Shown: one piece after another, positions 1 to 64,000 of the stretch
Layout of the letters: each line of letters opens with the position of its first letter
Position numbering within the stretch: the first letter of the stretch is position 1
Assembly: GCA_963699585.1 (NCBI GenBank)
Contig: CAVOUK010000002.1
Coordinates: 72,811 to 136,810 of the forward strand
Source of the DNA: Thermodesulfovibrionia bacterium
GTDB taxonomy: Bacteria > Nitrospirota > Thermodesulfovibrionia > UBA6902
DNA length: 64,000 bases
Direction of reading: 5' to 3'
Position numbers and translations under genes: made by a program
Notes under the pieces: generated by a model
Database searches by the model: none
What the model was told of the DNA's origin: nothing
Seen by the model: the letters and a program-made list of their open reading frames with translations, nothing else

Positions 1-2
1 TT

Positions 3-1550
3 TCTACTATTAATAAAAATAATGACAATATACCGGTCCAGGAAATGATGCAGGCCGTCGTAAAGGAACATGCTGACTTATATGTTGAGAACACAGCAAT
101 AGAAAAACCTGTTATTGGTAATGAAGATACTTTCAGTGCACCCGCAGAAACAGAAAACGGAGACACTACAGTTAAAGAAGAAGACCTTCTTGATACCGCT
201 CTGGAATCTTGCAATACAGCCCAGGAACTCTGGTCCCAGAACAATCCTGAGAAGGCAATAGATGCATTGGATGAAGCTTACCAGCTTCTCCTGAAAGTTG
301 ATACTGAAAGCCATCCTGAGCTTGTCCGGCAAACAGAGGACCTAAGATTTATGATCTCTAAACGTATTTTGGAGATATATACCTCCCGTTTTACTACTGT
401 CAATGGCAGCAACAAAGAGATTCCCCTCACAATGAATGCAAATGTGGAAAGGGAGATCAAGTCCTTTCAGGGTTATGAGCGCGAATTTTTTACAGAAGGG
501 GTTAAACGTTCAGGCAAATACAGGGAAGCAATGGTTAAGGCGCTGAAAGAGGCTGGAATGCCTGAAGAACTTTCATGGCTTCCGCTTGTCGAAAGCTGGT
601 TTAAGGTAAATGCATTATCTCCGGCCCGTGCCCTGGGACTCTGGCAGTTCATTCCTTCCACAGGTTACAGATTCGGGCTAAAGAGAGACACCTGGATAGA
701 TGAGAGATTAAGCCCTGAGAAAGCAACCAAAGCCGCTATTGCATATCTGAAAGAATTGCATCGGATGTTCGGCGACTGGACCACCGTACTTGCAGCTTAC
801 AACTGCGGGGAAGGAAACGTCCTGAGAGTAATCAGGCAGCAAAAAATTAATTACCTTGATAATTTTTGGGATCTTTATGGGAGACTTCCAAATGAAACCG
901 CGCGATATGTCCCGAGGTTCCTGGCCACATTGCATATTATGCAAGATCCTGCAAAATACGGTTTCACTTTTGAACAATTAGATAGTCCTCCCCTTTATGA
1001 AAGCATTAACATCGAAAAACAGGTCCAGCTAAAGACACTTGCAGATTATATGGACGTAACTTTTGAGGAATTTTCTGCTTTAAATCCCGAGCTCCGCAGG
1101 CAAGCAACCCCGCCTGTCAACTATTCCCTGAATGTACCGGTTGGAACGGGTAATATTCTGCTTTCAAAACTCGAAACCCTGCCATCATGGACTCCACAGA
1201 ATAATGAGTATAACGATTATACTTTTTACACCATAAAAAGAGGCGATACGCTGTCACGTATAGCAGCAAAATACCGGACAAACGTTGACACAATTATCAA
1301 GGCCAACAAAATCAGCAGGAGAAGCAGCCTGGATATAGGACAAAAACTTAGGGTACCTCTCGGCCGGGGCAGTGATATGCTTTCATTTAATGATGATGCT
1401 GTTTCCGGTAAAAAATATCGGGCCAGGAAAGGCGAAACCTTGAAGACTATTGCAAAAAAATTCAATACGAATACGGCACAACTTAAAAAGATCAATAACC
1501 TGACGTCGTCCCTTCTTTATGAAGGTCAGATCCTGAAGGTAACCAAGTAG
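3..1550 (+). CDS. MltD-like membrane-bound lytic murein transglycosylase (SLT domain + 2 LysM repeats); possibly 5'-partial at window edge
   Basis: ORF 45..1550; SLT catalytic-region motif ESWFKVNALSPARALGLWQFIPSTG; two C-terminal LysM-like repeats (YTIKRGDTLSRIAAKY.., YRARKGETLKTIAKKF..); no stop codon between nt 3 and the first ATG, and no signal peptide after that ATG. Confidence 0.85.
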   Translation, partial: STINKNNDNIPVQEMMQAVVKEHADLYVENTAIEKPVIGNEDTFSAPAETENGDTTVKEEDLLDTALESCNTAQELWSQNNPEKAIDALDEAYQLLLKVDTESHPELVRQTEDLRFMISKRILEIYTSRFTTVNGSNKEIPLTMNANVEREIKSFQGYEREFFTEGVKRSGKYREAMVKALKEAGMPEELSWLPLVESWFKVNALSPARALGLWQFIPSTGYRFGLKRDTWIDERLSPEKATKAAIAYLKELHRMFGDWTTVLAAYNCGEGNVLRVIRQQKINYLDNFWDLYGRLPNETARYVPRFLATLHIMQDPAKYGFTFEQLDSPPLYESINIEKQVQLKTLADYMDVTFEEFSALNPELRRQATPPVNYSLNVPVGTGNILLSKLETLPSWTPQNNEYNDYTFYTIKRGDTLSRIAAKYRTNVDTIIKANKISRRSSLDIGQKLRVPLGRGSDMLSFNDDAVSGKKYRARKGETLKTIAKKFNTNTAQLKKINNLTSSLLYEGQILKVTK

Positions 1551-2675
1551 TTATTTCCTGAGCGCATTGAAAACAACACCTGCGATAAATTCTGCCTTTT
1601 CCGTTTCAAGTTCAGGATAGATCGGGATTGACATAACTTCATTTGCAGCGGACTCGCTCTCCGGCAAAGCGCCCTGCTTGTAACCGAGGTAGCTAAAAGC
1701 CTCCTGAATATGAAGAGGCACCGGATAATATACCACTGAAGATATACCGTTATCCTTTAGAATAGCTGCAACCTTTTCTCTCATTTGTGTTCTTATGGTA
1801 TATTGATGGTAAACATGTGTCCTGTCCTTAAGCTCTACAGGGCATTGTACATTTCCGCCAAGAATTGAAGTGTAGATTTTTGCAAGTGCACGGCGTTTCT
1901 GATTATATTCGTCAATGTGTCTTAATTTAATTCTCAGGATCGCGGCCTGAATCTCATCAAGCCTGCTGTTATAACCGATGAAACGATGCCGATACGGTGC
2001 AACAGTCCCATGATTGCGGAGAAGATTAACATTTTCATATATATCGTAATGGTCCGTTATCATCATGCCTCCGTCACCATAAGCGCCGAGGTTCTTGCTC
2101 GGATAAAAACTGAAACAGCCGGCATCACCGATGCCGCCGACCGGCCTGTCCTTATATCTGGCCCCGAACGCCTGCGCACAGTCTTCGATAATTTTCAGAT
2201 TATATTTTTTGGCAAGCGCTGAAATTTCATCCATATCCGCAGGCTGACCGAACAAATGCACAACTATGATAGCTTTGGTTTTTTGTGTTATTCTCTCCTC
2301 TATTTTCGAGACGTCCATGTTTAATGTAAGTCTGTCAATATCAACAAAGACAGGGGTTGCACCAACATATGTTATTGCCTCAGCGGTTGCGATAAAAGTA
2401 AAGGGGGTGGTAATTACCTCATCTCCCTGTTTAATATTAAGGGCCTTAAGGCAAAGGTAGAGGGCATCAGTTCCGGAAGCGAGTCCGACAGCATGTTTGA
2501 TATGATAATATGACGCTATTTCCTCTTCAAAGGCCCTGACATTCGGCCCCAATATAAATTGACCGCTGTCCAATATATCCTTTAATGCCTGCTTTATTTC
2601 TTCCTTGATCGGTTCATGCTGCGCTTTAACATCGAGCATGGGGATAACAGCTTTTTTTTGTGTTGTGTTTATCAT
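1551..2675 (-). CDS. DegT/DnrJ/EryC1/StrS-family PLP-dependent sugar aminotransferase
   Basis: 374 aa; N-terminal region ..QHEPIKEEIKQALKDILDSGQFILGPNVRAFEEEIASYY.. and overall length typical of the family. Confidence 0.85.
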   Translation of the reverse strand: MINTTQKKAVIPMLDVKAQHEPIKEEIKQALKDILDSGQFILGPNVRAFEEEIASYYHIKHAVGLASGTDALYLCLKALNIKQGDEVITTPFTFIATAEAITYVGATPVFVDIDRLTLNMDVSKIEERITQKTKAIIVVHLFGQPADMDEISALAKKYNLKIIEDCAQAFGARYKDRPVGGIGDAGCFSFYPSKNLGAYGDGGMMITDHYDIYENVNLLRNHGTVAPYRHRFIGYNSRLDEIQAAILRIKLRHIDEYNQKRRALAKIYTSILGGNVQCPVELKDRTHVYHQYTIRTQMREKVAAILKDNGISSVVYYPVPLHIQEAFSYLGYKQGALPESESAANEVMSIPIYPELETEKAEFIAGVVFNALRK

Positions 2676-2691
2676 CTTTTCCTTTATTTCT

Positions 2692-3618
2692 TTATAACGT
2701 CAGGCCGTGGTTGACCAAACTGGAAATTTTCAATGCTACATTGAGTGCTTCCATGCCTTCACGTCCTGAGACTAACGGTTTTCTTCCGCTCTTAACGCAC
2801 TCTATAAATGAGATTAACTGCTCTTTCAACGGTTCTTTAACCTCAGGTCTTCTAATCAACTTTTCTACGTTGCTATTCAGTTTTGTATAACTGACCAATT
2901 CCTGTTTCTGATAATCCAGATTCAGGAATGAATTATGCTGAAAGACCTTAAGCTGCCTGACCTTCTCATTTGCTATCCTGCTTGTCACGGCTTCGGCAAT
3001 GCAGCCATTTCTGAATTCAATCCATGCGTGGGCAATGTCTATATTTTCAGTCAAAACCCTGGCCCCTGTAGCACGGATATCTGTGATCTCGGAATTAACC
3101 AAACTGAGTATTATATCTATGTCATGTATCATTAAGTCAAGTGTTACGTCCACATCTGTCCCCCTGCCGAGAAAAGGGGAAAGACGCTGTGATTCAATAA
3201 ACCTGGGTTTATCCACCATGGCGCTTATCATGGCAACCCCTGCATTAAACCTCTCCAGGTGACCTACCTGCAGTATAAGTTTTCTTTTTTCCGCCTCTGC
3301 AATAAGGACTTCAGCCTCCTCAAGAGTTGAAGTAATAGGTTTCTCAATAAGTATGCTTTTATTATGCTTCAGGAAATCAATTGCAACATCGAAATGAAAT
3401 GTGGTCGGAACAGCGATGCTGACAGCATCGACAGAATCAATGATTTTCATGTAGTCATAAAATGCCCTGCAATTATATTTCTGTGCAAATTCCTCCGCCC
3501 TCGGAAAATCTGCATCAACAATTCCGACAAGTTTTACACCTTCAAGGCTTGAAAATATCCTTGCATGATGCTTCCCGATCGATCCAACCCCTATGACGCC
3601 AACGTTAATCATATTCAT
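2692..3618 (-). CDS. Gfo/Idh/MocA-family NAD(P)-dependent oxidoreductase, probable sugar-nucleotide dehydrogenase partner of the aminotransferase
   Basis: N-terminal Rossmann motif VGVIGVGSIGKHH; same strand and 17 nt upstream of the DegT-family gene (GnnA/GnnB- or WbpB/WbpE-like pairing). Confidence 0.8.
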   Translation of the reverse strand: MNMINVGVIGVGSIGKHHARIFSSLEGVKLVGIVDADFPRAEEFAQKYNCRAFYDYMKIIDSVDAVSIAVPTTFHFDVAIDFLKHNKSILIEKPITSTLEEAEVLIAEAEKRKLILQVGHLERFNAGVAMISAMVDKPRFIESQRLSPFLGRGTDVDVTLDLMIHDIDIILSLVNSEITDIRATGARVLTENIDIAHAWIEFRNGCIAEAVTSRIANEKVRQLKVFQHNSFLNLDYQKQELVSYTKLNSNVEKLIRRPEVKEPLKEQLISFIECVKSGRKPLVSGREGMEALNVALKISSLVNHGLTL

Positions 3619-3682
3619 TTTTCAATGTTAATTGTAACTTACTGAAATTCAAATATGAAAGAGGAAAAGTTAGAATCAGCTT

Positions 3683-6167
3683 TTATGTGACCCTGAACCT
3701 TTTCAACCTCAATGCATTTGTCACTACAGTAACGGACGAAAGACCCATTGCTGCAGCAGCAAGCATCGGGTTCATTAGTATTCCAAAGAAAGGGAAAAGC
3801 GCTCCCGCTGCGACCGGAATGAGAATGATATTGTAAGCAAAGGCCCAGAAAAGATTCTGCTTAATATTCCTGACCGTAGCCCTGGAAAGCGCTATTGATG
3901 CAACAACCCCCCTGAGATCGCCGCCGATCAGAGTTATGTCCGAAGCCTCCAATGCAACATCGGTTCCTGTACCGATCGCGATGCCGACATCGGCCTGCGC
4001 AAGGGCAGGCGCATCATTGATGCCGTCACCGACCATGGCAACTATCTTCCCTTCTCCCTGAAGTTCCTGAATTTTCTTTGCCTTGTCCTCAGGCAAAACC
4101 TCGGCAAACACCCTGTCTATCCCGGCCTGTCGTGCTATTGCATCGGCAGTTCTTCTGTTATCTCCTGTTATCATCACTACTTCTATACCGATTTTGCGCA
4201 GTGATTTGAGCGCATCAGCAGAATTCTCCTTTATTGTATCTGCTACGGCAATTATACCTATAATATTTCCGTCCGATGCCACAAACATTGGCGTCTTTCC
4301 TTCAGCGGATAATTGTTCGACTTTTATTGCAAGCTTGCCGATATTTATGCTTTCATCTTCCATAAAATTCGCATTACCGAGCCGGACATTCCTTCCATCG
4401 ATTCTCGCCTTTATGCCATGACCGGGCACAGCCTGAAAATCCTCCGGGTCTTTCAGGCCTGTTCCCATTTCCTTTGCTTTATTCACAATGGCCTCCCCGA
4501 GGGGGTGTTCGGAACCTTTTTCTGCAGATGCGGCAAGATGCAGCACATCTTCTTCAGCTGACCGCTGATCGCTGGCTGCCGACTGCTATTATATCTGTTA
4601 CTTCGGGCTGCCCTTTTGTCAGGGTTCCTGTCTTGTCAAATACAACAGTATTTATTTTATGCGCTGTCTCAAGCGCCTCTCCGCTTCGTATAAGGATCCC
4701 GTTCTCAGCCCCCTTCCCGGTCCCCACCATGATCGATGTCGGCGTTGCAAGCCCCAGTGCACACGGACATGCAATAATAAGCACTGCAATAAAATTAAGC
4801 ATTGCATAAGTAAAGGACGGCACCGGGCCGAAATAGTACCATATTACAAAGGTAAACGCTGCAATTCCGATAACAGCAGGGACGAAGATCGAAGCTATTT
4901 TGTCAGCAAGCCTTGCTATCGGGGGTTTTGAACCCTGCGCCTCCTGGACCATGTTGATGATCTGCGACAGCATTGTATCTTTCCCTATCCTGGCAGCCTC
5001 GAATCTGAATGATCCGGTTTTATTGATCGTGGAGCCTACAACTTCATCTCCGGCTTTTTTCTCAACAGGTATCGATTCACCCGATATCATGGATTCATCT
5101 ACTAATGAATAACCATCTTTAACAACACCGTCAACAGGGATCTTCTCGCCAGGCCTGACAATAACAATATCTCCAATTTCCAGCTCTTCAATAAGGATAT
5201 CCCTTTCCGTTCCTGCCCTGACAACCCTTGCTGTTTTAGCTTGAAGTCCCATGAGTTTTTTGATGGCCTCAGATGTCTTTCCTTTGGCCCGTGCCTCGAA
5301 AAACCTTCCGAGCAGGATCAGGACGATGATGGTCGCTGCTGTATCAAAATAGACATTTGCTGAATATCCCTTTATTTCAAAAACAGACGGGAAGAACGTT
5401 GCTATGACGCTGTAAATATAGGCAGCAGAGGTCCCGACAGCAATCAGGGTATTCATATTTGTAGTCCTGTGCCGGGCAGCGGCAATTGCGCCTTTATAAA
5501 ACTGCCACCCAACCCAGAACTGGACCGGGCTTTGAATAATGAATTGTATCAGGAAATTTATCTGTTCCGGGATTTCAATAAACGAGGACAGGCCGGCCTT
5601 TTCCCATAGCATAAGCACAAATATTGAAATGGTAAGGGCAGCCCCCGCTATAAGCCTGAACTTCAGCCGGCTTAATTCTTTTTCTCTCTCCTGCCGCTCC
5701 TTTTCAACAATGTCCTCTCCTTTTTCTACCTCGACAATGTCGTAGCCTATATCTCTCAGCGCTTTTTTAAAATCTCCCATACCCGTCTGTGAGGGGATGT
5801 ACTCTACTGAAGCCTTTTCCGTTGCAAAATTGACCTCAGCCGACAAGACACCGTTCATGGAGGAAAGAGCTTTCTGGACTTTCTGCACGCATGAGGCACA
5901 TGTCATGCCTTTTACCGGTATGTTTGTTTTGGAAACAGAAACACCGTATCCCTGGTCTTTTATTATCTTTATAAATTCACTTACAGATGCTTCCGAGGGA
6001 TTGTAATGAATAGTGGCCCTTTCCGCAGCAAAATTGACAGCTGCATTATCAACTCCCTTAACTTGTGCAAGGGCATTCTGAATTCTTGAAGCACAGGACG
6101 CACAGGACATGCCTGTGATGGGCAGGTCTATTCTTTTTGATTCAGCAGATATCTCTCTTTCTCCCAT
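3683..6167 (-). CDS. copA: Copper-translocating P1B-type ATPase; reading frame broken once near nt 4555-4585
   Basis: Two N-terminal HMA domains ([22 protein letters not shown]), CPC motif ([11 protein letters not shown]), DKTGTLT; the downstream ORF continues with ..[14 protein letters not shown].., [16 protein letters not shown]. ORFs 4554..6167 and 3683..4546 are consecutive pieces; span is 2485 nt (3n+1). Confidence 0.9.
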
Positions 6168-6187
6168 AGTTCGTTATAATGAATTTA

Positions 6188-6406
6188 TTAATCCCTTAAC
6201 TTGTATCCCAGTTTGTCTATGCTGTCCCGTGTGATTCTGTCCAGCTCTTCTTTTGATATTTTCAAGTCGTCGAAATCTATGACTACCTTCCCCTCTTCCA
6301 CATTAATCGACTCGACCCCTTTCATATTTCCTATAAATCTTCGCAGGGCCAGGGAACAGTCATCACATACGTCTTTACTCATATTAAATGAAATCTTTTT
6401 CATCAA
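6188..6406 (-). CDS. Small HMA-like metal-binding/chaperone-like protein with atypical CDDCS motif
   Basis: 72 aa directly upstream of copA on the same strand; ..VCDDCSLALRRFIGNMKGVESINVEEGKVVIDFD.. resembles a ferredoxin-fold HMA domain but lacks the canonical MxCxxC. Confidence 0.5.
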   Translation of the reverse strand: MMKKISFNMSKDVCDDCSLALRRFIGNMKGVESINVEEGKVVIDFDDLKISKEELDRITRDSIDKLGYKLRD

Positions 6407-6663
6407 GCCGCACCTCCAGGTTCTATAAATGGCAGCCTTTTAAAAAAGTTGCTCTCATATCATACCTTCAACTCTCTCATAAAAGCCGCCGTCTCCTCAG
6501 TGTACTATTATAATACAATTGGGCCCATGTCAAGGTTTTGTATGGATTTAAGTTATAAGCTTTTGGCAATTAGTTATGACATTCTTTTCAGCTGATTGGA
6601 TATAATATAGTGATACAATTTCAGACAAAACTTGAATGTCTTATAAAGACATCTTAATTTTTC

Positions 6664-7182
6664 ATGATTACGCAAAAATCATACGAATACATAAACGACT
6701 TTTTGTATTTTGCATTCAGACCTGATGAAAACAGGGGCAAGGGGACATTCATTTACTGTTCTGGGGTTGAACTGTTCCGTTTCATGCCTATTACAAAAGG
6801 ACGGCATCGCCCGATGTCGAATCCGGTCATGAGGGGACTTCAACTCGTAAACTATGATGCACGGGCCATGGCGTTGTCAAAAGGGGCAACTCCCAAAGCG
6901 ATAAAAGGAGAGCAGTGCTCTGGAATCGTCCCGCCGGGTAACGGATGGTACAAAGAGATGTTGTTAATAGAAAACGCTCCGGATTCACTGCCTGACGAGA
7001 TAATCAGCCACTGCGTTATACACCTTCTGAAAAAAACTTTCAGGGCGATGGGTATGATGGAAATTGAACTGCCGGACAAACTTCTCAAGCCGGATGAGCT
7101 TCAGGTTTTTATTGAGGTCCTGTGCAGCAAATTGGGAGATAGCCCAAACAATTCACAAATCAATGGCAGGCGTAGAGAATAA
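6664..7182 (+). CDS. Hypothetical protein (172 aa), no recognisable domain
   Basis: Isolated plus-strand ORF between two minus-strand blocks; no motif recognised by eye. Confidence 0.4.
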   Translation: MITQKSYEYINDFLYFAFRPDENRGKGTFIYCSGVELFRFMPITKGRHRPMSNPVMRGLQLVNYDARAMALSKGATPKAIKGEQCSGIVPPGNGWYKEMLLIENAPDSLPDEIISHCVIHLLKKTFRAMGMMEIELPDKLLKPDELQVFIEVLCSKLGDSPNNSQINGRRRE

Positions 7183-7195
7183 ATGAAAGCATTAT

Positions 7196-7897
7196 TCATG
7201 GAGAATAAAACAGGTTCTTAAATACAGCGCGCAATATCCTGTAGCCAACTACTGAAATACCCCTCACATTCCCGGTAAACTTGGATTTACCGGTTCCCAT
7301 ACGGTAGCTTACAGGCACTTCCAGTATCTTGTACCTTCTTCTTACTGCCTTGCACTGCATTTCGATAGTCCAACCCAGATTATCATTCATGTCAAGTTCC
7401 AGCAGCTTATTAAACTTAATAGCTCTGAAAGGGCCCAAATCAGTATATTTAAAACCATATAATAACCTGATTAATGCAATTGCCAGAAGGTTACCGAAAC
7501 GCACCGGCAGACGCAGAGCGCCTTCTTCAACATTCCCCTTTACCCGTGAGCCAAGAACAAGATCATAATCTTCTTTAATTATAGGAGCAACAAGTTTGCC
7601 TATCTCATCCGGATGGTCACTGTAATTACCATCAACAAAGACCACGATATCCGGATTCTTTTTTTTCAGATATTCAATACCTCTGAGACATGGATATCCG
7701 TATCCCTTTTTTGATTCAAACAATAATGTTGAACCCTTCTCTTTTGCTATCTCAGATGTTCTGTCGGTACTCCCGTTGTCAATAACAACAACCTCATTCA
7801 CAATATCCTCAGGAATATCATTGAGAACAAGTGGCAGGGTTTTTTCTTCATTTAATACAGGGATTATGACTACTATATTTTTTCCGGGAAATTTCAA
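7196..7897 (-). CDS. Family 2 glycosyltransferase, DPM1/GtrB-like (polyprenyl-phosphate sugar synthase-like)
   Basis: VVIIPVLNEE..VVVIDNGSTDRT.. GT2 signature; 233 aa with no C-terminal TM region; apparent TTG start. Confidence 0.8.
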   Translation of the reverse strand: MKFPGKNIVVIIPVLNEEKTLPLVLNDIPEDIVNEVVVIDNGSTDRTSEIAKEKGSTLLFESKKGYGYPCLRGIEYLKKKNPDIVVFVDGNYSDHPDEIGKLVAPIIKEDYDLVLGSRVKGNVEEGALRLPVRFGNLLAIALIRLLYGFKYTDLGPFRAIKFNKLLELDMNDNLGWTIEMQCKAVRRRYKILEVPVSYRMGTGKSKFTGNVRGISVVGYRILRAVFKNLFYSP

Positions 7898-7901
7898 TCC
7901 A

Positions 7902-8045
7902 TTACTCCCAAAATTCTTTCCACCACTTTATCTGATTTTCCAGAAACAGCGCCCTTTCAGGAACTGAAAAATAAACCACTGCCATTACGAGTACAATTAG
8001 TATAAATAAAATAAAAATTATATTTTCTCTTTTTTCAGCCTTCAT
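7902..8045 (-). CDS. Candidate 47-aa single-TM small protein (below the ORF-track threshold)
   Basis: My translation: MKAEKRENIIFILFILIVLVMAVVYFSVPERALFLENQIKWWKEFWE; stop at 7902-7904 lies a few nt before the GT2 start, suggesting translational coupling. Confidence 0.35.
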   Translation of the reverse strand: MKAEKRENIIFILFILIVLVMAVVYFSVPERALFLENQIKWWKEFWE

Positions 8046-8098
8046 TTTTCATAAACCTGCCTTGCTGTTCAAGATAAGAACAGCTCAGACTCCGTCAA

Positions 8099-10189
8099 TC
8101 ATCTGTTAGGAACAGATGTGATAAACTTTGCTATCTTGTAGTTATCGTCAGTGTACACAATTTTATACTTCTCCTTAAGTGCTGCCATCCATCCGACGGC
8201 GGAGAAGATCTTTCTTTCATTTTCAATCCATTTATCCTCTTCAGAATTTATTCTGACTAATATATATGACACTTTATGTTCACTCAGTTTTTTCAGCCAT
8301 TGTTTATAGTCGTCAGATTTTATATAAACCATCTTATTGGAAAATGCACTATTCCACATAGGAGATAAAAACAGCGGTTCGTATGTATATGCAAATGTTT
8401 CCCCCTGTGAAATATTCCTGTTTATCCACGTCCAGTATCCGTAGTCCTGTCTCGCATGCAAATCTATATTAAACGGAGCATGCGCGGCAATCACTCGTTC
8501 AGCCGCCGGTAAATGCATGAACTTTTTGATCTGTTTAGGGGTAATGCATGGTGAATTTGAGATCAAAAAAGTATATCCGGCAAGAAGGATTGCAATAATC
8601 CTGAATATATCATTTCTTTCCTGAAAATAATCGAAAACAATTCCGAACGAGAGCGCACCAAGCCCGATAATGAAAATAACGTATCGCGGATTCCAGTTCC
8701 TTGGATACATAAGAAATGCAGATGCAATAATTATCAATAACAAAATGAACCTGTAGTGTCTTCTCATCAATGCGTAAACAAATGAAAACACAATGCTCGG
8801 AAGAAACAATATAAACCATATGGGGCCGAATCCGCCCAGCCTTGAATCATAGAGGTAATATTCTACTCTATCCAGCCATACATATAACGGCCTTGTGAAC
8901 GGATGCAATTTATTGATAATCTCAGGGGCCGGTTCTATTATCCCCTGATATAGTCCCTTAAAAATTGTATTATTAAAAATAGATATTTCCATGGGATAAA
9001 CAGGGTTGCCGTAAATTATCCAGTTCTTTATGTACCAGTAACCGCCCATAAAAAGGACCGGGATAAAAAAAAAGAAAATATAATGTTGAAACGTTTTTGT
9101 CGTAATTTTCTTCCATCTCAATACCCCTGACTCACAGGCATTAGATCGTCCAAGAAATTCCCGGATAATGACTACAGCCGACAATAGAGCAATAAATAAA
9201 GGCCCCGAGCCTTTTGAACCAAGCAAAATACCGGCCGTCAGTCCGGCCATAAGAGTCGTGATATTTCGTTTCTGAAAACAAGTCCCTCCCGCATCACCTT
9301 CATAGGGGCTGATTTCAAACCCGTCCTTACATGGCATATCAGACATCAGAAAGTTAACAGCTGCAAGAAACAGCACAGAAACAGCAACATCCACATAGTT
9401 CGTTGCAGATTGCAGTATGACTATCGGAGCAAAGAAAAACAAAAGAGATGAATATATTGCAGCTCTTTCTTTAATATTCAACTTGACAGCGATGCTGTAT
9501 ATTGCAAGAACTCCGGCTATTGTGAAGAGAAGCTGGCTGAGGTCCGTTACAATATCATTCTTAAGAAAAATAATGTTCCAGATGAAGAACAGCTCAATAT
9601 TCTTTGGAAAGATATTGATAAACTGCTCTATAAATGAGTTATTCGGGATATCCCCTATGGTGCCGCTCTGCATTATATAACCTGCGATCGGAAGGTGATA
9701 CCATAAAGCATCCCAGGTATAAGAAGGGAAAAGATATCCTAAAAATATTATCCAGCAGACTGATATAAAAAAAAGCATAAAAATGAAGAACAATATCAGA
9801 TCGTTCTTGATTGCTGTCCAAAACCAGGCAGCCTTGCCTGATATCTCCGTTAGAATATCTTTTAATACAAGCTGTCCACGGGATATTTTTTCACCTCCCC
9901 ACTTGCTAACGAGGGGCGAAGGGGAAGGATAATTGTCTTGCCGGTTGATATTGAATAGATGAAAACAACCAGACGATACAGAAACATTGAGCCAGAAAAG
10001 CTGCGCTGCATAAAGTTTCTTTAACACGACGCCCAGAAGCATCTCTGTCGCTATTATCTGCGTTAAGCCAAGAATAAATGTACTTATTAGCCTGTCAACA
10101 AAAGATAAGAGCTCTTTGTGTCTGAAAAGAAAAACATACCAGGAAGCAAATAAAAGAATATTTACTGTTATGTAGGCAATGATATTCAA
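8099..10189 (-). CDS. Polytopic membrane protein, GT-C (ArnT/PMT-like) glycosyltransferase candidate
   Basis: 696 aa with many hydrophobic segments; operon context with a lipid-sugar GT2 and a TPR protein; family not verifiable by eye. Confidence 0.5.
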   Translation of the reverse strand: MNIIAYITVNILLFASWYVFLFRHKELLSFVDRLISTFILGLTQIIATEMLLGVVLKKLYAAQLFWLNVSVSSGCFHLFNINRQDNYPSPSPLVSKWGGEKISRGQLVLKDILTEISGKAAWFWTAIKNDLILFFIFMLFFISVCWIIFLGYLFPSYTWDALWYHLPIAGYIMQSGTIGDIPNNSFIEQFINIFPKNIELFFIWNIIFLKNDIVTDLSQLLFTIAGVLAIYSIAVKLNIKERAAIYSSLLFFFAPIVILQSATNYVDVAVSVLFLAAVNFLMSDMPCKDGFEISPYEGDAGGTCFQKRNITTLMAGLTAGILLGSKGSGPLFIALLSAVVIIREFLGRSNACESGVLRWKKITTKTFQHYIFFFFIPVLFMGGYWYIKNWIIYGNPVYPMEISIFNNTIFKGLYQGIIEPAPEIINKLHPFTRPLYVWLDRVEYYLYDSRLGGFGPIWFILFLPSIVFSFVYALMRRHYRFILLLIIIASAFLMYPRNWNPRYVIFIIGLGALSFGIVFDYFQERNDIFRIIAILLAGYTFLISNSPCITPKQIKKFMHLPAAERVIAAHAPFNIDLHARQDYGYWTWINRNISQGETFAYTYEPLFLSPMWNSAFSNKMVYIKSDDYKQWLKKLSEHKVSYILVRINSEEDKWIENERKIFSAVGWMAALKEKYKIVYTDDNYKIAKFITSVPNR

Positions 10190-10804
10190 TTAATCAAAAC
10201 AGTTCCAGAATCTTCTGAAACTGCAATCTGTCATTTCATGATAATATTTGAACCGTTCCTCTGCTTTATCTTTCATTCCCATTTTTTCATAGGCGACGCC
10301 GATATCCCATAATGCAAAACGATGAGAAGGTTCTATCTCAAGCACTTTTTCATACTCCGACAGCGCCTTTTCATATTGTCCGCTATCCCGGTAAATATTA
10401 GCTAGCGAATGATGCATATGGACATTCTCAGGCAAAACTTCCAGGGCTTTCTTGCTACAGTAACAATGCATCTTCATACCGTTTCTGCTCGATATAAATA
10501 TTCCCCAGATCAAAATAGGCATAGGGATGGGCAGGGGAGATTTCCAGCAATTTTTTGTATACCTTCTCAGCCGGGTAAAATTCTTTCCTGCCCTTATATA
10601 TCAATCCAAGCTGATAAAAGGCATAAGCATCTCGCGGATTGGCTTCAGTTGCTTTAATAAACTCATTAATTGCTTTATCCTCTGATTTAACGGTTTGATA
10701 GAAGATCGCAAGGAGGGTGTGGATATTCTGTATTATATATAAAGATAATATACCTGAAAGGAAGACAGCAATAATGAGAGTAACAATTTTTTTTTATGCT
10801 TCAT
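10190..10804 (-). CDS. TPR-repeat protein with N-terminal TM anchor; two frame breaks
   Basis: ORF 10190..10522 has TPR-like ANIYRDSGQYEKALSEYEKVLEIEPSH. An upstream frame reads ..IVTLIIAVFLSGILSLY..AYAFYQLGLIYKGRKEFYPAEKVYKKLLEISPAHPYAYFDLGNIYIEQKRYEDAL. The ATG at 10804 is out of frame across an A9 run. Confidence 0.6.
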
Positions 10805-10890
10805 TATTCAGGATTCCTGTTCTCACAGAAATGTGTGTCAACTCATTGTTGCTTATGTGTATTTAGCAAAGCAAAATGCAATATCTCTGA

Positions 10891-11876
10891 CTAATTTACA
10901 TATATCAGGTTAACAGCAACAGTTCTGCCTAATGCATTATTTTCTGTCTTAAAATAGCCTCCACCAGAAAACTCCCTGTTGTACGACACTGCTGTTTGCC
11001 ATTTCGGTGTTATATTAAATTGAAGCCCTATAGTTGCGTTCAAAGAATCTTGTTCGAGCGTCAATGTATCCCTTATAAGTTGATTTCTTGCATTTGATCC
11101 CGCAGTTATACCTGTTGTTAAATATCTTCTCATACATTTCATCTGAAACTTCTGCATTACCTACTGAATCTTTCCAGTCCACGCTTCCCGTTAGTGACAA
11201 CCATGAAGTAATGGCATATCCGCCCGAAAGTGTCATCTTAAACTCGTCTGACGGTTTAAATGTCTCAGGGTCAAATTGATCATTTTCAAATCTGTATTTA
11301 TAACCTATATTAAATACTGCATATCCCTTTCCAAGCCCTCTGCCGAACTGAAGCAGCAATGTTGTATCATATTGACCGTCTCCCTGACTTAAATTAAAGA
11401 GGGGGTTATCATACTCATATGCTTCAGGTATTTTTACTTCTCCCTGTACTGACATCAGAACCCCTGAACCCAAAAGGTTTGGGAGAAAGATTATACCGCA
11501 AACCAAGAGTGATATCACCTATCCCGCTCGGTCCGTCCTCTCCTGCATATCTCATGGTATCATTTGAGTGCTGCCAGTCCCACCAGAAAGAAGCAATACC
11601 GGTAAGTGTATCTGTAATACCGTATTCACCGTAATAACCGATCTTGGTGGAATTAAATTCCTCTTGCTGCTCATTGAAAGTTTCACCGCTTGTAGTAGTT
11701 ACATTCTCTTCACTATCCGTATGCAAAGTAGTAAATTTCTGTGTAGTCTTGTAATAACTGAGACCCAGCGAATTGTATGAATGGCCTTTTGCCTGCGTCC
11801 ATGCCGCAAAAACCTCGTGTGAAATAAAAATACTCCCGCACAAAATCAATAATATTGCAAATATTCTTTTTTTCAT
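10891..11876 (-). CDS. Outer-membrane beta-barrel protein (MetA/phenol-degradation-like transporter family candidate); two frame breaks
   Basis: Three overlapping ORFs (11424..11876, 11015..11518, 10891..11157) read as one protein; signal peptide MKKRIFAILLILCGSIFISHEVFA; alternating beta-strand pattern and GIGDITLGLRY motif; span 986 nt (3n+2). Confidence 0.6.
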
Positions 11877-11942
11877 TGGGCAGACTCCTTTTTTATTAAA
11901 TTTAATTTATTAGATTTCAATCTATATATATTTTTTATTGTG

Positions 11943-13463
11943 CTACGCAGTTATTATATCTTCAGTATTCCGCTTTGAAATTATATAGCGTGTAATCCGG
12001 TTCGAAAAAATTCCTCTCAATATTACTTGATAAAGTGATAAAAACGCAACATAAAAATATCCCGCCTGAAAAATTACAAGAAACGGTATTGACACATATA
12101 TTCTGTTTATATATGCAAAGTATATATTGAATGTAAAATAGATCCCGAGAAGCAGTTCCAACAGTACCATGGAATTTATTTCCCCTCTATATTTCTTTCC
12201 TACCCACTTGTCTTTTTTCTCTTCGATGTTATACTTGGGGGTCCTTGTAAATTCTGTCTCCTTATTGAACAGGGCCTCTAATACTCCTTTTGCATTATTT
12301 ACAGAAAGCCCTATTCCAAGAGACATCAGCATAGGCATAAAGAACAATCGCGTCTTCCAGTCCTTATACGCTTCTCTCTGTGAACAAAGATAAAAGAAAT
12401 TAATGCCCACGGTCGCAACTATCAAAAAGGGCACATCTGTAACAAGCATTTGAAACCACCCTATATTGATCCTCGCGATCATTGACGGATACATCAGCAG
12501 AGATAGCAATAACATAAGAAGATAGGACACATTATTTGTCAGATGAAAGAATGCTTCTACCTTGACCTTTAGAGGAAGGTCGCTCTTCATAATTTGTACA
12601 AGCAGTTTCTTGGCCGTCTGAATTGAGCCCTTGGCCCATCTGTTCTGCTGGCTTTTGAAGGCATTTATATCTACCGGGATCTCTGAAGGAGATGTTTCAT
12701 CCTTTAAAAATACAAATTTCCATCCCTTAAGCTGCGACCTGTAACTGAGATCAAGATCTTCAGTAAGCGTGTCATGCTGCCACCCTCCTGCAGTCTCTAT
12801 GGCCTCTCTCCTCCAGATGCCTGCCGTACCGTTAAAATTAAAAAAACGGCCTGACCAGTTTCTTGCGGTATGCTCTATCACAAAATGTCCGTCAAGCATA
12901 ATAGCCTGTATCTTTGTCAAAAAAGAATAATCTCTGTTTAAATAGGTCCATCTTGTCTGCACCATGCCTATTTTTTCATCAGCAAAATAATGGATCGTTT
13001 TTTTCAGTATTTCCTTTTGCGGGACAAAATCAGCATCAAACACCACGATAAATTCACCTTTTGCCGATCTCAGTCCGTTTTCAAGCGCACCGCTTTTAAA
13101 CCCGACCCTGTTATCGCGATGGACGTATTGTATATCATATCCCTTCTTTTGAAACTCACCTACGCATTCCTGTGCGATAACTGCTGTCTCATCTGTAGAA
13201 TCATCAAGCACCTGAATATCAAGAAGCTCTATGGGATAATCTATATCACACGATGCAGCAATTAACCGCCTTACAACATACATTTCATTGAATATGGGGA
13301 GCTGGACGGTAACACGCGGCAATCGCTCCAATTTTCCCTTCAGTAATGGTTTGTTCTTTTGATTTTTGTAGTAGAGATATACCATATAATAACGATGGGA
13401 CGCGTATATAAAAACAGTGAACAGCACAAAGAAATATATTATTAAAAATAAATAAAGTAACAT
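11943..13463 (-). CDS. Processive family 2 glycosyltransferase (cellulose-synthase/CslA-like beta-glycan synthase)
   Basis: DDSTD, FDADF, TEDLDLS and QxxRW (FKSQQNRWAKGS) motifs, with N- and C-terminal TM segments. Confidence 0.85.
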   Translation of the reverse strand: MLLYLFLIIYFFVLFTVFIYASHRYYMVYLYYKNQKNKPLLKGKLERLPRVTVQLPIFNEMYVVRRLIAASCDIDYPIELLDIQVLDDSTDETAVIAQECVGEFQKKGYDIQYVHRDNRVGFKSGALENGLRSAKGEFIVVFDADFVPQKEILKKTIHYFADEKIGMVQTRWTYLNRDYSFLTKIQAIMLDGHFVIEHTARNWSGRFFNFNGTAGIWRREAIETAGGWQHDTLTEDLDLSYRSQLKGWKFVFLKDETSPSEIPVDINAFKSQQNRWAKGSIQTAKKLLVQIMKSDLPLKVKVEAFFHLTNNVSYLLMLLLSLLMYPSMIARINIGWFQMLVTDVPFLIVATVGINFFYLCSQREAYKDWKTRLFFMPMLMSLGIGLSVNNAKGVLEALFNKETEFTRTPKYNIEEKKDKWVGKKYRGEINSMVLLELLLGIYFTFNIYFAYINRIYVSIPFLVIFQAGYFYVAFLSLYQVILRGIFSNRITRYIISKRNTEDIITA

Positions 13464-13613
13464 TTCACAACCTCTACAGTTTCAAATATCAGAAATTCAA
13501 GGATTTTTTTGACAATGCATTGTAACATACTGGAATACAGTGGGGCAATTAGAAATTTTTATAAATCAATTATGGAAAACCTTGCAATAAAGTTTTAAAG
13601 GTCATATATTATA

Positions 13614-13940
13614 ATGTATATGCAGCGGAGCAGTAAATCCTACAATAAATCCTCACCAAAGTGGACATCAATATTAAAGGCCCTCGCAGATGAAAACCGC
13701 CTGCAAATTATCCATGAACTTTTAAGACATGAGTTGTCTGTCCGGGATTTATCCGACACTCTCAATATGAAGGATTACAACATATCAAAACATCTCAAAA
13801 TTCTGGAAGCAACCGGTTTAGTAAAAAAGAAAAAAGATGGTGTTCAGAGGATATACCATATTACGGAAAATTTCAGTTCACGTCTGTCCAAAAACAATCA
13901 GGTACTGGACCTGGGATGCTGCAAGTTTATTTTTAAATGA
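13614..13940 (+). CDS. ArsR/SmtB-family transcriptional regulator (no alpha3 Cys motif)
   Basis: LKALADENRLQIIHELLRHELSVRDLSDTLNMKDYNISKHLKILEATGLV winged-helix signature. Confidence 0.85.
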   Translation: MYMQRSSKSYNKSSPKWTSILKALADENRLQIIHELLRHELSVRDLSDTLNMKDYNISKHLKILEATGLVKKKKDGVQRIYHITENFSSRLSKNNQVLDLGCCKFIFK

Positions 13941-14044
13941 TCAGGTAAAAGCAGGACCAGCAATTATACCCACTCATCAAGCCGGCAAGCTCTGGCCGGC
14001 AGATCACATTTCACAAAATGACAGATTGTTTAGTAATATAATTT

Positions 14045-17000
14045 ATGGCGAAACAACAGAAAAGATACGGGATGCTGGTTAACCTTGATAAATGCATCGG
14101 TTGTTATGCCTGTCAGGTAACATGCAAGGCCGAGTACAACATTCCTTTTGGAACATTCCGGTGCAGGGTTGAAACACATCAGTCAGGGAGTTACCCGGAC
14201 ATCAGAAAGTTTTTTCTGCCCCGCCTTTGTAACCATTGCGACTTCGCCCCATGCATTGAAGAATGCAAAGGAAAAGCGCTCTATAAAAATCAGGACGGCG
14301 TCGTGGTTTCAAACAGCAGTAACTGCATTGGCTGCAAAATATGCGTTGATAAATGCCCATATAATGCCATCGAGATAAATCCTGTAACCGGAAAATCTGA
14401 AAAATGCGATTTTTGTTACGAAAGGCTGGCAAAAGAACTTCTTCCTGTATGCGTACAAAGTTGTATGGGAAAGGCTATTCTGTTCGGTGATATCAATGAT
14501 CCCAAAAGCGCAATATCCCTGGAATTGACAAAACATCAGTTAAAGGTTTTAAATCCCGAATTAGGAACAAGTCCTTCAATTTTTTACATTTCAAGAGATG
14601 ATACAGGAAGTACAGCATTGAAAGACCGCATAATTACTACAGGGCCCTCCACACGCCGTATTAAGGTTAAACAACCTTCCGGACCATTGCTGAATAAAAC
14701 CAGATTAGTATTTTCATCTGACGCCATGTGCCCTTCTGAATGCGGCATATCCGTGGCTGTAGAAAACGGTATTGCAAAGAAGATATACGGCAATCCGCAC
14801 ACACTTATTAATAATGGAACATTCTGCGCAAAAGGCGCATCCGGCCTTCAGCTCACATATTCCCCGCACAGGATAAAAACTCCGTTAATAAGGACCGGCG
14901 AAAGAGGAGAGGATAAATGGAAGGAAATCACATGGGAAGAGGCTTCCGATCATATCGCAAAAAAACTGATATCAATAAAACACAAATACGGCCCTGAGTC
15001 AGTATTTCTTGATTGCGGTGATGTGACTGACAGAGAGGCCTTTTACAGGCTGTTTCATGCATTCGGCACTCCAAACACTTACAATCACGGAAGCATCTGT
15101 GATCCAAACCGAAGATGGGGATATGGCATTATGACAGGCGATGAAAGACTTCTGCCTGATGTTCAGAGGCCTGTTCTTATGCGAAATGACGACGGCGAGA
15201 TGCATCTGAAAAGATCACACGATGCAAAGCTTGTTCTGAATATAGGCGCAAATCCCTTTGTTGCAACAAGATATAATTATATGTCAAACGGTATTCCGGC
15301 AGCTCGGGAAGAGACCGGATGCTTATACATTGTGATCGACCCTGCATATACCAATTCCGCTGCTAAAGCGGATATATGGCTTTCCATAATCCCGGGATCC
15401 GATGCCGCTCTGCTTGCGGGGATGCTTTATTACATTATCCGGAACGATTCGGAGCAGAAATATATAGCTCACGACTTTATAAAAAACTATACCGGCCATT
15501 GGGAGGAGTTTAAAGATGCATTCCTCTCTTACTCTAAAGCAGCAGACCCTTCAAATGGCTTACACTTTTTCACTACAGAATGGACCTCGGAAAAAACAGG
15601 CATCTCTGCAGAGAACATTATGAAGATATCTCACCTTTTCGGCAGCACAAAACCTGCATCAATAGAGATAGGGATGCACGGCACCGCGCATCATACAAAC
15701 GGAGATATCACCTCTATAATTTCTACAGCGCTCTGCATAATCACAGGCAATGTTGATGTCCCCGGCGGGCTGGTATTCACTGAATCTCTGAAACCGAAAA
15801 GGGGAAACATCGCCAGCGGAAAGGCATTTCTTGACAAGGTCGTCAGCAGAAAGATCAACGATATAAATATTGAGGGGAAACTTTCTGAGCTGCATAAAGA
15901 CCTTTACGGCGACTTCCCGGCCGCATGGAAAGGAGTGCTTACTGATCTGCCGCAAAAAATAAGGAAGGGAATAAAACTGAATCACGGGCCCTTTAAAGAT
16001 CATTGCTATCCTGTCAAGGCTTTTATAACTCGGGCTGGAAATCCTGTCATTACTGCAGGCAGCACCCCTGACTGGATCGATGCGGTAACGGTAAAGAACA
16101 ATCCCCTTTTGCCCCACTTCAATCATGATGCAACAGAAGAGCTTTTGAATGAATATCAGCTTGAATTAATGGTCTTTATAGACACTCATATTACAGACAC
16201 CGGTAAATTTGCTGATATTATACTTCCTGAAGCCGGATTCCTCGAAAGAATGGGAGTAAGCGATGTTTACACCATGAGCCCTGAAATAGCTATCAGGGAC
16301 CAGGTTATAAAACCTCTTTATGAATCAAAGACGCCCTTTGAAATTATGATAGCTATTTCTGATGCTTTGATAAAAAATGGCGATCAGGATATCAAAGCAG
16401 ATGATTTCAGTCATAAATATAAGAACGAAGAAGATTTCATAAATGAGGTCCTTTCTGAAACTCCGGGGATCCACAATATAGGAGACCCTCTCCCATATCC
16501 TGACCTTCCAGAAGGATGTCTGATGATCGGAACACCTGATAATCCAACAGCGGTCTGGGGAAAGAAGATAATAAAACATGGAGAACTCCTCACTGTTGAC
16601 TGGCTCAGAAAAAATAACGGCGTTGCGATCTGGCCGGCAAGCTATCACAGATACAAAAGATCGGATGGTTCGCCATCCGGTATATATCCCAAGACCGGTT
16701 CAAAGAAGTTTGAATTTAAATTCAGTTACCTTGAGGACATCAATAATAAGTTCGGTACGGATTTCCCGGTCACATTCTACTGGAATGATTGCAAGTGGAA
16801 TCCAAAAAACTCATTATTCAAAGAATTAAGCAGAGAATATCCCTTCCAGTTGATCAGCGGAAGGGTCCACTATGCGATGACCATGACTGCAATATGTCCT
16901 CATCTTGCTGAAACAGAGACTGAATGCATGAAATACCTTAATAACGATTTCACTCACGATGAAAATCATTTTGCTGCAGGAACAGTTTCAATACCGGTCT

Positions 17001-17305
17001 TTGCAATTAATAAAGCAGACGGCGGGCGTTTAAATATAAAAACAGGCGATATCGTAATCCTCGAAACACCTTTCAAAAAGCGGGTAAAAGGAAAGGCATT
17101 CCTGACAGAAGAGGTCATGCCGGGAGTCATTAAAACCGCCTTCGGCCCCGGAGGACAAAAGGCCTCGGGACTGGGCTTTCAGAACAATCTCTCCGAATAC
17201 ACTCCGAACATCAACCAATGCTTTGACCCTGAAAACATTTCTCCCTTCACCGGCATGCCGGGATTTGGGGATATAATGGTGAAGGTCCTGAAAGGGTCCT
17301 CTTAA
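14045..17305 (+). CDS. Fused 4x[4Fe-4S] ferredoxin-type (DmsB/PsrB/NrfC-like) + molybdopterin (DMSO reductase family) oxidoreductase; no Tat signal
   Basis: The first ~190 aa carry four Cys clusters (CIGCYACQVTC.., CNHCDFAPC, CIGCKICVDKC, CDFC..C). Then comes an FS0-like motif D-x2-C-x3-C-x27-C (DAMCPSECG..FCAKG) and an ~870-aa MopB-type catalytic region. Intact 1086-aa ORF. Confidence 0.85.
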   Translation: MAKQQKRYGMLVNLDKCIGCYACQVTCKAEYNIPFGTFRCRVETHQSGSYPDIRKFFLPRLCNHCDFAPCIEECKGKALYKNQDGVVVSNSSNCIGCKICVDKCPYNAIEINPVTGKSEKCDFCYERLAKELLPVCVQSCMGKAILFGDINDPKSAISLELTKHQLKVLNPELGTSPSIFYISRDDTGSTALKDRIITTGPSTRRIKVKQPSGPLLNKTRLVFSSDAMCPSECGISVAVENGIAKKIYGNPHTLINNGTFCAKGASGLQLTYSPHRIKTPLIRTGERGEDKWKEITWEEASDHIAKKLISIKHKYGPESVFLDCGDVTDREAFYRLFHAFGTPNTYNHGSICDPNRRWGYGIMTGDERLLPDVQRPVLMRNDDGEMHLKRSHDAKLVLNIGANPFVATRYNYMSNGIPAAREETGCLYIVIDPAYTNSAAKADIWLSIIPGSDAALLAGMLYYIIRNDSEQKYIAHDFIKNYTGHWEEFKDAFLSYSKAADPSNGLHFFTTEWTSEKTGISAENIMKISHLFGSTKPASIEIGMHGTAHHTNGDITSIISTALCIITGNVDVPGGLVFTESLKPKRGNIASGKAFLDKVVSRKINDINIEGKLSELHKDLYGDFPAAWKGVLTDLPQKIRKGIKLNHGPFKDHCYPVKAFITRAGNPVITAGSTPDWIDAVTVKNNPLLPHFNHDATEELLNEYQLELMVFIDTHITDTGKFADIILPEAGFLERMGVSDVYTMSPEIAIRDQVIKPLYESKTPFEIMIAISDALIKNGDQDIKADDFSHKYKNEEDFINEVLSETPGIHNIGDPLPYPDLPEGCLMIGTPDNPTAVWGKKIIKHGELLTVDWLRKNNGVAIWPASYHRYKRSDGSPSGIYPKTGSKKFEFKFSYLEDINNKFGTDFPVTFYWNDCKWNPKNSLFKELSREYPFQLISGRVHYAMTMTAICPHLAETETECMKYLNNDFTHDENHFAAGTVSIPVFAINKADGGRLNIKTGDIVILETPFKKRVKGKAFLTEEVMPGVIKTAFGPGGQKASGLGFQNNLSEYTPNINQCFDPENISPFTGMPGFGDIMVKVLKGSS

Positions 17306-17320
17306 CAAAAGATTCCTTTT

Positions 17321-18829
17321 TCAACTAATTTTATGCTTTCGCAATTCCGTCTTCTTTATCTTCCCGGTCGCTGTCTTTGGGAATTCATCTATAAATATTA
17401 TCTTCCTGGGGTTCTTGAACTTCGCGATTCGCCCTTTCAGATAATTCCGTATTTCTGTTTCACCGATAACCGCATCATCCTTTTTCCTGATATAAAGTAT
17501 CGGCGTCTCTGAACCCCTGCCGTCCGGAATGCCGACCATTGCGCATTCTTCGACCGAAGGGTGCTTTAAGATAAAATCCTCGACTTCCCGGGGGTAGACA
17601 TTCATCCCGTCAACAATGATAAGGTCCTTTTTCCTGTCAACTATGTATATGTATCCATCCTCATCGGTCCTTGCCAGGTCTCCGGTATAAAGCCATCCAT
17701 CCTTCAATACCGCTTCAGTTTCTTCAGGTTTGTTGAAATACCCCTTCATTACATTGGGACCCTTTACGATCAGCTCGCCTGTTTGACCGGCAGGCAATTT
17801 TCTGCCGTCTTCTCCAATGACCGCAACTTCAACTCCCGGAACAGGCGGTCCAACTGATGCAGGCTTCCTAACGCCTTTCAGCGGATTAACTGCAACGACG
17901 GGAGATGCCTCAGTAAGCCCGTAACCCTCGATCAGGGGGATATTGAAACGTTTTTCAAAGGCATGGATCGTATCTTCCGGCAAAGCTGCTGCGCCTGAGA
18001 TACAGGCCCTGATGTTTATCAGTAATTTGAACAGGCATCTCACAACAAAGGGCATCCTCTTTTTAGAAAGAACATTATATACAGTTGGGACCGCAACAAA
18101 TAAGGTTATCCTGTCCCTGAAAATACTGTTTATCACCTTTGAGAACGGCTTTACAGATCTCAGCAACACAATTCGTGCGCCTGCATATATTGGAAGGATC
18201 ACACATACTGTAAAGCTGAAGGAATGGAACATTGGGAGAAAGAGCAATATCCTGTCTTTACCTGAAACATTCATGACCTTCATGCTGGCCTCAGCATTGG
18301 ATAAAAGATTGCGGTGGGTAAGCATTGCGCCTTTGGGAAAACCCGTGGTTCCTGATGTATACAACAATACAGCAACTTCATCATCGTTTAATCCTCTCTC
18401 ACCCCCCTTCAACAAAGGGGGGATGTGTGGGATTTTTGGTATCTCACTGAAATCTACAGCTTTTAATGAGGGGATTATCTTCCTTATCTTTTCTGCGTGG
18501 GATGAAAACGCATTATTGTAGATAAGATATTTACAGTTGCTGTCATTAAGTATGTAGGAGATTTCATCCGGAGTGAGGAAGTTGTTTATAGGGACAGATA
18601 TACCGCCTGCCCTGAGAATCGCAAAATATGAAACTATATATTCAGGGCAATTGTCCATCAGGACCGCAATTTTGTCGCTATATTCAACTCCAAGAGACTT
18701 AAGGCCGCCGGCGATATTAGTGACAAGATCATCTATTGCGGAGTAAGTAAACTTTTTATTTTCAAAAGTTATACAGACCTTATCAGGGATGCTTTTTGCC
18801 TTTTCTGATAATAACGTGCTCAGTGTCAT
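17321..18829 (-). CDS. Long-chain-fatty-acid--CoA ligase / AMP-dependent acyl-CoA synthetase
   Basis: AMP-binding motif LLYTSGTTGFPKGAMLTHRNL; ..GYGLTE..; C-terminal ..PKTATGKIKK. Confidence 0.9.
   Translation of the reverse strand: MTLSTLLSEKAKSIPDKVCITFENKKFTYSAIDDLVTNIAGGLKSLGVEYSDKIAVLMDNCPEYIVSYFAILRAGGISVPINNFLTPDEISYILNDSNCKYLIYNNAFSSHAEKIRKIIPSLKAVDFSEIPKIPHIPPLLKGGERGLNDDEVAVLLYTSGTTGFPKGAMLTHRNLLSNAEASMKVMNVSGKDRILLFLPMFHSFSFTVCVILPIYAGARIVLLRSVKPFSKVINSIFRDRITLFVAVPTVYNVLSKKRMPFVVRCLFKLLINIRACISGAAALPEDTIHAFEKRFNIPLIEGYGLTEASPVVAVNPLKGVRKPASVGPPVPGVEVAVIGEDGRKLPAGQTGELIVKGPNVMKGYFNKPEETEAVLKDGWLYTGDLARTDEDGYIYIVDRKKDLIIVDGMNVYPREVEDFILKHPSVEECAMVGIPDGRGSETPILYIRKKDDAVIGETEIRNYLKGRIAKFKNPRKIIFIDEFPKTATGKIKKTELRKHKIS
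18402..18422. repeat. G/C-run palindrome (CCCCCCTT-caaca-AAGGGGGG) lying in-frame inside the acyl-CoA synthetase gene
   Basis: 8-bp perfect arms with a 5-nt loop; encodes the ..PHIPPLLKGGERG.. segment just before the AMP-binding motif; related C5-6TT..AAG5-6 palindromes occur intergenically at 32636-32680 and 34727-34746. Confidence 0.7.
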
Positions 18830-19201
18830 GATGGTTTATGCGCAATTTTATAATCCTGAATACATAATATCATAGAGCTTATTATTCATGGTGAATTCCA
18901 TTCCGATGGTTGCAGACATGGAAGGCTGTGGAAGAATTTCTACCCGCCTACCGGCAGGCAGGTACGACACCTCTAAAGAGTAGTCAGTAGACAGCAATCA
19001 GTAGTCGGGGGAAGAAAAACAGCATAATTGCCCTGAAGAAAAAATGTAATAATCCTATTGTCGATTATAGAAATTCTGGAACAGGCTTCCATGTCTTCTG
19101 AATAATATCTCTGTCCAAAAGTCCCCTGGAACAAAAAGTAATGAAGATTTTGTATACTATGAAGAATTAAAAATGCCTGTGTATTCATCGAACCTTTTTA
19201 A

Positions 19202-20089
19202 ATGGATTTAAATCTCTACCTAAAAGAAAAAAGGAAGTCGGTCGACGATTTCCTCAAGAAATATACCGCTTCCAGAAAAAAGCAGAAAGATTGCCCGGAA
19301 CAATTGAGCGAGGCCATGGGCTATTCTCTGATGGCAGGCGGCAAACGGGTAAGGCCCATCCTGGCGCTTGCCAGTTATGCGGCCGCGGGAGGAAGATCGG
19401 ACAATATCCTTCCTGTTGCTGCGGCAATTGAGCTTATACATACCTATTCACTCATACATGACGACCTCCCGGCAATGGACAATGATGATTTCAGAAGAAA
19501 CAAACCGACAGCGCATAAAGTTTTTGGAGAAGCAACCGCGATCCTTGCAGGTGATGCATTATTGACAGACGCCTTTAATATTATTTCCGGAGCCAAAGCA
19601 GATCCCGGGAAATTGATCCGCGTGATCCATGAACTCTCCAGGGCCTCAGGGCCTGAAGGCATGGTTGGAGGGCAAACAGCAGATATCATGCTCGAATCCA
19701 AAAAAGCAAAAAAGAAAGATATCATATATATTCATACACATAAAACAGGAGCGCTTATACGGGCTTCCGTCCGTATAGGGGCAATTATGGCTGATTCCCC
19801 TGTGGATAAACTTTCATCCCTGACAAAATATGCGGAAAAAACAGGGCTTGCATTTCAGATTATAGATGATATCCTTGATATAACAGGGACCAAAGAGGAA
19901 CTCGGAAAGCCAACAGGTTCGGATGATGCAAAAGGTAAAAACACATATCCCTCAACATTCGGCCTTAAAGAATCGGAGAAAATAGCTGAACAACTTATAA
20001 AAGACTCTTTGAAGTCATTAAAGGCTTTCGATAAGAAGGCAGACCCATTGAGGGAAATAGCAAAATATATTTTATTGAGAAGGAATTAA
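19202..20089 (+). CDS. ispA: (2E,6E)-farnesyl/geranylgeranyl diphosphate synthase
   Basis: Two Asp-rich motifs ([16 protein letters not shown] and FQIIDDILD); 295 aa; directly upstream of dxs. Confidence 0.9.
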
Positions 20090-20097
20090 CTGCAACA

Positions 20098-22018
20098 ATG
20101 CTGATAGAAAAAATTAAAGACCCGGCTGACATCAAGAAACTCTCAATAACTGAATTGAACGATCTCGCTGATGAGCTGAGAGAGATAATTATTGAGACAG
20201 TTGCAACCAACGGCGGCCACCTTGCCTCCAACCTCGGCGCTGTGGACATTACTATTGCTCTTCATTATGTCTTTAACTCACCTGAAGACAAAATGGTCTG
20301 GGATGTCGGGCATCAGTCCTATACGCACAAACTGCTTACCGGCCGCTTTAATGCTTTCTCTACCATAAGGCAATATGGCGGCATTTCAGGCTTTCCAAAA
20401 ATGACTGAAAGTCCTCATGACGCATTCGGCACAGGTCACAGTTCTACGTCAATATCCGCCGCACTCGGCATTCTCGAGGCAAGGGACATTATTAAATCCC
20501 AGGTCCCGAATCTCAAAAACCGGATTCCCAATAAGGTAATAGCTATAATTGGTGACGGGGCCATGACAGCAGGACTTGCATTTGAGGGTTTAAATCATGC
20601 AGGACATTTAAAGAAAGACCTCATTGTTATACTGAATGACAACGAGATGTCGATATCCCCGAACGTAGGGGCCCTTTCCGCATACCTCCGCAGGATAATG
20701 ATGGGTGACCTGTATACTAAACTCAAAAAAGAGACAAAATCGTTCCTGGAGAAAATTCCTGCTTTCGGCGAACCCGTACTTAAAATAGCTCAAAGGGCTG
20801 AAGATACTGTTAAAGGACTATTTGTCCCCGGTCTCTTATTTGAAGAACTCGGTTTTGAATATGTAGGCCCTGTCGACGGCCATAAGATCGATTCACTTAT
20901 AGAGACTTTGAAAACATTCAAGGAGTTCCCCGGTCCTGTCCTGATCCATGCCATTACAAAAAAAGGAAAAGGATATGAGCCCGCAGAGAAAAACCCGGGG
21001 CTCTTTCATGGAGTTGGGCCATTTGATATAGAAACAGGCGAGCAGCTTTCATCAGGGAAAATATCTTACAGCGAGATCTTTGGCAACTGCCTTACAAAAC
21101 TCGCAAAAGAAGACAATCGTATTGTTGCTATTACTGCCGCAATGACCGAAGGGACCGGTCTTGGTGAATTTGTAAATAATTTCCCGAAGAGATTTTATGA
21201 CGTGGGCATTGCCGAGCCTCATGCAGTTACCTTTGCAGCAGGGCTTGCAACTCAGGGACTTAAGCCTGTTGTAGCAATATATTCAACCTTCCTGCAAAGG
21301 GCCTATGATGAGATAATTCATGATGTATGCCTGCAGAATTTACCTGTAATTTTTGCAATTGACAGAAGCGGTATCGTTGGTGACGACGGACCTACTCACA
21401 ATGGAACATTTGACCTGTCTTATTTAAGACATATCCCTAATCTGACCGTCATGGCCCCAAAAGACGGATATGAACTGACAATGCATGCTAAAAACTGCTG
21501 TGTCCCTTAATGCTCCCAGCGCGATAAGATATCCAAGAGGCGCTGTTACAAATCCTGATGAACATGAAGAACTTACGACTATCCCGATCGGAAAAGCCGA
21601 GTCTCTAAGAACAGGTGAAGATATTTTGATTATGGCAATAGGCAGTACAGTTATACCGGCTTTAAACGCTTCTCAACTGCTTGCAGATGCCGGCATTAAT
21701 GCCTGTGTAGTTAATGCGCGCTTTGTAAAGCCGTTGGATACCGATCTGATCTCCAGCCTTGCCAGGAATATAAAGTATATCCTGACGGTTGAAGAGAATG
21801 CGGTCTCAGGCGGTTTCGGAAGCGCTGTGCTCGAATATCTTTCCCAATCAGGCATTGAAGGATTGAAAATAAAATTACTTGGTATCCCTGATACTTTTAT
21901 CGAACAGGGCCCGCAGAACCTGTTAAGAAAGAAACTCGGTCTGGATGCTGAAGGCATTGCTCGAGAGGCGATGGCTTTAATAAAAAGTTCCGCAGACTTT
22001 ACGCATTTCCGTAGATAG
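20098..22018 (+). CDS. dxs: 1-deoxy-D-xylulose-5-phosphate synthase; one frame break near 21478-21490
   Basis: [12 protein letters not shown] and GDGAMTAG motifs; ORF 20098..21510 ends ..[10 protein letters not shown].. and ORF 21485..22018 continues [19 protein letters not shown]..; span 1921 nt (3n+1). Confidence 0.9.
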
Positions 22019-22040
22019 ATAGAATTAGTTTCAAAAGATC

Positions 22041-22125
22041 TCTTGGTTGAATTGGTTTGATTGGTTGAATTAGTTAATAAATTAGAACCAATAAAACTAA
22101 TTCAACCAATAGAACTAATTCAACA
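22041..22125. repeat. AT-rich phased (9-nt) inverted repeat / hairpin downstream of dxs
   Basis: TTGGTTGAA-like units at a 9-nt phase (GGTT at 22045, 22054, 22063), then the complementary arm. TTGGTTGAATTAGTT (22061-22075) is the perfect complement of AACTAATTCAACCAA (22095-22109). Confidence 0.65.
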
Positions 22126-22154
22126 TTCTGAGTAATCTTTGGATATAATTTCTC

Positions 22155-22901
22155 ATGTCTTCTCTAAATAAAATCCGTCTCGACAAACTGTTATTCGATA
22201 AAAATCTTGTTGAAAGCAGGGAAAAGGCAAAGGCCCTGATACTTGGAGGCAATGTTCTGGTGAACGGAATTATTGTTGATAAGGCAGGCACGCTTGTGAA
22301 GCCTGATGATGTTTTAACATTATCAGCCAAAATGCCCTATGTAAGCCGCGGCGGGGTCAAGCTTGAACATGCGATAAAGACATTTAATATAGACGTTAAA
22401 GATAAAACAGTAATGGATGTGGGCGCTTCAACAGGCGGATTCACTGACTGCCTTTTACAGCATGGGGCAAAAAAGATTTATGCAATAGATGTAGGTTACG
22501 GGCAATTCAGCTGGAAATTGCGTGGTGATGACAGGGTTGTATTATTCGAAAAAACAAACATACGATATCTCGACAGAGATTTAGTGCCCGACAAAATTGA
22601 TACCGCGACAATTGATGTATCTTTTATCTCTCTTCTGAAAGTCATACCAAAAGTCCTGGAATTTTTAACGCAGCAGGGAGAAATAGTAGCCCTCATAAAA
22701 CCTCAGTTTGAAGTCGGCAGAAAAGATGTCGGCAAAGGCGGGGTTGTCAGGGACGAAAGCAAACAGATAGAGGTCGTTGAAAAGATCAAAAGTGAATCGA
22801 TAAAAATGGGGCTTGAAGTTAAAGGAGTAACTGCTTCCCCGATCAAAGGGCCCAAAGGGAATGTGGAATACTTAATGTATGCAATCAGATCTCCCCTATA
22901 A
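22155..22901 (+). CDS. tlyA: TlyA-family rRNA 2'-O-methyltransferase (S4 domain + FtsJ-like)
   Basis: N-terminal S4-like RLDKLLFDKNLVESREKAKALILGGNVLVNG; MDVGASTGGFTDCLL SAM motif; conserved ispA-dxs-tlyA synteny. Confidence 0.85.
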   Translation: MSSLNKIRLDKLLFDKNLVESREKAKALILGGNVLVNGIIVDKAGTLVKPDDVLTLSAKMPYVSRGGVKLEHAIKTFNIDVKDKTVMDVGASTGGFTDCLLQHGAKKIYAIDVGYGQFSWKLRGDDRVVLFEKTNIRYLDRDLVPDKIDTATIDVSFISLLKVIPKVLEFLTQQGEIVALIKPQFEVGRKDVGKGGVVRDESKQIEVVEKIKSESIKMGLEVKGVTASPIKGPKGNVEYLMYAIRSPL

Positions 22902-23510
22902 AAAAATTCTCTTTCTTCTCCCTCTCAACTGTGGTCTCCCCTCCATGACCTGAAAGAATAACTGTATCTTCAGGCAAGTTTATCAACCGTCTGAAAGATT
23001 CTTTAAGCTTTGCCATGTCTCCGCCATAGAAATCGGTCCGCCCCACAGAACCCTGAAAGATGGTATCTCCTGTAAAGATAACTCCTTGCGCCGTAAAGAC
23101 ATATTCCTCCGGGGCTGTGTCCCGGCGTATGCAGGACTTTAAATGTCAGGTCCCCTGCCTTCACATCATCGCCCTCTTTAATAAAACCATCCGGCTCCGG
23201 CAGGTCATCAACCTCATAACCCCAGAAGGCAGCCTGATCTCTTGACTCCTTTATACAGTTCCTTATCACCTTCGTGTAATAACACCTTTGCGCCGGTTGA
23301 TCTTTTTATGTCCCCCGCTGCTCCGACGTGATCAAAGTGGGCATGCGTCAGTATCACGGCGCTGATCTGAAAGTTATTATCTTTTATAACTTCAAGTATT
23401 CTGTCCGGCTCATCCCCGGGGTCAATGACTATTGCCTGCTTTGTCTTCTCATCACCAACAATATAACAATTCTCCTGAAGCGGCCCGACTGCAAGTTTTT
23501 TGATAATCAT
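22885..23510 (-). CDS. MBL-fold metallo-hydrolase (glyoxalase II-like); two frame breaks
   Basis: ILTHAHFDHVGAAGDIK (HxHxDH) and VLHTPGHSPGGICLY. A third frame gives GDTIFQGSVGRTDFYGGDMAKLKESFRRLINLPEDTVILSGHGGETTVEREKKENF. Span 626 nt (3n+2); 3' end overlaps the tlyA stop by 17 nt. Confidence 0.75.
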
Positions 23511-23522
23511 CCTACCTCCGGT

Positions 23523-24053
23523 TTAATATTCCAAATCCATTTTTATTCTACCGTTAGAGCCAATACTTATCAATTTCGTGTAATGGATAGAATAAAGATG
23601 CATAATCTTTTCAGGATTGCCCCGCATTGCAACTACATCTGCAATGTAAATTGTGTGATCTCCGGTTTCCGTCTGATTCACAATTTTACATTCAAAGGAA
23701 ACAGTTACACCATCAATAGTCGGTGTTTTTATCGTCTTTGACGGAATCGCCTTGAATCCGGTGTCTTTAAATTTGTCTATCTCTTTTCCGCTTTTTGTAC
23801 CGCAGATCCACGCATCCTTTTCCTGTCCCTCTGAGGGGAAGCACAGGACAAACTCTTTGTGATGCTCAAGACACTCATGCGTATATCTTGGATGACCGAT
23901 TGAAACAGCAATCATCAAGGGCGACCATGATGTAAACATCCACCACGAAAGCCCCATGATGTTGGGTCTTTCCCGTTTGTCCAATGTAACAGCAAGCACA
24001 TAAGGAAATGGTGACGCTAATTCAAAAGCTTCCTGTCTGCCAAGTTCTTTCAT
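23523..24053 (-). CDS. Flavin reductase-like (FMN-binding split-barrel) domain protein
   Basis: ..FPYVLAVTLDKRERPNIMGLSWWMFTSWSPLMIAVSIG.. typical of the flavin reductase-like domain. Confidence 0.7.
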   Translation of the reverse strand: MKELGRQEAFELASPFPYVLAVTLDKRERPNIMGLSWWMFTSWSPLMIAVSIGHPRYTHECLEHHKEFVLCFPSEGQEKDAWICGTKSGKEIDKFKDTGFKAIPSKTIKTPTIDGVTVSFECKIVNQTETGDHTIYIADVVAMRGNPEKIMHLYSIHYTKLISIGSNGRIKMDLEY

Positions 24054-24080
24054 TTAACCCTCCTTTTTATTAATTAACAA

Positions 24081-25022
24081 TTATTCATTGTTCATTAATA
24101 ATTGTTTTACCTCTTCCAGATCCGGTATCCCTGCCCTCCCGCCTAATTTCCGGCATTTAAGCGCTGCAAAAGCGGACGCAAAACGCACTACATCTTTTAT
24201 GTCCCATCTCTGCAAAAGTCCATAAATATATCCTCCGTGAAACACATCGCCGGCTCCTGTAGTATCAACAACTTCAACTTTAAAAGCAGGTGTATAAAAA
24301 AGCTCGTCCCCGGCGGCTGTTATGCAGCCTCTTTCGCCAAGAGTGATCGTTACTGCTTTGGGACCGAATGACTTCATGTCAATTACTGCTTTTTCGGGAT
24401 CAAACAGTTTATCTTCCCTGAACAATTCCTTTGCAAATTCTTCGGAACTGACCACGTAATCGCATAAGCGCGCAAGCTCGATCATTCCCTCGCGCACCCT
24501 TCCGGCATCAAGCATAACAGGAATATTTTTTTCTTTTGCTTTACGTACAGCATAAATTGACGCCTCAGCCATCAAACCATCAACAAGCAGAAAATCCGCA
24601 TTGTCAAGAAAATCATCAGGCAGTTCATGGGGATTCAAAGGCCCGGATGAAGGCCTTTTCCAGAAAATTGTCCGTCTTCCACTCTCTTTCTCAACCGCGA
24701 TAAATGCAACCTGTGAATTTGATCGCGGCCTTATCACAAGTCCATTGATATTTATATTTTCTGACCGGAGAGATTCTGATATTTTCTGACCGGCTTCATC
24801 ATCACCTATTATGCCGTAGAAATGGCACGTAATCCCCAGCCTTGAAAGACTTACAAGCGCAGTAGCAACAGGGCCGCCGCCGGAAATGGTCCAGTCTATG
24901 ACCTCTTTTTTTGTATCAAGCGCCGGGAATGAGTCTATAGCAAACAAGTGATCAAGTGCACACTGGCCTATTCCCGCAACTTTCATGTCTATAATCATAA
25001 AAATGTCTACCGAAGAATGCAA
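24081..25022 (-). CDS. PfkB-family carbohydrate kinase
   Basis: C-terminal DTTGAGDVFHGGYIYGL signature; the true start may be the internal MKVAGIGQCALD at 24986. Confidence 0.85.
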   Translation of the reverse strand: MHSSVDIFMIIDMKVAGIGQCALDHLFAIDSFPALDTKKEVIDWTISGGGPVATALVSLSRLGITCHFYGIIGDDEAGQKISESLRSENININGLVIRPRSNSQVAFIAVEKESGRRTIFWKRPSSGPLNPHELPDDFLDNADFLLVDGLMAEASIYAVRKAKEKNIPVMLDAGRVREGMIELARLCDYVVSSEEFAKELFREDKLFDPEKAVIDMKSFGPKAVTITLGERGCITAAGDELFYTPAFKVEVVDTTGAGDVFHGGYIYGLLQRWDIKDVVRFASAFAALKCRKLGGRAGIPDLEEVKQLLMNNE

Positions 25023-25344
25023 GTAGCGTCAGTCATGAAATGCTGTAGATTATTCAGTCATGTTTATATATAATATTTGCTGTTTGGGGACAGGGCTGAG
25101 AAAGAACTTGGAAACTCATCCTATTCAAGTTTAAAAGATCTGCATTGACAGGGCTATGTTGTGCCTTTCTATTTGCAGGAAATCTTTTAATTGTAAAAAA
25201 AGATAGTTGCCTGATCAGAGACCTGCCCCAATACAAATAATTATAAAGAAAGGGGGTAAGTGTCAGTTCATCCCGTTTGAAGACCTTCGTACTTCAGACC
25301 GGGCAAACACAAACATTTCGATCAACTAACAATTAAGGGGGACA

Positions 25345-25647
25345 ATGATGAAAAGAAAGATAGCAATTAAAATTTTAGCTGTAACAATAGTGGCACTCGC
25401 AATAAGCTTCCTGACAGGAAGCATATCATTTGCAGAAAAGAAAGATAATACGGCCCCGATCAATATTAATCAGGCAACGCTAAAGGAATTAATCTCTCTG
25501 CCGGGTATCGGTAAAAAGAGAGCAAACGATATTATCGCATACAGGGAAAAGAACGGTAAATTTACCAATATTGAAGATCTTAAAAAAGTAGACGGCGTTG
25601 GAAAAGATACCCTTGAGAAAATTAAAGACCATATTGTTCTGGAATAG
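25345..25647 (+). CDS. comEA: ComEA-family helix-hairpin-helix DNA-binding protein with signal anchor
   Basis: ININQATLKELISLPGIGKKRANDIIAYREKNGKFTNIEDLKKVDGVGKDTLEKIK. Confidence 0.8.
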   Translation: MMKRKIAIKILAVTIVALAISFLTGSISFAEKKDNTAPININQATLKELISLPGIGKKRANDIIAYREKNGKFTNIEDLKKVDGVGKDTLEKIKDHIVLE

Positions 25648-25689
25648 TGTTAAAAGGACTGTGGTTGACAGTTCGAGAGTTTAAAATCA

Positions 25690-25719
25690 GAAGGGGCAGA
25701 ACTGTGTGTCTGCCCCTTC
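25690..25719. terminator. Hairpin between convergent comEA and thiC (probable bidirectional terminator)
   Basis: GAAGGGGCAGA-actgtgtg-TCTGCCCCTTC, 11-bp perfect stem, A/T-rich flanks. Confidence 0.55.
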
Positions 25720-25728
25720 CCTCTAAAA

Positions 25729-27031
25729 TTATTTTTTCCTCAACGCCTCTTCGACTGTCTTGATAGCGCAGAATTCACCGCACATGCTGCATACGTGCGA
25801 CTCTGTCGGAGGCACTTCAGCCCGCCACTGTCTTACTTTATCCGGATTCAATGACAGCGCTATCTGGCCGTTCCAGTCCAGCGCCTTTCTCCTCTTTGCC
25901 ATTTCTATATCGAGATCAATAGCGCCTTTAACGCCTTTTGCAATATCAGCGGCATGGGCCGCTATTTTTGATGCAATGACCCCTTCTTTTACGTCCTCTA
26001 TATTCGGAAGCCTTATGTGTTCGGATGGCGTTACATAGCAAAGGAAATCGGCGCCGGCAGCGCCGGCAATAGCCCCGCCAATCGCTGCAGAAATATGGTC
26101 ATAGCCCATTGCTATATCTGTAACAAGAGGTCCGAGCACATAAAAAGGGGCCCCTTTGCAGATCTCTTTCTGCATTTTTATATTAAGCTCGACCTGATTA
26201 AGCGGCACATGACCGGGGCCTTCAATAATAACCTGAACTCCCGCTTTGACCGCCATGTCCTGCAATCCACCGAGGGTCAAAAGTTCATCTATCTGTGTCC
26301 TGTCCGTTGCATCGGCAATACAGCCGGGACGGGCAGCGTCGCCGAGACTCAGTGTGAGGTCATACTTTCTCGCTATTTCAAGAAGCCTGTCATAATTTTC
26401 ATAAAGGGGATTTTCCCTGTCATTGTAGATCATCCATTCAACGAGAAATGCTCCCCCGCGGCTTACAATATCAAGTATCCTTCCGTCTTCCCTCAGCGTC
26501 TGAATAGTCTTTCTGGTAAGCCCGCAGTGGACCGTGACGAAATCAACGCCCTGTTCAGCATGCTCTTCAATGATCGTAAAGAGATCATCAGCGCTCATCT
26601 TTGAAATAGAGCCTCGCTCTTCAGCAGCCTTTGCAACAGCCTCGTAGATGGGAACTGTTCCAACAGCAATGGGCGATTTTCTGAGAAGCAGTTTTCTGAT
26701 GTCCCTTATCGGCCCGCCCGTTGAAAGGTCCATCACAGCGTCAGCGCCGTATTTCACCAGTACATCAAGCTTTTCCATTTCATCGTCGAGAGAGATCTTG
26801 TCTCTTGAGGTCCCGATGTTGGCGTTTATCTTTGTCTTTAATCCCCTCCCGATACCGAGAGGCTTTATGTCATGGAATGCATTCCTCGATATAACTGAAA
26901 ATCCCGCTGCAATGTCCTGTGAAAGCTTCTCAGGTTCAACGCCCTCATCAAGCGCAACCTGTTTTACTTCATCAGTGATAATCCCTTTTCTTGCAAGCTC
27001 GATTCTGTGTATGCTGCAACTTTTTGTTCAT
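25729..27031 (-). CDS. thiC: Phosphomethylpyrimidine synthase; ATG out of frame by one nt (A5 run at 27021-27025)
   Basis: ORF 25729..26778 plus the same frame upstream (..IELARKGIITDEVKQVALDEG..GIGRGLKTKINANIGTSRD..) gives a full short-form ThiC with C-terminal CSMCGEFC; span 1303 nt (3n+1). Confidence 0.9.
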
Positions 27032-27046
27032 GTTTTTCTCCTCTTT

Positions 27047-27101
27047 GTCATTCCGGACTTGATCCGGAATCCAGTAGGGGCAATTCATGAATTGCCCCTA
27101 C
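27047..27101. repeat. REP-like palindrome pair (GTCATTCCGGacttgaTCCGGAATC + GTAGGGGCAATTCATGAATTGCCCCTAC)
   Basis: The 28-bp perfect palindrome at 27074-27101 is identical to the copy at 28882-28909 and nearly so to 27742-27765; it lies between the thiE stop and the thiC start. Confidence 0.85.
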
Positions 27102-27103
27102 AT

Positions 27104-27751
27104 TTAATTTCCCTTTGTTAAATAAATTATTTCCTTCGCCTTTTCTTCTATGTCCCCCGCTCCAAAAATCCCGGATATCATCGCAACTCCGTAAGCCCCG
27201 GCCTTGATTACTGTTTTGACCCTGTGACTTTTTATCCCGCCAAGCGCAAACACCGGGATCTTTATCTTACTGCTGACTTCCTCTAATTTGTCTAATCCAA
27301 GCGGCTTACCGTATTTCAATTTCGACGGCGTTCTGTAAATCGGCCCGAGAGTTATAAAATCAGCGCCTGCTTTCTCGGCTTCCTTTGCCTCCTTTAAAGA
27401 ATGTGTCGAGACGCCAATCAGAAGTTTATTCTTAACAACCTTTCTCACGGCGCCGGCAGGTATACTGTTCTGTGTAAGATGAACTCCGTCTGCTCCTGCA
27501 GCAAGGGCAACATCAATCCTGTCGTTGATAAAGAGTTTTGCATTATATTTTCGGGTCATCTCTCTCATTTTATATGCAAGCTTTAACAGCTGCCGTGTAT
27601 CCAGGTCTTTTTCTCTTAACTGTATAGCTTTCACCCCGCCTTTCAGGGCCTGCCTGACAGCAGCGATCAGCGAATAGCGATCAGCAGTCAGCTTTCTGTC
27701 GGTAATTAAATAAAGTCTAAAATCTATCATCTGCTCTTTCTGTAGGGGCAA
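27104..27751 (-). CDS. thiE: Thiamine-phosphate synthase
   Basis: DFRLYLITDR.. N-terminus and overall ThiE pattern. The track's start (27751, TTG) lies inside a palindromic repeat, so ATG 27730 (MIDFRLYLITD) is more likely. Confidence 0.9.
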   Translation of the reverse strand: MPLQKEQMIDFRLYLITDRKLTADRYSLIAAVRQALKGGVKAIQLREKDLDTRQLLKLAYKMREMTRKYNAKLFINDRIDVALAAGADGVHLTQNSIPAGAVRKVVKNKLLIGVSTHSLKEAKEAEKAGADFITLGPIYRTPSKLKYGKPLGLDKLEEVSSKIKIPVFALGGIKSHRVKTVIKAGAYGVAMISGIFGAGDIEEKAKEIIYLTKGN

Positions 27752-27794
27752 TTCATGAATTGCCCTTTTGGGCGAGGCACCGCCTCGCCCCTAC
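27742..27794. repeat. Composite REP-like palindrome (GTAGGGGCAATTCATGAATTGCCC + GGCGAGGCACCGCCTCGCC, closed by CCCCTAC)
   Basis: Direct reading; between thiG and thiE. Confidence 0.8.
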
Positions 27795-27819
27795 TTACCC
27801 TTAATCCATAATCCTGTTT

Positions 27820-28590
27820 TTACAGCATTCCCTCAATAGGGCTGCTCGCTGTTGCATAGAGTTTTCTCGGCATTCTTCCCGCCCTGTATGCAAGGCGTCC
27901 GGCCATGACGCCATATTTCATCGCCTCTGCCATAGCGATCGGGTCTTTAGCTCCGGCTATCGCTGTATTAAGAAGTACAGCATCGCACCCAAGTTCCATT
28001 GCTATCGCAACATCGGATGCAGTGCCTACACCGGCGTCAACTATAATAGGCACTTTAGCCTGTTCGAGTATTATCTTTATGTTGTATGGATTTCGTATGC
28101 CAAGTCCTGAGCCGATAGGCGCGGCAAGCGGCATAACAGCAGCAGCCCCTGCATCCACAAGTCTCAAGGCCATAACAGGATCATCATTCACATAAGGAAG
28201 AACTATGAAGCCCTCTTTTGCCAGTATTTCTGTTGCCTTCAATGTTGCGCATACATCCGGGAATAAAGTCTTCTCATCGCCGATGACCTCAAGCTTTATA
28301 AGGTCTGAAACTCCCGCCTCTCTCGCAAGACGCGCATATCTCAACGCATCTTCGATCGTATAGCAGCCTGCTGTATTTGGCAGGATCTTGTATTTCTTCG
28401 GATCAATATAATCAAAGAGGTTCTCTGATTTCCTGTCAAAAATATTCACCCTCCGTACAGCGACAGTGACAACATCAGCGCCTGATGCCTCAATGGCTTT
28501 TCTGGTTTCCTCGAAGTCTTTATATTTCCCTGTCCCTACCCACAGGCGGGATTTGAATTCAATACCTTTAATAATTAATTTATCGTTCAT
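27820..28590 (-). CDS. thiG: Thiazole synthase
   Basis: [24 protein letters not shown].. and full-length ThiG-like sequence. Confidence 0.95.
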
Positions 28591-28611
28591 AGATTCTCCC
28601 CTCTCAATTTT

Positions 28612-28638
28612 AAATTTGAAATTTCAAATTTGAAATTT
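28612..28638. repeat. AT-only palindromic tract AAATTTGAAATTTCAAATTTGAAATTT between thiS and thiG
   Basis: Direct reading; the 20-bp core AAATTTGAAATTTCAAATTT is a perfect palindrome. Confidence 0.8.
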
Positions 28639-28642
28639 ATTA

Positions 28643-28845
28643 TTATCCTCCTCCAACAAAATTCACAACCTCAACTGAATCGCCGTCTTTAAGAACGTGG
28701 TCCTGAAAATTACACTTCTTTACGATCTGCAGATTCACCTCGACAGCAACCCTCGCCGGCTCGATCTTCAAGGTCTCAAGAAGACCGGAGATAGTTATAC
28801 CGTCCTGCATTTCTGTTTCTGTTCCGTTTAAGTTTAAGTTTCATA
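28643..28845 (-). CDS. thiS: Sulfur-carrier protein ThiS; two 1-nt insertions (AAA run at 28828-28830, CCC/GGG run at 28800-28802)
   Basis: Removing one base from each run gives MKLKLNGTETEMQDGITISGLLETLKIEPARVAVEVNLQIVKKCNFQDHVLKDGDSVEVVNFVGGG (66 aa, C-terminal GG); span 203 nt (3n+2); absent from the ORF track because it is fragmented. Confidence 0.8.
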
Positions 28846-28856
28846 TGTTCTTCATG

Positions 28857-28943
28857 TCATTCCGGCTTGTCCGGAATCTTGTAGGGGCAATTCATGAATT
28901 GCCCCTACATTTTTTCTGGATTCCCTCTTTTGCGGGAATGACA
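28857..28943. repeat. Cluster of three REP-like palindromes (GTCATTCCGGCTTGTCCGGAATC; GTAGGGGCAATTCATGAATTGCCCCTAC; GGATTCCCTCTTTTGCGGGAATGAC)
   Basis: Direct reading at 28857-28879, 28882-28909 and 28919-28943; overlaps the annotated 3' tail of thiH. Confidence 0.85.
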
Positions 28944-30270
28944 CCCAATGCCTTTACATTTATATATGCAATATCTCTTTTGCCCTTGCTCTATCAACTT
29001 TAATTTCTCTGCAAGGCCGTTCGTGCTTTTTTTAATTTCCTTATCCAGCATCTTTATTAACTGCTCTTTCACATCACCTGAAGCGCAGTCTTCAATATAT
29101 TCTTTCAGGCTTAAGAGCGCATTCTCGTTACAAAAAACTTTAATGGCTTCGGTTTCAGCAAGATGCCTGAACTTTTCACCTGTTCTTCCTTCCCTGTAAC
29201 AGGCGGTGCACAGACTCGGCATATGACCAAGGCTTATAATTTTCCCTATGATCTCATCGAGGCCCCTTTTATCGCCTGTCTCAAATTGCTCTGTATCGCC
29301 GTCTTCCACATAGCCCCATGGACTGGTCTTTGAACCGGCCGAGATCTGTGATGCCCCGACAGATAATAGTTCATCCCTTAATTCAGCCGTCTCTCTCGTT
29401 GAGACCACAACTCCGGTATAAGGCAGGGCAAGCCTGTAAATCGCAACTATCTTTTTCAGATCATCATCCGAAACCTTATATTGTAAATTATGGACCATTG
29501 AACCCTGGGCAGGCTGAAGCCGTGGAACAGAAAGCGTATGCGGGCCGAACCCGTATTTATTCATAAGTCTTTTGCAATGCGCGATCAATGCCCCTGTTTC
29601 CCATCGCCAGTCATAAAGTCCGAGGAGCACGCCCATCCCCACATCCTCAAACCCGGCCTCAACGGCCCTGTCCATAACTCCAAGCCTCCATGCATAATCC
29701 GCCTTTGCCCCTTTTGGATGCATGGACCTGTATGTGGGAATATGATACGTTTCCTGAAAGCACTGGTACACGCCGATGCCTGATCCTTTGAGCCTGCGAA
29801 AATCCTCAACACTCATAGGCGCAGTGTTAGCATGCAAAATACGTATATCCGTTCTGCTGTATATTGCATCAACAACTTTTTCAATATGATCAATGCCTGC
29901 CAGTTTTGGATGTTCACCCGCCACAAGCAATAACCTTTTGTATCCCCTGCCGGCAAGCAGTGAAGCTTCCTGAACAGCTTCATCAACTGTCAGTGTCTTC
30001 CTTCTCGCATCACTGTTGCCTGTCCTGAAACCGCAATAGAGGCAGTCGTTCGTGCATTCATTGGATAGATAGAGCGGTGCAAACAATACTATCCTCTTGC
30101 CGTAAACTTTTTCTTTCACCCGGCGCGCAGTATCAAAGACCTCAAGCCAGAGACCTCTGTCTTCCAATGCCAGAAGCGCTGACACCTCTGTCAGGTCCAG
30201 CACCTGCATCTCCAGAGACTTGGCAAGGATGTCCCTGATGCGTGACTGGGTCTGTGTTTGTATTTTTCAT
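28905..30270 (-). CDS. thiH: Radical-SAM tyrosine lyase in the thi operon (ThiH role) with a HydG-type C-terminal CX2CX22C domain; start out of frame by one nt (T5/A5 run at 30263-30267)
   Basis: CTNDCLYC radical-SAM motif, GIGVYQCFQETYH, and C-terminal LCTACYREGRTGEKFRHLAETEAIKVFC. The upstream same-frame stretch ..SRIRDILAKSLE joins ATG 30270 if one A is removed. Span 1366 nt (3n+1); the last ~25 codons run into REP elements and are doubtful. Confidence 0.85.
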
Positions 30271-30379
30271 AATAAATACCTTTCCATGTCCTATGTAAGG
30301 GCGAGTTTGAAACCCCCCCTACAAAAAACAAAAAACCGCATTCCCCATGGAAACATCTTTAAGGGAATACGGCTAACGT

Positions 30380-30480
30380 ACTGTCTTTCCCTTTCCTTCG
30401 CTGGTATTAGCCAGTTCAGGTTCAGAGGGTCTTCCCGATGCTCCGGAAACTCTCAGGCTCTGAAGCCTCCCCTAGGGTAT
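30380..30480 (-). promoter_or_regulatory. TPP (THI-box) riboswitch
   Basis: Minus-strand read: GGGGAGGCUUCAGAGCCUGAGAGUUUCCGGAGCAUCGGGAAGACCCUCUGAACCUGAACUGGCUAAUACCAGCGAAGGAAAGGGAA. It carries the conserved CUGAGA, ACCCU..UGAACCUGA and UAAUACCAGCG..AGGGA elements, upstream of thiH-S-G-E-C. Confidence 0.9.
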
Positions 30481-30484
30481 TTAA

Positions 30485-30514
30485 AGTATACTGCTATCAA
30501 AGAAAGGGTGTCAA
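30485..30514 (-). promoter_or_regulatory. Candidate sigma70-type promoter of the thi operon
   Basis: Minus-strand TTGACA (30509-30514), 18-nt spacer, TATACT (30485-30490), a few nt before the riboswitch. Confidence 0.5.
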
Positions 30515-30650
30515 GCTCGTGAAAGCGCGGAAGTGCCACAGAGCAAAAGTCAGCGGGAAGCGATGAAGTAAATTGTAGGGAGTATCGCGACATGCCCTTT
30601 TAGGCTTTCCGCACTTCCTAACTTCCTTGCTTCCTCGCTTACTTACTTGT
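30510..30650. repeat. Phased-octamer tract pair: AAG-sense arm (30510-30575) and CTT-sense arm (30605-30648) around a degenerate GTAGGG..CCCT palindrome
   Basis: Right arm GGCTTTCC GCACTTCC TAACTTCC TTGCTTCC TCGCTTAC TTACTTG, with CTT at 30622, 30630, 30638 and 30646. Confidence 0.7.
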
Positions 30651-32558
30651 TTTCACACAATTCAGCATTCCACCCGCAAGGACTATCTTCCTCTGTCTTT
30701 CGCTGAGGCCGTGCTCTGCCTTATAGTTCGTCCCTGTGTTCACATTCCTGAACGTGACTTCTGATGATTCTCTGACGTCTTTTGCAAGGGATGAAAATTC
30801 CAGTTCAGCATCCTGGGCAATTGAATCATACACATCTGGTGGTACTGTCAGGGGGAGGATGCCGAAGTTTATCAGGTTGTCTTTATGAATACGTGCAAAT
30901 GACTTGGCAAGCACAATTTTAATCCCGAGATACATCGGTGCAAGGGCTGCATGCTCCCTGCTTGATCCCTGACCGTAATTATTTCCTCCGAGGATTATGC
31001 CGCCGCCTGATGACTTCGCCCTCGATGGAAATGTCGGATCCACCTTTGAAAAGACAAATTCAGATATTGCAGGTATATTCGACCTTAACGGAAGTATCTT
31101 CGCGCCTGCCGGCATTATATCATCGGTGGTTATATTGTCTCCTGTCTTTAGAATCACCTTGGCCTTCAACGATTCCTCAAGCGCTCCCCTTACAGGCAAG
31201 GGTTTAATATTCGGGCCTCTCTCAACTGTTACCTTTTCAGGTTTCTTCGCCGGCGGAATGATCATCGAGTCGTCTATGGCAAATCTTTCAGGAAGCGCAA
31301 CCTTGAGCGGTCCCTTTATAAAATCACGCGGGTCTGTTATCTTTCCTGTAATGGCTGACACCGCCGCAGTCAAAGGACTGCACAGGTAAACCTGGTCATT
31401 GGCGGTGCCGCTTCTTCCGGGGAAATTCCTGTTGAAGGTCCTGAGAGATACAACGCCTGTTGCCGGGGCCTGTCCCATTCCTATACAAGGGCCGCAGGAG
31501 GACTCAAGCACTCTCGCACCTGCGGAGACAATGTCCGACAATGCCCCATTCTCTGTTATCATGCGAAGCGCCTGCCGTGAGCCGGGGCTTACAGCAAGGT
31601 TCACATCAGGATGGACCTTGTGCTTTTTAAGTATCTTTGCCGCAAGCATAAGGTCCGCATAAGAAGAATTAACACAGCTTCCGATGCACACCTGCCTTAC
31701 AGGCGTGCCTTTCAGGTCCTTTACCCGCTTCACATTATCAGGACTTGAAGGGGTAGCGATCATAGGTTCAAGCTTATCAAGTTCGATGATCACCTCTTCG
31801 TCATATGCCGCATCGGCATCGGGTAAAAGTTCTGACCAGTCTGCTCCGCGCTTCTGCGCCTTGAGAAATGCCTTTGTCTGTTCATCCGAAGGGAATATTG
31901 AAGACGTTGCCCCAAGCTCCGCTCCCATGTTCGTTATTGTCGCCCTTTCCGGTACTGTGAGATTTTTTATACCGGCGCCACTGTATTCAACTATCTTCCC
32001 GACGCCGCCTTTTACGGTCAGGCGTCTGAGGACTTCGAGGATTATGTCCTTTGCAGTTACACCTTTTTTAAGCTTCCCTTTCAGGACAACGCAGACTATC
32101 TTCGGCATGACCAAATAGAAAGGCTCTCCGGCCATCGCAAGGGCCACATTCAACCCTCCTGCGCCGATAGCGAGCATGCCCACTGCTCCTGCATTCGGAG
32201 TATGGCTGTCAGACCCTAAAAGAGTCTGTCCCGGTTTTGCGAACCTCTCAAGATGCACCTGATGACAGATGCCGTTTCCGGGCTTGGAGAAATATATGCC
32301 GTATTTGGCAGCAATTGTCTGCAGAAACCTGTGGTCATCCGCATTCTCAAACCCTGTCTGAAGCGTATTATGGTCCACATAGCTCACAGAGAGTTTTGTC
32401 TTTACCTTCGGGATACCCATTGCCTCAAACTCAAGATACGCCATAGTGCCTGTTGCATCCTGAGTCAAAGTCTGATCAATAGATATTGCTATTTCCTCAC
32501 CGGGTTTCATATTCCCGGATACAAGATGTGATGAAATTAATTTCTGCGCTACGTTCAT
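30639..32558 (-). CDS. Aconitate hydratase (aconitase family, fused large+small domains, 639 aa)
   Basis: N-terminus MNVAQKLISSHL..IDQTLTQDATGTMA; Fe-S ligand motifs GSCVNSS and SCGPCIGMGQ. Confidence 0.9.
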   Translation of the reverse strand: MNVAQKLISSHLVSGNMKPGEEIAISIDQTLTQDATGTMAYLEFEAMGIPKVKTKLSVSYVDHNTLQTGFENADDHRFLQTIAAKYGIYFSKPGNGICHQVHLERFAKPGQTLLGSDSHTPNAGAVGMLAIGAGGLNVALAMAGEPFYLVMPKIVCVVLKGKLKKGVTAKDIILEVLRRLTVKGGVGKIVEYSGAGIKNLTVPERATITNMGAELGATSSIFPSDEQTKAFLKAQKRGADWSELLPDADAAYDEEVIIELDKLEPMIATPSSPDNVKRVKDLKGTPVRQVCIGSCVNSSYADLMLAAKILKKHKVHPDVNLAVSPGSRQALRMITENGALSDIVSAGARVLESSCGPCIGMGQAPATGVVSLRTFNRNFPGRSGTANDQVYLCSPLTAAVSAITGKITDPRDFIKGPLKVALPERFAIDDSMIIPPAKKPEKVTVERGPNIKPLPVRGALEESLKAKVILKTGDNITTDDIMPAGAKILPLRSNIPAISEFVFSKVDPTFPSRAKSSGGGIILGGNNYGQGSSREHAALAPMYLGIKIVLAKSFARIHKDNLINFGILPLTVPPDVYDSIAQDAELEFSSLAKDVRESSEVTFRNVNTGTNYKAEHGLSERQRKIVLAGGMLNCVKTSK

Positions 32559-32615
32559 TGAATGGTCTCCTTCATTTACCTGAATAATAATTTATTATAC
32601 TTGATTTGCCTTAAC

Positions 32616-32680
32616 GTCATTCCAGCTTGTCCGGTAACCCCCTTTCATCCCCCTTAAATTAAGGGGGAAAGAGGGGGTTA
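32616..32680. repeat. REP-like element (GTCATTCCAGCTTGTCCGGTAAC) followed by a ~45-bp C/G-run palindrome
   Basis: AACCCCCTTTCATCCCCCTTAAATTAAGGGGGAAAGAGGGGGTTA read directly. Confidence 0.8.
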
Positions 32681-32692
32681 AACAAGAATTAA

Positions 32693-32727
32693 TTTACGAT
32701 TGCGGCGGTAATTTAGTCAAGGAGCGG
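32693..32727 (+). repeat. 35-nt direct repeat, copy 1 (TTTACGATTGCGGCGGTAATTTAGTCAAGGAGCGG)
   Basis: 32/35 identical to 35210-35244. Confidence 0.85.
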
Positions 32728-32759
32728 GGCCATTCCCCCCCTTGACCGTGTCATAAAAA

Positions 32760-32788
32760 TTGACTCCGGCAACGATGTGGGTTATTAT
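32760..32788 (+). promoter_or_regulatory. Candidate sigma70-type promoter of the toxin-antitoxin operon
   Basis: TTGACT (32760-32765), 17-nt spacer, TATTAT (32783-32788), ~33 nt before the antitoxin ATG. Confidence 0.5.
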
Positions 32789-32821
32789 AGCTATAAAGAA
32801 CCACATTATTGGGAGGATATT

Positions 32822-33052
32822 ATGAGAACAATTCAAATGACCTTGGATGATGACCTGGTAGCGGCCGTTGATATGGTTGTTAAAAAACTAAAAACATCGC
32901 GTTCTGCTTTTACACGGAAAGCATTGAAGGATGCTGTCAAGCAGGTGAATATCAACGCACTTGAAAAAAAGCATAAAAAAGGATATGAACGTTATCCAGT
33001 CGGCAAAACGGAATTTAGCGTTTGGGAATCAGAGCAGGAGTGGGGAGATTAA
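32822..33052 (+). CDS. Ribbon-helix-helix (CopG/MazE-like) antitoxin
   Basis: MRTIQMTLDDDLVAAVDMVVKKLKTSRSAFTRKALKDAVK..; GGGAGG RBS 7 nt upstream of ATG 32822 (the track ORF starts earlier at 32777); its stop overlaps the toxin start (TAATG). Confidence 0.8.
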   Translation: MRTIQMTLDDDLVAAVDMVVKKLKTSRSAFTRKALKDAVKQVNINALEKKHKKGYERYPVGKTEFSVWESEQEWGD

Positions 33053-33363
33053 TGAAGCGCGGCGAGGTGAGATGGTATAAGTTTAAAACCCCTGACAAAA
33101 AGCGGCCGGTAGTTATTTTGACAAGAAGTTCCATACTGGATTATTTGGGTGAGGTTACAGTTGCACCGATAACTTCAACAATCAGAGACATACCGAGCGA
33201 AGTGCTTTTGTCGAAACGGGACGGCATGCATAATGATTGCGCTATTAACTGTGACCACTTACAGACAGTTTCAAAGGATAAAATCGGACCGTTGATTACA
33301 GCATTATCTAAAGAGAAGCTATTTGAAATACGAAACGCTGTCTGTTTTGCTTTAAATCTTTGA
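33052..33363 (+). CDS. mazF: MazF/PemK-family endoribonuclease toxin
   Basis: MKRGEVRWYKFKTPDKKRPVVILTRSSILDYLGEVTVAPITSTIRDIPSEV.. typical PemK/MazF N-terminus. Confidence 0.9.
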   Translation: MKRGEVRWYKFKTPDKKRPVVILTRSSILDYLGEVTVAPITSTIRDIPSEVLLSKRDGMHNDCAINCDHLQTVSKDKIGPLITALSKEKLFEIRNAVCFALNL

Positions 33364-33411
33364 TTGAAGATGAGCTAATCTTCTTTTACCTTAAAAAATA
33401 TTTAATATTTC

Positions 33412-33483
33412 TGATTTGTCTTATCGTCATTCCGGCTTGTCCGGAATCTCAGCTTGTCCAGAATTTCCTTGACCGTGTCATAA
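33412..33483. repeat. Second copy of the composite repeat flanking the TA cassette (TGATTTGTCTTATCGTCATTCCGGCTTGTCCGG .. CCTTGACCGTGTCATAA)
   Basis: 33412-33444 is 30/33 identical to 32602-32634; 33467-33483 is identical to 32740-32756. Confidence 0.85.
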
Positions 33484-33643
33484 CTTTTCAGCATAATAAA
33501 CCAGTGGAATGGAAAGGGGGTTTATGGTTGATGACAGAATCGCAAGTGCTATACAGAAAATCCCCTCAAGGAACTATACGAATTATCCCATATTAATAAC
33601 GGATTATATACATAATATCTGTTAGGCTTAAAGATAAGGCTAT

Positions 33644-34309
33644 ATGAAGAACAATAAAATACACTATAAGACATCCAAGGACATTCTTCATTTTCACGGT
33701 ATCTTTGTTTTAATCTTCTATTGGATTTTTCAATTTACTGGCTATTTTCTTTACACTCGACTATGGAGCAAACTCTCAAAAGTAAATTTATTTCAAGCTA
33801 GGGATAAGGCATACAATAAAGCTACCGCATGGTGGCAAGACATTGGAGTTGTTATTCACTTGATCATTACGTGCTTGGTAGTTGCCAGGGGTTTTAATTG
33901 GCTTCTACCATCGATTTTCGTATTATCTTTTGCCTTATATTTTTTACTCGATATCTTGTGTTACCACATACGTGTACTGTGGTTCGACGATCTTGGGATA
34001 GGTTATAACGAAAATGAAAGGATGGTTTGGAGCCACCGCCGTATATTGTTTCAAGCGATTGTTAATTTTGCTGAGACGATTTTAATATTTGCAGTGATTT
34101 ATCGAGCATATATCAATGGATGTTTCTCACAAATTTTACAGAAATCTTTTTCCATTGCTACTACACTTAATAAAGGCGATTTTTCTGCGCCTATCTGGAT
34201 AGTGAATTGTCAGATTCTTATTTCAATATTTTTTTTAGTAGTGGTAATCAGTGAAATTTCATCGATAGGATATTCGCGTCCGGAGATAGGAAAAAGTTTT
34301 GAGAAATGA
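33644..34309 (+). CDS. Hypothetical polytopic membrane protein with K-channel-like pore-loop architecture and a degenerate filter
   Basis: 221 aa, AT-rich. The C-terminal segment reads TM - FSQILQKSFSIATTLNKGDFSAP - TM, where TTLNKGD aligns with the TTVGYGD signature. Confidence 0.5.
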   Translation: MKNNKIHYKTSKDILHFHGIFVLIFYWIFQFTGYFLYTRLWSKLSKVNLFQARDKAYNKATAWWQDIGVVIHLIITCLVVARGFNWLLPSIFVLSFALYFLLDILCYHIRVLWFDDLGIGYNENERMVWSHRRILFQAIVNFAETILIFAVIYRAYINGCFSQILQKSFSIATTLNKGDFSAPIWIVNCQILISIFFLVVVISEISSIGYSRPEIGKSFEK

Positions 34310-34602
34310 ACGAACGGGGGAATAGGTAACACTTTTTACCTATACTTTAAGCAAGGAGGTGCCTACAGTACGGGGCTACGTCCGGCATGAAAAAGTTCCC
34401 TGCCTGCAGGCAATAAATTTGACAAAATACTGTATCAGTTTTATTACATATTCAATTAATGCAATAGCCACTAAAAACATTTACAATTTATGTAAATGCT
34501 TTTCATAACTAAATTAAGATTTGTTCCTTCCGACGGAGTTACTTTCTTTTACCACAAAATCAAGTAACCAAAGAAAGGTGGCCCCAATACCGAGTTCTTA
34601 AC

Positions 34603-34690
34603 GGCTGTAGACTCAATAAAAAGGGAAGTAATTAAACTCCCTTCGGTCAGACACTAATTACTTCTTTATCCTTTTTATTAAGTCTACAGC
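34603..34690. repeat. Long imperfect inverted repeat / hairpin (~30-bp arms)
   Basis: Arms GGCTGTAGACT-c-AATAAAAAGG-g-AAGTAATTA and TAATTACTT-ctttat-CCTTTTTATT-a-AGTCTACAGCC around a ~20-nt loop; single copy in this window. Confidence 0.7.
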
Positions 34691-35040
34691 CTAAACTCGC
34701 TAAAGGGGAGGCATCAAATCCCCCTGCCCCTTTTTCTTAAGGGGGGAATTCAGAACAATACATTAATGTGTTTTTATTTTTTTTAATCCCCCATTGATTG
34801 TTTTAGGGATGGTTCAGGACTGAACGCGTTAAAAATTCAAAAGTGTCTGAGCGAAGCGAGTTTTTTGAATTTAGCGGGCAGGCCTGAAACAGCCCGTTTA
34901 GAAACAATCGTTGGGCGCATTTTGTTTGGTTACTTTATTTTCGGGCGTTCAAAATAAAGTAACCGGGGTTTGGGGCAGAGCCCCATTATTAATTAATATA
35001 AAAAGTCACAAATTGTGTTTACAACAACTGTAAATGTAAA

Positions 35041-35095
35041 GTAGGGGCGCCCCTACGAGAGAACACAAAAAGGGCACGTCGCGACGTGCCCCTAC
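35041..35095. repeat. REP-like palindromes GTAGGGGCGCCCCTAC and AGGGCACGTCGCGACGTGCCCCTAC
   Basis: Direct reading; same GTAGGGGC/GCCCCTAC termini as the thi-operon copies. Confidence 0.8.
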
Positions 35096-35209
35096 TATCA
35101 TCCCCTTCGCCTTCTGCATGATCTGCTGTTCGCTCCTGTAAGACAACATTTCAATCGCTTCATCTAATCGGGAACCATCTAACCTCGTCCACTTCATGAT
35201 CATGATCTT

Positions 35210-35244
35210 TTTACGATTGCAGCGGCAATTAAGTCAAGGAGCGG
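35210..35244 (+). repeat. 35-nt direct repeat, copy 2 (TTTACGATTGCAGCGGCAATTAAGTCAAGGAGCGG)
   Basis: 32/35 identical to 32693-32727. Confidence 0.85.
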
Positions 35245-35374
35245 TCCGGTTAAGTTCTGGTGACGTTTCTTGTTTTGTCGATTTTTTGTATACTTTATAA
35301 CTGTCGGGATGTTTTTAGTGTCCATTTATATATATTAGATATATGTAATGAACCATCAAATGGAAGGAGAACAG

Positions 35375-37280
35375 ATGGTAAAGCATAATATAAGCCTTTT
35401 TTCTGATCAGGACATATACCTCTTTAAAGAAGGCAACCATTTCAAGCTGTATGAAAAACTCGGCTCTCATCCCATGACCGTTGACGGGATTGAAGGGACC
35501 TATTTCGCTGTCTGGGCGCCGAATGCAGAACAGGTTTCCGTAACCGGTGATTTTAACGGATGGAGACAAGGGATCTCACAAGCTCATGCCAAGGTGGGAC
35601 GCATCCGGCATCTGGGAAGGTTTTATTCCGGGGATCGGGAAAGGGGAAATATACAAATTCCATATAGTTTCCAGATACAATGACTACAGCGTGGATAAAG
35701 GCGATCCTTATGCACTCCATTGGGAAATGCCTCCAGGACCGGCTCTATTGTGTGGGAACTGGATTATGCATGGAATGATACGTGAATGGATGGCGAACAG
35801 GCATAAATATAATTCATTGAAGGCGCCTTACGCCATATATGAAGTCCATCTCGGCTCCTGGAGACGCGTTCCTGAGGAAGGCGACAGATTCCTGAACTAC
35901 CGGGAAATAGCCCATTACCTGGCAGATTATGTGAAGGACATGGGATTTACGCATGTTGAGCTCCTGCCGATCATGGAGCACCCTTTTTACGGCTCCTGGG
36001 GATATCAGACCACAGGATATTTTGCGCCGACAAGCAGGTATGGGACCCCGCAGGACCTCATGTACATGGTCGACCATCTCCATCAGAACGGCATCGGGGT
36101 CATCATAGACTGGGTACCCTCACATTTCCCCTCTGATGAACACGGCCTCGCATATTTTGACGGCTCGTATCTCTATGAGCATGAGGACCCGAAAAAGGGA
36201 TACCACCCTGAATGGAACAGCTATATATTCAACTACGGCAGGAACGAAGTGAGAAATTTTCTTATCAGCAGCGCCCTTTTCTGGCTGGACAAATATCACA
36301 TTGACGGTATAAGAGTTGATGCAGTGGCTTCCATGCTGTATCTGGACTATGCAAGACAAAGCGGCGAATGGATACCGAATATTTACGGCGGGAAAGAAGA
36401 CCTTGACGCAATAAGCTTTCTGAAAAGACTGAATGAAGCCGTCTACAGCACATATCCTGATGTTCAGACAATGGCTGAAGAGTCAACAGCCTGGCCCATG
36501 GTCTCCAAACCGACACACGTCGGCGGACTGGGTTTTGGCATGAAATGGAACATGGGCTGGATGCATGATACCTTGAAGTATATTTCAACAGACCCTATCT
36601 TCAGGAAATATCATCACGACCAGCTTACTTTCAGTATATGGTATGCGTTTTCAGAGAACTTCCTGCTCCCCATCTCTCACGACGAGGTCGTTCACGGCAA
36701 GGGAGCGCTTATCGGAAAAATGCCTGGAGATGAGTGGCAACGGTCTGCAAACCTGAGGCTTTTATTCGGATATATGTACAGCCACCCCGGCAAAAAACTC
36801 CTTTTTATGGGTGGTGAGTTGAGCCAGTGGAAAGAGTGGAACCATGATGAGAGCCTGGAATGGCACAGCCTGAATTATCCTTTTCAGAGGGGGATAAACA
36901 GATGGGTCAGGGACTTAAACCACCTTTACAGAAACGAACCCGCATTATACGAACTTGATTTTTCAAATGACGGATTTGAATGGATAGATTTTCACGATTG
37001 GGAGCAAAGCATTGTTGCTTTTATCAGGAAGGGGAAATCTACCGGTGAAATAATTCTGATCGTCTGTAACTACACAGGAGTTCCGAGATACAGTTACAGG
37101 GTAGGCGTACCTCACGGAGGTTACTGGAGAGAGATCCTGAACAGTGATGCAGAAATATACGGAGGAAGCGGTTGCGGCAATGCCGGCGGCGTTGAAGCCG
37201 TTTCTGTACCCGTGCAGGAAAGGGCTTTTTCCCTTTCGCTTACTCTGCCTCCGCTTGGAGCATTGTTTTTTAAGAGTTAA
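35375..37280 (+). CDS. glgB: 1,4-alpha-glucan branching enzyme (GH13); one frame break near 35560-35575 plus a short compensated frame excursion at 35736-35786
   Basis: N-terminal ..[40 protein letters not shown], then ..[14 protein letters not shown].., [35 protein letters not shown]; AAGGAG RBS before ATG 35375; span 1906 nt (3n+1). Confidence 0.9.
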
Positions 37281-37312
37281 GCGTTAATAATCAGGAGCCG
37301 TTAATACTAAAT

Positions 37313-39734
37313 ATGGACAAATACATTTGCATACATGGACATTTTTATCAGCCCCCGAGAGAGAACCCCTGGCTGGAAGAGATAGAATTTCAGGACAGCG
37401 CATACCCCTATCATGACTGGAACGAGCGGATAACCGCAGAGTGTTATGCCCCGAATGCAGCTTCACGTATCCTTGACAAGGATGGAAAAATCATTGACAT
37501 TGTGAACATCTACACAAAGATCAGCTTCGATTTCGGCCCTACCCTTCTGTCATGGCTCGAAAGGCACAAACCCGATGTGTACGAGTCAATAATTGAGGCC
37601 GACAGGCTCAGCATGAAAAGGTTCTCAGGACACGGCTCAGCCATCGCGCATGCATACAATCACATGATATTACCCCTTGCAAACAGAAAGGACAAATATA
37701 CACAGATAATATGGGGAATAAAAGATTTTGAAAAAAGGTTCGGGAGATCTCCCGAGGGTATGTGGCTTCCGGAAGCTGCAGTGGATAAAGAGACCCTTGA
37801 GGTGCTTGTGAGTCTCGGGATAAAATTTACCATACTCGCACCGAGGCAGGCGCAAAGGGTCCGCAAAAGAACGGAAACCGGCAACTGGCAGGATGCAAGG
37901 GGAGAAAATATCGACCCGACAATGGCATATCTGTGCGAACTGCCTTCAGGCAGGTCCATAAATCTTTTTTTCTATGACGGCCCGATCTCGCAGGAGATCT
38001 CTTTCGGCGGTTTGTTGAACAACGGGGAAGGCTTTGCAAAAAAACTGCTTTCCGCATTCAACGATCACAGGAACAGGCCGCAGATCGTCCATATCTCAAC
38101 TGACGGAGAAACTTTCGGACACCATCACAGGTTCGGAGACATGGCGCTTTCCTATGCCCTGCATTATATCGAAACCAACAAGCTTGCGATCATTACAAAT
38201 TACGGTGAATATCTCGAAAAACACCCTCCGACGCATGTAGCTGACATTTTTGATAATTCCTCCTGGAGTTGTGTGCATGGCGTGGAAAGATGGAGAAGCA
38301 ACTGCGGATGCCATTCTGGAATGAATCCGGCATGGAACCAGTCCTGGAGAAAACCTTTAAGGGAAGCGATGGACTGGCTGAGGGACAAGCTTATCCTGGT
38401 CTACGGGACCGAGGGGGCCAAATACTTTCATAACCCATGGGACGCCAGAAACGACTACATTGAAGTTATTCTGGACAGGTCCCGTGAGAATATAGAAAAA
38501 TTCCTTTCAGAGCATTCTGTCAGAAAACTTTCAGAAGTAGAAAAGATGACAGCGCTTAAACTCCTCGAGGCGCAAAGGAACACCATGCTGATGTATACAA
38601 GCTGCGGCTGGTTTTTTGATGAGGTTTCAGGGATAGAGACTGTTCAGATCATGCAATACGCATCCAAGGCCCTTCAGTATATGGAAGAGCTTCAGAAGAT
38701 ATCTCTCGAAGAGGAATACTTAAAATATCTCGAGAAGGCCCCGAGCAATGTATTTAAAAATGCCCTGGAACCTTATGAAATGTTTGTAAAAAATGCTAAA
38801 AGCAACCTGCACCGTGTCGGGGCCCATTTTTGTATATCTTCGATATTTGAAAAATATCCTGAAAACACAAAAATCTACTGCTACAGTACAAAAACTGAAA
38901 TGTACGTCAGGAGAGAAGCAGGAAAGTTCAAACTTGCTACAGGAAAGCTGAATATCACTTCCGACATAACATGGGACGAGAAAACTATCAGTTTCACCGT
39001 ACTGCATCTTGGAGACCACAATATCAATGCCGGAGTAAAAGATTTTCAGGGGAGTGACGATTTTGCACTCATGCAAAAAGAAATGACAGCCGCCTTTGAA
39101 AAGGGCGATATTCCCGAAGTGATAAGGCTTATGGACAAACATTTTAACGGCAATATCTTTTCTTTATGGCATCTGTTCAGGGATGAGCAGAGAAAAGTAC
39201 TTGATATGGTGCTTAAATTTACCTATGAAAGCATCGAATCCTCATATCGTCAGATATATGAGAACAATTCCACTATAATGCATTTCTATCAAAATCTGCA
39301 GCACAGGGTACCAAGGCCTTTTCTTTCGGCCGCTGAATACATAATTAATACGGACATAAAAAGGATCTTTGAAAAAGAGGACCTGGATATAGAAAAACTA
39401 AAAAAACTGATAGATGAGATCAAAAGATGGTCCATTAAAATAGACTCTGTTACTATTGGATTTATTGCAAGTTCATGGGTCAACTCCATAATGCAGAGAC
39501 TGAGCGAAAACCAGGAAGACATAAGGCTGTTCGAAAAGATCGACACAATACTTGAACTCTTGAAACTTTTTGTCTCTCCCGTTAAATCTCTGGAGCGCCC
39601 AGAATATCTACTTTTCTATCAGTAAGGGCATTTTCTCCAGGATGAAAGAAGCCGCTAAAAAAGGTGACACGTCCGCTCAAACCTGGGTGGAAGGTTTTTC
39701 TAAGTTAGGGTATTATTTGTGTGTAAAGGTTTAA
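37313..39734 (+). CDS. Glycoside hydrolase family 57 protein (~806 aa); C-terminal frame break near 39585-39600
   Basis: HGHFYQPPRENPW.. GH57 N-terminus. After the track ORF's stop (39625) an adjacent frame continues LNLWSAQNIYFSISKGIFSRMKEAAKKGDTSAQTWVEGFSKLGYYLCVKV to the stop at 39732-39734; span 2422 nt (3n+1). Confidence 0.85.
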
Positions 39735-39742
39735 CAATATAA

Positions 39743-39771
39743 GTAGGGGCGAACCGGCGGGTCGCCCCTGC
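39743..39771. repeat. REP-like palindrome GTAGGGGCGAaccggcggGTCGCCCCTGC after the GH57 gene (possible terminator stem)
   Basis: 8-bp GC-rich stem; no U-tract. Confidence 0.6.
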
Positions 39772-39786
39772 AATGCGGGGAAACAC

Positions 39787-41301
39787 GTGGAAAAACGAAG
39801 CAGCGGAATTCTTCATCATATTACCTCACTCCCTTCTATTTACGGTATAGGAGACTTTGGATCTGAAGCATATAAATTTGCTGATTTTCTTGCCGAAACC
39901 CATCAAAGTTTCTGGCAGATACTGCCTTTAAATTTGACCTGCACTGCATATGGCAATTCACCGTACAGCAGTTTTTCAGCCTTTGCAGGAAGTCATCTTA
40001 TGATAAGTCCGGAGCGAATGATTAAAGAGGGTTTTTTATCGGAAACCGATTTACCGTCATCTCCGGAATTCCCTAAAGAAAAAGTCGATTATACTGCGGT
40101 TACAGAATATAAAGAAAAAATCTTTTCTACTGCTTTCAAAAAAAACAAAAGCGATCTTCCGGGCCATCAGGATTTTCAGAAATTCTGCAGCGAAAATGCG
40201 CACTGGCTTGATGACTACAGCCTCTTTATGTCCTTTAAAAAACACTTTAAAGGAGCTGAATGGGGCCATTGGCCTGAAGAGTTAAGAGACAGAAAAGAAA
40301 ACGCCGTAAAAGATATATCAAAAACCCTGAAGGACACTATACTGCAGGAGAAATTTCTGCAATACATATTTTTCAATCAATGGTATGCACTTAAAACGTA
40401 TTGCGACAGCATCAACATTAAGATATTCGGTGATATTCCCATATATGTAAATTACGACAGCGCCGATGTATGGTCCCATCCTGACATATTCAGTTTAAAC
40501 AGTGAAAAAAGGCCCCTATTTGTTTCGGGAGTTCCGCCTGATTATTTCAGCGCTACCGGCCAGTTATGGGGGCATCCGGTTTATAAATGGGACCTTCTCA
40601 AAAAAAGCGGATATGCGTGGTGGATAAAACGCATTGAGCACAACCTTAAACTTTTTCACCTGTTCAGGCTGGACCACTTTCGGGGATTTGTCGGATACTG
40701 GGAAGTGCCGGCAGAAGAAAAAACAGCCATAAACGGCAAATGGGTCAAGGCGCCTGCAGAAGATTTCTTTAAAACTCTGCTGAAGCATTTTCCACAGATG
40801 TCGGTAATTGCCGAAGACCTCGGGATCATTACCCCTGACGTAAAAGAGATCATGAAAAAATTTGGATTCCCGGGCATGAAGGTGCTTCTGTTCGCTTTCA
40901 ATGGAGACCCCCGCACAAATCCCTATGCCCCGCACAACCATATTCAAAACTGTGTCGTTTATACGGGGACCCATGATAATAACACTATTAAAGGGTGGTT
41001 CAAGAGGGAACTGGACCACGAAGGCAAAAAAAGGCTTTATGACTATCTGGGAAGAGAAGTTACAGACAAGACCGTGCACCATGAAATAATAAGGCTTGCG
41101 ATGATGTCAGTTGCAAACATGGTGATCATACCTATGCAGGACCTGCTGGGACTCGGGGAAAAAGACCGGATGAATCTGCCTGCAAGCACAAGCGGTAACT
41201 GGGAGTGGAGATTAACGCCTGAGCAAATCACGCCTTCCCTTGTCAAAAGGCTGTCGGAAATGACCACGACATACGGAAGGGGATATGAATCAGGGAGTTA
41301 A
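39787..41301 (+). CDS. malQ: 4-alpha-glucanotransferase (amylomaltase, GH77)
   Basis: SSGILHHITSLPSIYGIGDFGSEAYKFADFLAETHQSFWQILPLN.. typical MalQ N-terminus; apparent GTG start. Confidence 0.9.
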   Translation: MEKRSSGILHHITSLPSIYGIGDFGSEAYKFADFLAETHQSFWQILPLNLTCTAYGNSPYSSFSAFAGSHLMISPERMIKEGFLSETDLPSSPEFPKEKVDYTAVTEYKEKIFSTAFKKNKSDLPGHQDFQKFCSENAHWLDDYSLFMSFKKHFKGAEWGHWPEELRDRKENAVKDISKTLKDTILQEKFLQYIFFNQWYALKTYCDSINIKIFGDIPIYVNYDSADVWSHPDIFSLNSEKRPLFVSGVPPDYFSATGQLWGHPVYKWDLLKKSGYAWWIKRIEHNLKLFHLFRLDHFRGFVGYWEVPAEEKTAINGKWVKAPAEDFFKTLLKHFPQMSVIAEDLGIITPDVKEIMKKFGFPGMKVLLFAFNGDPRTNPYAPHNHIQNCVVYTGTHDNNTIKGWFKRELDHEGKKRLYDYLGREVTDKTVHHEIIRLAMMSVANMVIIPMQDLLGLGEKDRMNLPASTSGNWEWRLTPEQITPSLVKRLSEMTTTYGRGYESGS

Positions 41302-41340
41302 AGAAAATAAAAACTGTTCAGGTTCTTTTTTCCTGTTCCT

Positions 41341-41739
41341 CTATTGAGATCTATCGCTGTTGAGCCTGTTCACTATAGAAGCGACTTTTTTGACCAGATT
41401 ATCGACCTTGAAGGGTTTCAAAATATAGGCATCTGCCCCTAACTGTATCGCTTTTTTCAGGCTTTCCCCGTCACTGTCGGCAGACATTAATATAAGAGGG
41501 GTTTTTTTCAATTTTTCGTGGTTTCTTAACCACTCCAGCAGGGTAATTCCGTCAAGCATCGGCATTTCCTTTTCATAAATTATAAGATCATAGCTGGTAC
41601 TATCCAGTCTCTGCTGGATGTTCTTCCCGTTATTTGCCATTTCAGTAACAACACCCGGGAAATGATCTTCCAGCGCATACTTGATAAATTGCCTTAAAGA
41701 TGCCGTACTGTCAGCAATCAATACCCTTAGTTTATTCAT
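41341..41739 (-). CDS. Stand-alone receiver-domain protein with a non-canonical phospho-acceptor site
   Basis: CheY-like fold motifs (..PLILMSADS.., YILKPF). Aligned to CheY, D57 is Glu (DLIIYEKEMPMLDG) and D13 is Ser (VLIADSTA). Confidence 0.8.
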   Translation of the reverse strand: MNKLRVLIADSTASLRQFIKYALEDHFPGVVTEMANNGKNIQQRLDSTSYDLIIYEKEMPMLDGITLLEWLRNHEKLKKTPLILMSADSDGESLKKAIQLGADAYILKPFKVDNLVKKVASIVNRLNSDRSQ

Positions 41740-41762
41740 AGTCAGTCTAAATTATAAATCAA

Positions 41763-42800
41763 TTAAAGCCTGTTAATCTCATCAATAAGATTTCTCAGTC
41801 TTGCGAAGTCCTTTAAATTAAAATCCAGTACAAGTCTTGGCAGATGCGCAATTTCTGTTTCATTCTCTTCTTCAGGCAGAGGACCAGAAAGATAGATTTT
41901 GCCCCCTGGCAAAAGAATATCACAAAACTGCTTATTCAGTTCATGGACAGATGAATCGTCTATCAGGGATGAAAGACGTAAAACCGTTTTCTTGCCTACA
42001 TACCGCAAACTGTGGTAACGCCTGTAAAAAAGATTTATCCTTGCGACCGCTTCATCCACAGAATCAACACATTCAAATAAATCAAAATCGGTTTTACAGA
42101 TATAGTCCTGATCAAGCAGCTCTTTTTCGAGAAACTCTTTAAAACGTTTCCAGTAAGTCCCTTCCCCCGGCTCGTCAACGAGGACCAAAGGCAGCGGGTT
42201 ATGTTTTCCTGTCTGCAGGAGTGTGAGTGTTTCCATCGCTTCATCCAGTGTGCCGAAGCCCCCGGGGAAAAGCGCAACCGCATCAGCTTCCTTAAGAAAA
42301 GCCACCTTCCGGTTAAAGAAATATTTGTATGTTATAAGGCGGGGATTTCCCATCACAACAGGATTTGGTTTCTGCTCAAACGGGAGTGAAATGTTCACAC
42401 CGAAGGAATGCCCGGGCCCGGCCCCTTCATTGACCGCATGCATGATCCCGCCTCCGCCTCCGGTAATGACCATGTAACCTGCCCCGGCAAGTTTCTTCCC
42501 GAATTGCCGGGCTATCTTGTATATTGGTTCGTCAGGCTGCGTCCGGGCAGAACCAAAGACCGTGACCTTCCTGACGGTGCGGTACGGCCCGAATATTTTA
42601 CCCGTAAACCTCATCTCCTTCATGGTAGTATTCATGAACTTCATGTCAGCCCTGTTATTGTCCTCCTGTCCGGCCTTTAAAGCAGCCAGGATCATTTCCC
42701 GCACAATATCCTGATATTTAATGCCACCGGCAACTTTGATCAATTCATCAACAGCGTCATCGACCGGGCCGTTGGTCCTTGTAAAATGGATCTCTCTCAT
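41763..42800 (-). CDS. LOG-family (TIGR00730-type) nucleotide phosphoribohydrolase-like protein with a C-terminal extension
   Basis: VTVFGSARTQPDEPIY.., GYMVITGGGGGIMHAVNEGA, PGGFGTLDEAMETLTLLQTGK. Confidence 0.8.
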   Translation of the reverse strand: MREIHFTRTNGPVDDAVDELIKVAGGIKYQDIVREMILAALKAGQEDNNRADMKFMNTTMKEMRFTGKIFGPYRTVRKVTVFGSARTQPDEPIYKIARQFGKKLAGAGYMVITGGGGGIMHAVNEGAGPGHSFGVNISLPFEQKPNPVVMGNPRLITYKYFFNRKVAFLKEADAVALFPGGFGTLDEAMETLTLLQTGKHNPLPLVLVDEPGEGTYWKRFKEFLEKELLDQDYICKTDFDLFECVDSVDEAVARINLFYRRYHSLRYVGKKTVLRLSSLIDDSSVHELNKQFCDILLPGGKIYLSGPLPEEENETEIAHLPRLVLDFNLKDFARLRNLIDEINRL

Positions 42801-42897
42801 CTCAGTAAAATCTCCTCAGAAATTTATTTTTACTTTTCTTATCGGAAAAAACAGACAATTAAATAAGAATTATATATTAACAGGTTTTAATAAGCAG

Positions 42898-43432
42898 TTA
42901 AAAGGAAGAAGAAACATCCCCCTTAATTATCTTTTCAAGCGCCCCTGACCAGACTTCATATCCCTTATCGCTCAGATGTACTCCATCATTAAGTAAATAG
43001 TCCCTGATCGGCCTGCCCTGATCATCAATAAAAAGTTTATGTAAATCCATAAATTCCACCCTCATCTCTTCGGCAAGGGCCTTTATCGCTTTATTCACGC
43101 TCAGGATGGATTTATTGTCTATAAAATCCACGAGGACCGGTAACAGGCTGTGAATAAACACCTTTGCTTTTGGATAAGCAGCGGACAGTTTTGAAATGAT
43201 CCGCCTGTAGGAATCAAAGAAATCAAAGTCCTCCATCGCAATGTTATTTATCCCTGTCATAATAAATATAAGTTCAGGCCCAGTATATGCCTTTATTATT
43301 CCGTCAAGCCTGAAAAGCAGCCCCTCCACTGATTCTCCGGCCATTGCCAAGATTCACAGCAGTGTGACCGGGAAACCGCTTTTGCCAGTCAAAAAATTCA
43401 ATCAGTGAATGTCCGAGAAAAAGAATGTTCAT
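42898..43432 (-). CDS. SGNH/GDSL-like hydrolase; one frame break near 43345-43360
   Basis: An upstream frame gives MNILFLGHSLIEFFDWQKRFPGHTAVNLG.. (block I, GHSL variant) joining ..AGESVEGLLFRL..IFIMTGINNI..NDGVHLSDKGYEVW; span 535 nt (3n+1). Confidence 0.7.
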
Positions 43433-43674
43433 GCTGCTGGATCATAGAACACTACCGGCATAATATCTCACCTTTATTCATAATGTATCATAAACTTTCA
43501 TTGAGCCAATTTCTACATGTAATTTTTTTTTGAAACTCTCCGCGGCAAGCCGCGGGAGATTCTACAAAGACTTTGCTAAAAAAAGCTTGGTCATTATGAT
43601 CTCCTATAACTATTCTTATTGATCTGTGACTTCAATTACATCGCTTCCTGCATTTATACAGCATTATTATAAGT

Positions 43675-45123
43675 ATGGCTGCATGTAAAAGATATCAGGA
43701 TTATTTCAAAGTTAACTATAATTCATTTTTCTGCTTATCGTTTCTGTTGATAATTCTGGGATGCGGGGGCGGAGGCGGCTCAGGGAGTGAAAGTGTCGGG
43801 ACCATAGGTAATAATTTATCATTTCAGCAAACATGTAAGTACCCTCCTATGGTCAACACGCTGTCTCCTTTTAATAGTCCTGCAATCCCTCAATTCCCAA
43901 CAATAATTTCCTATGGGAACAAATACCATGTTGATAAAGACAGGGGTAGTAATTCAAATGATGGTTCTTCTCGAAATCCGTGGGCAACGCTCCAATACGG
44001 TGTTAATCAATTGACTGCAGGTGATACGCTTATTGTTCATGAGGCATCAACCGGATATGACGAATGGGTGTATATTGCAAATGCCGGTACGAATGATAAT
44101 TGGATAACGATAAAGGGCGCTGATGGGGAAAAAGTAATATTGCAAGGCAGACTAACATTTAATAGTACTGCGGAATACATTCTATTCAAGAATATCGATA
44201 TAAAAGGAGCACTTTGGGACTTAGTAGATTTTTCAACTGATTCCCATCATTTAGCTATCGATGAAGTAGAGATTAATTGCCAAAGCAGTACTGATAATTA
44301 TACCGGAATATGGGTATCGGATGGTGTTAATAATGTCTGGTTCCGGAAGATGGATATTCATCATTGCGGGTATAATAAGACGAATCCGACTGATTGCAGC
44401 GGAATTTGTATGAAGCAAGATGGAATTAGCGATATAACTCTGATTAAAGTTACAGCCAAAGACAATAAAGGAGATGGGTTCGGTACAGACAGTTCATTGA
44501 CAGGTACAGATAACCATTATAAAGTTCAATCAGTATTCTTTGATCGTTGCACGGCAAATAACAATACCGGAGATGGGTTTGATATCGTCGCCGAACTGGC
44601 AGTCATTAATAATTCTTTATCCTTTGATAATGGGAATGATCAGGGAGCTGGATTTAAGTTGTGGACTCAAGAGGCGTGGATGACCAATTGCCTTGCTTAT
44701 AATAATGCTTATGAGGCAGTATTATACAGGCCGCTTAAAAACGATAGTGACCTCTATATTTTAAACTGCACTTTTGTGGGAGACAACCGAGGCCGTGGGT
44801 ACAGTGGAGAGCTCAGGAATGCAATAGGTGATGGCACTTATGGTACAAACAAGGTATATCTCTATAATAATATATTTTATGCTATTGACACTCAAGAAGC
44901 CATTATCTTTGAGGACATATCTAAACAGACACTCGCAGGAGAGGACAATAATTACTATTTCTCTGCTACTGATGTTATTGCCTTTCGTTTAAAAGACAAT
45001 TTGGTTGTTGACAGGTCTTACACTATCAGCGAGATGGGTAATGGGAAGTGGTATGCATCAGAAGGTTTTGGTGAGCATGATATGGGTAAAATATTGGATG
45101 GAGATAGCTGTCAACTTAATTAA
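43675..45123 (+). CDS. Lipoprotein with right-handed parallel beta-helix (PbH1) repeats
   Basis: Lipobox ..LLIILGC followed by a G/S linker; repeated ..NKGDGFGTD.., NNTGDGFDI.., NDQGAGFKL.. turns typical of pectate-lyase-fold beta-helices. Confidence 0.65.
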   Translation: MAACKRYQDYFKVNYNSFFCLSFLLIILGCGGGGGSGSESVGTIGNNLSFQQTCKYPPMVNTLSPFNSPAIPQFPTIISYGNKYHVDKDRGSNSNDGSSRNPWATLQYGVNQLTAGDTLIVHEASTGYDEWVYIANAGTNDNWITIKGADGEKVILQGRLTFNSTAEYILFKNIDIKGALWDLVDFSTDSHHLAIDEVEINCQSSTDNYTGIWVSDGVNNVWFRKMDIHHCGYNKTNPTDCSGICMKQDGISDITLIKVTAKDNKGDGFGTDSSLTGTDNHYKVQSVFFDRCTANNNTGDGFDIVAELAVINNSLSFDNGNDQGAGFKLWTQEAWMTNCLAYNNAYEAVLYRPLKNDSDLYILNCTFVGDNRGRGYSGELRNAIGDGTYGTNKVYLYNNIFYAIDTQEAIIFEDISKQTLAGEDNNYYFSATDVIAFRLKDNLVVDRSYTISEMGNGKWYASEGFGEHDMGKILDGDSCQLN

Positions 45124-45161
45124 ATTCTTTTAAGCCTCTGCTCCTCAGCGGCGATATATTT

Positions 45162-45533
45162 TTAGAAAAAGAAGGCAATCTCTTTTGATGGCTTTTCCAA
45201 AAGTTGCAATCCTACTCTATTCCTGTCATTACCGGGCGGTATTTTACTTGACCATATTATCATGCATTTCAAAATGACTGTCTCTCCTGCAGGAGATTCA
45301 AATTTCAGATCTGATAATTCATCAGGCACAAAATTAAGTTCAGGGTCCAGCGGGTCCGTTAACACATTTGCTCCCGACCATGAAATATTTTCTATAACCC
45401 CGGGATAGCTGTTATTTCTGTAAAGAATTTCCGTCCTGTATTTGCCTGCAACTCGTTCAGAATTTCTATTTTCCATTTTCTGCTCGATCCCCTTTTCTAT
45501 CCAAGTATAAATATGTAGGGCCGGAAAATACAA
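45162..45533 (-). CDS. PilZ-domain (c-di-GMP binding) protein
   Basis: RNSER (RxxxR) followed by ENISWSG (D/NxSxxG); the likely true start is MENRNSER at 45476. Confidence 0.65.
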   Translation of the reverse strand: MYFPALHIYTWIEKGIEQKMENRNSERVAGKYRTEILYRNNSYPGVIENISWSGANVLTDPLDPELNFVPDELSDLKFESPAGETVILKCMIIWSSKIPPGNDRNRVGLQLLEKPSKEIAFFF

Positions 45534-45891
45534 GAGCGCGGAAGGGCGTGAACTCGTAAGTTCAGTGCTTTTGTACTTTTCATCTTAATTCCTCTCTAGA
45601 GGGGTTAGGGGTGTGTTCCAATCTGTTGCATTGCTGCCTGATAATTAAAGCGTCAAAACGATGACAAATTTAAATGATTGTCTTAATAAAACAGATCAGG
45701 AAATTAGTAAGATAATTTTAATCACGTTAAAATAATCCTTAAAAATCAGCACGATTAACAAGTTACAATTTGCAGCTCTCCAGTATTCTTTAATCATTTC
45801 TTCATTGAAAAACCTTTGGCAAAGTATTTGCAATATCCAATTGATGTTCTTTACAGAGAATAAACCTGCGGGAACCGGCAGGAGGAAAAAA

Positions 45892-48800
45892 ATGAGCAGT
45901 AACATACGATCGTTATTGTATGCAGTGTTTTTAGTTCCTGTTTTCCTGATTGGTGGTGTCTTTGCAGATAGAGCAGAGGCAGTGACTCCTCAGATAGCAG
46001 CAGGATACTTTCACTCCCTTGCCTTAAAGTCAGACGGAACGTTATGGGCGTGGGGATTTAATGGCTACGGCCAATTGGGAGACGGCACAACAACTAATAG
46101 TAATTCCCAAAAACAGATCGGCTCTGACAATAATTGGGTTTCAGTTGCAGCAGGATACTTTCACAACCTTGCCTTAAAATCAGACGGAACATTATGGGCG
46201 TGGGGAAGTAATTTATCCGGCCAATTGGGAGACGGCACAACAACGATCAGTAATTCCCCGAAACAAATCGGCTCTGACAATAATTGGGTTTCAATTGCAG
46301 GAGGATACTATCACACCCTTGCCTTAAAATCAGACGGAACATTATGGGCGTGGGGATATAATGGCTACGGCCAATTGGGAGACGGCACAACAAGTAACAG
46401 TAATTCACCAAAACAGATCGGCTCTGATAACAATTGGGTTTCAATTAAAGCAGGATACTTACACACCATTGCCTTAAAATCAAACGGAACGTTATGGGCG
46501 TGGGGATATAATGGCTACGGCCAATTGGGAGACGGCACAACAACTAACAGTAATTCCCCAAAACAGATCGGCTCTGACAACAAGTGGGTTTCATTTGCAT
46601 GCAGGAGAGGGGCACACCCTTGCCTTAAAATCAGACGGAACGTTATGGGCATGGGGAAATAACGCTAATGGGCAATTGGGAGACGGCACAATAACTAACA
46701 GTAAATCCCCAAAACAGATCGGCTCTGACAACAAGTGGGTTTCAATTGCAGCAGGATACTATTACACCCTTGCCTTAAAATCAGACAGAACGTTATGGGC
46801 GTGGGGATATAATGGTTACGGCCAATTGGGAGACGGGACAATAACCAACAGTAATTCCCCAAAACAGATCGGCTCTGACAGGAATTGGGTTGCAATTGCA
46901 GCAGGAGACTATCACTCCCTTGCCTTAAAATCAGACGAAACGTTATGGGCATGGGGATATAACGATAACGGCCAATTGGGTGTCTGTACAACGAACAATA
47001 AAACTTCACCTGTTCAGATACAGTGCGATCTATTGGCCGATCTCATCATACAGAGCATTACCACAGATCCAGTAAATCCAGGAGTCGGACAGACTGTAAC
47101 TGTAACAGTGACAGTGAAAAATCAGGGCACTCTTGCATCAGGGCAGTTTAATGTAGATTTTTATAAGGACCTGCCTACAGGTGTAACTCCAAATCCTCCT
47201 GGTGACAGTGAAGACTTCTGGTGCACATTTGCCAGTCTGCCTGCAGGGACAACAGATTCCTCCTGCACCAAAAGTGTAACTTATGCTGATGCAGACACGT
47301 ATAACATGTGGGCTTTTGCGGATGCTGCAAAAAATGTTTCTGAATTCATTGAGATCAATAACGTCTATGGTCCTCAGGCTATCACTGTATGTGATCTTAA
47401 TTCTTATTACTACGATGCAGACGCTGACGGTTATGGTGATCCTGACAGTCCAAAACAGGCATGTTATCAGCCTTTGGGCTATGTAACAAATTCTGTGGAT
47501 TGTGATGACACTGATCCGACCATCAACCCCTACGCTGTTGAGATGTGCGACAATAAGGACAACGACTGTGACGGTCAGACTGATGAAGATATTGCCTCAA
47601 TACCGACCACCTGCGGAGTTGGTGAATGTACAAGAACAGGGAACAATATCTGTACAAACGGATCATGGATCAATTCTTGTACCCCCGGAGAACCGGTAGA
47701 AGAAGTCTGTGACAACAAAGACAACAATTGCGACGGAACAATTGACAATGGGCTTACCCGTCCAACTGCCTGCGGAGCAGGAGTTTGTTCAGCAACAGGC
47801 ACGGAAACATGCTCTGCCGGCACATGGGGCAATGATACATGCATTGTAAAACTGCCTGTTGACGAAATATGTAACAACATAGATGATGATTGCGATGGCA
47901 TAATTGACAATGGCCTTACCCGTCCAACTGCCTGCGGAGCAGGAGTTTGTTCAGCAACAGGCACGGAGACATGCTCTGCCGGCACATGGGGCAATGATAC
48001 ATGCACAGCAAAACTGCCTGTTGACGAAATATGTAACAACATAGACGATGATTGCGATGGCATAATTGACAATGGGCTTACCCGTCCAACTGCCTGCGAA
48101 GCAGGCGCCTGTTCAGCAACAGGCACGGAGACATGCTCTGCCGGTTTATGGGGCAATGATACATGCATTGTAAAACTGCCTGTTGACGAAATATGTAACA
48201 ACATTGACGATGATTGCGATGGCATAATTGACAATGGCCTTACCCGTCCAACTGCCTGCGGAGCAGGTTCCTGTTCAGCAACAGGCACGGAGACATGCTC
48301 TGCCGGTTTATGGGGCAATGATACATGCACAGTAAAACTGCCTGTTGACGATACATGCAACAATATAGATGATGATTGCGATGGTCAGGTCGATGAGGAC
48401 TATATCCCGATACCTATCAGTTGCGGACAAGGTGTATGTGCCGCAGACGGGCTGTTGATCTGTCAGGACGGACAAGAAAGCAGCACATGTATTAACAAAC
48501 TGCCAACAGAAAATATTGAAACTACATGTAATGATAATGCAGACAACGATTGTGACGGTTTTACAGACGGAAACGACCCAAACTGTTCCATTACATCCGA
48601 CTTAGCGGTCAGTTCCGTAAGCAAACCTCCCGTAAAAAAGAGACGAGGGAAGAGTTTTAACGTTAAAGCCGGGATAAACAATAAAGGAATTGGAGCAGCG
48701 GATAAAGAATTTACAATAGGGTATTATCTTTCAAAGAATAAGGATACGCTTATAAACAAAGATGCTGATATTTTACTGACTGATGATATTATTGTGTCAT

Positions 48801-48970
48801 TGTTGCCTGCAGGAGCAGGTTCAAAAGGAAAAACAAAGGTCAATATCCCTATGGATACGCCTAAAGGCAAGTACTATGTAAAGGTCTGTGCAGACAACAG
48901 GAATGATATAGCAGAAACAAATGAAGATAATAATTGCAGAACATCAGCTAACAAAATAAAAGTTAAATAA
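45892..48970 (+). CDS. Large secreted protein: 7-blade RCC1-like propeller + CARDB + ~7 MopE-type Cys/Asp repeats + CARDB; one frame break (extra T at 46600)
   Basis: AGGAGG RBS and signal peptide [30 protein letters not shown]; repeated [26 protein letters not shown]; [14 protein letters not shown]-type motifs; CARDB-like [20 protein letters not shown] and [11 protein letters not shown]..; ORFs 45805..46662 and 46511..48970 join; span 3079 nt (3n+1). Confidence 0.85.
45997..47030 (+). repeat. Seven tandem 150-bp coding repeats (RCC1 blades) with high nucleotide identity
   Basis: Units start at 45997, 46147, 46297, 46447, 46597, 46748 and 46898; long identical runs such as CCTTGCCTTAAAATCAGACGGAAC.TTATGGGCGTGGGGA. 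Confidence 0.85.
47708..48355 (+). repeat. Four tandem 162-bp coding repeats (54-aa MopE-type modules), near-identical
   Basis: Units start at 47708, 47870, 48032 and 48194; only scattered substitutions between copies. Confidence 0.9.
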
Positions 48971-49829
48971 TTGAGACAGAAACCGATCCTCTCAAAGCTT
49001 CAAGCTGGGCGCCTGCGCTGTATGAGAAATTGATATGAATTTTATCATCCTTCTCCACCTTGATCGGTGCAGGTAATGGAACAATAAGATGCTGGTTGCT
49101 CCAGTCAACGGTGTTTTTTTCAGTAACAAGTACAAGAATAATATTTTTGGTTATGAAACGAAGTGCGTTCAGTAATCCCGAAGCATTAATAGTGATGATC
49201 CCATCCCATGAGAACTGCTCCGGGAAATTTTCACTGTACTGGATTATTTGATAAACAAACGGATCGCCGAGCCCTAAGGTTTTATTTTGTTCACCATACG
49301 GATCTTGAAAGAAGATTGTCGGGGCATAGTAGCCGAAGAAGTCAAAGGACTGCTGCACAGGCTGGGCTGCCAAAATTGCGGCTTCCGGCACAAACAGGGG
49401 CAGTGATGTATTGAATCTTTCCATATAGCGCTTTTTGAAGGATGAAATGACCTGTATCTGTTTCTCCCGAAGCAAACCTACATGAAGCATCTCACAGATA
49501 AGGACATCCACCGGTTCCGGGGGGAGATACTCATAGGCATCGGCTTCTATTACCTCTATGTTTTCAGTACCCGGATTGAGGGCCAGGATCCTTTTGGCCT
49601 CTCTTGATAATTCAGGATTCTTTTCCACACACCAAACCTTGGACGCATGTCTTGAGGCAAAGAATGACAGGACCCCTGTTCCGCCTCCAAGTTCCAGAAC
49701 GCGCGCTCCGGGCTGGACAGCTCTTTCAATTGCAATTTTGAATGCAGTCATCTTGTTAGAGTCATTCAGCATATTATAGTGATAATGGAGAGGAATAAAC
49801 TGGCCGAGGTATTGACTGTCTTCTGTCAT
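48963..49829 (-). CDS. Class I SAM-dependent methyltransferase resembling protein arginine N-methyltransferases (PRMT-like)
   Basis: [24 protein letters not shown] (PRMT-type HxxMLxDxxR..Y..AI), motif [13 protein letters not shown], double-E-like [14 protein letters not shown]; converges on the RCC1 gene and overlaps it by 8 nt. Confidence 0.65.
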
Positions 49830-49890
49830 AAGATATAAATATGATACGCCACGATAACGTGAAAGCGCAACCTTAAAACAGCAACAGATT

Positions 49891-49946
49891 CAAGCTTGCC
49901 AGCTTGCCAGCTTGCACGCTTTCCAGCTTTCAAGTTTGCACGCTCC
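49891..49946 (+). repeat. Phased-octamer tract, 7 units
   Basis: CAAGCTTG CCAGCTTG CCAGCTTG CACGCTTT CCAGCTTT CAAGTTTG CACGCTCC. Confidence 0.85.
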
Positions 49947-50240
49947 TGTCCCGGCGACAAAGGCTATGATTCAGGATCAAAAAGAGGTATAATATAAGTA
50001 GAAGACTGTGCGATAGCCTGGGATAAATTGAACTAAGAACCGGGTAGATCGGTTAGTGAGCGGTAGGCGACGGTGGAAAAACACCTTATCACTCACATAA
50101 AAGTTCCAGGGTTCAACCCTGCCAGGACATCGCAATTTTTAATAGAGCCATCTTAAGACAAGGCGCCACGCTGTTTTACGTGACATAAGGTGGATGCAGC
50201 TGTAACAAAGTCATCCAAGGAAGCTGTCTTAAAGATGACT

Positions 50241-50847
50241 CTATTTTTTATGACTCCCCTCTTTCAACGCAATTCCGGGTAAGATCATAGGCACTTCTTT
50301 TTGATATTCCCTGTATATATCACCTAATTCTCTCAGGAGACGCCTGTCCTCCCTGAATGTGCCGATGATCACGTAAATGGCAAGGATAAGAGATCCGAGA
50401 AATTGTGGCAATGGAGCGTGTGTCATTGATGCCGTAAAATAAACAAAAGCTCCGAGATACATTGGATGACGCACTATGCCGTAAAACCCGTGCTTGTGAA
50501 TCACTTGTCCCTTTTCTTTCTTTTGAGTTTGCCTGGTCCCGAAAAACTCCCATATATCAAAAGAGACAAACGATCCTGCTATTACTATTACGCTGAAAAC
50601 CATTGCGGTATATTTGAATATCATGAGATAGGGGGAGAGAGGGATAACAATCGGACCTGGTATTGTGCGCTGCCAGTAGAAAAGGGGCAGGAATGTTATG
50701 AGAGAGAACAGATTATAGGATATCCGGTAATAAGCGGATTTTCCCCCTAAGTGATTTTTAAACCATGTAGTTGTTCTGGTTGTTATGAGGTAACTGTGCA
50801 AAAAGCACCAGAGTGATCCAGAGAGTGCACAAGAGGAAATATTTCAT
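50241..50847 (-). CDS. Isoprenylcysteine carboxyl methyltransferase (ICMT/PEMT)-family membrane methyltransferase; one frame break at the A5 run 50800-50804
   Basis: HGFYGIVRHPMYLGAFVYFTA signature; the upstream frame MKYFLLCTLWITLVLF.. joins ..HSYLITTRTTTWFKNHLGG; span 607 nt (3n+1). Confidence 0.75.
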
Positions 50848-50882
50848 TAATGCGTACATCCGGCCTCGGGCAACGCGTTGTT

Positions 50883-51492
50883 TTACATCCCGGGAAAACC
50901 GGGACCGCCCATGCCGGGCATGCTCATCTTTTTATATCCAGCGGGTATTTCAAACATGGAGTCGGGCACATCGCCCAATTTAATATTCTTCCATGTAACG
51001 GTGGTTTTTCTGTCTTCGTCCTGCCATTTTACAGGGAAATTATTGAGGTCTGCAGCTTCCCACATAAGACCGGAGCTTTCTTTTTTCCCTTTTCTGGTCA
51101 TTATTACATGATATTTTTTTGAGGGATGGCCGTCGACAGTTTCATCGGCAAGGAATTTTTTCTCGGTCTTGACATCCGGATCGTTAAGTTTGGATGTTAT
51201 GTCCTCCTTCTGTGAATTTAGAGGCATTTCCATGTACATCTTTTCATCGGGCATAAGCATCCACATCACCTTCTTGTCGGCCCTGATAATGTTTATGACC
51301 TTCTGTCCTTGCTCGCTGGCCTCCATCCTCTGTTTTGTTCCCTTCACGTACATGCGGGATTTACTGGGTCATACCGGAAGATTCTGACACGATATCCGCT
51401 GAATATACACTGAAGTCTGCCGCCATGACACCGGCTGCCGAGAAGATAACAAGCAGAACGGCGTAAAGAGATCCTGAAAATTGTTTTAACAT
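50883..51492 (-). CDS. Secreted DUF4412/LolA-like protein; one frame break at the GGG run 51366-51368
   Basis: AAGGAGG RBS and signal peptide MLKQFSGSLYAVLLVIFSAAGVMA in the upstream frame, joining ..SKSRMYVKGTKQRMEASEQGQKVINIIRADKKVMWMLMPDEKMYMEMP; span 610 nt (3n+1). Confidence 0.6.
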
Positions 51493-51643
51493 AATATTTC
51501 CTCCTTTTTAAATTCAGTTGCTTTTAACTGGATTATATTAACAATTTATTTTGTCAAAAGAAACTCCCGATTTCCCCGGCACACAGGGGGATGAAGTGCG
51601 AAAGCATGAAAGTGGGGAAACGCATATATAAGCGACGCAGTTG

Positions 51644-52253
51644 TTATGCTGTTTTTCGTAAAAGGCACCGAACGGCATTACCCAATCGACCTATTCCAAT
51701 GTCTATGGTTTCTTCATCAACACACGAAAAATTCAGTCGAAATGTCCTTGTCCCTGTTTTATTAATATAGAACGGGTCACCCGGCACAAATATTACCTTG
51801 TCTTTTATTGCCAGATCAAACAGGTCAAGCGATGTTGCGTTCACCGGTAATTCAGCCCATAGAAACATCCCGCCCTCAGGTCTGGTATAACTTACGCCTG
51901 GCGGAAAATGTTTTTTTATGCTGCTCAACATTGCCTGGCATTGTCTCCCATATACTTCCCTGACCGTATTTATGTGTTTCTCAATATCATTGTCCTTTAA
52001 ATACTGATAAATAATGCTCTGAGTGAAATGACTTGTTTAGATGGCCTTCTGAATTGCTATATTGGAAAATGTCGCGTCCATGTGTATGAAATACCTTATT
52101 TGTCGCCTTCTCAAGCTCCTCTGCAGGAAAATATTCTCTGTTCGGCAGCCCGCCTGCAAAAGAGATTATTGATTCGTCTGCAGCAACCTTCAATATCTCT
52201 CTGATAAATGATCTCGGCACATCACTGATCCTGTCTGAAAAAATATTGCCCAT
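51644..52253 (-). pseudogene. Remnant of a class I/II PLP-dependent aminotransferase (LysN/MocR-type) lacking the central ~190 codons
   Basis: The N-terminal ~72 aa (..RSFIREILKVAADESIISFAGGLPNREYFP..QYSNSEGHL) abut the C-terminal ~125 aa (FTQSIIYQYLKDNDIEKHINTVREVYGRQCQAMLSSIKKHFPPGVSYTRPEGGMFLWAEL..). The PLP-lysine region is absent and there is also a frame shift. Confidence 0.75.
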
Positions 52254-52308
52254 TTTTACACCTCTCTTAGCTATAATTTATCATTTAAATATACTTTTAT
52301 CTCTCGCA

Positions 52309-53205
52309 TCATTTGCCCCCATCATCAGCCTTCTGCCCCAAAATTACCAGCGCCACGCTGGTCAATATGATAAGCATCGCAGTTATCCCTATCCATGTAA
52401 TCCGCTCTCCGGCAAACAATACGCCCAATATGACCGCGAGAACAGGATTAACGTAAGCGTAGCTTGTAGCAAGCGCGGGACGCACCTTGCCCAGCAGATA
52501 ATTATAAGCGCTGAACCCGATCAATGACCCGAATACGGCAAGATACAGAATCGCGCCGACGGATTCCCACGTGGGGGTGCCGCCTATATTTTCACCCGCA
52601 AGCAGGCTCACGATCAATAACAGCGCCCCGCCGTTAATCATTAATACCGCGCCTGACATCAGGCCTACGGGAAGCGACAGCTGCCGGCTCCATGCAGAAC
52701 CGAACGACCATGATATGGCGGAAAGCAATAATATAGCCACCCCAATGGGATTGGCCCTCATATTGTTTTCATAATTTAAGACCGCAATCCCGGCAAGGCC
52801 TACAGCCAGTCCTATCACTTCAAGGCGCGTAGGACGGCGTTTCCATATCCCTGCAAACATTACTGTCCAGAGCGGCGTTGTAGCAATAATCAGCGACGCA
52901 ATCCCTGACTCGATCCACTGTTCTGCGACCGCTACGCCTCCGCCCCCTCCTAAAAACATTAATCCACCGATGAGGAGGGAGTTGAACCATTGTCTGCGGT
53001 CCGGCATGACAGCGCCGCGCACCCTTAAAAACAAAAAGAGTCCTATACCCACCGAAAGAAAACGTATACCCATCATAAAGAACGGCGGGAAATCTTTCAG
53101 CGCAATGCGTATCGCCAGATATGTCGAACCCCATGAGATGTAGACGGCAAGGAGGGCGATTATTACCCTTGCCTGAACATCTCCTTTAATTGCTTTTGTC
53201 ACCAT
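52309..53205 (-). CDS. EamA-family (DMT superfamily) transporter
   Basis: 298 aa, ~10 TM segments, two EamA-like halves. Confidence 0.8.
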   Translation of the reverse strand: MVTKAIKGDVQARVIIALLAVYISWGSTYLAIRIALKDFPPFFMMGIRFLSVGIGLFLFLRVRGAVMPDRRQWFNSLLIGGLMFLGGGGGVAVAEQWIESGIASLIIATTPLWTVMFAGIWKRRPTRLEVIGLAVGLAGIAVLNYENNMRANPIGVAILLLSAISWSFGSAWSRQLSLPVGLMSGAVLMINGGALLLIVSLLAGENIGGTPTWESVGAILYLAVFGSLIGFSAYNYLLGKVRPALATSYAYVNPVLAVILGVLFAGERITWIGITAMLIILTSVALVILGQKADDGGK

Positions 53206-53302
53206 ATTCGATCACTCAAGTTAAAATATTTATCATTGTGCGTCAAGGGCGGGGCTTTGACAGTATCGTATTTGTCTGCATCCCATCTCATGAAGCACCT
53301 CC

Positions 53303-53340
53303 CAAAATAAAAAAGGCCACGGATCTTCTTCCGTGGCCTT
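53303..53340 (-). terminator. Rho-independent terminator of the arsR-sORF-AhpD-like operon
   Basis: GGCCACGGA-tcttct-TCCGTGGCC (53315-53338), followed on the minus strand by a U-rich run (A-run 53305-53314 on the plus strand). Confidence 0.75.
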
Positions 53341-53539
53341 TGAAGTTTCCCTGTTATCCGGCTAACAGCTAATAGAACACCTCCCCGGCCACGGCATTAA
53401 TATGCCATGCGGCTTTAAGGACCCTCTTAGCTATTAACGGATTTGAATAAAACATGTTTCAGTATAGAAAAAAATATTCCCCATGTCAAGAATATTTTCA
53501 GTAAACATTCATTCTATCTGCCTATTTTTCTGTTTAGCA

Positions 53540-53788
53540 TTACGTGCAAGCAGGGCAGCATTTTTCTTCCTTTACATCGCCAAAGAGATTTCCTGCGATC
53601 TGTTTTGTTTTTTTATAAGCGCCCATCTTTACACTTTCCGCTACCTGAATTGCAGCCTGCATTTCTTCTTTGGTCAACCCGGCTTCGATCGCTCTTTTCT
53701 TATGGTATTCCATACAAGGCCGGCAATTTACAGCATAGGCTGCGCCCAATGCTATCATCTCCTCGATTTTCCTGTTCATGGTATGCAT
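53540..53788 (-). CDS. Carboxymuconolactone decarboxylase (AhpD-like) family protein with CxxC
   Basis: ..IALGAAYAVNCRPCMEYHKKRAIEAGLTKEEMQAAIQVAE.. typical CMD/AhpD core. Confidence 0.8.
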   Translation of the reverse strand: MHTMNRKIEEMIALGAAYAVNCRPCMEYHKKRAIEAGLTKEEMQAAIQVAESVKMGAYKKTKQIAGNLFGDVKEEKCCPACT

Positions 53789-53885
53789 CCACCTCCTTTC
53801 TAAACTGTATCTGTTAATAGCTCGTTTGGAGAACAGAGAGAAACAGATGTAATGACCACCTGTTTCTCTCTTTGTTCATACCGGA

Positions 53886-54041
53886 TCAGCAGCAGCCTTT
53901 GTCGTCAGTCTTCTTCTGTTTATCGCAAAAAGACTTTAGCATCTGCATGCAGTTGCCATCTTTAATGTTCGCACCGGTGATCTCAATGCGATAGCCATTC
54001 TCGATCTCGGTAGTCTTGATCTGGCAGCAGTCCTTTTCCAT
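53886..54041 (-). CDS. 51-aa cysteine-rich small protein (not in the ORF track)
   Basis: My translation: MEKDCCQIKTTEIENGYRIEITGANIKDGNCMQMLKSFCDKQKKTDDKGCC. Strong RBS GAAAGGAGGTGAGGAC just upstream of the ATG; sits between arsR and the AhpD-like gene on the same strand. Confidence 0.6.
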   Translation of the reverse strand: MEKDCCQIKTTEIENGYRIEITGANIKDGNCMQMLKSFCDKQKKTDDKGCC

Positions 54042-54108
54042 ATGTCCTCACCTCCTTTCATTATATTACTGTTCTACAACAATAGAACAGTAATGGCAAA
54101 AAAAAGAT

Positions 54109-54480
54109 CTACTTAAGAAAATTATTTATGGAATCGAGCACCTCCTCATTTACTCTGCAACGGAAGGTCTGACCTTCACGCTCACATACAATAAGTCCGG
54201 CATTCTGCAGTTCTTTGAAATGATGAGATATTGTGGAGCGTGAAAGCTTCATGCAATCACATATCCTGGTAAAGGCCTTTTCCACGCCTCCAAGTCCGCA
54301 GCAGGATTCCCCTTTTAAGCGAAATTCCGATCCGACCTTAGACCCTTCGGGCGCGCAGCAGTTCTTATAGATCATTATAAATATCTTCAACCGCTGCTCA
54401 TTTGAAAGTGCTTTGAAGATTTTTGTATAGTTCGACAGTTTCATGATAATAGAATAATATAATTTAAATTCCATTGTCAA
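54109..54480 (-). CDS. ArsR/SmtB-family metalloregulator with a CxC alpha3 motif and a Cys-pair-containing insertion
   Basis: ..SNEQRLKIFIMIY..RICDCMKLSRSTISHHFKELQNAGLIV..; insertion NCCAPEGSKVGSEFRLKGESCCGLGG. The true start is probably ATG 54444 (MKLSNY..); a TTGACA box (54475-54480) and the palindrome AATTTAAATT (54461-54470) lie in the upstream part of the track ORF. Confidence 0.8.
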   Translation of the reverse strand: MTMEFKLYYSIIMKLSNYTKIFKALSNEQRLKIFIMIYKNCCAPEGSKVGSEFRLKGESCCGLGGVEKAFTRICDCMKLSRSTISHHFKELQNAGLIVCEREGQTFRCRVNEEVLDSINNFLK

Positions 54481-54647
54481 GTATTTTTTGTATTATTTTG
54501 ATACTTTCTTTTTAAGCTCATAATTGGACATTTCCACTTTTCTCTCCTTTTGAGCAGAAATGGGTCAATCGCTCCCCTGCCTCGCTGAAATCTCCCGGAC
54601 ACAGTCGATATCATAATCTCAACGCAGCGCGTCATAAAGGGAACTAA

Positions 54648-54706
54648 GCGATCTTCCCCGCTTCCGGGCGCTTGCCAGCTTGCACGCTTCCCCGCTTCCG
54701 AGCTAC
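54648..54706 (+). repeat. Phased-octamer tract immediately upstream of the spmA/B-like gene
   Basis: CTT at 54653, 54661, 54671, 54679, 54687 and 54695 (8-nt steps with one 10-nt step). Confidence 0.8.
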
Positions 54707-54714
54707 TATATTGC

Positions 54715-55947
54715 ATGGTCCTCAACTACATCTGGATCGGTTTTTTTGTGATCGCCTTTATTGTCGGGATGGCAAAGCTGCTCATGTTCGGCGACATGGA
54801 CGTATTCCCGCAGATGATGAACGCCACATTCGAGTATGCCAGATCAGGATTTGAGATCTCTCTGGGATTGACAGGCGTCCTGACCCTCTGGATGGGTTTG
54901 ATGAAGATAGGAGAAGAAGGCGGGGTCGTCAGGATCTTTTCCAGGGCCATCTGGCCGTTCTTTCACCGTCTATTCCCTGAGCTTGAAAAAGACCATCCTG
55001 CCGTAGGCTCCATCATCATGAACATCTCCGCCAACATGCTGGGACTTGATAACGCTGCCACGCCTCTCGGTTTAAGGGCGATGAAGGAGATGCAGGCCAC
55101 AAACAAACACAGGGACAGGGCATCGGACCCCATGATAATGTTTACCGTGCTGAACACCTCCGGACTCACACTTATCCCCGTTACTATTATGGTGTACCGG
55201 TTCCAGCTCGGGGCCGCGGACCCCTCGGATATTTTTATTCCCATATTACTGGCGACCTCATTTTCAACAATGGCAGGCCTCATCAGCGTGGCCCTGTATC
55301 AGAGGATCAATCTACTGGACAGGGTGGTCCTGGTATATCTCGGAGGTTTCACATTACTTGTCGGCGCATCGATGTTCCTTCTTTCCAGGATGAGCAGGGA
55401 AGAGATAGCGGCTGTTTCCTCAGTTGCGGCCAACCTGCTGCTTTTCTCCATCATCGTCGGTTTTATACTGCTCGCTTCATTCAGGCGGGTCAACGTTTAC
55501 GAATCATTTATCGAAGGGGCAAAAGACGGCTTTCATATTGCTGTCAGAATCATCCCCTATCTGATCGCCATCCTGGTTGCCGTGGGCGTTTTCAGGACAT
55601 CGGGGGCAATGGACATGTTCACAGATCTAGTCCGTAATATTCTGGTATCGCTCAACATAAATGCCGACTTTACGGCCGCCCTGCCGACTGCGTTCATGAA
55701 ACCCCTCAGCGGAAGCGGCGCCAGGGGAATGATGGTGGATGCAATGAAAACATACGGAGCCGACTCCTTCGCCGGAAGGGTCGCGTCAATAATGCAGGGT
55801 TCCTCCGATACCACGTTTTACATCATCGCCGTTTATTTCGGTTCTGTCGGGATAAAAAATACTCGCTACGCAGTCATATGCGGACTTATCGCTGATCTTG
55901 CAGGCATACTGGCATCTATATTCATCGCCTATCTGTTCTTTCATTGA
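54715..55947 (+). CDS. Nucleoside-recognition (GATE) domain membrane protein, fused SpmA/SpmB-like
   Basis: 410 aa; MVLNYIWIGFFVIAFIVGMAKLL.. SpmA-like N-terminus and SpmB-like second half. Confidence 0.7.
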   Translation: MVLNYIWIGFFVIAFIVGMAKLLMFGDMDVFPQMMNATFEYARSGFEISLGLTGVLTLWMGLMKIGEEGGVVRIFSRAIWPFFHRLFPELEKDHPAVGSIIMNISANMLGLDNAATPLGLRAMKEMQATNKHRDRASDPMIMFTVLNTSGLTLIPVTIMVYRFQLGAADPSDIFIPILLATSFSTMAGLISVALYQRINLLDRVVLVYLGGFTLLVGASMFLLSRMSREEIAAVSSVAANLLLFSIIVGFILLASFRRVNVYESFIEGAKDGFHIAVRIIPYLIAILVAVGVFRTSGAMDMFTDLVRNILVSLNINADFTAALPTAFMKPLSGSGARGMMVDAMKTYGADSFAGRVASIMQGSSDTTFYIIAVYFGSVGIKNTRYAVICGLIADLAGILASIFIAYLFFH

Positions 55948-55961
55948 TCATTGCATATTAC

Positions 55962-56036
55962 TAACTTCCGATCTTCCCTGCTTCAGATCTTACGATCTTA
56001 TGCACTTCCGCGCTTCCAGGCTTGCGAGCTTCTTCG
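55962..56036 (+). repeat. Phased-octamer tract, 9-10 units, directly after the spmA/B-like stop
   Basis: AACTTCCG ATCTTCCC TGCTTCAG ATCTTACG ATCTTATG CACTTCCG CGCTTCCA GGCTTGCG AGCTTCTT; CTT at 55965 + 8n for n = 0..8. Confidence 0.9.
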
Positions 56037-56203
56037 TCATGGTTTGGGATATTTAGTGGTGAGGAAGTTTAATGCAAGAATCAAGATGACCCTATTGCCC
56101 TTAACTTGTTGCAGAGGAATTCCTGGGTGATCGTATATGCGAAAAACCGAGACTCTTGACACCTTTTCGAGACTATGGTAAAAAGTAAACAGGAGTAATT
56201 GAA

Positions 56204-56615
56204 ATGAGAACGCTCAGGCTATCATTGGGTGTGGCAGTAGTAATGATGATCCTTTTTACCGGAGTCGTGGCATCCGCCCGGGGTGGCGGTCATCGCGGCG
56301 GCCATGGCGGTTCACACTTTGGCATTGTAATTGGCGGTCCGTATTGGGATGCGTCCTGGTATTTTCCATATTACTATCCATTTACAATCCATTTTATATC
56401 CATATTATTATCCATATGCACCGGCGGCTACTGCGCCGTCAGTTACTGAAGAATATATCGAGCGGCCCCGGAACGAGCAGTCAGACGAATCATCCGAGCC
56501 GTCGGGTGTCTGGTATTACTGCCCCAAGTCAAGGGCCTATTATCCTTACGTAAAAGAATGTCCGGGGGGCTGGCAGAAGGTGCCGGCTCAACCACCCTCG
56601 GAACCAGAGAGGTGA
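56204..56615 (+). CDS. Small secreted Gly/His- and Tyr/Pro-rich protein with a C-terminal WYYC..YYPYV..CPGGW motif; frame break(s) in the YYP-repeat region ~56370-56400
   Basis: Signal peptide MRTLRLSLGVAVVMMILFTGVVASA, GGGHRGGHGGSH. The second frame gives ..YYPYYYPYAPAATAP..SGVWYYCPKSRAYYPYVKECPGGWQKVPAQPP; span 412 nt (3n+1). Confidence 0.55.
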
Positions 56616-56619
56616 TGTT

Positions 56620-57165
56620 ATGCGTAGATTACTGATGTTCATAACTCTCGCCGTGGCCGTATCGCTCGTATCGTGTGCGACGATGCCAACCGGACCCAGT
56701 GTTATGGTCCTGCCCGGCGATAACAAGAATTTCGAAGAGTTCCGAAACGATGATGCGGTATGCCGCCAGTATGCCTTAGGGCAGATAGGCGGAGTTTCGG
56801 GTCAGCAGGCCGCACAGAATTCTGCAGTGACCAGCGCTGTGGTAGGCACAGCCGTGGGCGCTGTGGCAGGTGCGGCTATCGGCAGCGCCTCGGGCAATAT
56901 GGGCTCCGGTGCGGCGATAGGGGGTGGGACCGGACTACTTTTCGGCAGCGCCGCAGGCAGCAATTATGCCTCGGGCTCTTACTATGATACCCAGCGGCGT
57001 TACGACAGTGCCTATATGCAGTGCATGTACGCGAAGGGTAACCAGATCCCCGGCTACCGGCGGACTACTACCCGCACGTCTGTCTCAGCGCCGGCCCGAA
57101 AGCCGTACTATCCTCCGCCACCGGCCGACTATCCGCCTCCGCCACAAACTGACGGAGACGACTAA
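56620..57165 (+). CDS. Glycine-zipper lipoprotein
   Basis: Lipobox ..AVSLVSC; AVVGTAVGAVAGAAIGSASGNMGSGAAIGGGTGLLFGSAAG; C-terminal ..YMQCMYAKGNQIP and a Pro-rich tail. Confidence 0.75.
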   Translation: MRRLLMFITLAVAVSLVSCATMPTGPSVMVLPGDNKNFEEFRNDDAVCRQYALGQIGGVSGQQAAQNSAVTSAVVGTAVGAVAGAAIGSASGNMGSGAAIGGGTGLLFGSAAGSNYASGSYYDTQRRYDSAYMQCMYAKGNQIPGYRRTTTRTSVSAPARKPYYPPPPADYPPPPQTDGDD

Positions 57166-57192
57166 TAACTGCGAAGCCAATAAGGGCCTCAA

Positions 57193-57238
57193 CCACTTCC
57201 ACGCCGGCAAGCTTGCAGGCTTTCAAGCTTGCCAGCGC
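57193..57238 (+). repeat. Phased-octamer tract between the glycine-zipper gene and GH43
   Basis: CTT at 57196, 57212, 57220 and 57228; overlaps the putative GH43 start. Confidence 0.7.
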
Positions 57239-58196
57239 AGTTCTGCTGCCCCTGCTGTTCTCAGCCTCACTGCGCGCAGGATCTGTCACAACCTATTCCA
57301 ACCCTGTCCTCATTGAGACGTACGCGATCAAAAGACCAAATCCCGCTCCCTATTTCGGCACACTCGGCATAGGCGATCCGGCAGTCATTCATCACCTGGG
57401 CAAATACTATCTGTACCCGACCGGTGACAACCACAGCTACGATGTTTATATATCAAACGACCTGGTCCGCTGGACCAAGGGGCCGAAGGTCTTTAAAAGC
57501 AGCGAACGCGGCGTCTGGGCCCCTGATGTCTTCTTTAGTAAAGATGACGGAATGTTTTACCTCTACTACACGGTCAACGGCAGGATCGGCGTTGCCGGGT
57601 CGGACCGTCCGGACGGGGTGTTCAGCGACCGCGGGGCACTGATCAGCAATGCAATAGATGCACATCTGTTTCAGGATGACGACGGTTCATACTTTCTCTA
57701 CTACGCCCGGTACCCCGAGTTCGCGATATTTGTGCAGCCCATGGCATCGCCTGTACAGAAGAAAGGCGCGCCTGTTCATCTTATCTCTCCAACAGAAGAA
57801 TGGGAAATGAAAGACATGCCGGTGACCGAGGCACCGTGGATGATCAGGCATCAGGGCGTCTATTACCTCCTCTACTCCGGGGGCAGTGCGGATTCTGAAC
57901 ATTACGCTATCGGGTACGCAACAGCACCGCATCCCCTCGGACCCTTTACCAAATACCGTGACAATCCGATCATCCGCAAGGGAGACGGCATCTTCGGGCC
58001 CGGACATGCAAGTGTCATCAGTGACCAGGCAGGGAAGTTATGGATGGTCTATCACCAGCAGAAGGACAGAACAAGGGGATGGAACAGGATTATCTGCATC
58101 GACCCTCTCTGGTTCGACGCGGAGGGGGTCCTCCACGGAAAGGCCTCCCGGTCAATCCCCCTGCCCGCGCCTGTGACAGGCAGGTTGAATTATTAG
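57213..58196 (+). CDS. Glycoside hydrolase family 43 (beta-xylosidase/arabinofuranosidase-like), secreted
   Basis: GDPAVIHHLGKYYLYPT, VWAPDVFF..GMFYLYYT, DAHLFQDDDGSYFLYY, TEAPWMIRHQGVYYLLYSGG five-bladed-propeller motifs; the start codon (TTG 57213) is uncertain. Confidence 0.85.
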   Translation: MQAFKLASAVLLPLLFSASLRAGSVTTYSNPVLIETYAIKRPNPAPYFGTLGIGDPAVIHHLGKYYLYPTGDNHSYDVYISNDLVRWTKGPKVFKSSERGVWAPDVFFSKDDGMFYLYYTVNGRIGVAGSDRPDGVFSDRGALISNAIDAHLFQDDDGSYFLYYARYPEFAIFVQPMASPVQKKGAPVHLISPTEEWEMKDMPVTEAPWMIRHQGVYYLLYSGGSADSEHYAIGYATAPHPLGPFTKYRDNPIIRKGDGIFGPGHASVISDQAGKLWMVYHQQKDRTRGWNRIICIDPLWFDAEGVLHGKASRSIPLPAPVTGRLNY

Positions 58197-58217
58197 CTCT
58201 TAAGAGCGCAAGAACAT

Positions 58218-58290
58218 AAGCTCATTAGCTCGTAAGTTTCGCTCTTCCCACTGGAAGCTTTCCAGCTTACATGCTTGCAGGCTTCTTCGA
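58218..58290 (+). repeat. Phased-octamer tract directly after the GH43 stop
   Basis: ..AGCTTTCC AGCTTACA TGCTTGCA GGCTTCTT..; CTT at 58258, 58266, 58274 and 58282; the upstream part is less regular. Confidence 0.75.
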
Positions 58291-58572
58291 CTGTTCTTCT
58301 TTGCAGTTTATCAATCCCATGCCAAGCAGCAACAGTATTAATCCCCATACAAATGCCAGAATAGCTCTAGCATCACCCTCTGGATTTATTCCAGTTATAT
58401 CAAAATGTACTGAGTACTCATAAATAAAAAATGATATCCCCACAATAATAAAAATAATTCCTAATGTTTTATTTTGACGAAGTGGTTTGTTCTTTATATA
58501 TCTGATGCTCGCGTAACATGCAAAAACAACTAATAATAACTTCAGTATCGAAAGTAATATGAACGGCATCAT
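58267..58572 (-). CDS. Small hypothetical membrane protein (101 aa, ~3 TM)
   Basis: AT-rich ORF; hydrophobic segments; its last ~8 codons are encoded by the octamer tract. Confidence 0.5.
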   Translation of the reverse strand: MMPFILLSILKLLLVVFACYASIRYIKNKPLRQNKTLGIIFIIVGISFFIYEYSVHFDITGINPEGDARAILAFVWGLILLLLGMGLINCKEEQSKKPASM

Positions 58573-58710
58573 TCACGATACGCCTACGCCATGCCCAAAA
58601 CCCCATAGCGTCATAAAACCAGAAGATATAACAATCCAAAAGAGCATTAATATTGAAGGTATGATCATCAATACGCCTAATGTCCTTGATTTTAGTGAGA
58701 TGTTAAGCAT
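58573..58710 (-). CDS. Candidate 45-aa membrane sORF coupled to the 101-aa membrane protein
   Basis: My translation: MLNISLKSRTLGVLMIIPSILMLFWIVISSGFMTLWGFGHGVGVS; its stop TGA abuts the next ATG (TGAATG). Confidence 0.35.
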   Translation of the reverse strand: MLNISLKSRTLGVLMIIPSILMLFWIVISSGFMTLWGFGHGVGVS

Positions 58711-58754
58711 AAGTATATGGTTTATCTCTTAATAGTTACTTTACTTATAACAGA

Positions 58755-58803
58755 TAAGCTGGCAAGCGTGCAAGCTGGATAGCTTTCAGGCCTGCCGGCT
58801 TTA
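58755..58803. repeat. Phased-octamer tract, AAG-sense units then CTT-sense units
   Basis: AAGCTGGC AAGCGTGC AAGCTGGA TAGCTTTC AGGCCTGC CGGCTTTA. Confidence 0.75.
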
Positions 58804-58837
58804 TGGACCTTCTCCCCCTCACCCCGTCGAGTCGTGC

Positions 58838-58866
58838 TTGACATAATCATTTTTTGGGATTATAAT
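58838..58866 (+). promoter_or_regulatory. Consensus sigma70-type promoter upstream of the GGDEF gene
   Basis: TTGACA (58838-58843), 17-nt spacer, TATAAT (58861-58866); predicts a ~105-nt leader. Confidence 0.6.
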
Positions 58867-58977
58867 CCCAATTATGGACACGTGTCCGGGGAAAGCCTTC
58901 GGTTCTTCGCTCTTGCAGGTGAAGAGTGCTGTCGACAGCAGCATATTTATTGCCGGGCTTCAGGGAGGATATTGAAT

Positions 58978-59841
58978 ATGCTCTCATTAAAAATAACCTT
59001 GATTTTCTATTTCCTTGTAATTATCCTCATAGCCGATCTGAACGCCATTGTTGATCTGGTCCTGCACCCTGATATCTCATACTTTGATAAAGAGCATTTG
59101 ATCATAGGAGGCATTACAGCCGGATTCATTGCCCTCATTTTTGGGTTATTGCTATTGTATACGAAACGGCTGCAAAATCTTATCACATTGCAGAAGCGCA
59201 CAGAAGAAAAGCTCCGGCTTTTGTCTCTTACGGATGAACTTACAGGCATACACAACAGGCGCGGATTTATCACCCTGGCTGAACAGGAGTTAAAGAGGGC
59301 CAACAGGCTGAAAAAAAATAAGATGTTGATCCTTGCAGCAGACATGGATGGTCTCAAGAGGATCAATGATACGTTTGGTCATCATGAGGGCGACCTGGCG
59401 CTGATCATGTTTTCCTGTATCCTCAAGAAAACTTTTCGCGATTCAGATATTATCGCACGTATCGGGGGGGATGAGTTCATGGTGTTTCAGGTAGAAAATG
59501 ACATTAACAATTCAAATACAATTACTGCGCGCCTGCAGAAAAATCTCGATATCCAGAATGCCAGGAACAGCAGCTACAAGTTATCTTTAAGCATCGGTAC
59601 AGTGTACTATGATCCGCAAGTCCATCATTCTCTTGATGAGCTGATGACCCACGTGGATAAAATGATGTACGAGCAAAAAAGGCAACATAAAAGCCTGATC
59701 AGGGTAGTTGCAGACACGTCACCAGCGACTCATTATCTTTCACCTCTTGTTCCGGACATGGCAACACCTACAACAATAACTACCAAAGAAGGCGAATTTA
59801 CAGATCATATTCACGACTGCCGAATGGGATTAAGCAAATGA
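58978..59841 (+). CDS. Membrane-anchored diguanylate cyclase (GGDEF) with I-site
   Basis: GGGAGG RBS before ATG 58978 (MLSLKITLIFYFLVIILIA..); ..DELTGIHNRRGF.., RDSD I-site five residues before RIGGDEFMVF. Confidence 0.85.
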   Translation: MLSLKITLIFYFLVIILIADLNAIVDLVLHPDISYFDKEHLIIGGITAGFIALIFGLLLLYTKRLQNLITLQKRTEEKLRLLSLTDELTGIHNRRGFITLAEQELKRANRLKKNKMLILAADMDGLKRINDTFGHHEGDLALIMFSCILKKTFRDSDIIARIGGDEFMVFQVENDINNSNTITARLQKNLDIQNARNSSYKLSLSIGTVYYDPQVHHSLDELMTHVDKMMYEQKRQHKSLIRVVADTSPATHYLSPLVPDMATPTTITTKEGEFTDHIHDCRMGLSK

Positions 59842-59869
59842 TAAACTGACTGATTAGAAATTTCTTTTA

Positions 59870-59950
59870 AGCTTCAATGTACTTTCTTCCGCGCTTACGA
59901 GCTTCCCCGCTTCCAAGCTTTCCAGCTTGCCGGCTTTCGGGCTTTCCCGA
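59870..59950 (+). repeat. Phased-octamer tract, ~10 units, directly after the GGDEF stop
   Basis: ..TCTTCCGC GCTTACGA GCTTCCCC GCTTCCAA GCTTTCCA GCTTGCCG GCTTTCGG GCTTTCCC; CTT at 59886 + 8n for n = 0..7. Confidence 0.9.
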
Positions 59951-60122
59951 TTTATTTACGAATGGATGCTTGAAAAAAAAATATATGATAAACTTACGGA
60001 AGGGGTAATCAACGTCCAATAGATATCCAGGCATTAACGGTCCGGGAGTTGAATACAAAGAACATTGTAAGATCTCCGGGATGAAGACCTACTATTAATA
60101 ACAAAAAAGTAAAGGAGCATAT

Positions 60123-61082
60123 ATGAATTCGTTTAGTTCTAATGCGCGGCGTGGGAGATCACGGCCACAGCAGCGTTCAAATGTGCCGGCGCGCAGGGTT
60201 GCTTCATCTGATGAGATAAAGTTTCTTGCCGGTACGGCAGTAAACCCGCATACACGTATTATTCTTGAGAAGGGCAGTAATGATCTGTCCGTCCGAGCGC
60301 TTGATCTTATTTGTCCGATAGGTATGGGTCAGCGCGCTCTTATAGTAGCATCGCCCGGGTTGGGTAAAACGACATTTTTGAAAAATATCAGTAATGCGGT
60401 AACAAACGGGTATCCTGACATGAAGGTATATTGCCTGCTTGTTGATGAGCGTCCTGAAGAGGTGACCGATTTTACACGTAGTGTGACGGCCAGGGTATAT
60501 TCATCGTCTATGGACCATAGTCATGAAAGTCATATTAAGGTCGTAGATAAGGTTATCGCAGAGGCTTTTAAGGAAGCTGCCGCAGGGCATAATGTGATGA
60601 TATTGCTTGATTCACTTACGCGTCTGGCGCGGGTACATAACGCACAGCACATAGGTAGAGGGCGTACGATGTCGGGAGGAGTGGGCGCCGGTGCACTTGA
60701 AGTACCACGCCGTATCTTTGGTATTGCCCGCAATGTAGAGGGCCTGGGCTCTATAACGATCCTTGCGACGATCCTGGTCGATACAGGCAGTGCTATGGAT
60801 AATGTTATATTTGAGGAGTTTAAAGGTACGGGCAATATGGAACTGGTGCTCTCAAAAGAACTGGCGGAAAAGAGGGTGTTCCCGGCAATAAATGTGTTAA
60901 AAAGCGGTACCCGGCGTGCTGAGCTTTTGTTTGAGCCGGAAGAGTACAGACGCCTTGAATTATTGCGCCGGGGCATGGCATCGATGCATAATAGTGTTGC
61001 CGCTATGGAAAAGCTTATAGAGCTGCTTCAGAAATATCCGACCAATAGCGAGCTTTTAGAATCATTTAAGGGAAGAACGTAG
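60123..61082 (+). CDS. Rho-like RecA-type ATPase lacking the N-terminal RNA-binding domain (319 aa)
   Basis: Aligns with E. coli Rho from about residue 130 onward: LDLICPIGMGQRALIVASPGLGKT (Walker A), LLVDERPEEVT, ILLDSLTRLARV, Q-loop-like GRGRTMSGGVG, EEFKGTGNMELVLS, KRVFPAINVLKSGTRRAELL. The N-terminus is a 30-aa Arg-rich stretch. AAAGGAG RBS; upstream DNA has stops in all frames. Confidence 0.85.
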   Translation: MNSFSSNARRGRSRPQQRSNVPARRVASSDEIKFLAGTAVNPHTRIILEKGSNDLSVRALDLICPIGMGQRALIVASPGLGKTTFLKNISNAVTNGYPDMKVYCLLVDERPEEVTDFTRSVTARVYSSSMDHSHESHIKVVDKVIAEAFKEAAAGHNVMILLDSLTRLARVHNAQHIGRGRTMSGGVGAGALEVPRRIFGIARNVEGLGSITILATILVDTGSAMDNVIFEEFKGTGNMELVLSKELAEKRVFPAINVLKSGTRRAELLFEPEEYRRLELLRRGMASMHNSVAAMEKLIELLQKYPTNSELLESFKGRT

Positions 61083-61164
61083 GAAGTAGGTTATAGGTTA
61101 TAAGCTTCAAAAACAACATAATAGTGAATTATCCGCTTCTCAAGATCCTTGTCCCCATTCATCG

Positions 61165-61374
61165 CTATCGGCGTGCCCCTATGCCGCCCCAGCCGATGCT
61201 GATCAATATGGCATCCGCAGGACAGATATCCGGGCAATTGCCGCAGTTTATGCAAGAGGACGACCGGTGAGGCAAGCTCTTACCCTCTGACATCTCAAAA
61301 CACTTGACCGGGCAGGCGGATACGCAATCCCCACACCCAGTGCACTTATCCCAATTCACTAAGGATACAAACAC
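61165..61374 (-). CDS. 2x[4Fe-4S] ferredoxin
   Basis: CTGCGDCVSACP and CINCGNCPDICP motifs; 69 aa. Confidence 0.85.
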   Translation of the reverse strand: MFVSLVNWDKCTGCGDCVSACPVKCFEMSEGKSLPHRSSSCINCGNCPDICPADAILISIGWGGIGARR

Positions 61375-61534
61375 TTGCTTTCACCTCTGAAATTAATTTG
61401 ATCTGTTGCACTATTGTAAATTGATCTAATTAAAGGTTAGCACAAAGAATATTTTAGAAATATGATACTTATCATAAGCGCCGAGCAATTTTTAAGCCTG
61501 AACCTGGGAATAATTACGAGTGATTAATTACGAA

Positions 61535-62461
61535 CTACAACGACTTTGTCCTGCTTCTCTTTTCTCTCGTGCGGTGTACTGCCTTTTGAGGTTTTACTTC
61601 CAGGCTGTCTTCCGTGGCATCAATGATGATCGTCCCCTCCTGAAAGTCCCTTGCAAGAAGCTTCTCAGCATCCGTCCAGAGCATGAAGCGCGACGCATCT
61701 CCAAGTAGGGCGATAATGAGCGTTCCTTCTTCCTTATCCGAAGCGCCTACAAAACAGTGCCGCGCTGCCCGGGTATACCCGGTCTTTCCTCCAAGGTGGC
61801 CGTCATCGGTCAAGAGCAGGTGATTTGTATTGGTAAGAACGACCGTCTTCCCCTCGACGTCAAGCGCCGTTGTCGCAGTGTGAATTATATCGGCGATAAG
61901 CGGATAGGACAATGCTTCTTTCATGATCCTTGCGAGATCGCGGGCGGTGGTGTATTGTCCTTCCCCGGGAAGCCCTGAGGCGTTTATAAATCTGGTATTG
62001 AGTGCGCTGATGGACCTTGCCTTTTCATTCATGAGGGATACGAATGCTTCTTCCGTGCCTGCGGAGGCTTCAGCGAGCGCCACCGCTGCGCCGTTGATCG
62101 ACCGTATCAGGGCATAGCAGAGCAGTTCTCTCACACTGAGTTTCCCCCCTCCGGGGAGGGTCGGCCGGACCGATGCGGTAAGGGCGGCTTTTTTGCTTAT
62201 AGTAGTTACCTCATCAGGCCCCAGTGTATCAAGGGCGACCATCGCCGTTATCAGCTTTGTCGTGCTTGCCGGAGGCAATTTAAGGTCCGGGTTCTTTCCA
62301 TAGAGCAGGGTGTCATCTGCACTGTTTATTACGACTGCAGCCTTTGCGGATATTTCTGACGCATGAGAAGGTGACGAAAAGAAGGATGTGACAGCGGCGA
62401 ACGCAAGAAGCAGTGCGCAAAAAAACGTAAAACACCTTGTGATATTTCTTTCCTGTTTCAT
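61535..62461 (-). CDS. D-alanyl-D-alanine carboxypeptidase (peptidase S11, PBP5/6-like)
   Basis: SxxK (PPASTTKLITAM), SxN (RSINGAA), KTG (GGKTGYT). The start is set at MKQERNITR.. with a signal peptide (the track ORF begins 48 nt further upstream). Confidence 0.85.
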   Translation of the reverse strand: MKQERNITRCFTFFCALLLAFAAVTSFFSSPSHASEISAKAAVVINSADDTLLYGKNPDLKLPPASTTKLITAMVALDTLGPDEVTTISKKAALTASVRPTLPGGGKLSVRELLCYALIRSINGAAVALAEASAGTEEAFVSLMNEKARSISALNTRFINASGLPGEGQYTTARDLARIMKEALSYPLIADIIHTATTALDVEGKTVVLTNTNHLLLTDDGHLGGKTGYTRAARHCFVGASDKEEGTLIIALLGDASRFMLWTDAEKLLARDFQEGTIIIDATEDSLEVKPQKAVHRTREKRSRTKSL

Positions 62462-62785
62462 TCTTATTATATTTATCGGTAATTTTCCAGCGTCCCTAAA
62501 GTAATCCAAGAATTACGAATTACGGGCCTTGATTGTTTTTTGAATGCTTCCAATGATCCTCTTCTGACTGCCCGCCTATAGCTTCTTCAACATTTGCTCC
62601 TATGGAAGTCCCCGATCTCAATAGTCGTTTCGACAAAATATAGCTTGCTTTTCCCTGGTTTTTATCGTATTAAAATTTAAAACACGGTTTTTCTTTCATG
62701 GCTGATCTTATTTTCCTGTTCAGTGATCAGATATGGATAAAAATAACGCGGGTATATGTAATGGTGGCTTATAAGGGGTGCCGAT

Positions 62786-63322
62786 ATGGTGAAAAAATCC
62801 TTTCCGTTGTCTAAGGTCTATTGCCTGCTTGAGCCGGGGCCGGTCGTTATGGTCACTACCGCCGGTAAGGCGGGGGCGAACATCATGACCATGTCGTGGC
62901 ATACGATGATCGATTTCAATCCGCCGATAGTGGGCTGCGTGATCAGCAACCGAAACTATACGTTCGACATATTAAAGACGACCAGGAACTGCGTGATCAA
63001 TATCCCAACGGTGGAACTGGCGGAAAAGGTGGTGAGCTGCGGGAATACCTCCGGACGCAGGATCGACAAGTTCAAAGCCTTTGGTCTCACGCAGGCAGCC
63101 GCGTCGTGCGTCAAGGCTCCGCTCATTGACGAGTGCTATGCCAATCTTGAGTGCAAGGTCGTTGATGCGAAGATGGTGGATAGATACAACCTCTTTATCC
63201 TTGAGGTACTAAAAGCATGGATCGACCCCTCAAGAAAAGATCCGCGGACAATACATCATCTCGGGAGAGGAGCTTTTATGATTGCCGGCGAGAGGATTAA
63301 ATTGCCTTCAAAAATGAAGTAG
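62786..63322 (+). CDS. Flavin reductase-like domain protein
   Basis: ..LEPGPVVMVTTAGKAGANIMTMSWHTMIDFNPPIVGCVIS..; paralogous in type to 23523..24053. Confidence 0.75.
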   Translation: MVKKSFPLSKVYCLLEPGPVVMVTTAGKAGANIMTMSWHTMIDFNPPIVGCVISNRNYTFDILKTTRNCVINIPTVELAEKVVSCGNTSGRRIDKFKAFGLTQAAASCVKAPLIDECYANLECKVVDAKMVDRYNLFILEVLKAWIDPSRKDPRTIHHLGRGAFMIAGERIKLPSKMK

Positions 63323-63404
63323 TTTCGCGTACCCTGCAAACTTCACTGCGTTTTACTCCGCTACCTTTTGTACTGCCAAGTACGCGTAACGTAGTGAAGT
63401 GTAC

Positions 63405-63502
63405 TGGCGGGAGCGTGTGGGAATCGAACCCACACTGCCCACTTGTGGCAGGCAACACCGGATTTGAAGTCCGGGAGGGACACCAGAACCCTATACGCTC
63501 CC
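63405..63502 (-). tRNA. selC: tRNA-Sec (anticodon UCA)
   Basis: 98 nt: GGGAGCGUAUAGGGUUCUGGUGUCCCUCCCGGACUUCAAAUCCGGUGUUGCCUGCCACAAGUGGGCAGUGUGGGUUCGAUUCCCACACGCUCCCGCCA. 8-bp acceptor stem GGGAGCGU/ACGCUCCC, anticodon loop CUUCAAA, long variable arm, T-loop UUCGAUU, encoded CCA. GGACUUCAAAUCC is identical to E. coli selC. Confidence 0.9.
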
Positions 63503-63713
63503 ATGATTATTATATTCTAAATATCAAAATCCAAATTACAAATCAAGAAACAACCAATAATAACAAATTCCGGAACACAAATACCAAACAACAAATAAAT
63601 TACGAATTATAAATTATTACATATTCTGTGAAATAAATTCTGTTGATATACTGAAAAGATTCCTGTACTATTTTCCTTTAAGGACTAACATACTAACCGA
63701 AAGGGGGAAGCAT

Positions 63714-64000
63714 ATGTCAAAAGAGAAATTGCCAAAGATGTACATGGATTTCAGGAAACGGTACCCAAAAGTCTCAGCGGCGGTAGAGAACCTCGGTAAG
63801 GCCGCAAGGGCTGCGGGACCCCTGAACAAGAAGACCTCTCACCTTGTTCAGCTTTCTGCTGCTGCGGCCATGCGTTCGGAAGGCTCTGTGCACAGCCATG
63901 TAAGGAGGGCGCTTGAAGCAGGCGCAAAAAAAGAAGAGATATATCATACCTTGATCCTTCTGACAAGCACCATCGGATTTCCGGCGGTTTCGGCGGCAAT
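63714..64000 (+). CDS. Carboxymuconolactone decarboxylase (AhpD-like) family protein, 3'-partial at window end
   Basis: My translation: MSKEKLPKMYMDFRKRYPKVSAAVENLGKAARAAGPLNKKTSHLVQLSAAAAMRSEGSVHSHVRRALEAGAKKEEIYHTLILLTSTIGFPAVSAA; GGGGGAAG RBS. The track lists only the antisense ORF 63751..63999. Confidence 0.7.
   Translation, partial: MSKEKLPKMYMDFRKRYPKVSAAVENLGKAARAAGPLNKKTSHLVQLSAAAAMRSEGSVHSHVRRALEAGAKKEEIYHTLILLTSTIGFPAVSAA

Follow-up and report, generated by a model that had tools for sequence, protein, structure and literature searches.

Short tandemly repeated repetitive (STRR) sequences of heterocystous cyanobacteria are dispersed intergenic arrays of a 7-nt unit, for which no function has been established. 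The REP, BIME and REPIN elements, which are GTAG-type extragenic palindromes mobilised by RAYT transposases, are a second class of intergenic repeat. Cooperative spreading along contiguous short sites has precedents in MetJ, on tandem 8-bp met boxes, and in the omega repressor, on 7-bp heptads. Here we compare with these systems a set of intergenic arrays, built on a degenerate 8-base unit, in a stretch of 64,000 nucleotides from a Thermodesulfovibrionia bacterium of the Nitrospirota (contig CAVOUK010000002.1, positions 72,811 to 136,810; hereafter the window).

Results

The first-pass annotation of this DNA had drawn attention to intergenic tracts in which CTT, or AAG on the other strand, recurs every 8 nt. 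All of the tracts it listed are present, at coordinates that are exact or a few bases off (Table 1); the lag-8 phase is enriched over shuffled controls, and the unnamed-looking repeat architecture is genuine. At seven plus-strand places in the window at least four of five successive 8-nt steps carry CTT, where 200 block shuffles averaged 0.07. CTT pairs in the window number 63 at lag 8, compared with about 20–40 at adjacent lags, and their count rises again at lags 16 (54) and 24 (51). Three copies of the pattern GCTTNCNN followed by GCTT gave eight matches in the window against 0.00 expected from 100 dinucleotide shuffles, and five phased CTT with at most one mismatch gave 17 against 0.01 expected. 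TRF independently called the window arrays with a period of 8, at matches of only 65–84%. Across 176 kb of DNA from the Nitrospirota lineage, CTT at lag 8 formed 18 chains of at least four, and no trinucleotide and lag unrelated to the unit formed more than five. An assembly artefact can be dismissed because independent NCBI, JGI and ENA assemblies carry orthologous arrays. The tracts are, as had been stated, not a simple VNTR, nor could we find a name for them: Rfam had no match to the window or to any of 12 related loci, and the papers searched by text and by sequence gave none.

The tandem repeat has the consensus unit G-C-T-T-N-C-V-M, with GCTTNC as its core. Neither the conservation of position 6, which is cytosine in 90% of units, nor the low information at position 5 (0.08 bits) was imposed by the search. 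In this lineage the arrays are only 25–80 nt long and almost all units within one array are different; the 8-nt steps are interrupted by others of 7, 9 and 10 nt, and 7-nt arrays (CTTACCC, CCCTAAT, GTAAGGG) adjoin the 8-nt arrays in phase with them. In agreement with the first description, the long arrays are C-rich (C 34–44%, G 8–24%) and unstructured on their CTT-sense strand, with fold z-scores about 0 (−0.14, −0.37 and +0.18 for single arrays). The longest segment common to arrays is 20 nt in the window (null 95th percentile 17, null maximum 22) and 15 nt (null mean 14.6) in L121, a related locus with nine arrays and a 94% identical SpmA, so that at neither locus do shared segments clearly point to exchange among arrays.

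Table 1. Octamer arrays and associated features of the window (window coordinates; strand is that of CTT).
Position	Strand	Feature	Details
30510..30575	− (AAG on +)	CTT-sense arm, irregular	distal arm of the composite at 30.6 kb, which separates the stop of aconitase from the promoter of thiH; abuts −35 GCTTGACA
30575..30597	.	centre of the composite at 30.6 kb	decayed REP-like palindrome GTAGGGAGTATCGCGACATGCCC, related to the copy at 35072-35095
30606..30656	+	CTT array, 5-6 units	exact chain of 5 at 30614-30648
45536..45590	.	weak composite, AAG units then CTT units	divergent PilZ / RCC1 spacer; fold −19 kcal/mol, z −2.5
49891..49946	+	CTT array, 5 exact + 2 degenerate units	exact chain at 49895-49929; one AAG-type unit (CGTGAAAGC) nearby at 49859-49870
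51592..51621	− (CTT on −)	short 3-unit array	AAG-sense chain of 3 at 51594-51612
54648..54706	+	CTT array directly 5′ of SpmA	chain of 4 at 54671-54697, 2 further units after a 10-nt step; unit GCTTGCAC gives −35-like TTGCAC, 18 nt before TACTAT, with ATG 5 nt further; proximal units conserved in L121 and L124
55965..56036	+	CTT array, 9 units	exact chain of 9 at 55965-56031; starts 18 nt past SpmA stop; orthologous arrays in L121, L124 and L125
57193..57238	+	short CTT array	after glycine-zipper gene; exact chain of 3 at 57212-57230
58202..58292	.	composite in convergent spacer	AAG units 58202-58236, then CTT units 58250-58292; exact chains of 3 AAG at 58202-58220 and 4 CTT at 58258-58284; CTT arm overlaps 3′ end of − strand ORF 58267-58572
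58755..58803	.	composite in divergent spacer	AAG x3 (chain 58756-58774) then CTT x2; 58750-58808 folds as a hairpin (−27.5 kcal/mol, z −4.2); 35 nt left of a 12/12 consensus promoter at 58838-58866
59886..59960	+	CTT array, 8 units	after GGDEF gene; exact chain of 8 at 59886-59944; last two units form a 5-bp hairpin TCGGGCTTTCCCGA, then TTTATTT

Where both senses are present together, the order is AAG then CTT in 26 cases across taxa and CTT then AAG in none. These composites fold with 21–81 pairs enclosing the centre (34–52 in most, only 7 in the window composite 58202–58284), and their fold z-scores lie between −5.7 and −12 in three other taxa and between −2.5 and −4.2 for three window composites. 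The description of the tracts as not self-complementary fails for some of them, such as 58750–58808 and the end of 59886–59952. Composites lie in tandem (9), convergent (6) and divergent (4) contexts, many beginning 0–14 nt past the end of an ORF, and the 10 nt that follow their stems contain a mean of 1.3 T (25 composites). Long inverted arms of short tandem repeats were also seen in other taxa (L149, L184 and L250).

The tracts had been placed mostly 3′ of stop codons in the sense of the mRNA, which is true of only about 5 of 11; four to five window arrays stand 18–54 nt past a co-oriented stop codon. The array at 49891–49946 lies between two minus-strand genes and that at 30606–30656 overlaps the stop of the opposite-strand aconitase gene, and both are therefore antisense to both neighbours. 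Three more (54648–54706, 58755–58803 and 45536–45590) occupy divergent promoter regions, and at GH43 the part next to the stop, 58202–58236, is in the AAG sense. Arrays are found in divergent, tandem and convergent spacers, and single arrays in other taxa are sense in nine cases and antisense in ten. The strong arrays carry CTT on the same absolute strand in seven of seven cases in the window and nine of nine in L121, including those whose only flanking genes are on the opposite strand. By third-position GC skew the CTT strand is the C-rich one, at −0.09 in both gene orientations; the array strand shows this skew sign in L121 and L124 too, and the opposite sign in the flipped loci L141–L144, where 7-nt arrays are in the AAG sense. 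The link to the replication strand depends only on the sign of the skew at two or three loci, and in a heterogeneous set of metagenome loci the tendency is weak (48 vs 30 loci, p = 0.054). Outside the arrays GCTTNC has no strand skew (73 on the plus strand, 74 on the minus), and CTTCC counts 91 vs 72.

The octamer arrays are confined to a narrow Nitrospirota clade, no arrays being found in the relatives L122 and L123 (77–82%); analogous arrays occur elsewhere, in Chitinophagaceae and high-GC taxa. Whilst the CTT..C phase is kept, the number of units and their filler change far more quickly than neutral sites do. Four-fold sites nearby are 0.87–0.89 identical between the window, L121 and L124, and the filler of orthologous arrays is 0.37–0.57 identical, compared with 0.41 for random unit pairs. 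This scrambling is seen also between flanks that are ~95% identical, and it extends to the number of units in close relatives. The CTT columns are invariant across the orthologous arrays of four genomes, while the filler varies.

A REP-like family (GTAGGGGC...GCCCCTAC) coexists with the octamer arrays in the window. In one orthologous spacer, the only such case found, a composite stands where four relatives have a REP-like hairpin (GTAGGGGCG...CGCCCCTAC); a decayed REP-like palindrome is still at the centre of this composite, which lies just before the thiH promoter. Arrays of 7 nt that resemble the REP terminal heptamer adjoin the 8-nt arrays or are in phase with them. A REP-like heptamer is found near only about one array in three. 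The window encodes no recombinase, reverse transcriptase or transposase.

Discussion

The explanation that we favour, tentatively and with rather less than even confidence, is that the tracts are lineage-specific, dispersed, degenerate octanucleotide minisatellites of the REP/STRR class, which act and evolve as DNA beside intergenic hairpins rather than as a sense-specific RNA signal. Arrays would arise in situ on the flanks of such hairpins, which in this lineage are probably the REP-like palindromes, whose ends (5′ GTAGGGG and 3′ CCCCTAC) are already in purine-then-pyrimidine order. The generating process may be a strand-asymmetric, replication-linked expansion or replacement, for instance slippage in register 8 or template switching, and the fixed CTT..C could be a requirement of that process or of a factor that reads the duplex. 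Effects on expression would be secondary: a longer boundary hairpin between transcription units, donated −35-like TTGC hexamers, and C-rich RNA from arrays that are sense by chance. In favour of this reading are the specificity of CTT at lag 8, the unit logo, the restriction to the lineage, the hypervariable filler, the strand rule with its skew, the polarity of composites, the hairpin replacement, the 7-nt arrays that resemble REP ends and the lack of a recombinase, reverse transcriptase or transposase gene in the window.

Several observations sit uneasily with this scheme. Simple slippage predicts runs of identical neighbouring units, and those in the arrays nearly all differ. The combination of conserved core and free filler also fits a site for a protein or RNA-binding factor, that is, a selected function. 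The single hairpin replacement, the minority of arrays with a REP-like heptamer nearby, the few loci behind the link to the replication strand, the weak tendency across metagenome loci and the lack of clear exchange between arrays likewise count against it.

It is conceivable, if unlikely, that the arrays are operator-like, with a small cooperative DNA-binding protein nucleating on the phased 8-bp sites and spreading along the duplex, the arms of composites being bound head to head. Such a protein would suit the conserved core, free filler and fixed phase, the CTT columns invariant in four genomes, the strict polarity rule obeyed by direct and inverted arrangements, and the several arrays that abut or contain −35 elements. 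A rigid filament, however, would tolerate the mixed steps of 7, 9 and 10 nt poorly, and unit number is scrambled among close relatives, some relatives have the same genes and promoters without arrays, and there is no candidate binding protein.

A decidedly unlikely alternative is that co-oriented arrays end cassettes of one to three genes in variable islands and are themselves the substrates on which excision and insertion act, a logic that is integron-like but without attC or IntI. Six consecutive window spacers (54.6–60 kb) and seven in L121 (9.8–17.3 kb) do carry co-oriented arrays despite mixed gene orientation, and four genomes place SpmA and its flanking arrays in three different neighbourhoods, with homology breaking off inside the arrays. 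A 46-nt island that is directly 3′ of the SpmA array in the window is separated from that array in L121 by 6 kb of HerA, PIN and toxin-antitoxin cassettes. Yet these spacers are mostly taken up by arrays, and a breakpoint anywhere between genes would therefore land in or beside one. They are also found in stable housekeeping contexts (30.6 kb and 49.9 kb), are scrambled even between conserved flanks and show no excess of common segments, and the window encodes no recombinase.

We think it improbable that the composites are REP-like RNA hairpins, which would terminate transcription in both directions or stabilise 3′ ends against exonucleases, with single arrays as their decayed halves. Composites fold strongly, many follow closely on the end of an ORF in the contexts given above, and one, immediately ahead of the thiH promoter, replaces a GC-rich hairpin; whichever strand is transcribed, the purine-then-pyrimidine order leaves the U/C-rich arm on the 3′ side, and at 59937–59960 a hairpin is followed by a T-run. 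Against this, no U-tracts follow the stems, most arrays of this lineage are single and unstructured, and arrays are not depleted from divergent spacers.

The first-pass annotation had offered phased rut sites as one hypothesis, with protein-binding arrays or recombination sites as alternatives. On the rut reading, 50–80 nt of C/U-rich, G-poor, unstructured sense RNA would load the Rho hexamer, which would terminate transcription. The composition and lack of structure of single arrays, and the position of four to five of them past co-oriented stop codons, speak for this; canonical intrinsic terminators are scarce in 44.5–64 kb of the window, and rut sites have no strict consensus, being enriched in U and YC with little G (PMC9499579). 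We nonetheless consider it very doubtful, since orientation follows the absolute strand and not the gene (49891, 30606 and all nine L121 arrays), with no bias to the sense strand in other taxa, and arrays lie in divergent promoter spacers, where they extend into the −35. The invariant bases are CTT, whereas the Rho pockets read YC, found at positions 5–6 in only 64% of units. In composites the AAG and CTT arms base-pair, sequestering the C-rich arm, and a rut site would therefore be hidden.

A polar genome-guidance motif, Chi-like or KOPS-like with the G-rich strand GNAAGC on the leading strand, is suggested by the agreement of orientation with skew sign, the octameric G/A-rich motif and the GAAGCGG present in unit pairs, but it is largely refuted by the unskewed count of the core outside arrays and is highly improbable, and such motifs are, to our knowledge, not known as tandem intergenic arrays.

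Among known systems, rut sites resemble the long arrays in a sense strand that is richer in C than in G, U-rich and unstructured; they differ in that YC is not what the arrays conserve, array orientation ignores transcription, and some arrays lie 5′ of promoters. The met boxes of MetJ and the omega heptads share with the arrays contiguous, short, degenerate sites of non-helical period, direct and inverted, near promoters, but the units here are non-palindromic, hypervariable in copy number and genome-wide rather than regulon-specific, with no known binding protein. Eukaryotic variant-repeat minisatellites and foldback elements offer a conserved core, interspersed variant units and very high turnover, and the inverted arms of L149, L184 and L250 recall foldback elements; the arrays here are prokaryotic, short (25–80 nt) and without signs of mobility or target duplications. 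REP, BIME and REPIN elements are likewise intergenic, often just past stop codons, hairpin-forming when paired, lineage-specific and fast-evolving, and one composite in the window replaces and flanks a REP-like element. Unlike them, the arrays are tandem octamers without a GTAG/CTAC frame and mostly non-palindromic, and the window encodes no RAYT gene. With STRR sequences they share the multi-copy, dispersed, intergenic array of a very short tandem unit, and in this Nitrospirota lineage 7-nt arrays even stand beside those of 8 nt. The unit here is 8 nt rather than 7, the host belongs to the Nitrospirota, with analogues in Chitinophagaceae and high-GC taxa, and the arrays combine units that are nearly all different with a fixed CTT..C core and a strict purine-then-pyrimidine pairing rule.

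Results

The repeat unit and its setting

The first-pass annotation had described intergenic tracts in which CTT, or AAG on the opposite strand, recurs every 8 nt, and a reading of the sequence found these tracts where it had placed them. Autocorrelation agreed, with 63 pairs of CTT at lag 8 against roughly 20–40 at other lags and echoes in the window at lags 16 (54 pairs) and 24 (51). At least four of five phased CTT occur at seven places on the plus strand and one in the AAG sense (block shuffles, mean 0.07); three copies of GCTTNCNN followed by GCTT match eight times (none in shuffles), and a run of five phased CTT in which one mismatch was allowed is matched 17 times (0.01 in shuffles). 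When all 64 trinucleotides were scanned at lags of 5–12 in 176 kb of the lineage, CTT at lag 8 gave 18 chains of at least four, GCT at lag 8, which is part of the same unit, gave six, and every other pairing at most five. A logo of 86 in-phase units reads G (64%) C T T N (0.08 bit) C (90%) V M, in which the C at position 6 had not been required by the search pattern. TRF, applied independently, also returned a period of 8; its matches ranged over 58–93% overall and 58–84% for the window arrays together with the long arrays of L121 (GCA_040961615.1, a close relative). Some steps within arrays measure 7, 9 or 10 nt instead of 8. The view that these are not a simple VNTR holds, since TRF places the window arrays at only 65–84% unit identity and almost every unit differs from the others. 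Literature searches found no description of such octamer arrays and, together with Rfam, no name matching the design; Rfam likewise had no match for arrays in the window or the related loci checked there.

About 11 arrays lie in the window and nine in 21 kb of L121, all of them intergenic or overlapping gene ends (Table). The window is ordinary chromosome, with a thiamine operon behind a TPP riboswitch, glycogen genes, aconitase, PilZ, GGDEF, GH43 and a tRNA-Sec (anticodon TCA; 63405–63502, minus strand; called by ARAGORN and Rfam alike), and its 64 kb encode no recombinase, transposase or reverse transcriptase. A number of genes seem to be split or cut short, which suggests frameshift errors of long-read assembly, or pseudogenes. 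The RCC1/MopE-motif/CARDB gene carries in-frame tandem repeats (150 nt × 6.6 at 45997–46980; 162 nt × 4.2 at 47708–48384), and a small ORF (56204–56449) that precedes the glycine-zipper gene contains, at 56360–56417, an 11/23-nt tandem repeat (TCCATATTACTA) that probably codes for a peptide repeat rich in Tyr and Pro.

Table. Positions of arrays, palindromes and interrupted genes; strong arrays and the AAG-sense array have at least four of five phased triplets. Positions are those of the window unless a relative is named.
Feature	Position	Strand	Remark
Strong CTT array	30606–30656	+	antisense to both neighbours
Strong CTT array	49887–49937 (tract 49891–49946)	+	antisense to both neighbours
Strong CTT array	54663–54705 (tract 54648–54706)	+	divergent spacer
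Strong CTT array	55957–56039	+	after co-oriented stop (55965)
Strong CTT array	57196–57230	+	after co-oriented stop (57193)
Strong CTT array	58250–58292	+	distal half of 58202–58292; after co-oriented stop
Strong CTT array	59878–59952	+	after co-oriented stop (59886)
AAG-sense array	58202–58236
Tract	51592		after co-oriented stop
Composite	58755–58803		divergent spacer
Tract	45536–45590		divergent spacer
REP-like palindromes	27074–27101, 27742–27794, 28881–28908, 30295–30322, 35041–35056, 35072–35095 (35041–35095), 39743–39771
7-nt arrays, window	27795–27815, 28606–28638
7-nt arrays, L121	9860–9897, 14040–14060
7-nt array, L124	1–35
7-nt array, L143	4541–4606
7-nt array, L144	11236–11273
DXS, two overlapping ORFs	20098–22018		appears split/truncated
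GH13 branching enzyme	35348–37280		appears split/truncated
P-type ATPase	3683–6167		appears split/truncated
RCC1/CARDB protein	45805–48970		appears split/truncated
ThiC	25729–26778		about 77 N-terminal profile positions missing
Aminotransferase C-terminal fragment	51644–51931		appears split/truncated

Array strand

The tracts had been thought to lie mostly 3′ of stop codons in the sense of the mRNA, a description that fails for the majority, as a co-oriented stop precedes only about 5 of the 11 window tracts. In both the window and L121 the array strand is constant whatever the orientation of the genes; all nine L121 arrays carry CTT on one strand, with tandem, convergent and divergent spacers all represented. 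Divergent spacers hold five arrays. The CTT strand is the C-rich strand, and third-position GC skew on the plus strand of the window is −0.089 for plus-strand genes and −0.098 for minus-strand genes. Its sign is the same in L121 and the related contig L124 and opposite in the flipped loci L141–L144, where 7-nt arrays stand in the AAG sense. Across heterogeneous metagenome loci, agreement of array strand with skew is a tendency only (48 vs 30, p = 0.054). Outside arrays GCTTNC occurs 73 times on the plus strand and 74 times on the minus strand; because isolated copies are unskewed, a polar motif of the KOPS or Chi type is rejected. By the usual skew rule the C-rich CTT strand is not the lagging-strand template, hence primase sites are also rejected.

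Turnover between relatives

Homologues of the SpmA-like protein and of aconitase carry the names Nitrospirae, Nitrospiraceae and Thermodesulfovibrionia; an exact match to the SpmA protein of the window is not among the recorded proteins. Among the relatives, L121 (SpmA 94% identical) has its nine arrays, the short contigs L124 (95%) and L125 (91%) also have arrays around SpmA, and L122 (CP070632) and L123 (77–82%) have none. SpmA is flanked by arrays on both sides in four genomes; such orthologous arrays in independent assemblies rule out an assembly artefact. In alignments of the SpmA flanks the CTT columns are invariant and the filler differs. Identity at four-fold degenerate sites of SpmA is 0.87 between the window and L121 and 0.89 between L121 and L124; at non-core positions of orthologous arrays it is 0.37–0.57, against 0.41 for random unit pairs. 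Because the filler is thus at random identity beside such four-fold sites, the arrays turn over far above the neutral rate. The same scrambling is seen upstream of HerA, between flanks about 95% identical in L121 and L124, and across the four genomes the SpmA 3′ array counts 9, 8, 7 and 9 units, with scrambled content. Phase and core are retained through this turnover. Since adjacent units are almost never alike, plain slippage does not account for the pattern. Ectopic exchange between arrays was rejected, as shared segments show no convincing excess: the longest is 20 nt in the window (null 95th percentile 17, maximum 22) and 15 nt in L121 (null mean 14.6).

Composite arrays and other taxa

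A metagenome scan for heterogeneous five-unit arrays yielded 120 loci with GC contents of 0.32–0.74, in which the CTT..C core was imposed by the search pattern and the arrangement was not. Where chains of the two senses lay at most 80 nt apart, AAG preceded CTT in 26 cases and followed it in none. An ACTT[TC]C[CG]G family accounts for many of the loci, including one from Chitinophagaceae by protein similarity. Composite hairpins have 21–81 pairs, most 34–52, with just 7 enclosing the centre of the window's 58202–58284; fold z-scores reach −12 in L149, −7.8 in L184 and −5.7 in L262, all from other taxa, and window composites are weaker (45530–45595 and 30505–30654, z −2.5). By crude ORF-based gene calling, which makes the counts approximate, composites are tandem in nine cases, convergent in six and divergent in four; the ORFs that seem to contain many arrays in high-GC contigs are probably spurious.

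In soil Bacteroidota and further taxa, octamer arrays of the ACTT[TC]C[CG]G or ACTTCCAT type are found in great abundance, at dozens of loci (for example L184 4553–4629, on a 5.27-Mb Chitinophagaceae contig, L149, L177, L215, L224 and L249). Many form palindromes of 34–81 bp spanning the spacer between convergent or tandem genes, and Rfam has no match for these arrays. Among the matches listed from a scan of genome contigs for three copies of GCTTNCNN plus GCTT, an output dominated by (GCTT)n and exact 8-mers, exact GCTTNCNN-type octamers occur in many phyla and degenerate arrays like those of the window in some Desulfobacterales MAGs. There is no sign of phage origin, viral contigs giving just CTTN repeats of 4-nt period.

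REP-like palindromes and 7-nt arrays

A separate REP-like family framed by GTAGGGGC...GCCCCTAC occupies spacers of the thiamine and glycogen operons. One form, the perfect 28-mer GTAGGGGCAATTCATGAATTGCCCCTAC, is complete at two sites, and its first half recurs in 27742–27794; GTAGGGGCG with at most one mismatch occurs 17 times (6.7 expected). In the aconitase–thiH spacer four relatives have GTAGGGGCGACCCGCCGGGTCGCCCCTAC where the window has about 130 nt of AAG units, a decayed palindrome and CTT units reaching the −35 element; the centre of this composite (30505–30654) resembles the REP-like copy at 35072–35095. The REP ends are 5′ GTAGGGG and 3′ CCCCTAC, so the purine-then-pyrimidine polarity is already present in them. 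Arrays of 7-nt units resemble tandem copies of these ends, and such units (CTTACCC, CCCTAAT) run in phase into 8-nt units. About a third of the 8-nt arrays have a REP-end heptamer within 90 nt; the link to REP-like hairpins is suggestive, not general.

The 7-nt units found in spacers of the lineage are CTTACCC, CCCTAAT, GTAAGGG, TCAAGGG and AATTTGA, and an orthologous spacer such as ThiS–ThiG is occupied by different types in different genomes. Upstream of SpmA, L123 has a composite of 7-nt units, purine arm then pyrimidine arm.

Expression signals

The array upstream of SpmA supplies a TTGCAC that stands 18 nt ahead of TACTAT, and the ATG comes after another 5 nt (54680–54717), with no Shine-Dalgarno sequence: a probable leaderless promoter. 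It is conserved in L121 and L124, and its TACTAT-N5-ATG part down to L123 (82% identity); L125 has unrelated 7-nt repeats there. Just right of the composite 58755–58803 is a 12/12 consensus promoter, TTGACA-17-TATAAT (58838–58866). The mechanical GTG start of the GGDEF ORF (58834) overlaps this promoter (58834–58873), therefore the real start must be further downstream. Ahead of the thiH-like radical-SAM gene is a TPP riboswitch (70 bits; 30376–30483, minus strand), and directly upstream of that a promoter, GCTTGACA-17-TATACT, conserved in four relatives. Promoter and terminator signals near arrays look like by-products of arrays filling the spacers.

Single arrays have no GC-rich stem-loop of the intrinsic-terminator kind. 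Composites have one (58750–58808, −27.5 kcal/mol, z −4.2). Over 25 composites, the 10 nt that follow the stem contain a mean of only 1.3 T. The sole exception with a U-tract is 59937–59960, where the last two units of 59886–59952 form a small hairpin before a T-run.

Cassette boundaries

Arrays occupy six consecutive spacers of the window (54.6–60 kb) and seven of L121 (9.8–17.3 kb). SpmA and its arrays are found in three different neighbourhoods, and homology stops inside the arrays. A 46-nt island, GGTTTGGGAT.TTT.G.GGTGAGG.AGT.TAAT.CAAGAATCAAGA, resembles a promoter, is conserved between the window (56041–56086) and L121 (17361–17406) and is single-copy in each, abutting the right end of an array amid unrelated sequence in both. 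In the window the SpmA array is its immediate neighbour; in L121 the two are separated by 6 kb of HerA, PIN and toxin–antitoxin cassettes, each bounded by arrays. The L121 copy reads TTGGGA-18-TATAAT, and the island may be a promoter or mark where a small RNA begins.

Discussion

The reading with the best support, still a tentative one, is that the arrays are a strand-polar, hypervariable octamer family acting at the DNA level, of the REP/STRR kind, which expands beside intergenic hairpins and lengthens or replaces them when paired. Slippage, terminators and Rho do not explain all of the 8-nt phase, the CTT..C core, the turnover, the strand rule and the 26:0 order of composites.

That a factor binds the GCTTNC phase is unlikely, but a serious rival. 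The arrays share the 8-bp period of MetJ-type operators, whose tandem boxes are individually palindromic, unlike the unit GCTTNCVM. That the arrays serve as cassette boundaries is slightly less likely again, and likewise a serious rival. The cassette layout is consistent with recombination at arrays. Since the spacers concerned are filled by arrays, though, the coincidence of breakpoints with them is weak evidence for it.

It is quite improbable, in our estimate, that the arrays are the cis product or substrate of an undescribed DNA transaction in several phyla, either an octamer-laying activity or cassette shuffling. In the first version an activity would deposit octamers in CTT phase on DNA 3′ ends or at hairpin-flanking nicks; if both 3′ ends of a break received the purine-strand repeat and were then rejoined, the universal order of AAG before CTT, the strand polarity and the unconstrained filler would all result. 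In the second, recombinase-poor shuffling of gene cassettes in variable islands would take co-oriented arrays for its boundaries. Either process would extend across Nitrospirota, Chitinophagaceae and high-GC taxa.

Loading sites for Rho had been proposed from composition, and that part stands: CTT-sense RNA is C-rich and G-poor (C 34–44%, G 8–24%) and unstructured (fold z −0.14 at 55955–56040, −0.37 at 59870–59965, +0.18 at 49855–49950), but only three window arrays reach about 60 nt. The array strand ignores gene sense, with the arrays at 49891 and 30606 antisense to both neighbours and single arrays in low-GC loci of other taxa, by approximate gene calls, 9 sense, 10 antisense, 6 convergent and 3 divergent. 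The pockets of Rho recognise a YC dinucleotide (PMC9499579), whereas the invariant columns are C-T-T and YC stands at positions 5–6 in 64% of units. Rho accounts for the composition of sense arrays but leaves unexplained the strand rule, the arrays that are antisense or on the promoter side, the identity of the conserved bases and the hairpins of paired arrays. G-quadruplexes or i-motifs (many units, such as GCTTGCCA and GCTTGCAC, are free of G or C runs), UNCG/GNRA mini-hairpins (fitting a minority of units, ending GA or GC), a CsrA-type sponge (GGA in just ~38% of units, AAG sense) and DGR-like adenine mutagenesis (too many arrays, no reverse transcriptase, a G-biased position 1) were rejected.

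A dedicated factor or generating enzyme, should one stand behind the arrays, would be new to bacterial genome biology. Otherwise, the arrays are still useful as hypervariable strain markers and as a caution for predictors of terminators, rut sites and sRNAs, and they probably account for assembly breaks and for rearrangement breakpoints in these MAGs.

The octamer family shares features with several known systems. Like VNTRs, the arrays differ in copy number between close relatives, with units that are not near-identical as in a microsatellite. Like integron attC sites, they stand co-oriented at every cassette boundary in both regions, with no tyrosine recombinase or IntI among the called genes of the window or L121 and no R′′/L′′–L′/R′ frame of inverted core sites (GTTRRRY) on reading the array sequences. 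The GTAG...CTAC palindrome frame of REP/REPIN elements is absent from the arrays and present in the separate REP-like family, and no RAYT (Y1 transposase) gene is encoded in the window, 64 kb of a 930-kb contig. As dispersed, multi-copy intergenic arrays they match the STRR of cyanobacteria, which differ in being tandem heptanucleotides; here the period is 8 and 7-nt arrays are a minor accompanying class. Dispersed short repeats, among them REP, BIME, STRR and CRISPR, have repeatedly proved to mark unexpected machinery.

Follow-up and report, generated by a model that had tools for sequence, protein, structure and literature searches.

Models of how the termination factor Rho loads onto RNA rest on its N-terminal domain (NTD), where OB-fold primary sites capture YC-rich rut RNA and promote ring closure. 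The same domain contacts RNA polymerase, NusA, and NusG in pre-termination complexes. Is a disordered cationic tail by itself enough for a Rho ring to load and function? The window analyzed here (a stretch of 64,000 nucleotides from a Thermodesulfovibrionia bacterium) holds a natural experiment on this question, and on the role that a second Rho plays. At 60123–61082, on the + strand like all features described below, it encodes a protein of 319 aa, short Rho. The open reading frame list, Pfam, PRK09376, an AF2 model, and Foldseek define it as an Arg-rich tail followed by a connector and a RecA-type ATPase domain.

The open reading frame is real and complete. The Shine–Dalgarno sequence AAGGAG (60112–60117) lies 5 nt 5′ of the ATG and is identical in 24 of 24 aligned family loci. 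Upstream of the gene, all three frames are closed by stops between 59842 and 60122, among them an in-frame TAATAA at 60096–60101 (reported as 24 nt 5′ of the gene). The first-pass annotation had described the stops in every frame and the good ribosome-binding site correctly. A tblastn search with the E. coli Rho NTD found no NTD-coding DNA in the whole window (best E value 0.44) and none within ±10 kb of short rho in about 36 loci. As a positive control, the identical query picked up the NTD in every canonical rho locus. These searches exclude an NTD-coding segment 5′ of the gene or at another place in the window, and likewise a split gene close to short rho.

The short form is not a local truncation, since a form of about 320 aa is found in more than 120 protein clusters and in about 36 species-level MAGs. 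The clusters share a length of 314–323 aa at 72–94% identity. The loci belong to GTDB species that are mostly Thermodesulfovibrionia, and the start codon has an identical position in them. Start codon, ribosome-binding site, tail, and length are common to these roughly 36 genomes and the fold is that of the Rho C-terminal domain (CTD), which bears out the earlier view that no frameshift artefact is involved. Metatranscriptome contigs from sediments cover the short rho of relatives from about 60111 to 61071 in window coordinates. The form is not confined to this locus but belongs to a widespread family, whose members already carry the name “Rho” in pipeline annotations. An exact look-up of the window protein itself in public assemblies gave no record. 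One relative (L026) has a decayed fragment of a second copy.

The only Pfam domain of short Rho is PF00006. Neither Rho_N (PF07498) nor Rho_RNA_bind (PF07497, the OB fold) was detected even at E≤1, the outcome that had been forecast for a domain scan. The protein aligns to residues ~131–417 of E. coli Rho and 147–426 of Thermus Rho, starting at the connector, so the initial description of a C-terminal half of Rho from the linker onward is accurate. The NCBIfam Rho profile is matched at positions 128–412 of 413. The PRK09376 Rho score of 359.5 bits is above the cutoff of 315, and the score against the TIGR00767 rho equivalog (341.5 bits) falls under its curated cutoff of 509.45. The connector (60210–60293) is the counterpart of E. 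coli Rho residues ~129–156, as E. coli Rho alignments begin at 129–131. In the AF2 model (pTM 0.83), residues 29–36 of this region form a helix. The top 50 Foldseek matches of the model were all Rho, the best being the E. coli Rho CTD (TMq 0.85, rmsd 1.6 Å over 286 columns). As modeled, the Rho CTD fold is present in short Rho, including the connector and the C-terminal helices.

In place of the NTD of ~130 residues, which is wholly absent as originally noted (Pfam, tblastn), the protein begins with 29 Arg-rich residues, MNSFSSNARRGRSRPQQRSNVPARRVASS (60123–60209), predicted to be disordered from pLDDT. Seven of the first 31 residues are Arg, and pLDDT is below 50 over residues 1–24. The family consensus of the tail is MSSFxSNxRRGxSRPQQRSxxPARRV. 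With a dN/dS of ~0.46, compared with ~0.19 for the core, the tail is under weaker constraint and still under purifying selection; judged by these ratios, short rho as a whole is under purifying selection. The tail is enlarged by repeats in L036 and P0040. Arg-rich tails also occur in the unrelated short forms P0121, P0122, P0166, P0229, and P0156, all of which are without Rho_RNA_bind. Two routes by which such a protein might find RNA had been put forward and have gained support. One is the tail itself, which is conserved, selected, and recurrent in independent short-Rho lineages. The other is a canonical Rho in the same genome, which probably co-exists according to a metagenome depth match.

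The catalytic machinery is intact. Walker A (ASPGLGKT, 60348–60371) retains K184 and T185 in the family alignment. The segment VDERPEEV (60441–60464) holds the catalytic Glu (E. coli E211) and the Arg valve (R212). Walker B (ILLDS, 60600–60614; E. coli D265 and S266) is followed by R269 and is invariant. SGTRR (60903–60917) contains the arginine finger, E. coli R366, an invariant Arg. The set comprising GKT, D265, E211, R212, and R366, like the VDERPEEV segment, does not vary across the 121 family sequences. Walker A, the DERPEEV segment, Walker B, and the Q-loop had been listed as retained, and the alignment agrees. The segment KSGTRRAELL had been read as the R-loop; it aligns instead to E. 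coli 362-SGTRK-367 and carries the arginine finger. We found no upstream NTD, no full-length orthologues that would make this a truncated sole rho, and no degenerate motifs, the three findings that the first-pass annotation had held to be fatal to its reading.

The loops of the secondary RNA site have fared differently. The Q-loop, HIGRGRTMSGGVGAG (60648–60692), is aligned with E. coli K283 replaced by Arg and T286 by Ser; R283, S286, and the GG are invariant in the family. Its pLDDT is low, as expected for a flexible loop. The family Q-loop gains an Arg at E. coli position 279, where the window protein has Ile. The true R-loop is DTGSAMD (60780–60800, E. coli 322–328), in which Lys326 has become Ala (DTGSA as against E. 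coli 322-DTGSK-326). Among the 121 family members, position 326 is Ala in 77, Asn in 20, and Arg in 18, and the basic residue is gone in ~84% (A/N/C/V). The P-loop position of Lys181 is Gly in 120 of the 121. In canonical Rho representatives (n=136), position 326 is basic in 134 and position 181 in all 136. The nearest short forms, P0122 and L065, retain Arg at 326. Because R-loop Lys326 and P-loop Lys181 are replaced, the secondary-site loops are only partly retained: the claim that they were kept is half right, since the R-loop Lys is lost and its motif had been misassigned. Read from the alignment, the absence of K181 and K326, which are universal elsewhere, suggests a changed coupling of RNA binding to ATP hydrolysis. 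Alternatively, the protein could be a poor RNA translocase or could act on a substrate other than RNA.

How does this protein compare with known Rho types? Relative to canonical Rho (E. coli “Type 1”, Rho_N plus Rho_RNA_bind plus ATPase), homology extends through the whole of the connector and ATPase domain, with 48% identity and a TM of 0.85. Walker A and B, the catalytic Glu, the Arg valve, the Arg finger, and the Q-loop core are common to both, and so are the bicyclomycin-pocket residues E211, R212, D265, S266, R269, L320, T323, and G337. The differences are the ~130-residue NTD (helix bundle and OB-fold primary RNA site) against a disordered Arg-rich tail of 30 aa, K181 and K326 against Gly and Ala/Asn, and a TIGR00767 score under the cutoff (341 vs. 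509). Second Rho copies without N-terminal parts are already known (PMC11347177). Those termed “Type 4” or “group B” by Moreira et al. 2024 (PMC11347177), citing D'Heygere et al. 2013, resemble short Rho in being shortened, often additional to a full Rho, and conserved in their catalytic residues. Type 4 keeps the RNA-binding OB fold (we confirmed PF07497 in P0170 and P0242), whereas the short-Rho family is without it. Moreira et al. define a “functional Rho” by the RNA-binding domain and call the others “Rho-like”, a category that only their supplement describes. By its domain content, short Rho is “Rho-like” and not a “functional Rho” under this definition, because it has no RNA-binding OB-fold domain: PF07497 and PF07498 (Types 1–3) are both absent, and Type 4 does not fit.

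Another curated short paralogue is NF041509 ([quoted passage not shown]). Short Rho aligns only to profile positions 78–358 of 360, so that the ~77 N-terminal positions have no counterpart, and its score of 293.7 bits is below the cutoff of 628, which the other short Rho forms tested also failed to reach. In other bacteria, basic disordered regions make Rho bind RNA more tightly (PMC11347177). The Rho proteins of M. tuberculosis, Bacteroides, and Micrococcus (PMC11347177, PMC13650167) have, like short Rho, an Arg/Gly-rich segment on the N-terminal side, which is expected to bind RNA nonspecifically. There the disordered region comes on top of a complete NTD, whereas in short Rho it replaces the whole NTD. 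FliI/type III secretion ATPases and the F1 ATPase beta subunit share the RecA-type PF00006 domain and are hexameric ring ATPases, but they are far more distant (about 95 bits vs. 360 for Rho). Short Rho has the Rho-specific Q-loop and C-terminal helices and lacks a secretion-system context. Searches for literature on ATPase-only Rho paralogues, and on the complete short-rho genome CP070632, found none. Short Rho is an uncharacterised variant within the known Rho family. The class is hidden in practice, because pipelines call it plain “transcription termination factor Rho” and the main Rho survey places single-domain proteins under “Rho-like”.

Phylogeny separates short Rho from the canonical Rho of related organisms, to which its CTD is ~48% identical. 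It clusters with ATPase-only Rho of Omnitrophota and Sericytochromatia. Neighbor-joining bootstrap values were 99% for the short-Rho family, 87% for the family plus Sericytochromatia, and 74% for the ATPase-only clade, and short Rho grouped with the canonical Rho of its lineage in 0 of 100 replicates. The nearest non-short neighbors in the tree are the OB-only proteins P0170 and P0207. The short clade extends over several phyla at 57–62% identity; among its members are some labeled as other than Nitrospirota and some whose GC content departs widely (L036, 66% GC). Synteny across the family loci revealed no conserved gene neighborhood; the surroundings vary strongly. A SAICAR-synthetase-like/NYN/ADSL/NusB block lies 3′ of short rho in only five loci, and a conserved partner gene was rejected. 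A defence-system or phage origin was also rejected: PADLOC and PHROGs gave generic P-loop matches alone, and a viral-contig scan was empty. The context showed no tie to defence systems, phages, or secretion systems.

Does a canonical Rho exist in the same genome? We recovered rho contigs with five reference sequences from X61, the simple source metagenome of the short-rho locus L010, and sorted them by depth. They comprised a canonical contig at 240.6×, a canonical-type contig at 114.4×, the short-rho contig L010 at 106.8×, a canonical contig at 47.7×, and minor others. The 114.4× contig has about 45% GC, similar to L010, and the signature ATALIDTGSR...LHLDRKLVDKRI, which marks full three-domain Rho genes. 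L112, a locus of this canonical-signature type, has an aminotransferase-HPPK-GATase block in common with L010; beside the block L112 has canonical rho and L010 a different gene. With short rho as bait, no second rho at matching depth appeared in the S1 and X61 metagenomes, and no contig with both short and canonical rho was found. The sediment metagenomes with CP070632.1 were too complex for differential-coverage matching, with the target at only 4–6×. Because the 114× and 107× contigs match in depth, the short form is probably a paralogue beside a normal Rho, on one depth match in one metagenome. The same depth pattern would arise from a pair of related populations that happen to be about equally abundant.

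About half of our confidence goes to short Rho being a functional member of an old, distinct “ATPase-only” Rho lineage, a second and differently targeted RNA motor beside canonical Rho. Members of this lineage have a connector and RecA-type ring-motor domain behind a disordered cationic tail of ~30 residues, in place of the helix-bundle/OB-fold NTD. Short Rho would form a homohexameric, ATP-driven 5′→3′ RNA translocase. RNA would be caught by six flexible Arg-rich tails, electrostatically and largely independently of sequence, without a YC-specific primary site, and the Arg-enriched Q-loop may add to this capture. One cell could then hold two Rho-type motors with different substrate selection, candidate roles for short Rho being termination, in reserve or for special purposes, and the remodelling of R-loops or RNPs. 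It is unlikely, though deserving of serious weight, that the short protein is the sole Rho and performs general factor-dependent termination, its tail replacing the primary site. The gene does have a housekeeping-like profile (single-copy, monocistronic, own promoter and leader, strong Shine–Dalgarno sequence, strong purifying selection, intact catalytic residues). The missing NTD around the ~36 loci, the different gene of L010 at the place of canonical rho in L112, and the empty bait searches point the same way. Against this stand the canonical-type contig in X61, which matches in depth, is close in GC, and bears the related canonical lineage's signature, and the highly variable neighborhoods. 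A spread over several phyla at 57–62% identity with odd labels and GC (L036) is more in keeping with a paralogue that is accessory or was transferred than with a gene the cell cannot do without.

If canonical Rho is indeed in the same genome, short and canonical subunits might form hetero-hexamers with fewer primary sites or added cationic tails, thereby tuning termination. Moreira et al. proposed such hetero-hexamers for second copies of Rho (PMC11347177, section “Species with two rho genes”), and Rho ring contacts lie mainly in the CTD, which short Rho retains and which superposes at 1.6 Å. Yet the two genes are neither linked nor co-regulated. Short Rho has also long formed a clade of its own, with a CTD that shares only ~48% identity with the lineage's canonical Rho, which leaves ample time for the ring interfaces to have drifted apart; we think a mixed ring improbable. 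We judge it quite improbable, too, that the protein has given up Rho-like RNA translocation and instead acts as a motor on ssDNA or R-loops, serves another complex as its ATPase, or has become a regulatory NTPase. The entire primary site is missing, and so are Lys326 and Lys181, two positions that are basic in nearly every canonical Rho. However, the Q-loop residues (R283, S286, GG), arginine finger, Arg valve, and catalytic Glu are invariant, the Q-loop has gained Arg, P0122 and L065 keep Arg at 326, and the context offers no link to defence, phage, or secretion functions. An assembly truncation or decaying rho remnant has next to no chance of being correct. Frameshift artefacts are said to occur elsewhere in the window, and L026 has its decayed copy, but the same architecture and start recur in more than 120 protein clusters and in ~36 assemblies made independently, with a dN/dS of ~0.19, an invariant ribosome-binding site, transcribed relatives, and a confident fold model.

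The second-motor reading can be extended, tentatively and as less likely than not, to ATPase-only, Arg-tailed Rho as an ancient and separate class of ring-shaped RNA motors (Nitrospirota, Omnitrophota, Sericytochromatia, and others) loading by a disordered cationic crown without an OB-fold site. If true, there would be a second, sequence-independent Rho-type pathway of termination or RNA surveillance, or the sole one in some lineages, and the primary binding site would be dispensable for the loading of Rho-type rings.

Upstream of the gene, a phased GCTT octamer tract (59886–59952; TRF, terminator scan) ends in a terminator-like hairpin (59937–59950 plus a T-run). The tract had been noted before, and it is real (59886–59947 for the octamers proper), but it falls outside the conserved upstream block and is not conserved in relatives. 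The implied tie of short Rho to C/U-rich octamer tracts did not hold up: the tracts belong to this organism only, and a link is ruled out by their absence from other family loci (one match in a search over all other loci). The tract is an organism-specific repeat without relation to short rho and not part of the rho unit. The conserved block itself (59960–60122, ~165 nt), a promoter and 5′ leader, is found in ~16 loci with unrelated upstream genes; like the start codon and Shine–Dalgarno sequence, it is kept despite unrelated neighbors. A structured RNA leader or riboswitch was rejected, with a fold z of 0.43 (not significant), weak covariation, and no Rfam match for the leader. The block contains an extended −10-like element, TGATAAACT, at 59986–59994, and a CUCC that can pair with GGGAG or with the Shine–Dalgarno sequence.

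The ORF at 60123–61082 on the forward strand encodes a 319-residue product; we refer to it and its ATPase-only relatives of about 320 aa as short Rho. Its Pfam match is the ATP-synt_ab nucleotide-binding domain alone (residues 57–261). Rho_N and Rho_RNA_bind gave no match in Pfam, even at E≤1, and the domain scan agrees with what the first-pass annotation had anticipated. The NCBIfam model PRK09376 is matched with 359.5 bits (cutoff 315) over positions 128–412 of its 413 positions. The scores for TIGR00767 (341 vs a cutoff of 509) and for NF041509, the “Rho2 short form” paralogue model (294 vs 628), are below cutoff. The closest solved structures are those of Thermus Rho (residues 147–426) and E. 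coli Rho (residues 131–417). The AlphaFold2 model (pTM 0.83) is confident from about residue 25 on, and residues 1–24 are disordered. All of the top 50 Foldseek matches to this model are Rho C-terminal domains (CTD, the ATPase/translocase half; TMq 0.85, rmsd 1.6 Å, 286 columns), and they include RNA-bound closed Rho rings. We verified an E. coli query for the N-terminal domain (NTD, helix bundle and OB fold) residue by residue against PDB 1pv4; tblastn with this query gave noise alone across the 64-kb window (best E 0.44). The main reading of the first-pass annotation, a Rho homologue that lacks the NTD, was right, apart from its description of the RNA-contact loops and a link to octamer repeats.

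The truncation is not an artefact, as the first reading had also held, and it is not local. The ribosome-binding site AAGGAG (60112–60117, +) lies 5 nt ahead of the ATG, an in-frame TAATAA is found at 60096–60101 (+), and stops interrupt all three forward frames from the upstream GGDEF gene, which ends at 59841, up to the ATG. Scanning the species genomes of GTDB gave around 36 loci at 73–93% identity, all from uncultured organisms, including the complete chromosome CP070632.1 and one 2.69-Mb contig. The short form, start codon and AAGGAG are invariant across these loci, and the E. coli NTD query found no NTD within ±10 kb of short rho in any of them. At canonical rho loci from the same scan, this query did detect an NTD, immediately ahead of the ATPase domain. 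A protein search returned more than 120 clusters at 72–94% identity, nearly all of 314–323 aa, which originate from Nitrospirota/Thermodesulfovibrionia MAGs under the source name “transcription termination factor Rho”. By a crude pooled Nei–Gojobori estimate, dN/dS is approximately 0.19 in the ATPase core, against 0.46 in the tail. In genuine metatranscriptomes of sediment, contigs cover relatives over roughly 60111–61071. Short Rho is an intact Rho CTD protein, selected and expressed; its tail is disordered and cationic, and it lacks a primary RNA-binding domain. In one relative (JADHUV010000001.1, 12066–12389), the intact gene is followed at a distance of 1.1 kb by a decayed fragment of a second short-rho copy. 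The same MAG, BS150m-G55, has a further intact short rho on another contig (87% vs 82% identity to the window); these extra copies reflect either duplication or a mixed bin.

Nucleotide conservation extends upstream over a promoter/leader block of about 165 nt (59960–60122, +; equivalents in loci L005–L030), which is conserved in around 16 loci or genomes despite unrelated upstream genes. Within it are TGATAAACT, which resembles an extended −10 element, and a leader of about 125 nt. A CUCC in the block could pair either with GGGAG farther upstream or with the Shine–Dalgarno sequence, and from the sequence this alternative pairing may be a translational switch. The predicted fold of the leader is not significant (z 0.43), covariation is weak, and Rfam gave no match.

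We compared the catalytic and RNA-contact residues by aligning short Rho with E. coli Rho (Ec numbering) and 120 relatives. The Walker A residues K184 and T185, the catalytic E211, R212, the Walker B D265, R269 and the arginine finger R366 are invariant. The segment KSGTRRAELL, initially labeled as R-loop-like, holds R366 instead; the true R-loop of the window protein is DTGSA, compared with 322-DTGSK-326 in E. coli. Across the family, residue 326 is A/N/R/C/V/K in 77/20/18/3/1/1 sequences, and Gly occupies position 181 of the P-loop in 120 of 121. Representatives of canonical or extended Rho have a basic residue at position 326 in 134/136 cases and at position 181 in 136/136. The Q-loop core is retained (R283, S286 and GG). 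Position 279 is Arg in 111 of 121 short Rho proteins, a gain, versus Pro in 88 of 136 canonical ones; it is Ile in the window protein. The proposal that the secondary-site loops are kept therefore holds for the Q-loop core and fails for the R-loop, where K326 is replaced. Intact catalytic residues, the loss of K181 and K326 and the Q-loop changes suggest an intact motor chemistry combined with an altered network of RNA contacts and coupling.

The Arg-rich tail is conserved in sequence, beyond mere composition, in the family alignment (M-S-S-F-x-S-N-x-RRG-x-SRPQQRS-x-x-P-ARRV-x-S-x-DE) and has a net charge of about +5 to +7. It can grow by tandem repeat of its own unit, with QPGRRQRPN present about three times in locus L036 and SRRxxSxPQQRSN twice in the protein P0040. 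The very different GC content (66%) of L036 (CAYMFW010000287.1) and its labelling as Planctomycetota hint that short rho was transferred horizontally. Short Rho proteins that fall into clusters of their own at 50% identity all have Arg-rich or RGG-like tails joined straight to the connector: P0121 (Sericytochromatia, 301 aa), P0122, P0166 (on 4.4–4.9-Mb chromosomes), P0229, P0156 and L065 (Omnitrophota). Rho_RNA_bind is absent from every one of these scanned against Pfam, and the “Type 4” relatives P0170 and P0242 retain it.

In an exhaustive search of representatives, the nearest to short Rho are also short forms (62% and 57% identity), beyond which canonical or extended Rho proteins of many lengths plateau at 48–55%. 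Neighbor-joining (NJ) trees built on the ATPase domain recover the Nitrospirota family as monophyletic (bootstrap 99%). It groups with the Sericytochromatia protein (87%) and then with the Omnitrophota protein and P0122 (74%), forming an old clade exclusively of ATPase-only proteins. OB-only proteins are among its nearest other neighbors. The closest relative outside Nitrospirota, at 62% identity, is the ATPase-only P0121 (MEZ0371657.1, Candidatus Sericytochromatia bacterium). Sericytochromatia are the non-photosynthetic sister group of Cyanobacteria, to our knowledge a phylum reported without any Rho.

Moreira et al. 2024 (PMC11347177) divide Rho into Types 1–4 and describe an RNA-binding domain even in Type 4; single-Rho-domain proteins are called “Rho-like”, outside “functional Rho”, and treated in the supplement only. 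Unlike Type 4, short Rho has no RNA-binding domain, and it does not reach the cutoff of the NCBI Rho2 short-form model. We therefore regard it as a variant, as yet uncharacterised, within a known family rather than as a system of a new kind. ATPase-only Rho proteins go unmentioned in a 2025 review. The existence of short Rho is already implicit in databases; the coherence of the clade, the conserved tail and leader and the specific residue losses appear undescribed.

The key biological question, whether short Rho is the sole Rho or a paralogue, can be answered in part. Logan contigs aligned to rho at 80% identity also recruit other rho genes via the conserved FEEFKGTGNME. We examined X61, the small subsurface metagenome that is the source of L010, a locus whose protein is 91% identical to the window protein. 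The 30.1-kb contig of L010 has a depth of 106.8x. A 6.3-kb contig at 114.4x carries a canonical-type rho (ATALIDTGSR ... LHLDRKLVDKRI) at about 45% GC, as in L010. Other canonical genes lie on a high-GC 3.2-kb contig (240.6x) and a 16.6-kb contig (47.7x), with minor rho genes on several contigs at ≤36x. A degenerate DNA pattern for GNMELHLDRKLVDKRI matched 120 metagenome contigs, and each ORF uncut by a contig end encodes a full three-domain Rho. This canonical lineage (L066–L185; N-terminus MxNISISELKEKTIDEL...; contigs of 38–52% GC) is widespread. One member, L112 (rho at 537–1811, −), has an aminotransferase–HPPK–GATase block in common with L010, in the same order and at 73/59/57% identity; the lineage therefore belongs to relatives of short-rho organisms. 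Beside this block, at the position of the L112 rho, L010 has a response-regulator/HDOD gene. We found no contig with both rho types. The CTD of the canonical lineage is about 48% identical to short Rho, and the two never group in NJ trees. There is moderate evidence that short-rho genomes also carry a canonical rho, which we consider fairly likely; a role of the short protein as the only Rho is possible but less likely.

In E. coli Rho, the ring contacts, the ATPase sites and the central secondary RNA site are all in the CTD. The simplest expectation for short Rho would thus be a homohexameric, ATP-driven RNA translocase; a non-RNA function is possible but less likely. The replacement of K326 and K181 suggests that coupling is altered. 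Without OB folds, there would be no selection of YC-rich rut sites and no NTD contacts with RNA polymerase, NusA or NusG. Six Arg-rich tails would be the obvious substitute for initial RNA capture, and PMC11347177 and PMC13650167 describe basic disordered insertions acting likewise in other Rho factors. Since a canonical Rho is probably present, short Rho would best be regarded as another motor beside it, with a different specificity; mixed rings of the two are possible but less likely. Short Rho offers a cheap and direct way to ask whether Rho can do without its primary binding site.

Apart from the leader block, there is no conserved gene neighborhood across the family loci. The window neighbors are a GGDEF cyclase, a small 4Fe-4S ferredoxin, a D-Ala-D-Ala carboxypeptidase, a flavin reductase and tRNA-Sec, and none is linked to transcription. 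In a subset of loci (L005, 11149–15496, and similarly L008, L012, L016 and L019; L001/L022, 13320–15158), SAICAR-synthetase-like, NYN-domain RNase, adenylosuccinate lyase and NusB genes lie downstream; CP070632.1 has RNase H and NYN_YacP genes there. These RNA-related neighbors are not shared by the family as a whole.

The window contains phased GCTT octamer tracts with a consensus of about GCTTNCNN, which are strongly non-random (14 pattern matches vs 0 expected, 100 shuffles). Six intergenic sites with GCTT every 8 nt lie between 49.9 and 59.9 kb (49893–49944, 54653–54705, 55965–56032, 58257–58284, 58756–58783 on the minus strand, and 59885–59952); weaker tracts are at 30614–30640 and 57207–57236. 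The suggested tie to short Rho did not hold up: the tracts are essentially absent from the roughly 36 other family loci (a single match), and the one upstream of short rho lies outside the conserved block, with a terminator-like hairpin at its end. In a close relative, such tracts are spread over several distinct contigs that share one depth. The tracts are a dispersed repeat family of this organism and no companion of short rho. Large in-frame tandem repeats are also present at 45997–46980 and 47708–48384 (a 150-nt unit × 6.6 and a 162-nt unit × 4.2) in the region of a long ORF (46511–48970, +), which probably encodes a repeat-domain surface or secreted protein. The tRNA-Sec gene (63405–63502, −; anticodon TCA; Rfam RF01852, 75 bits) indicates that the organism uses selenocysteine.
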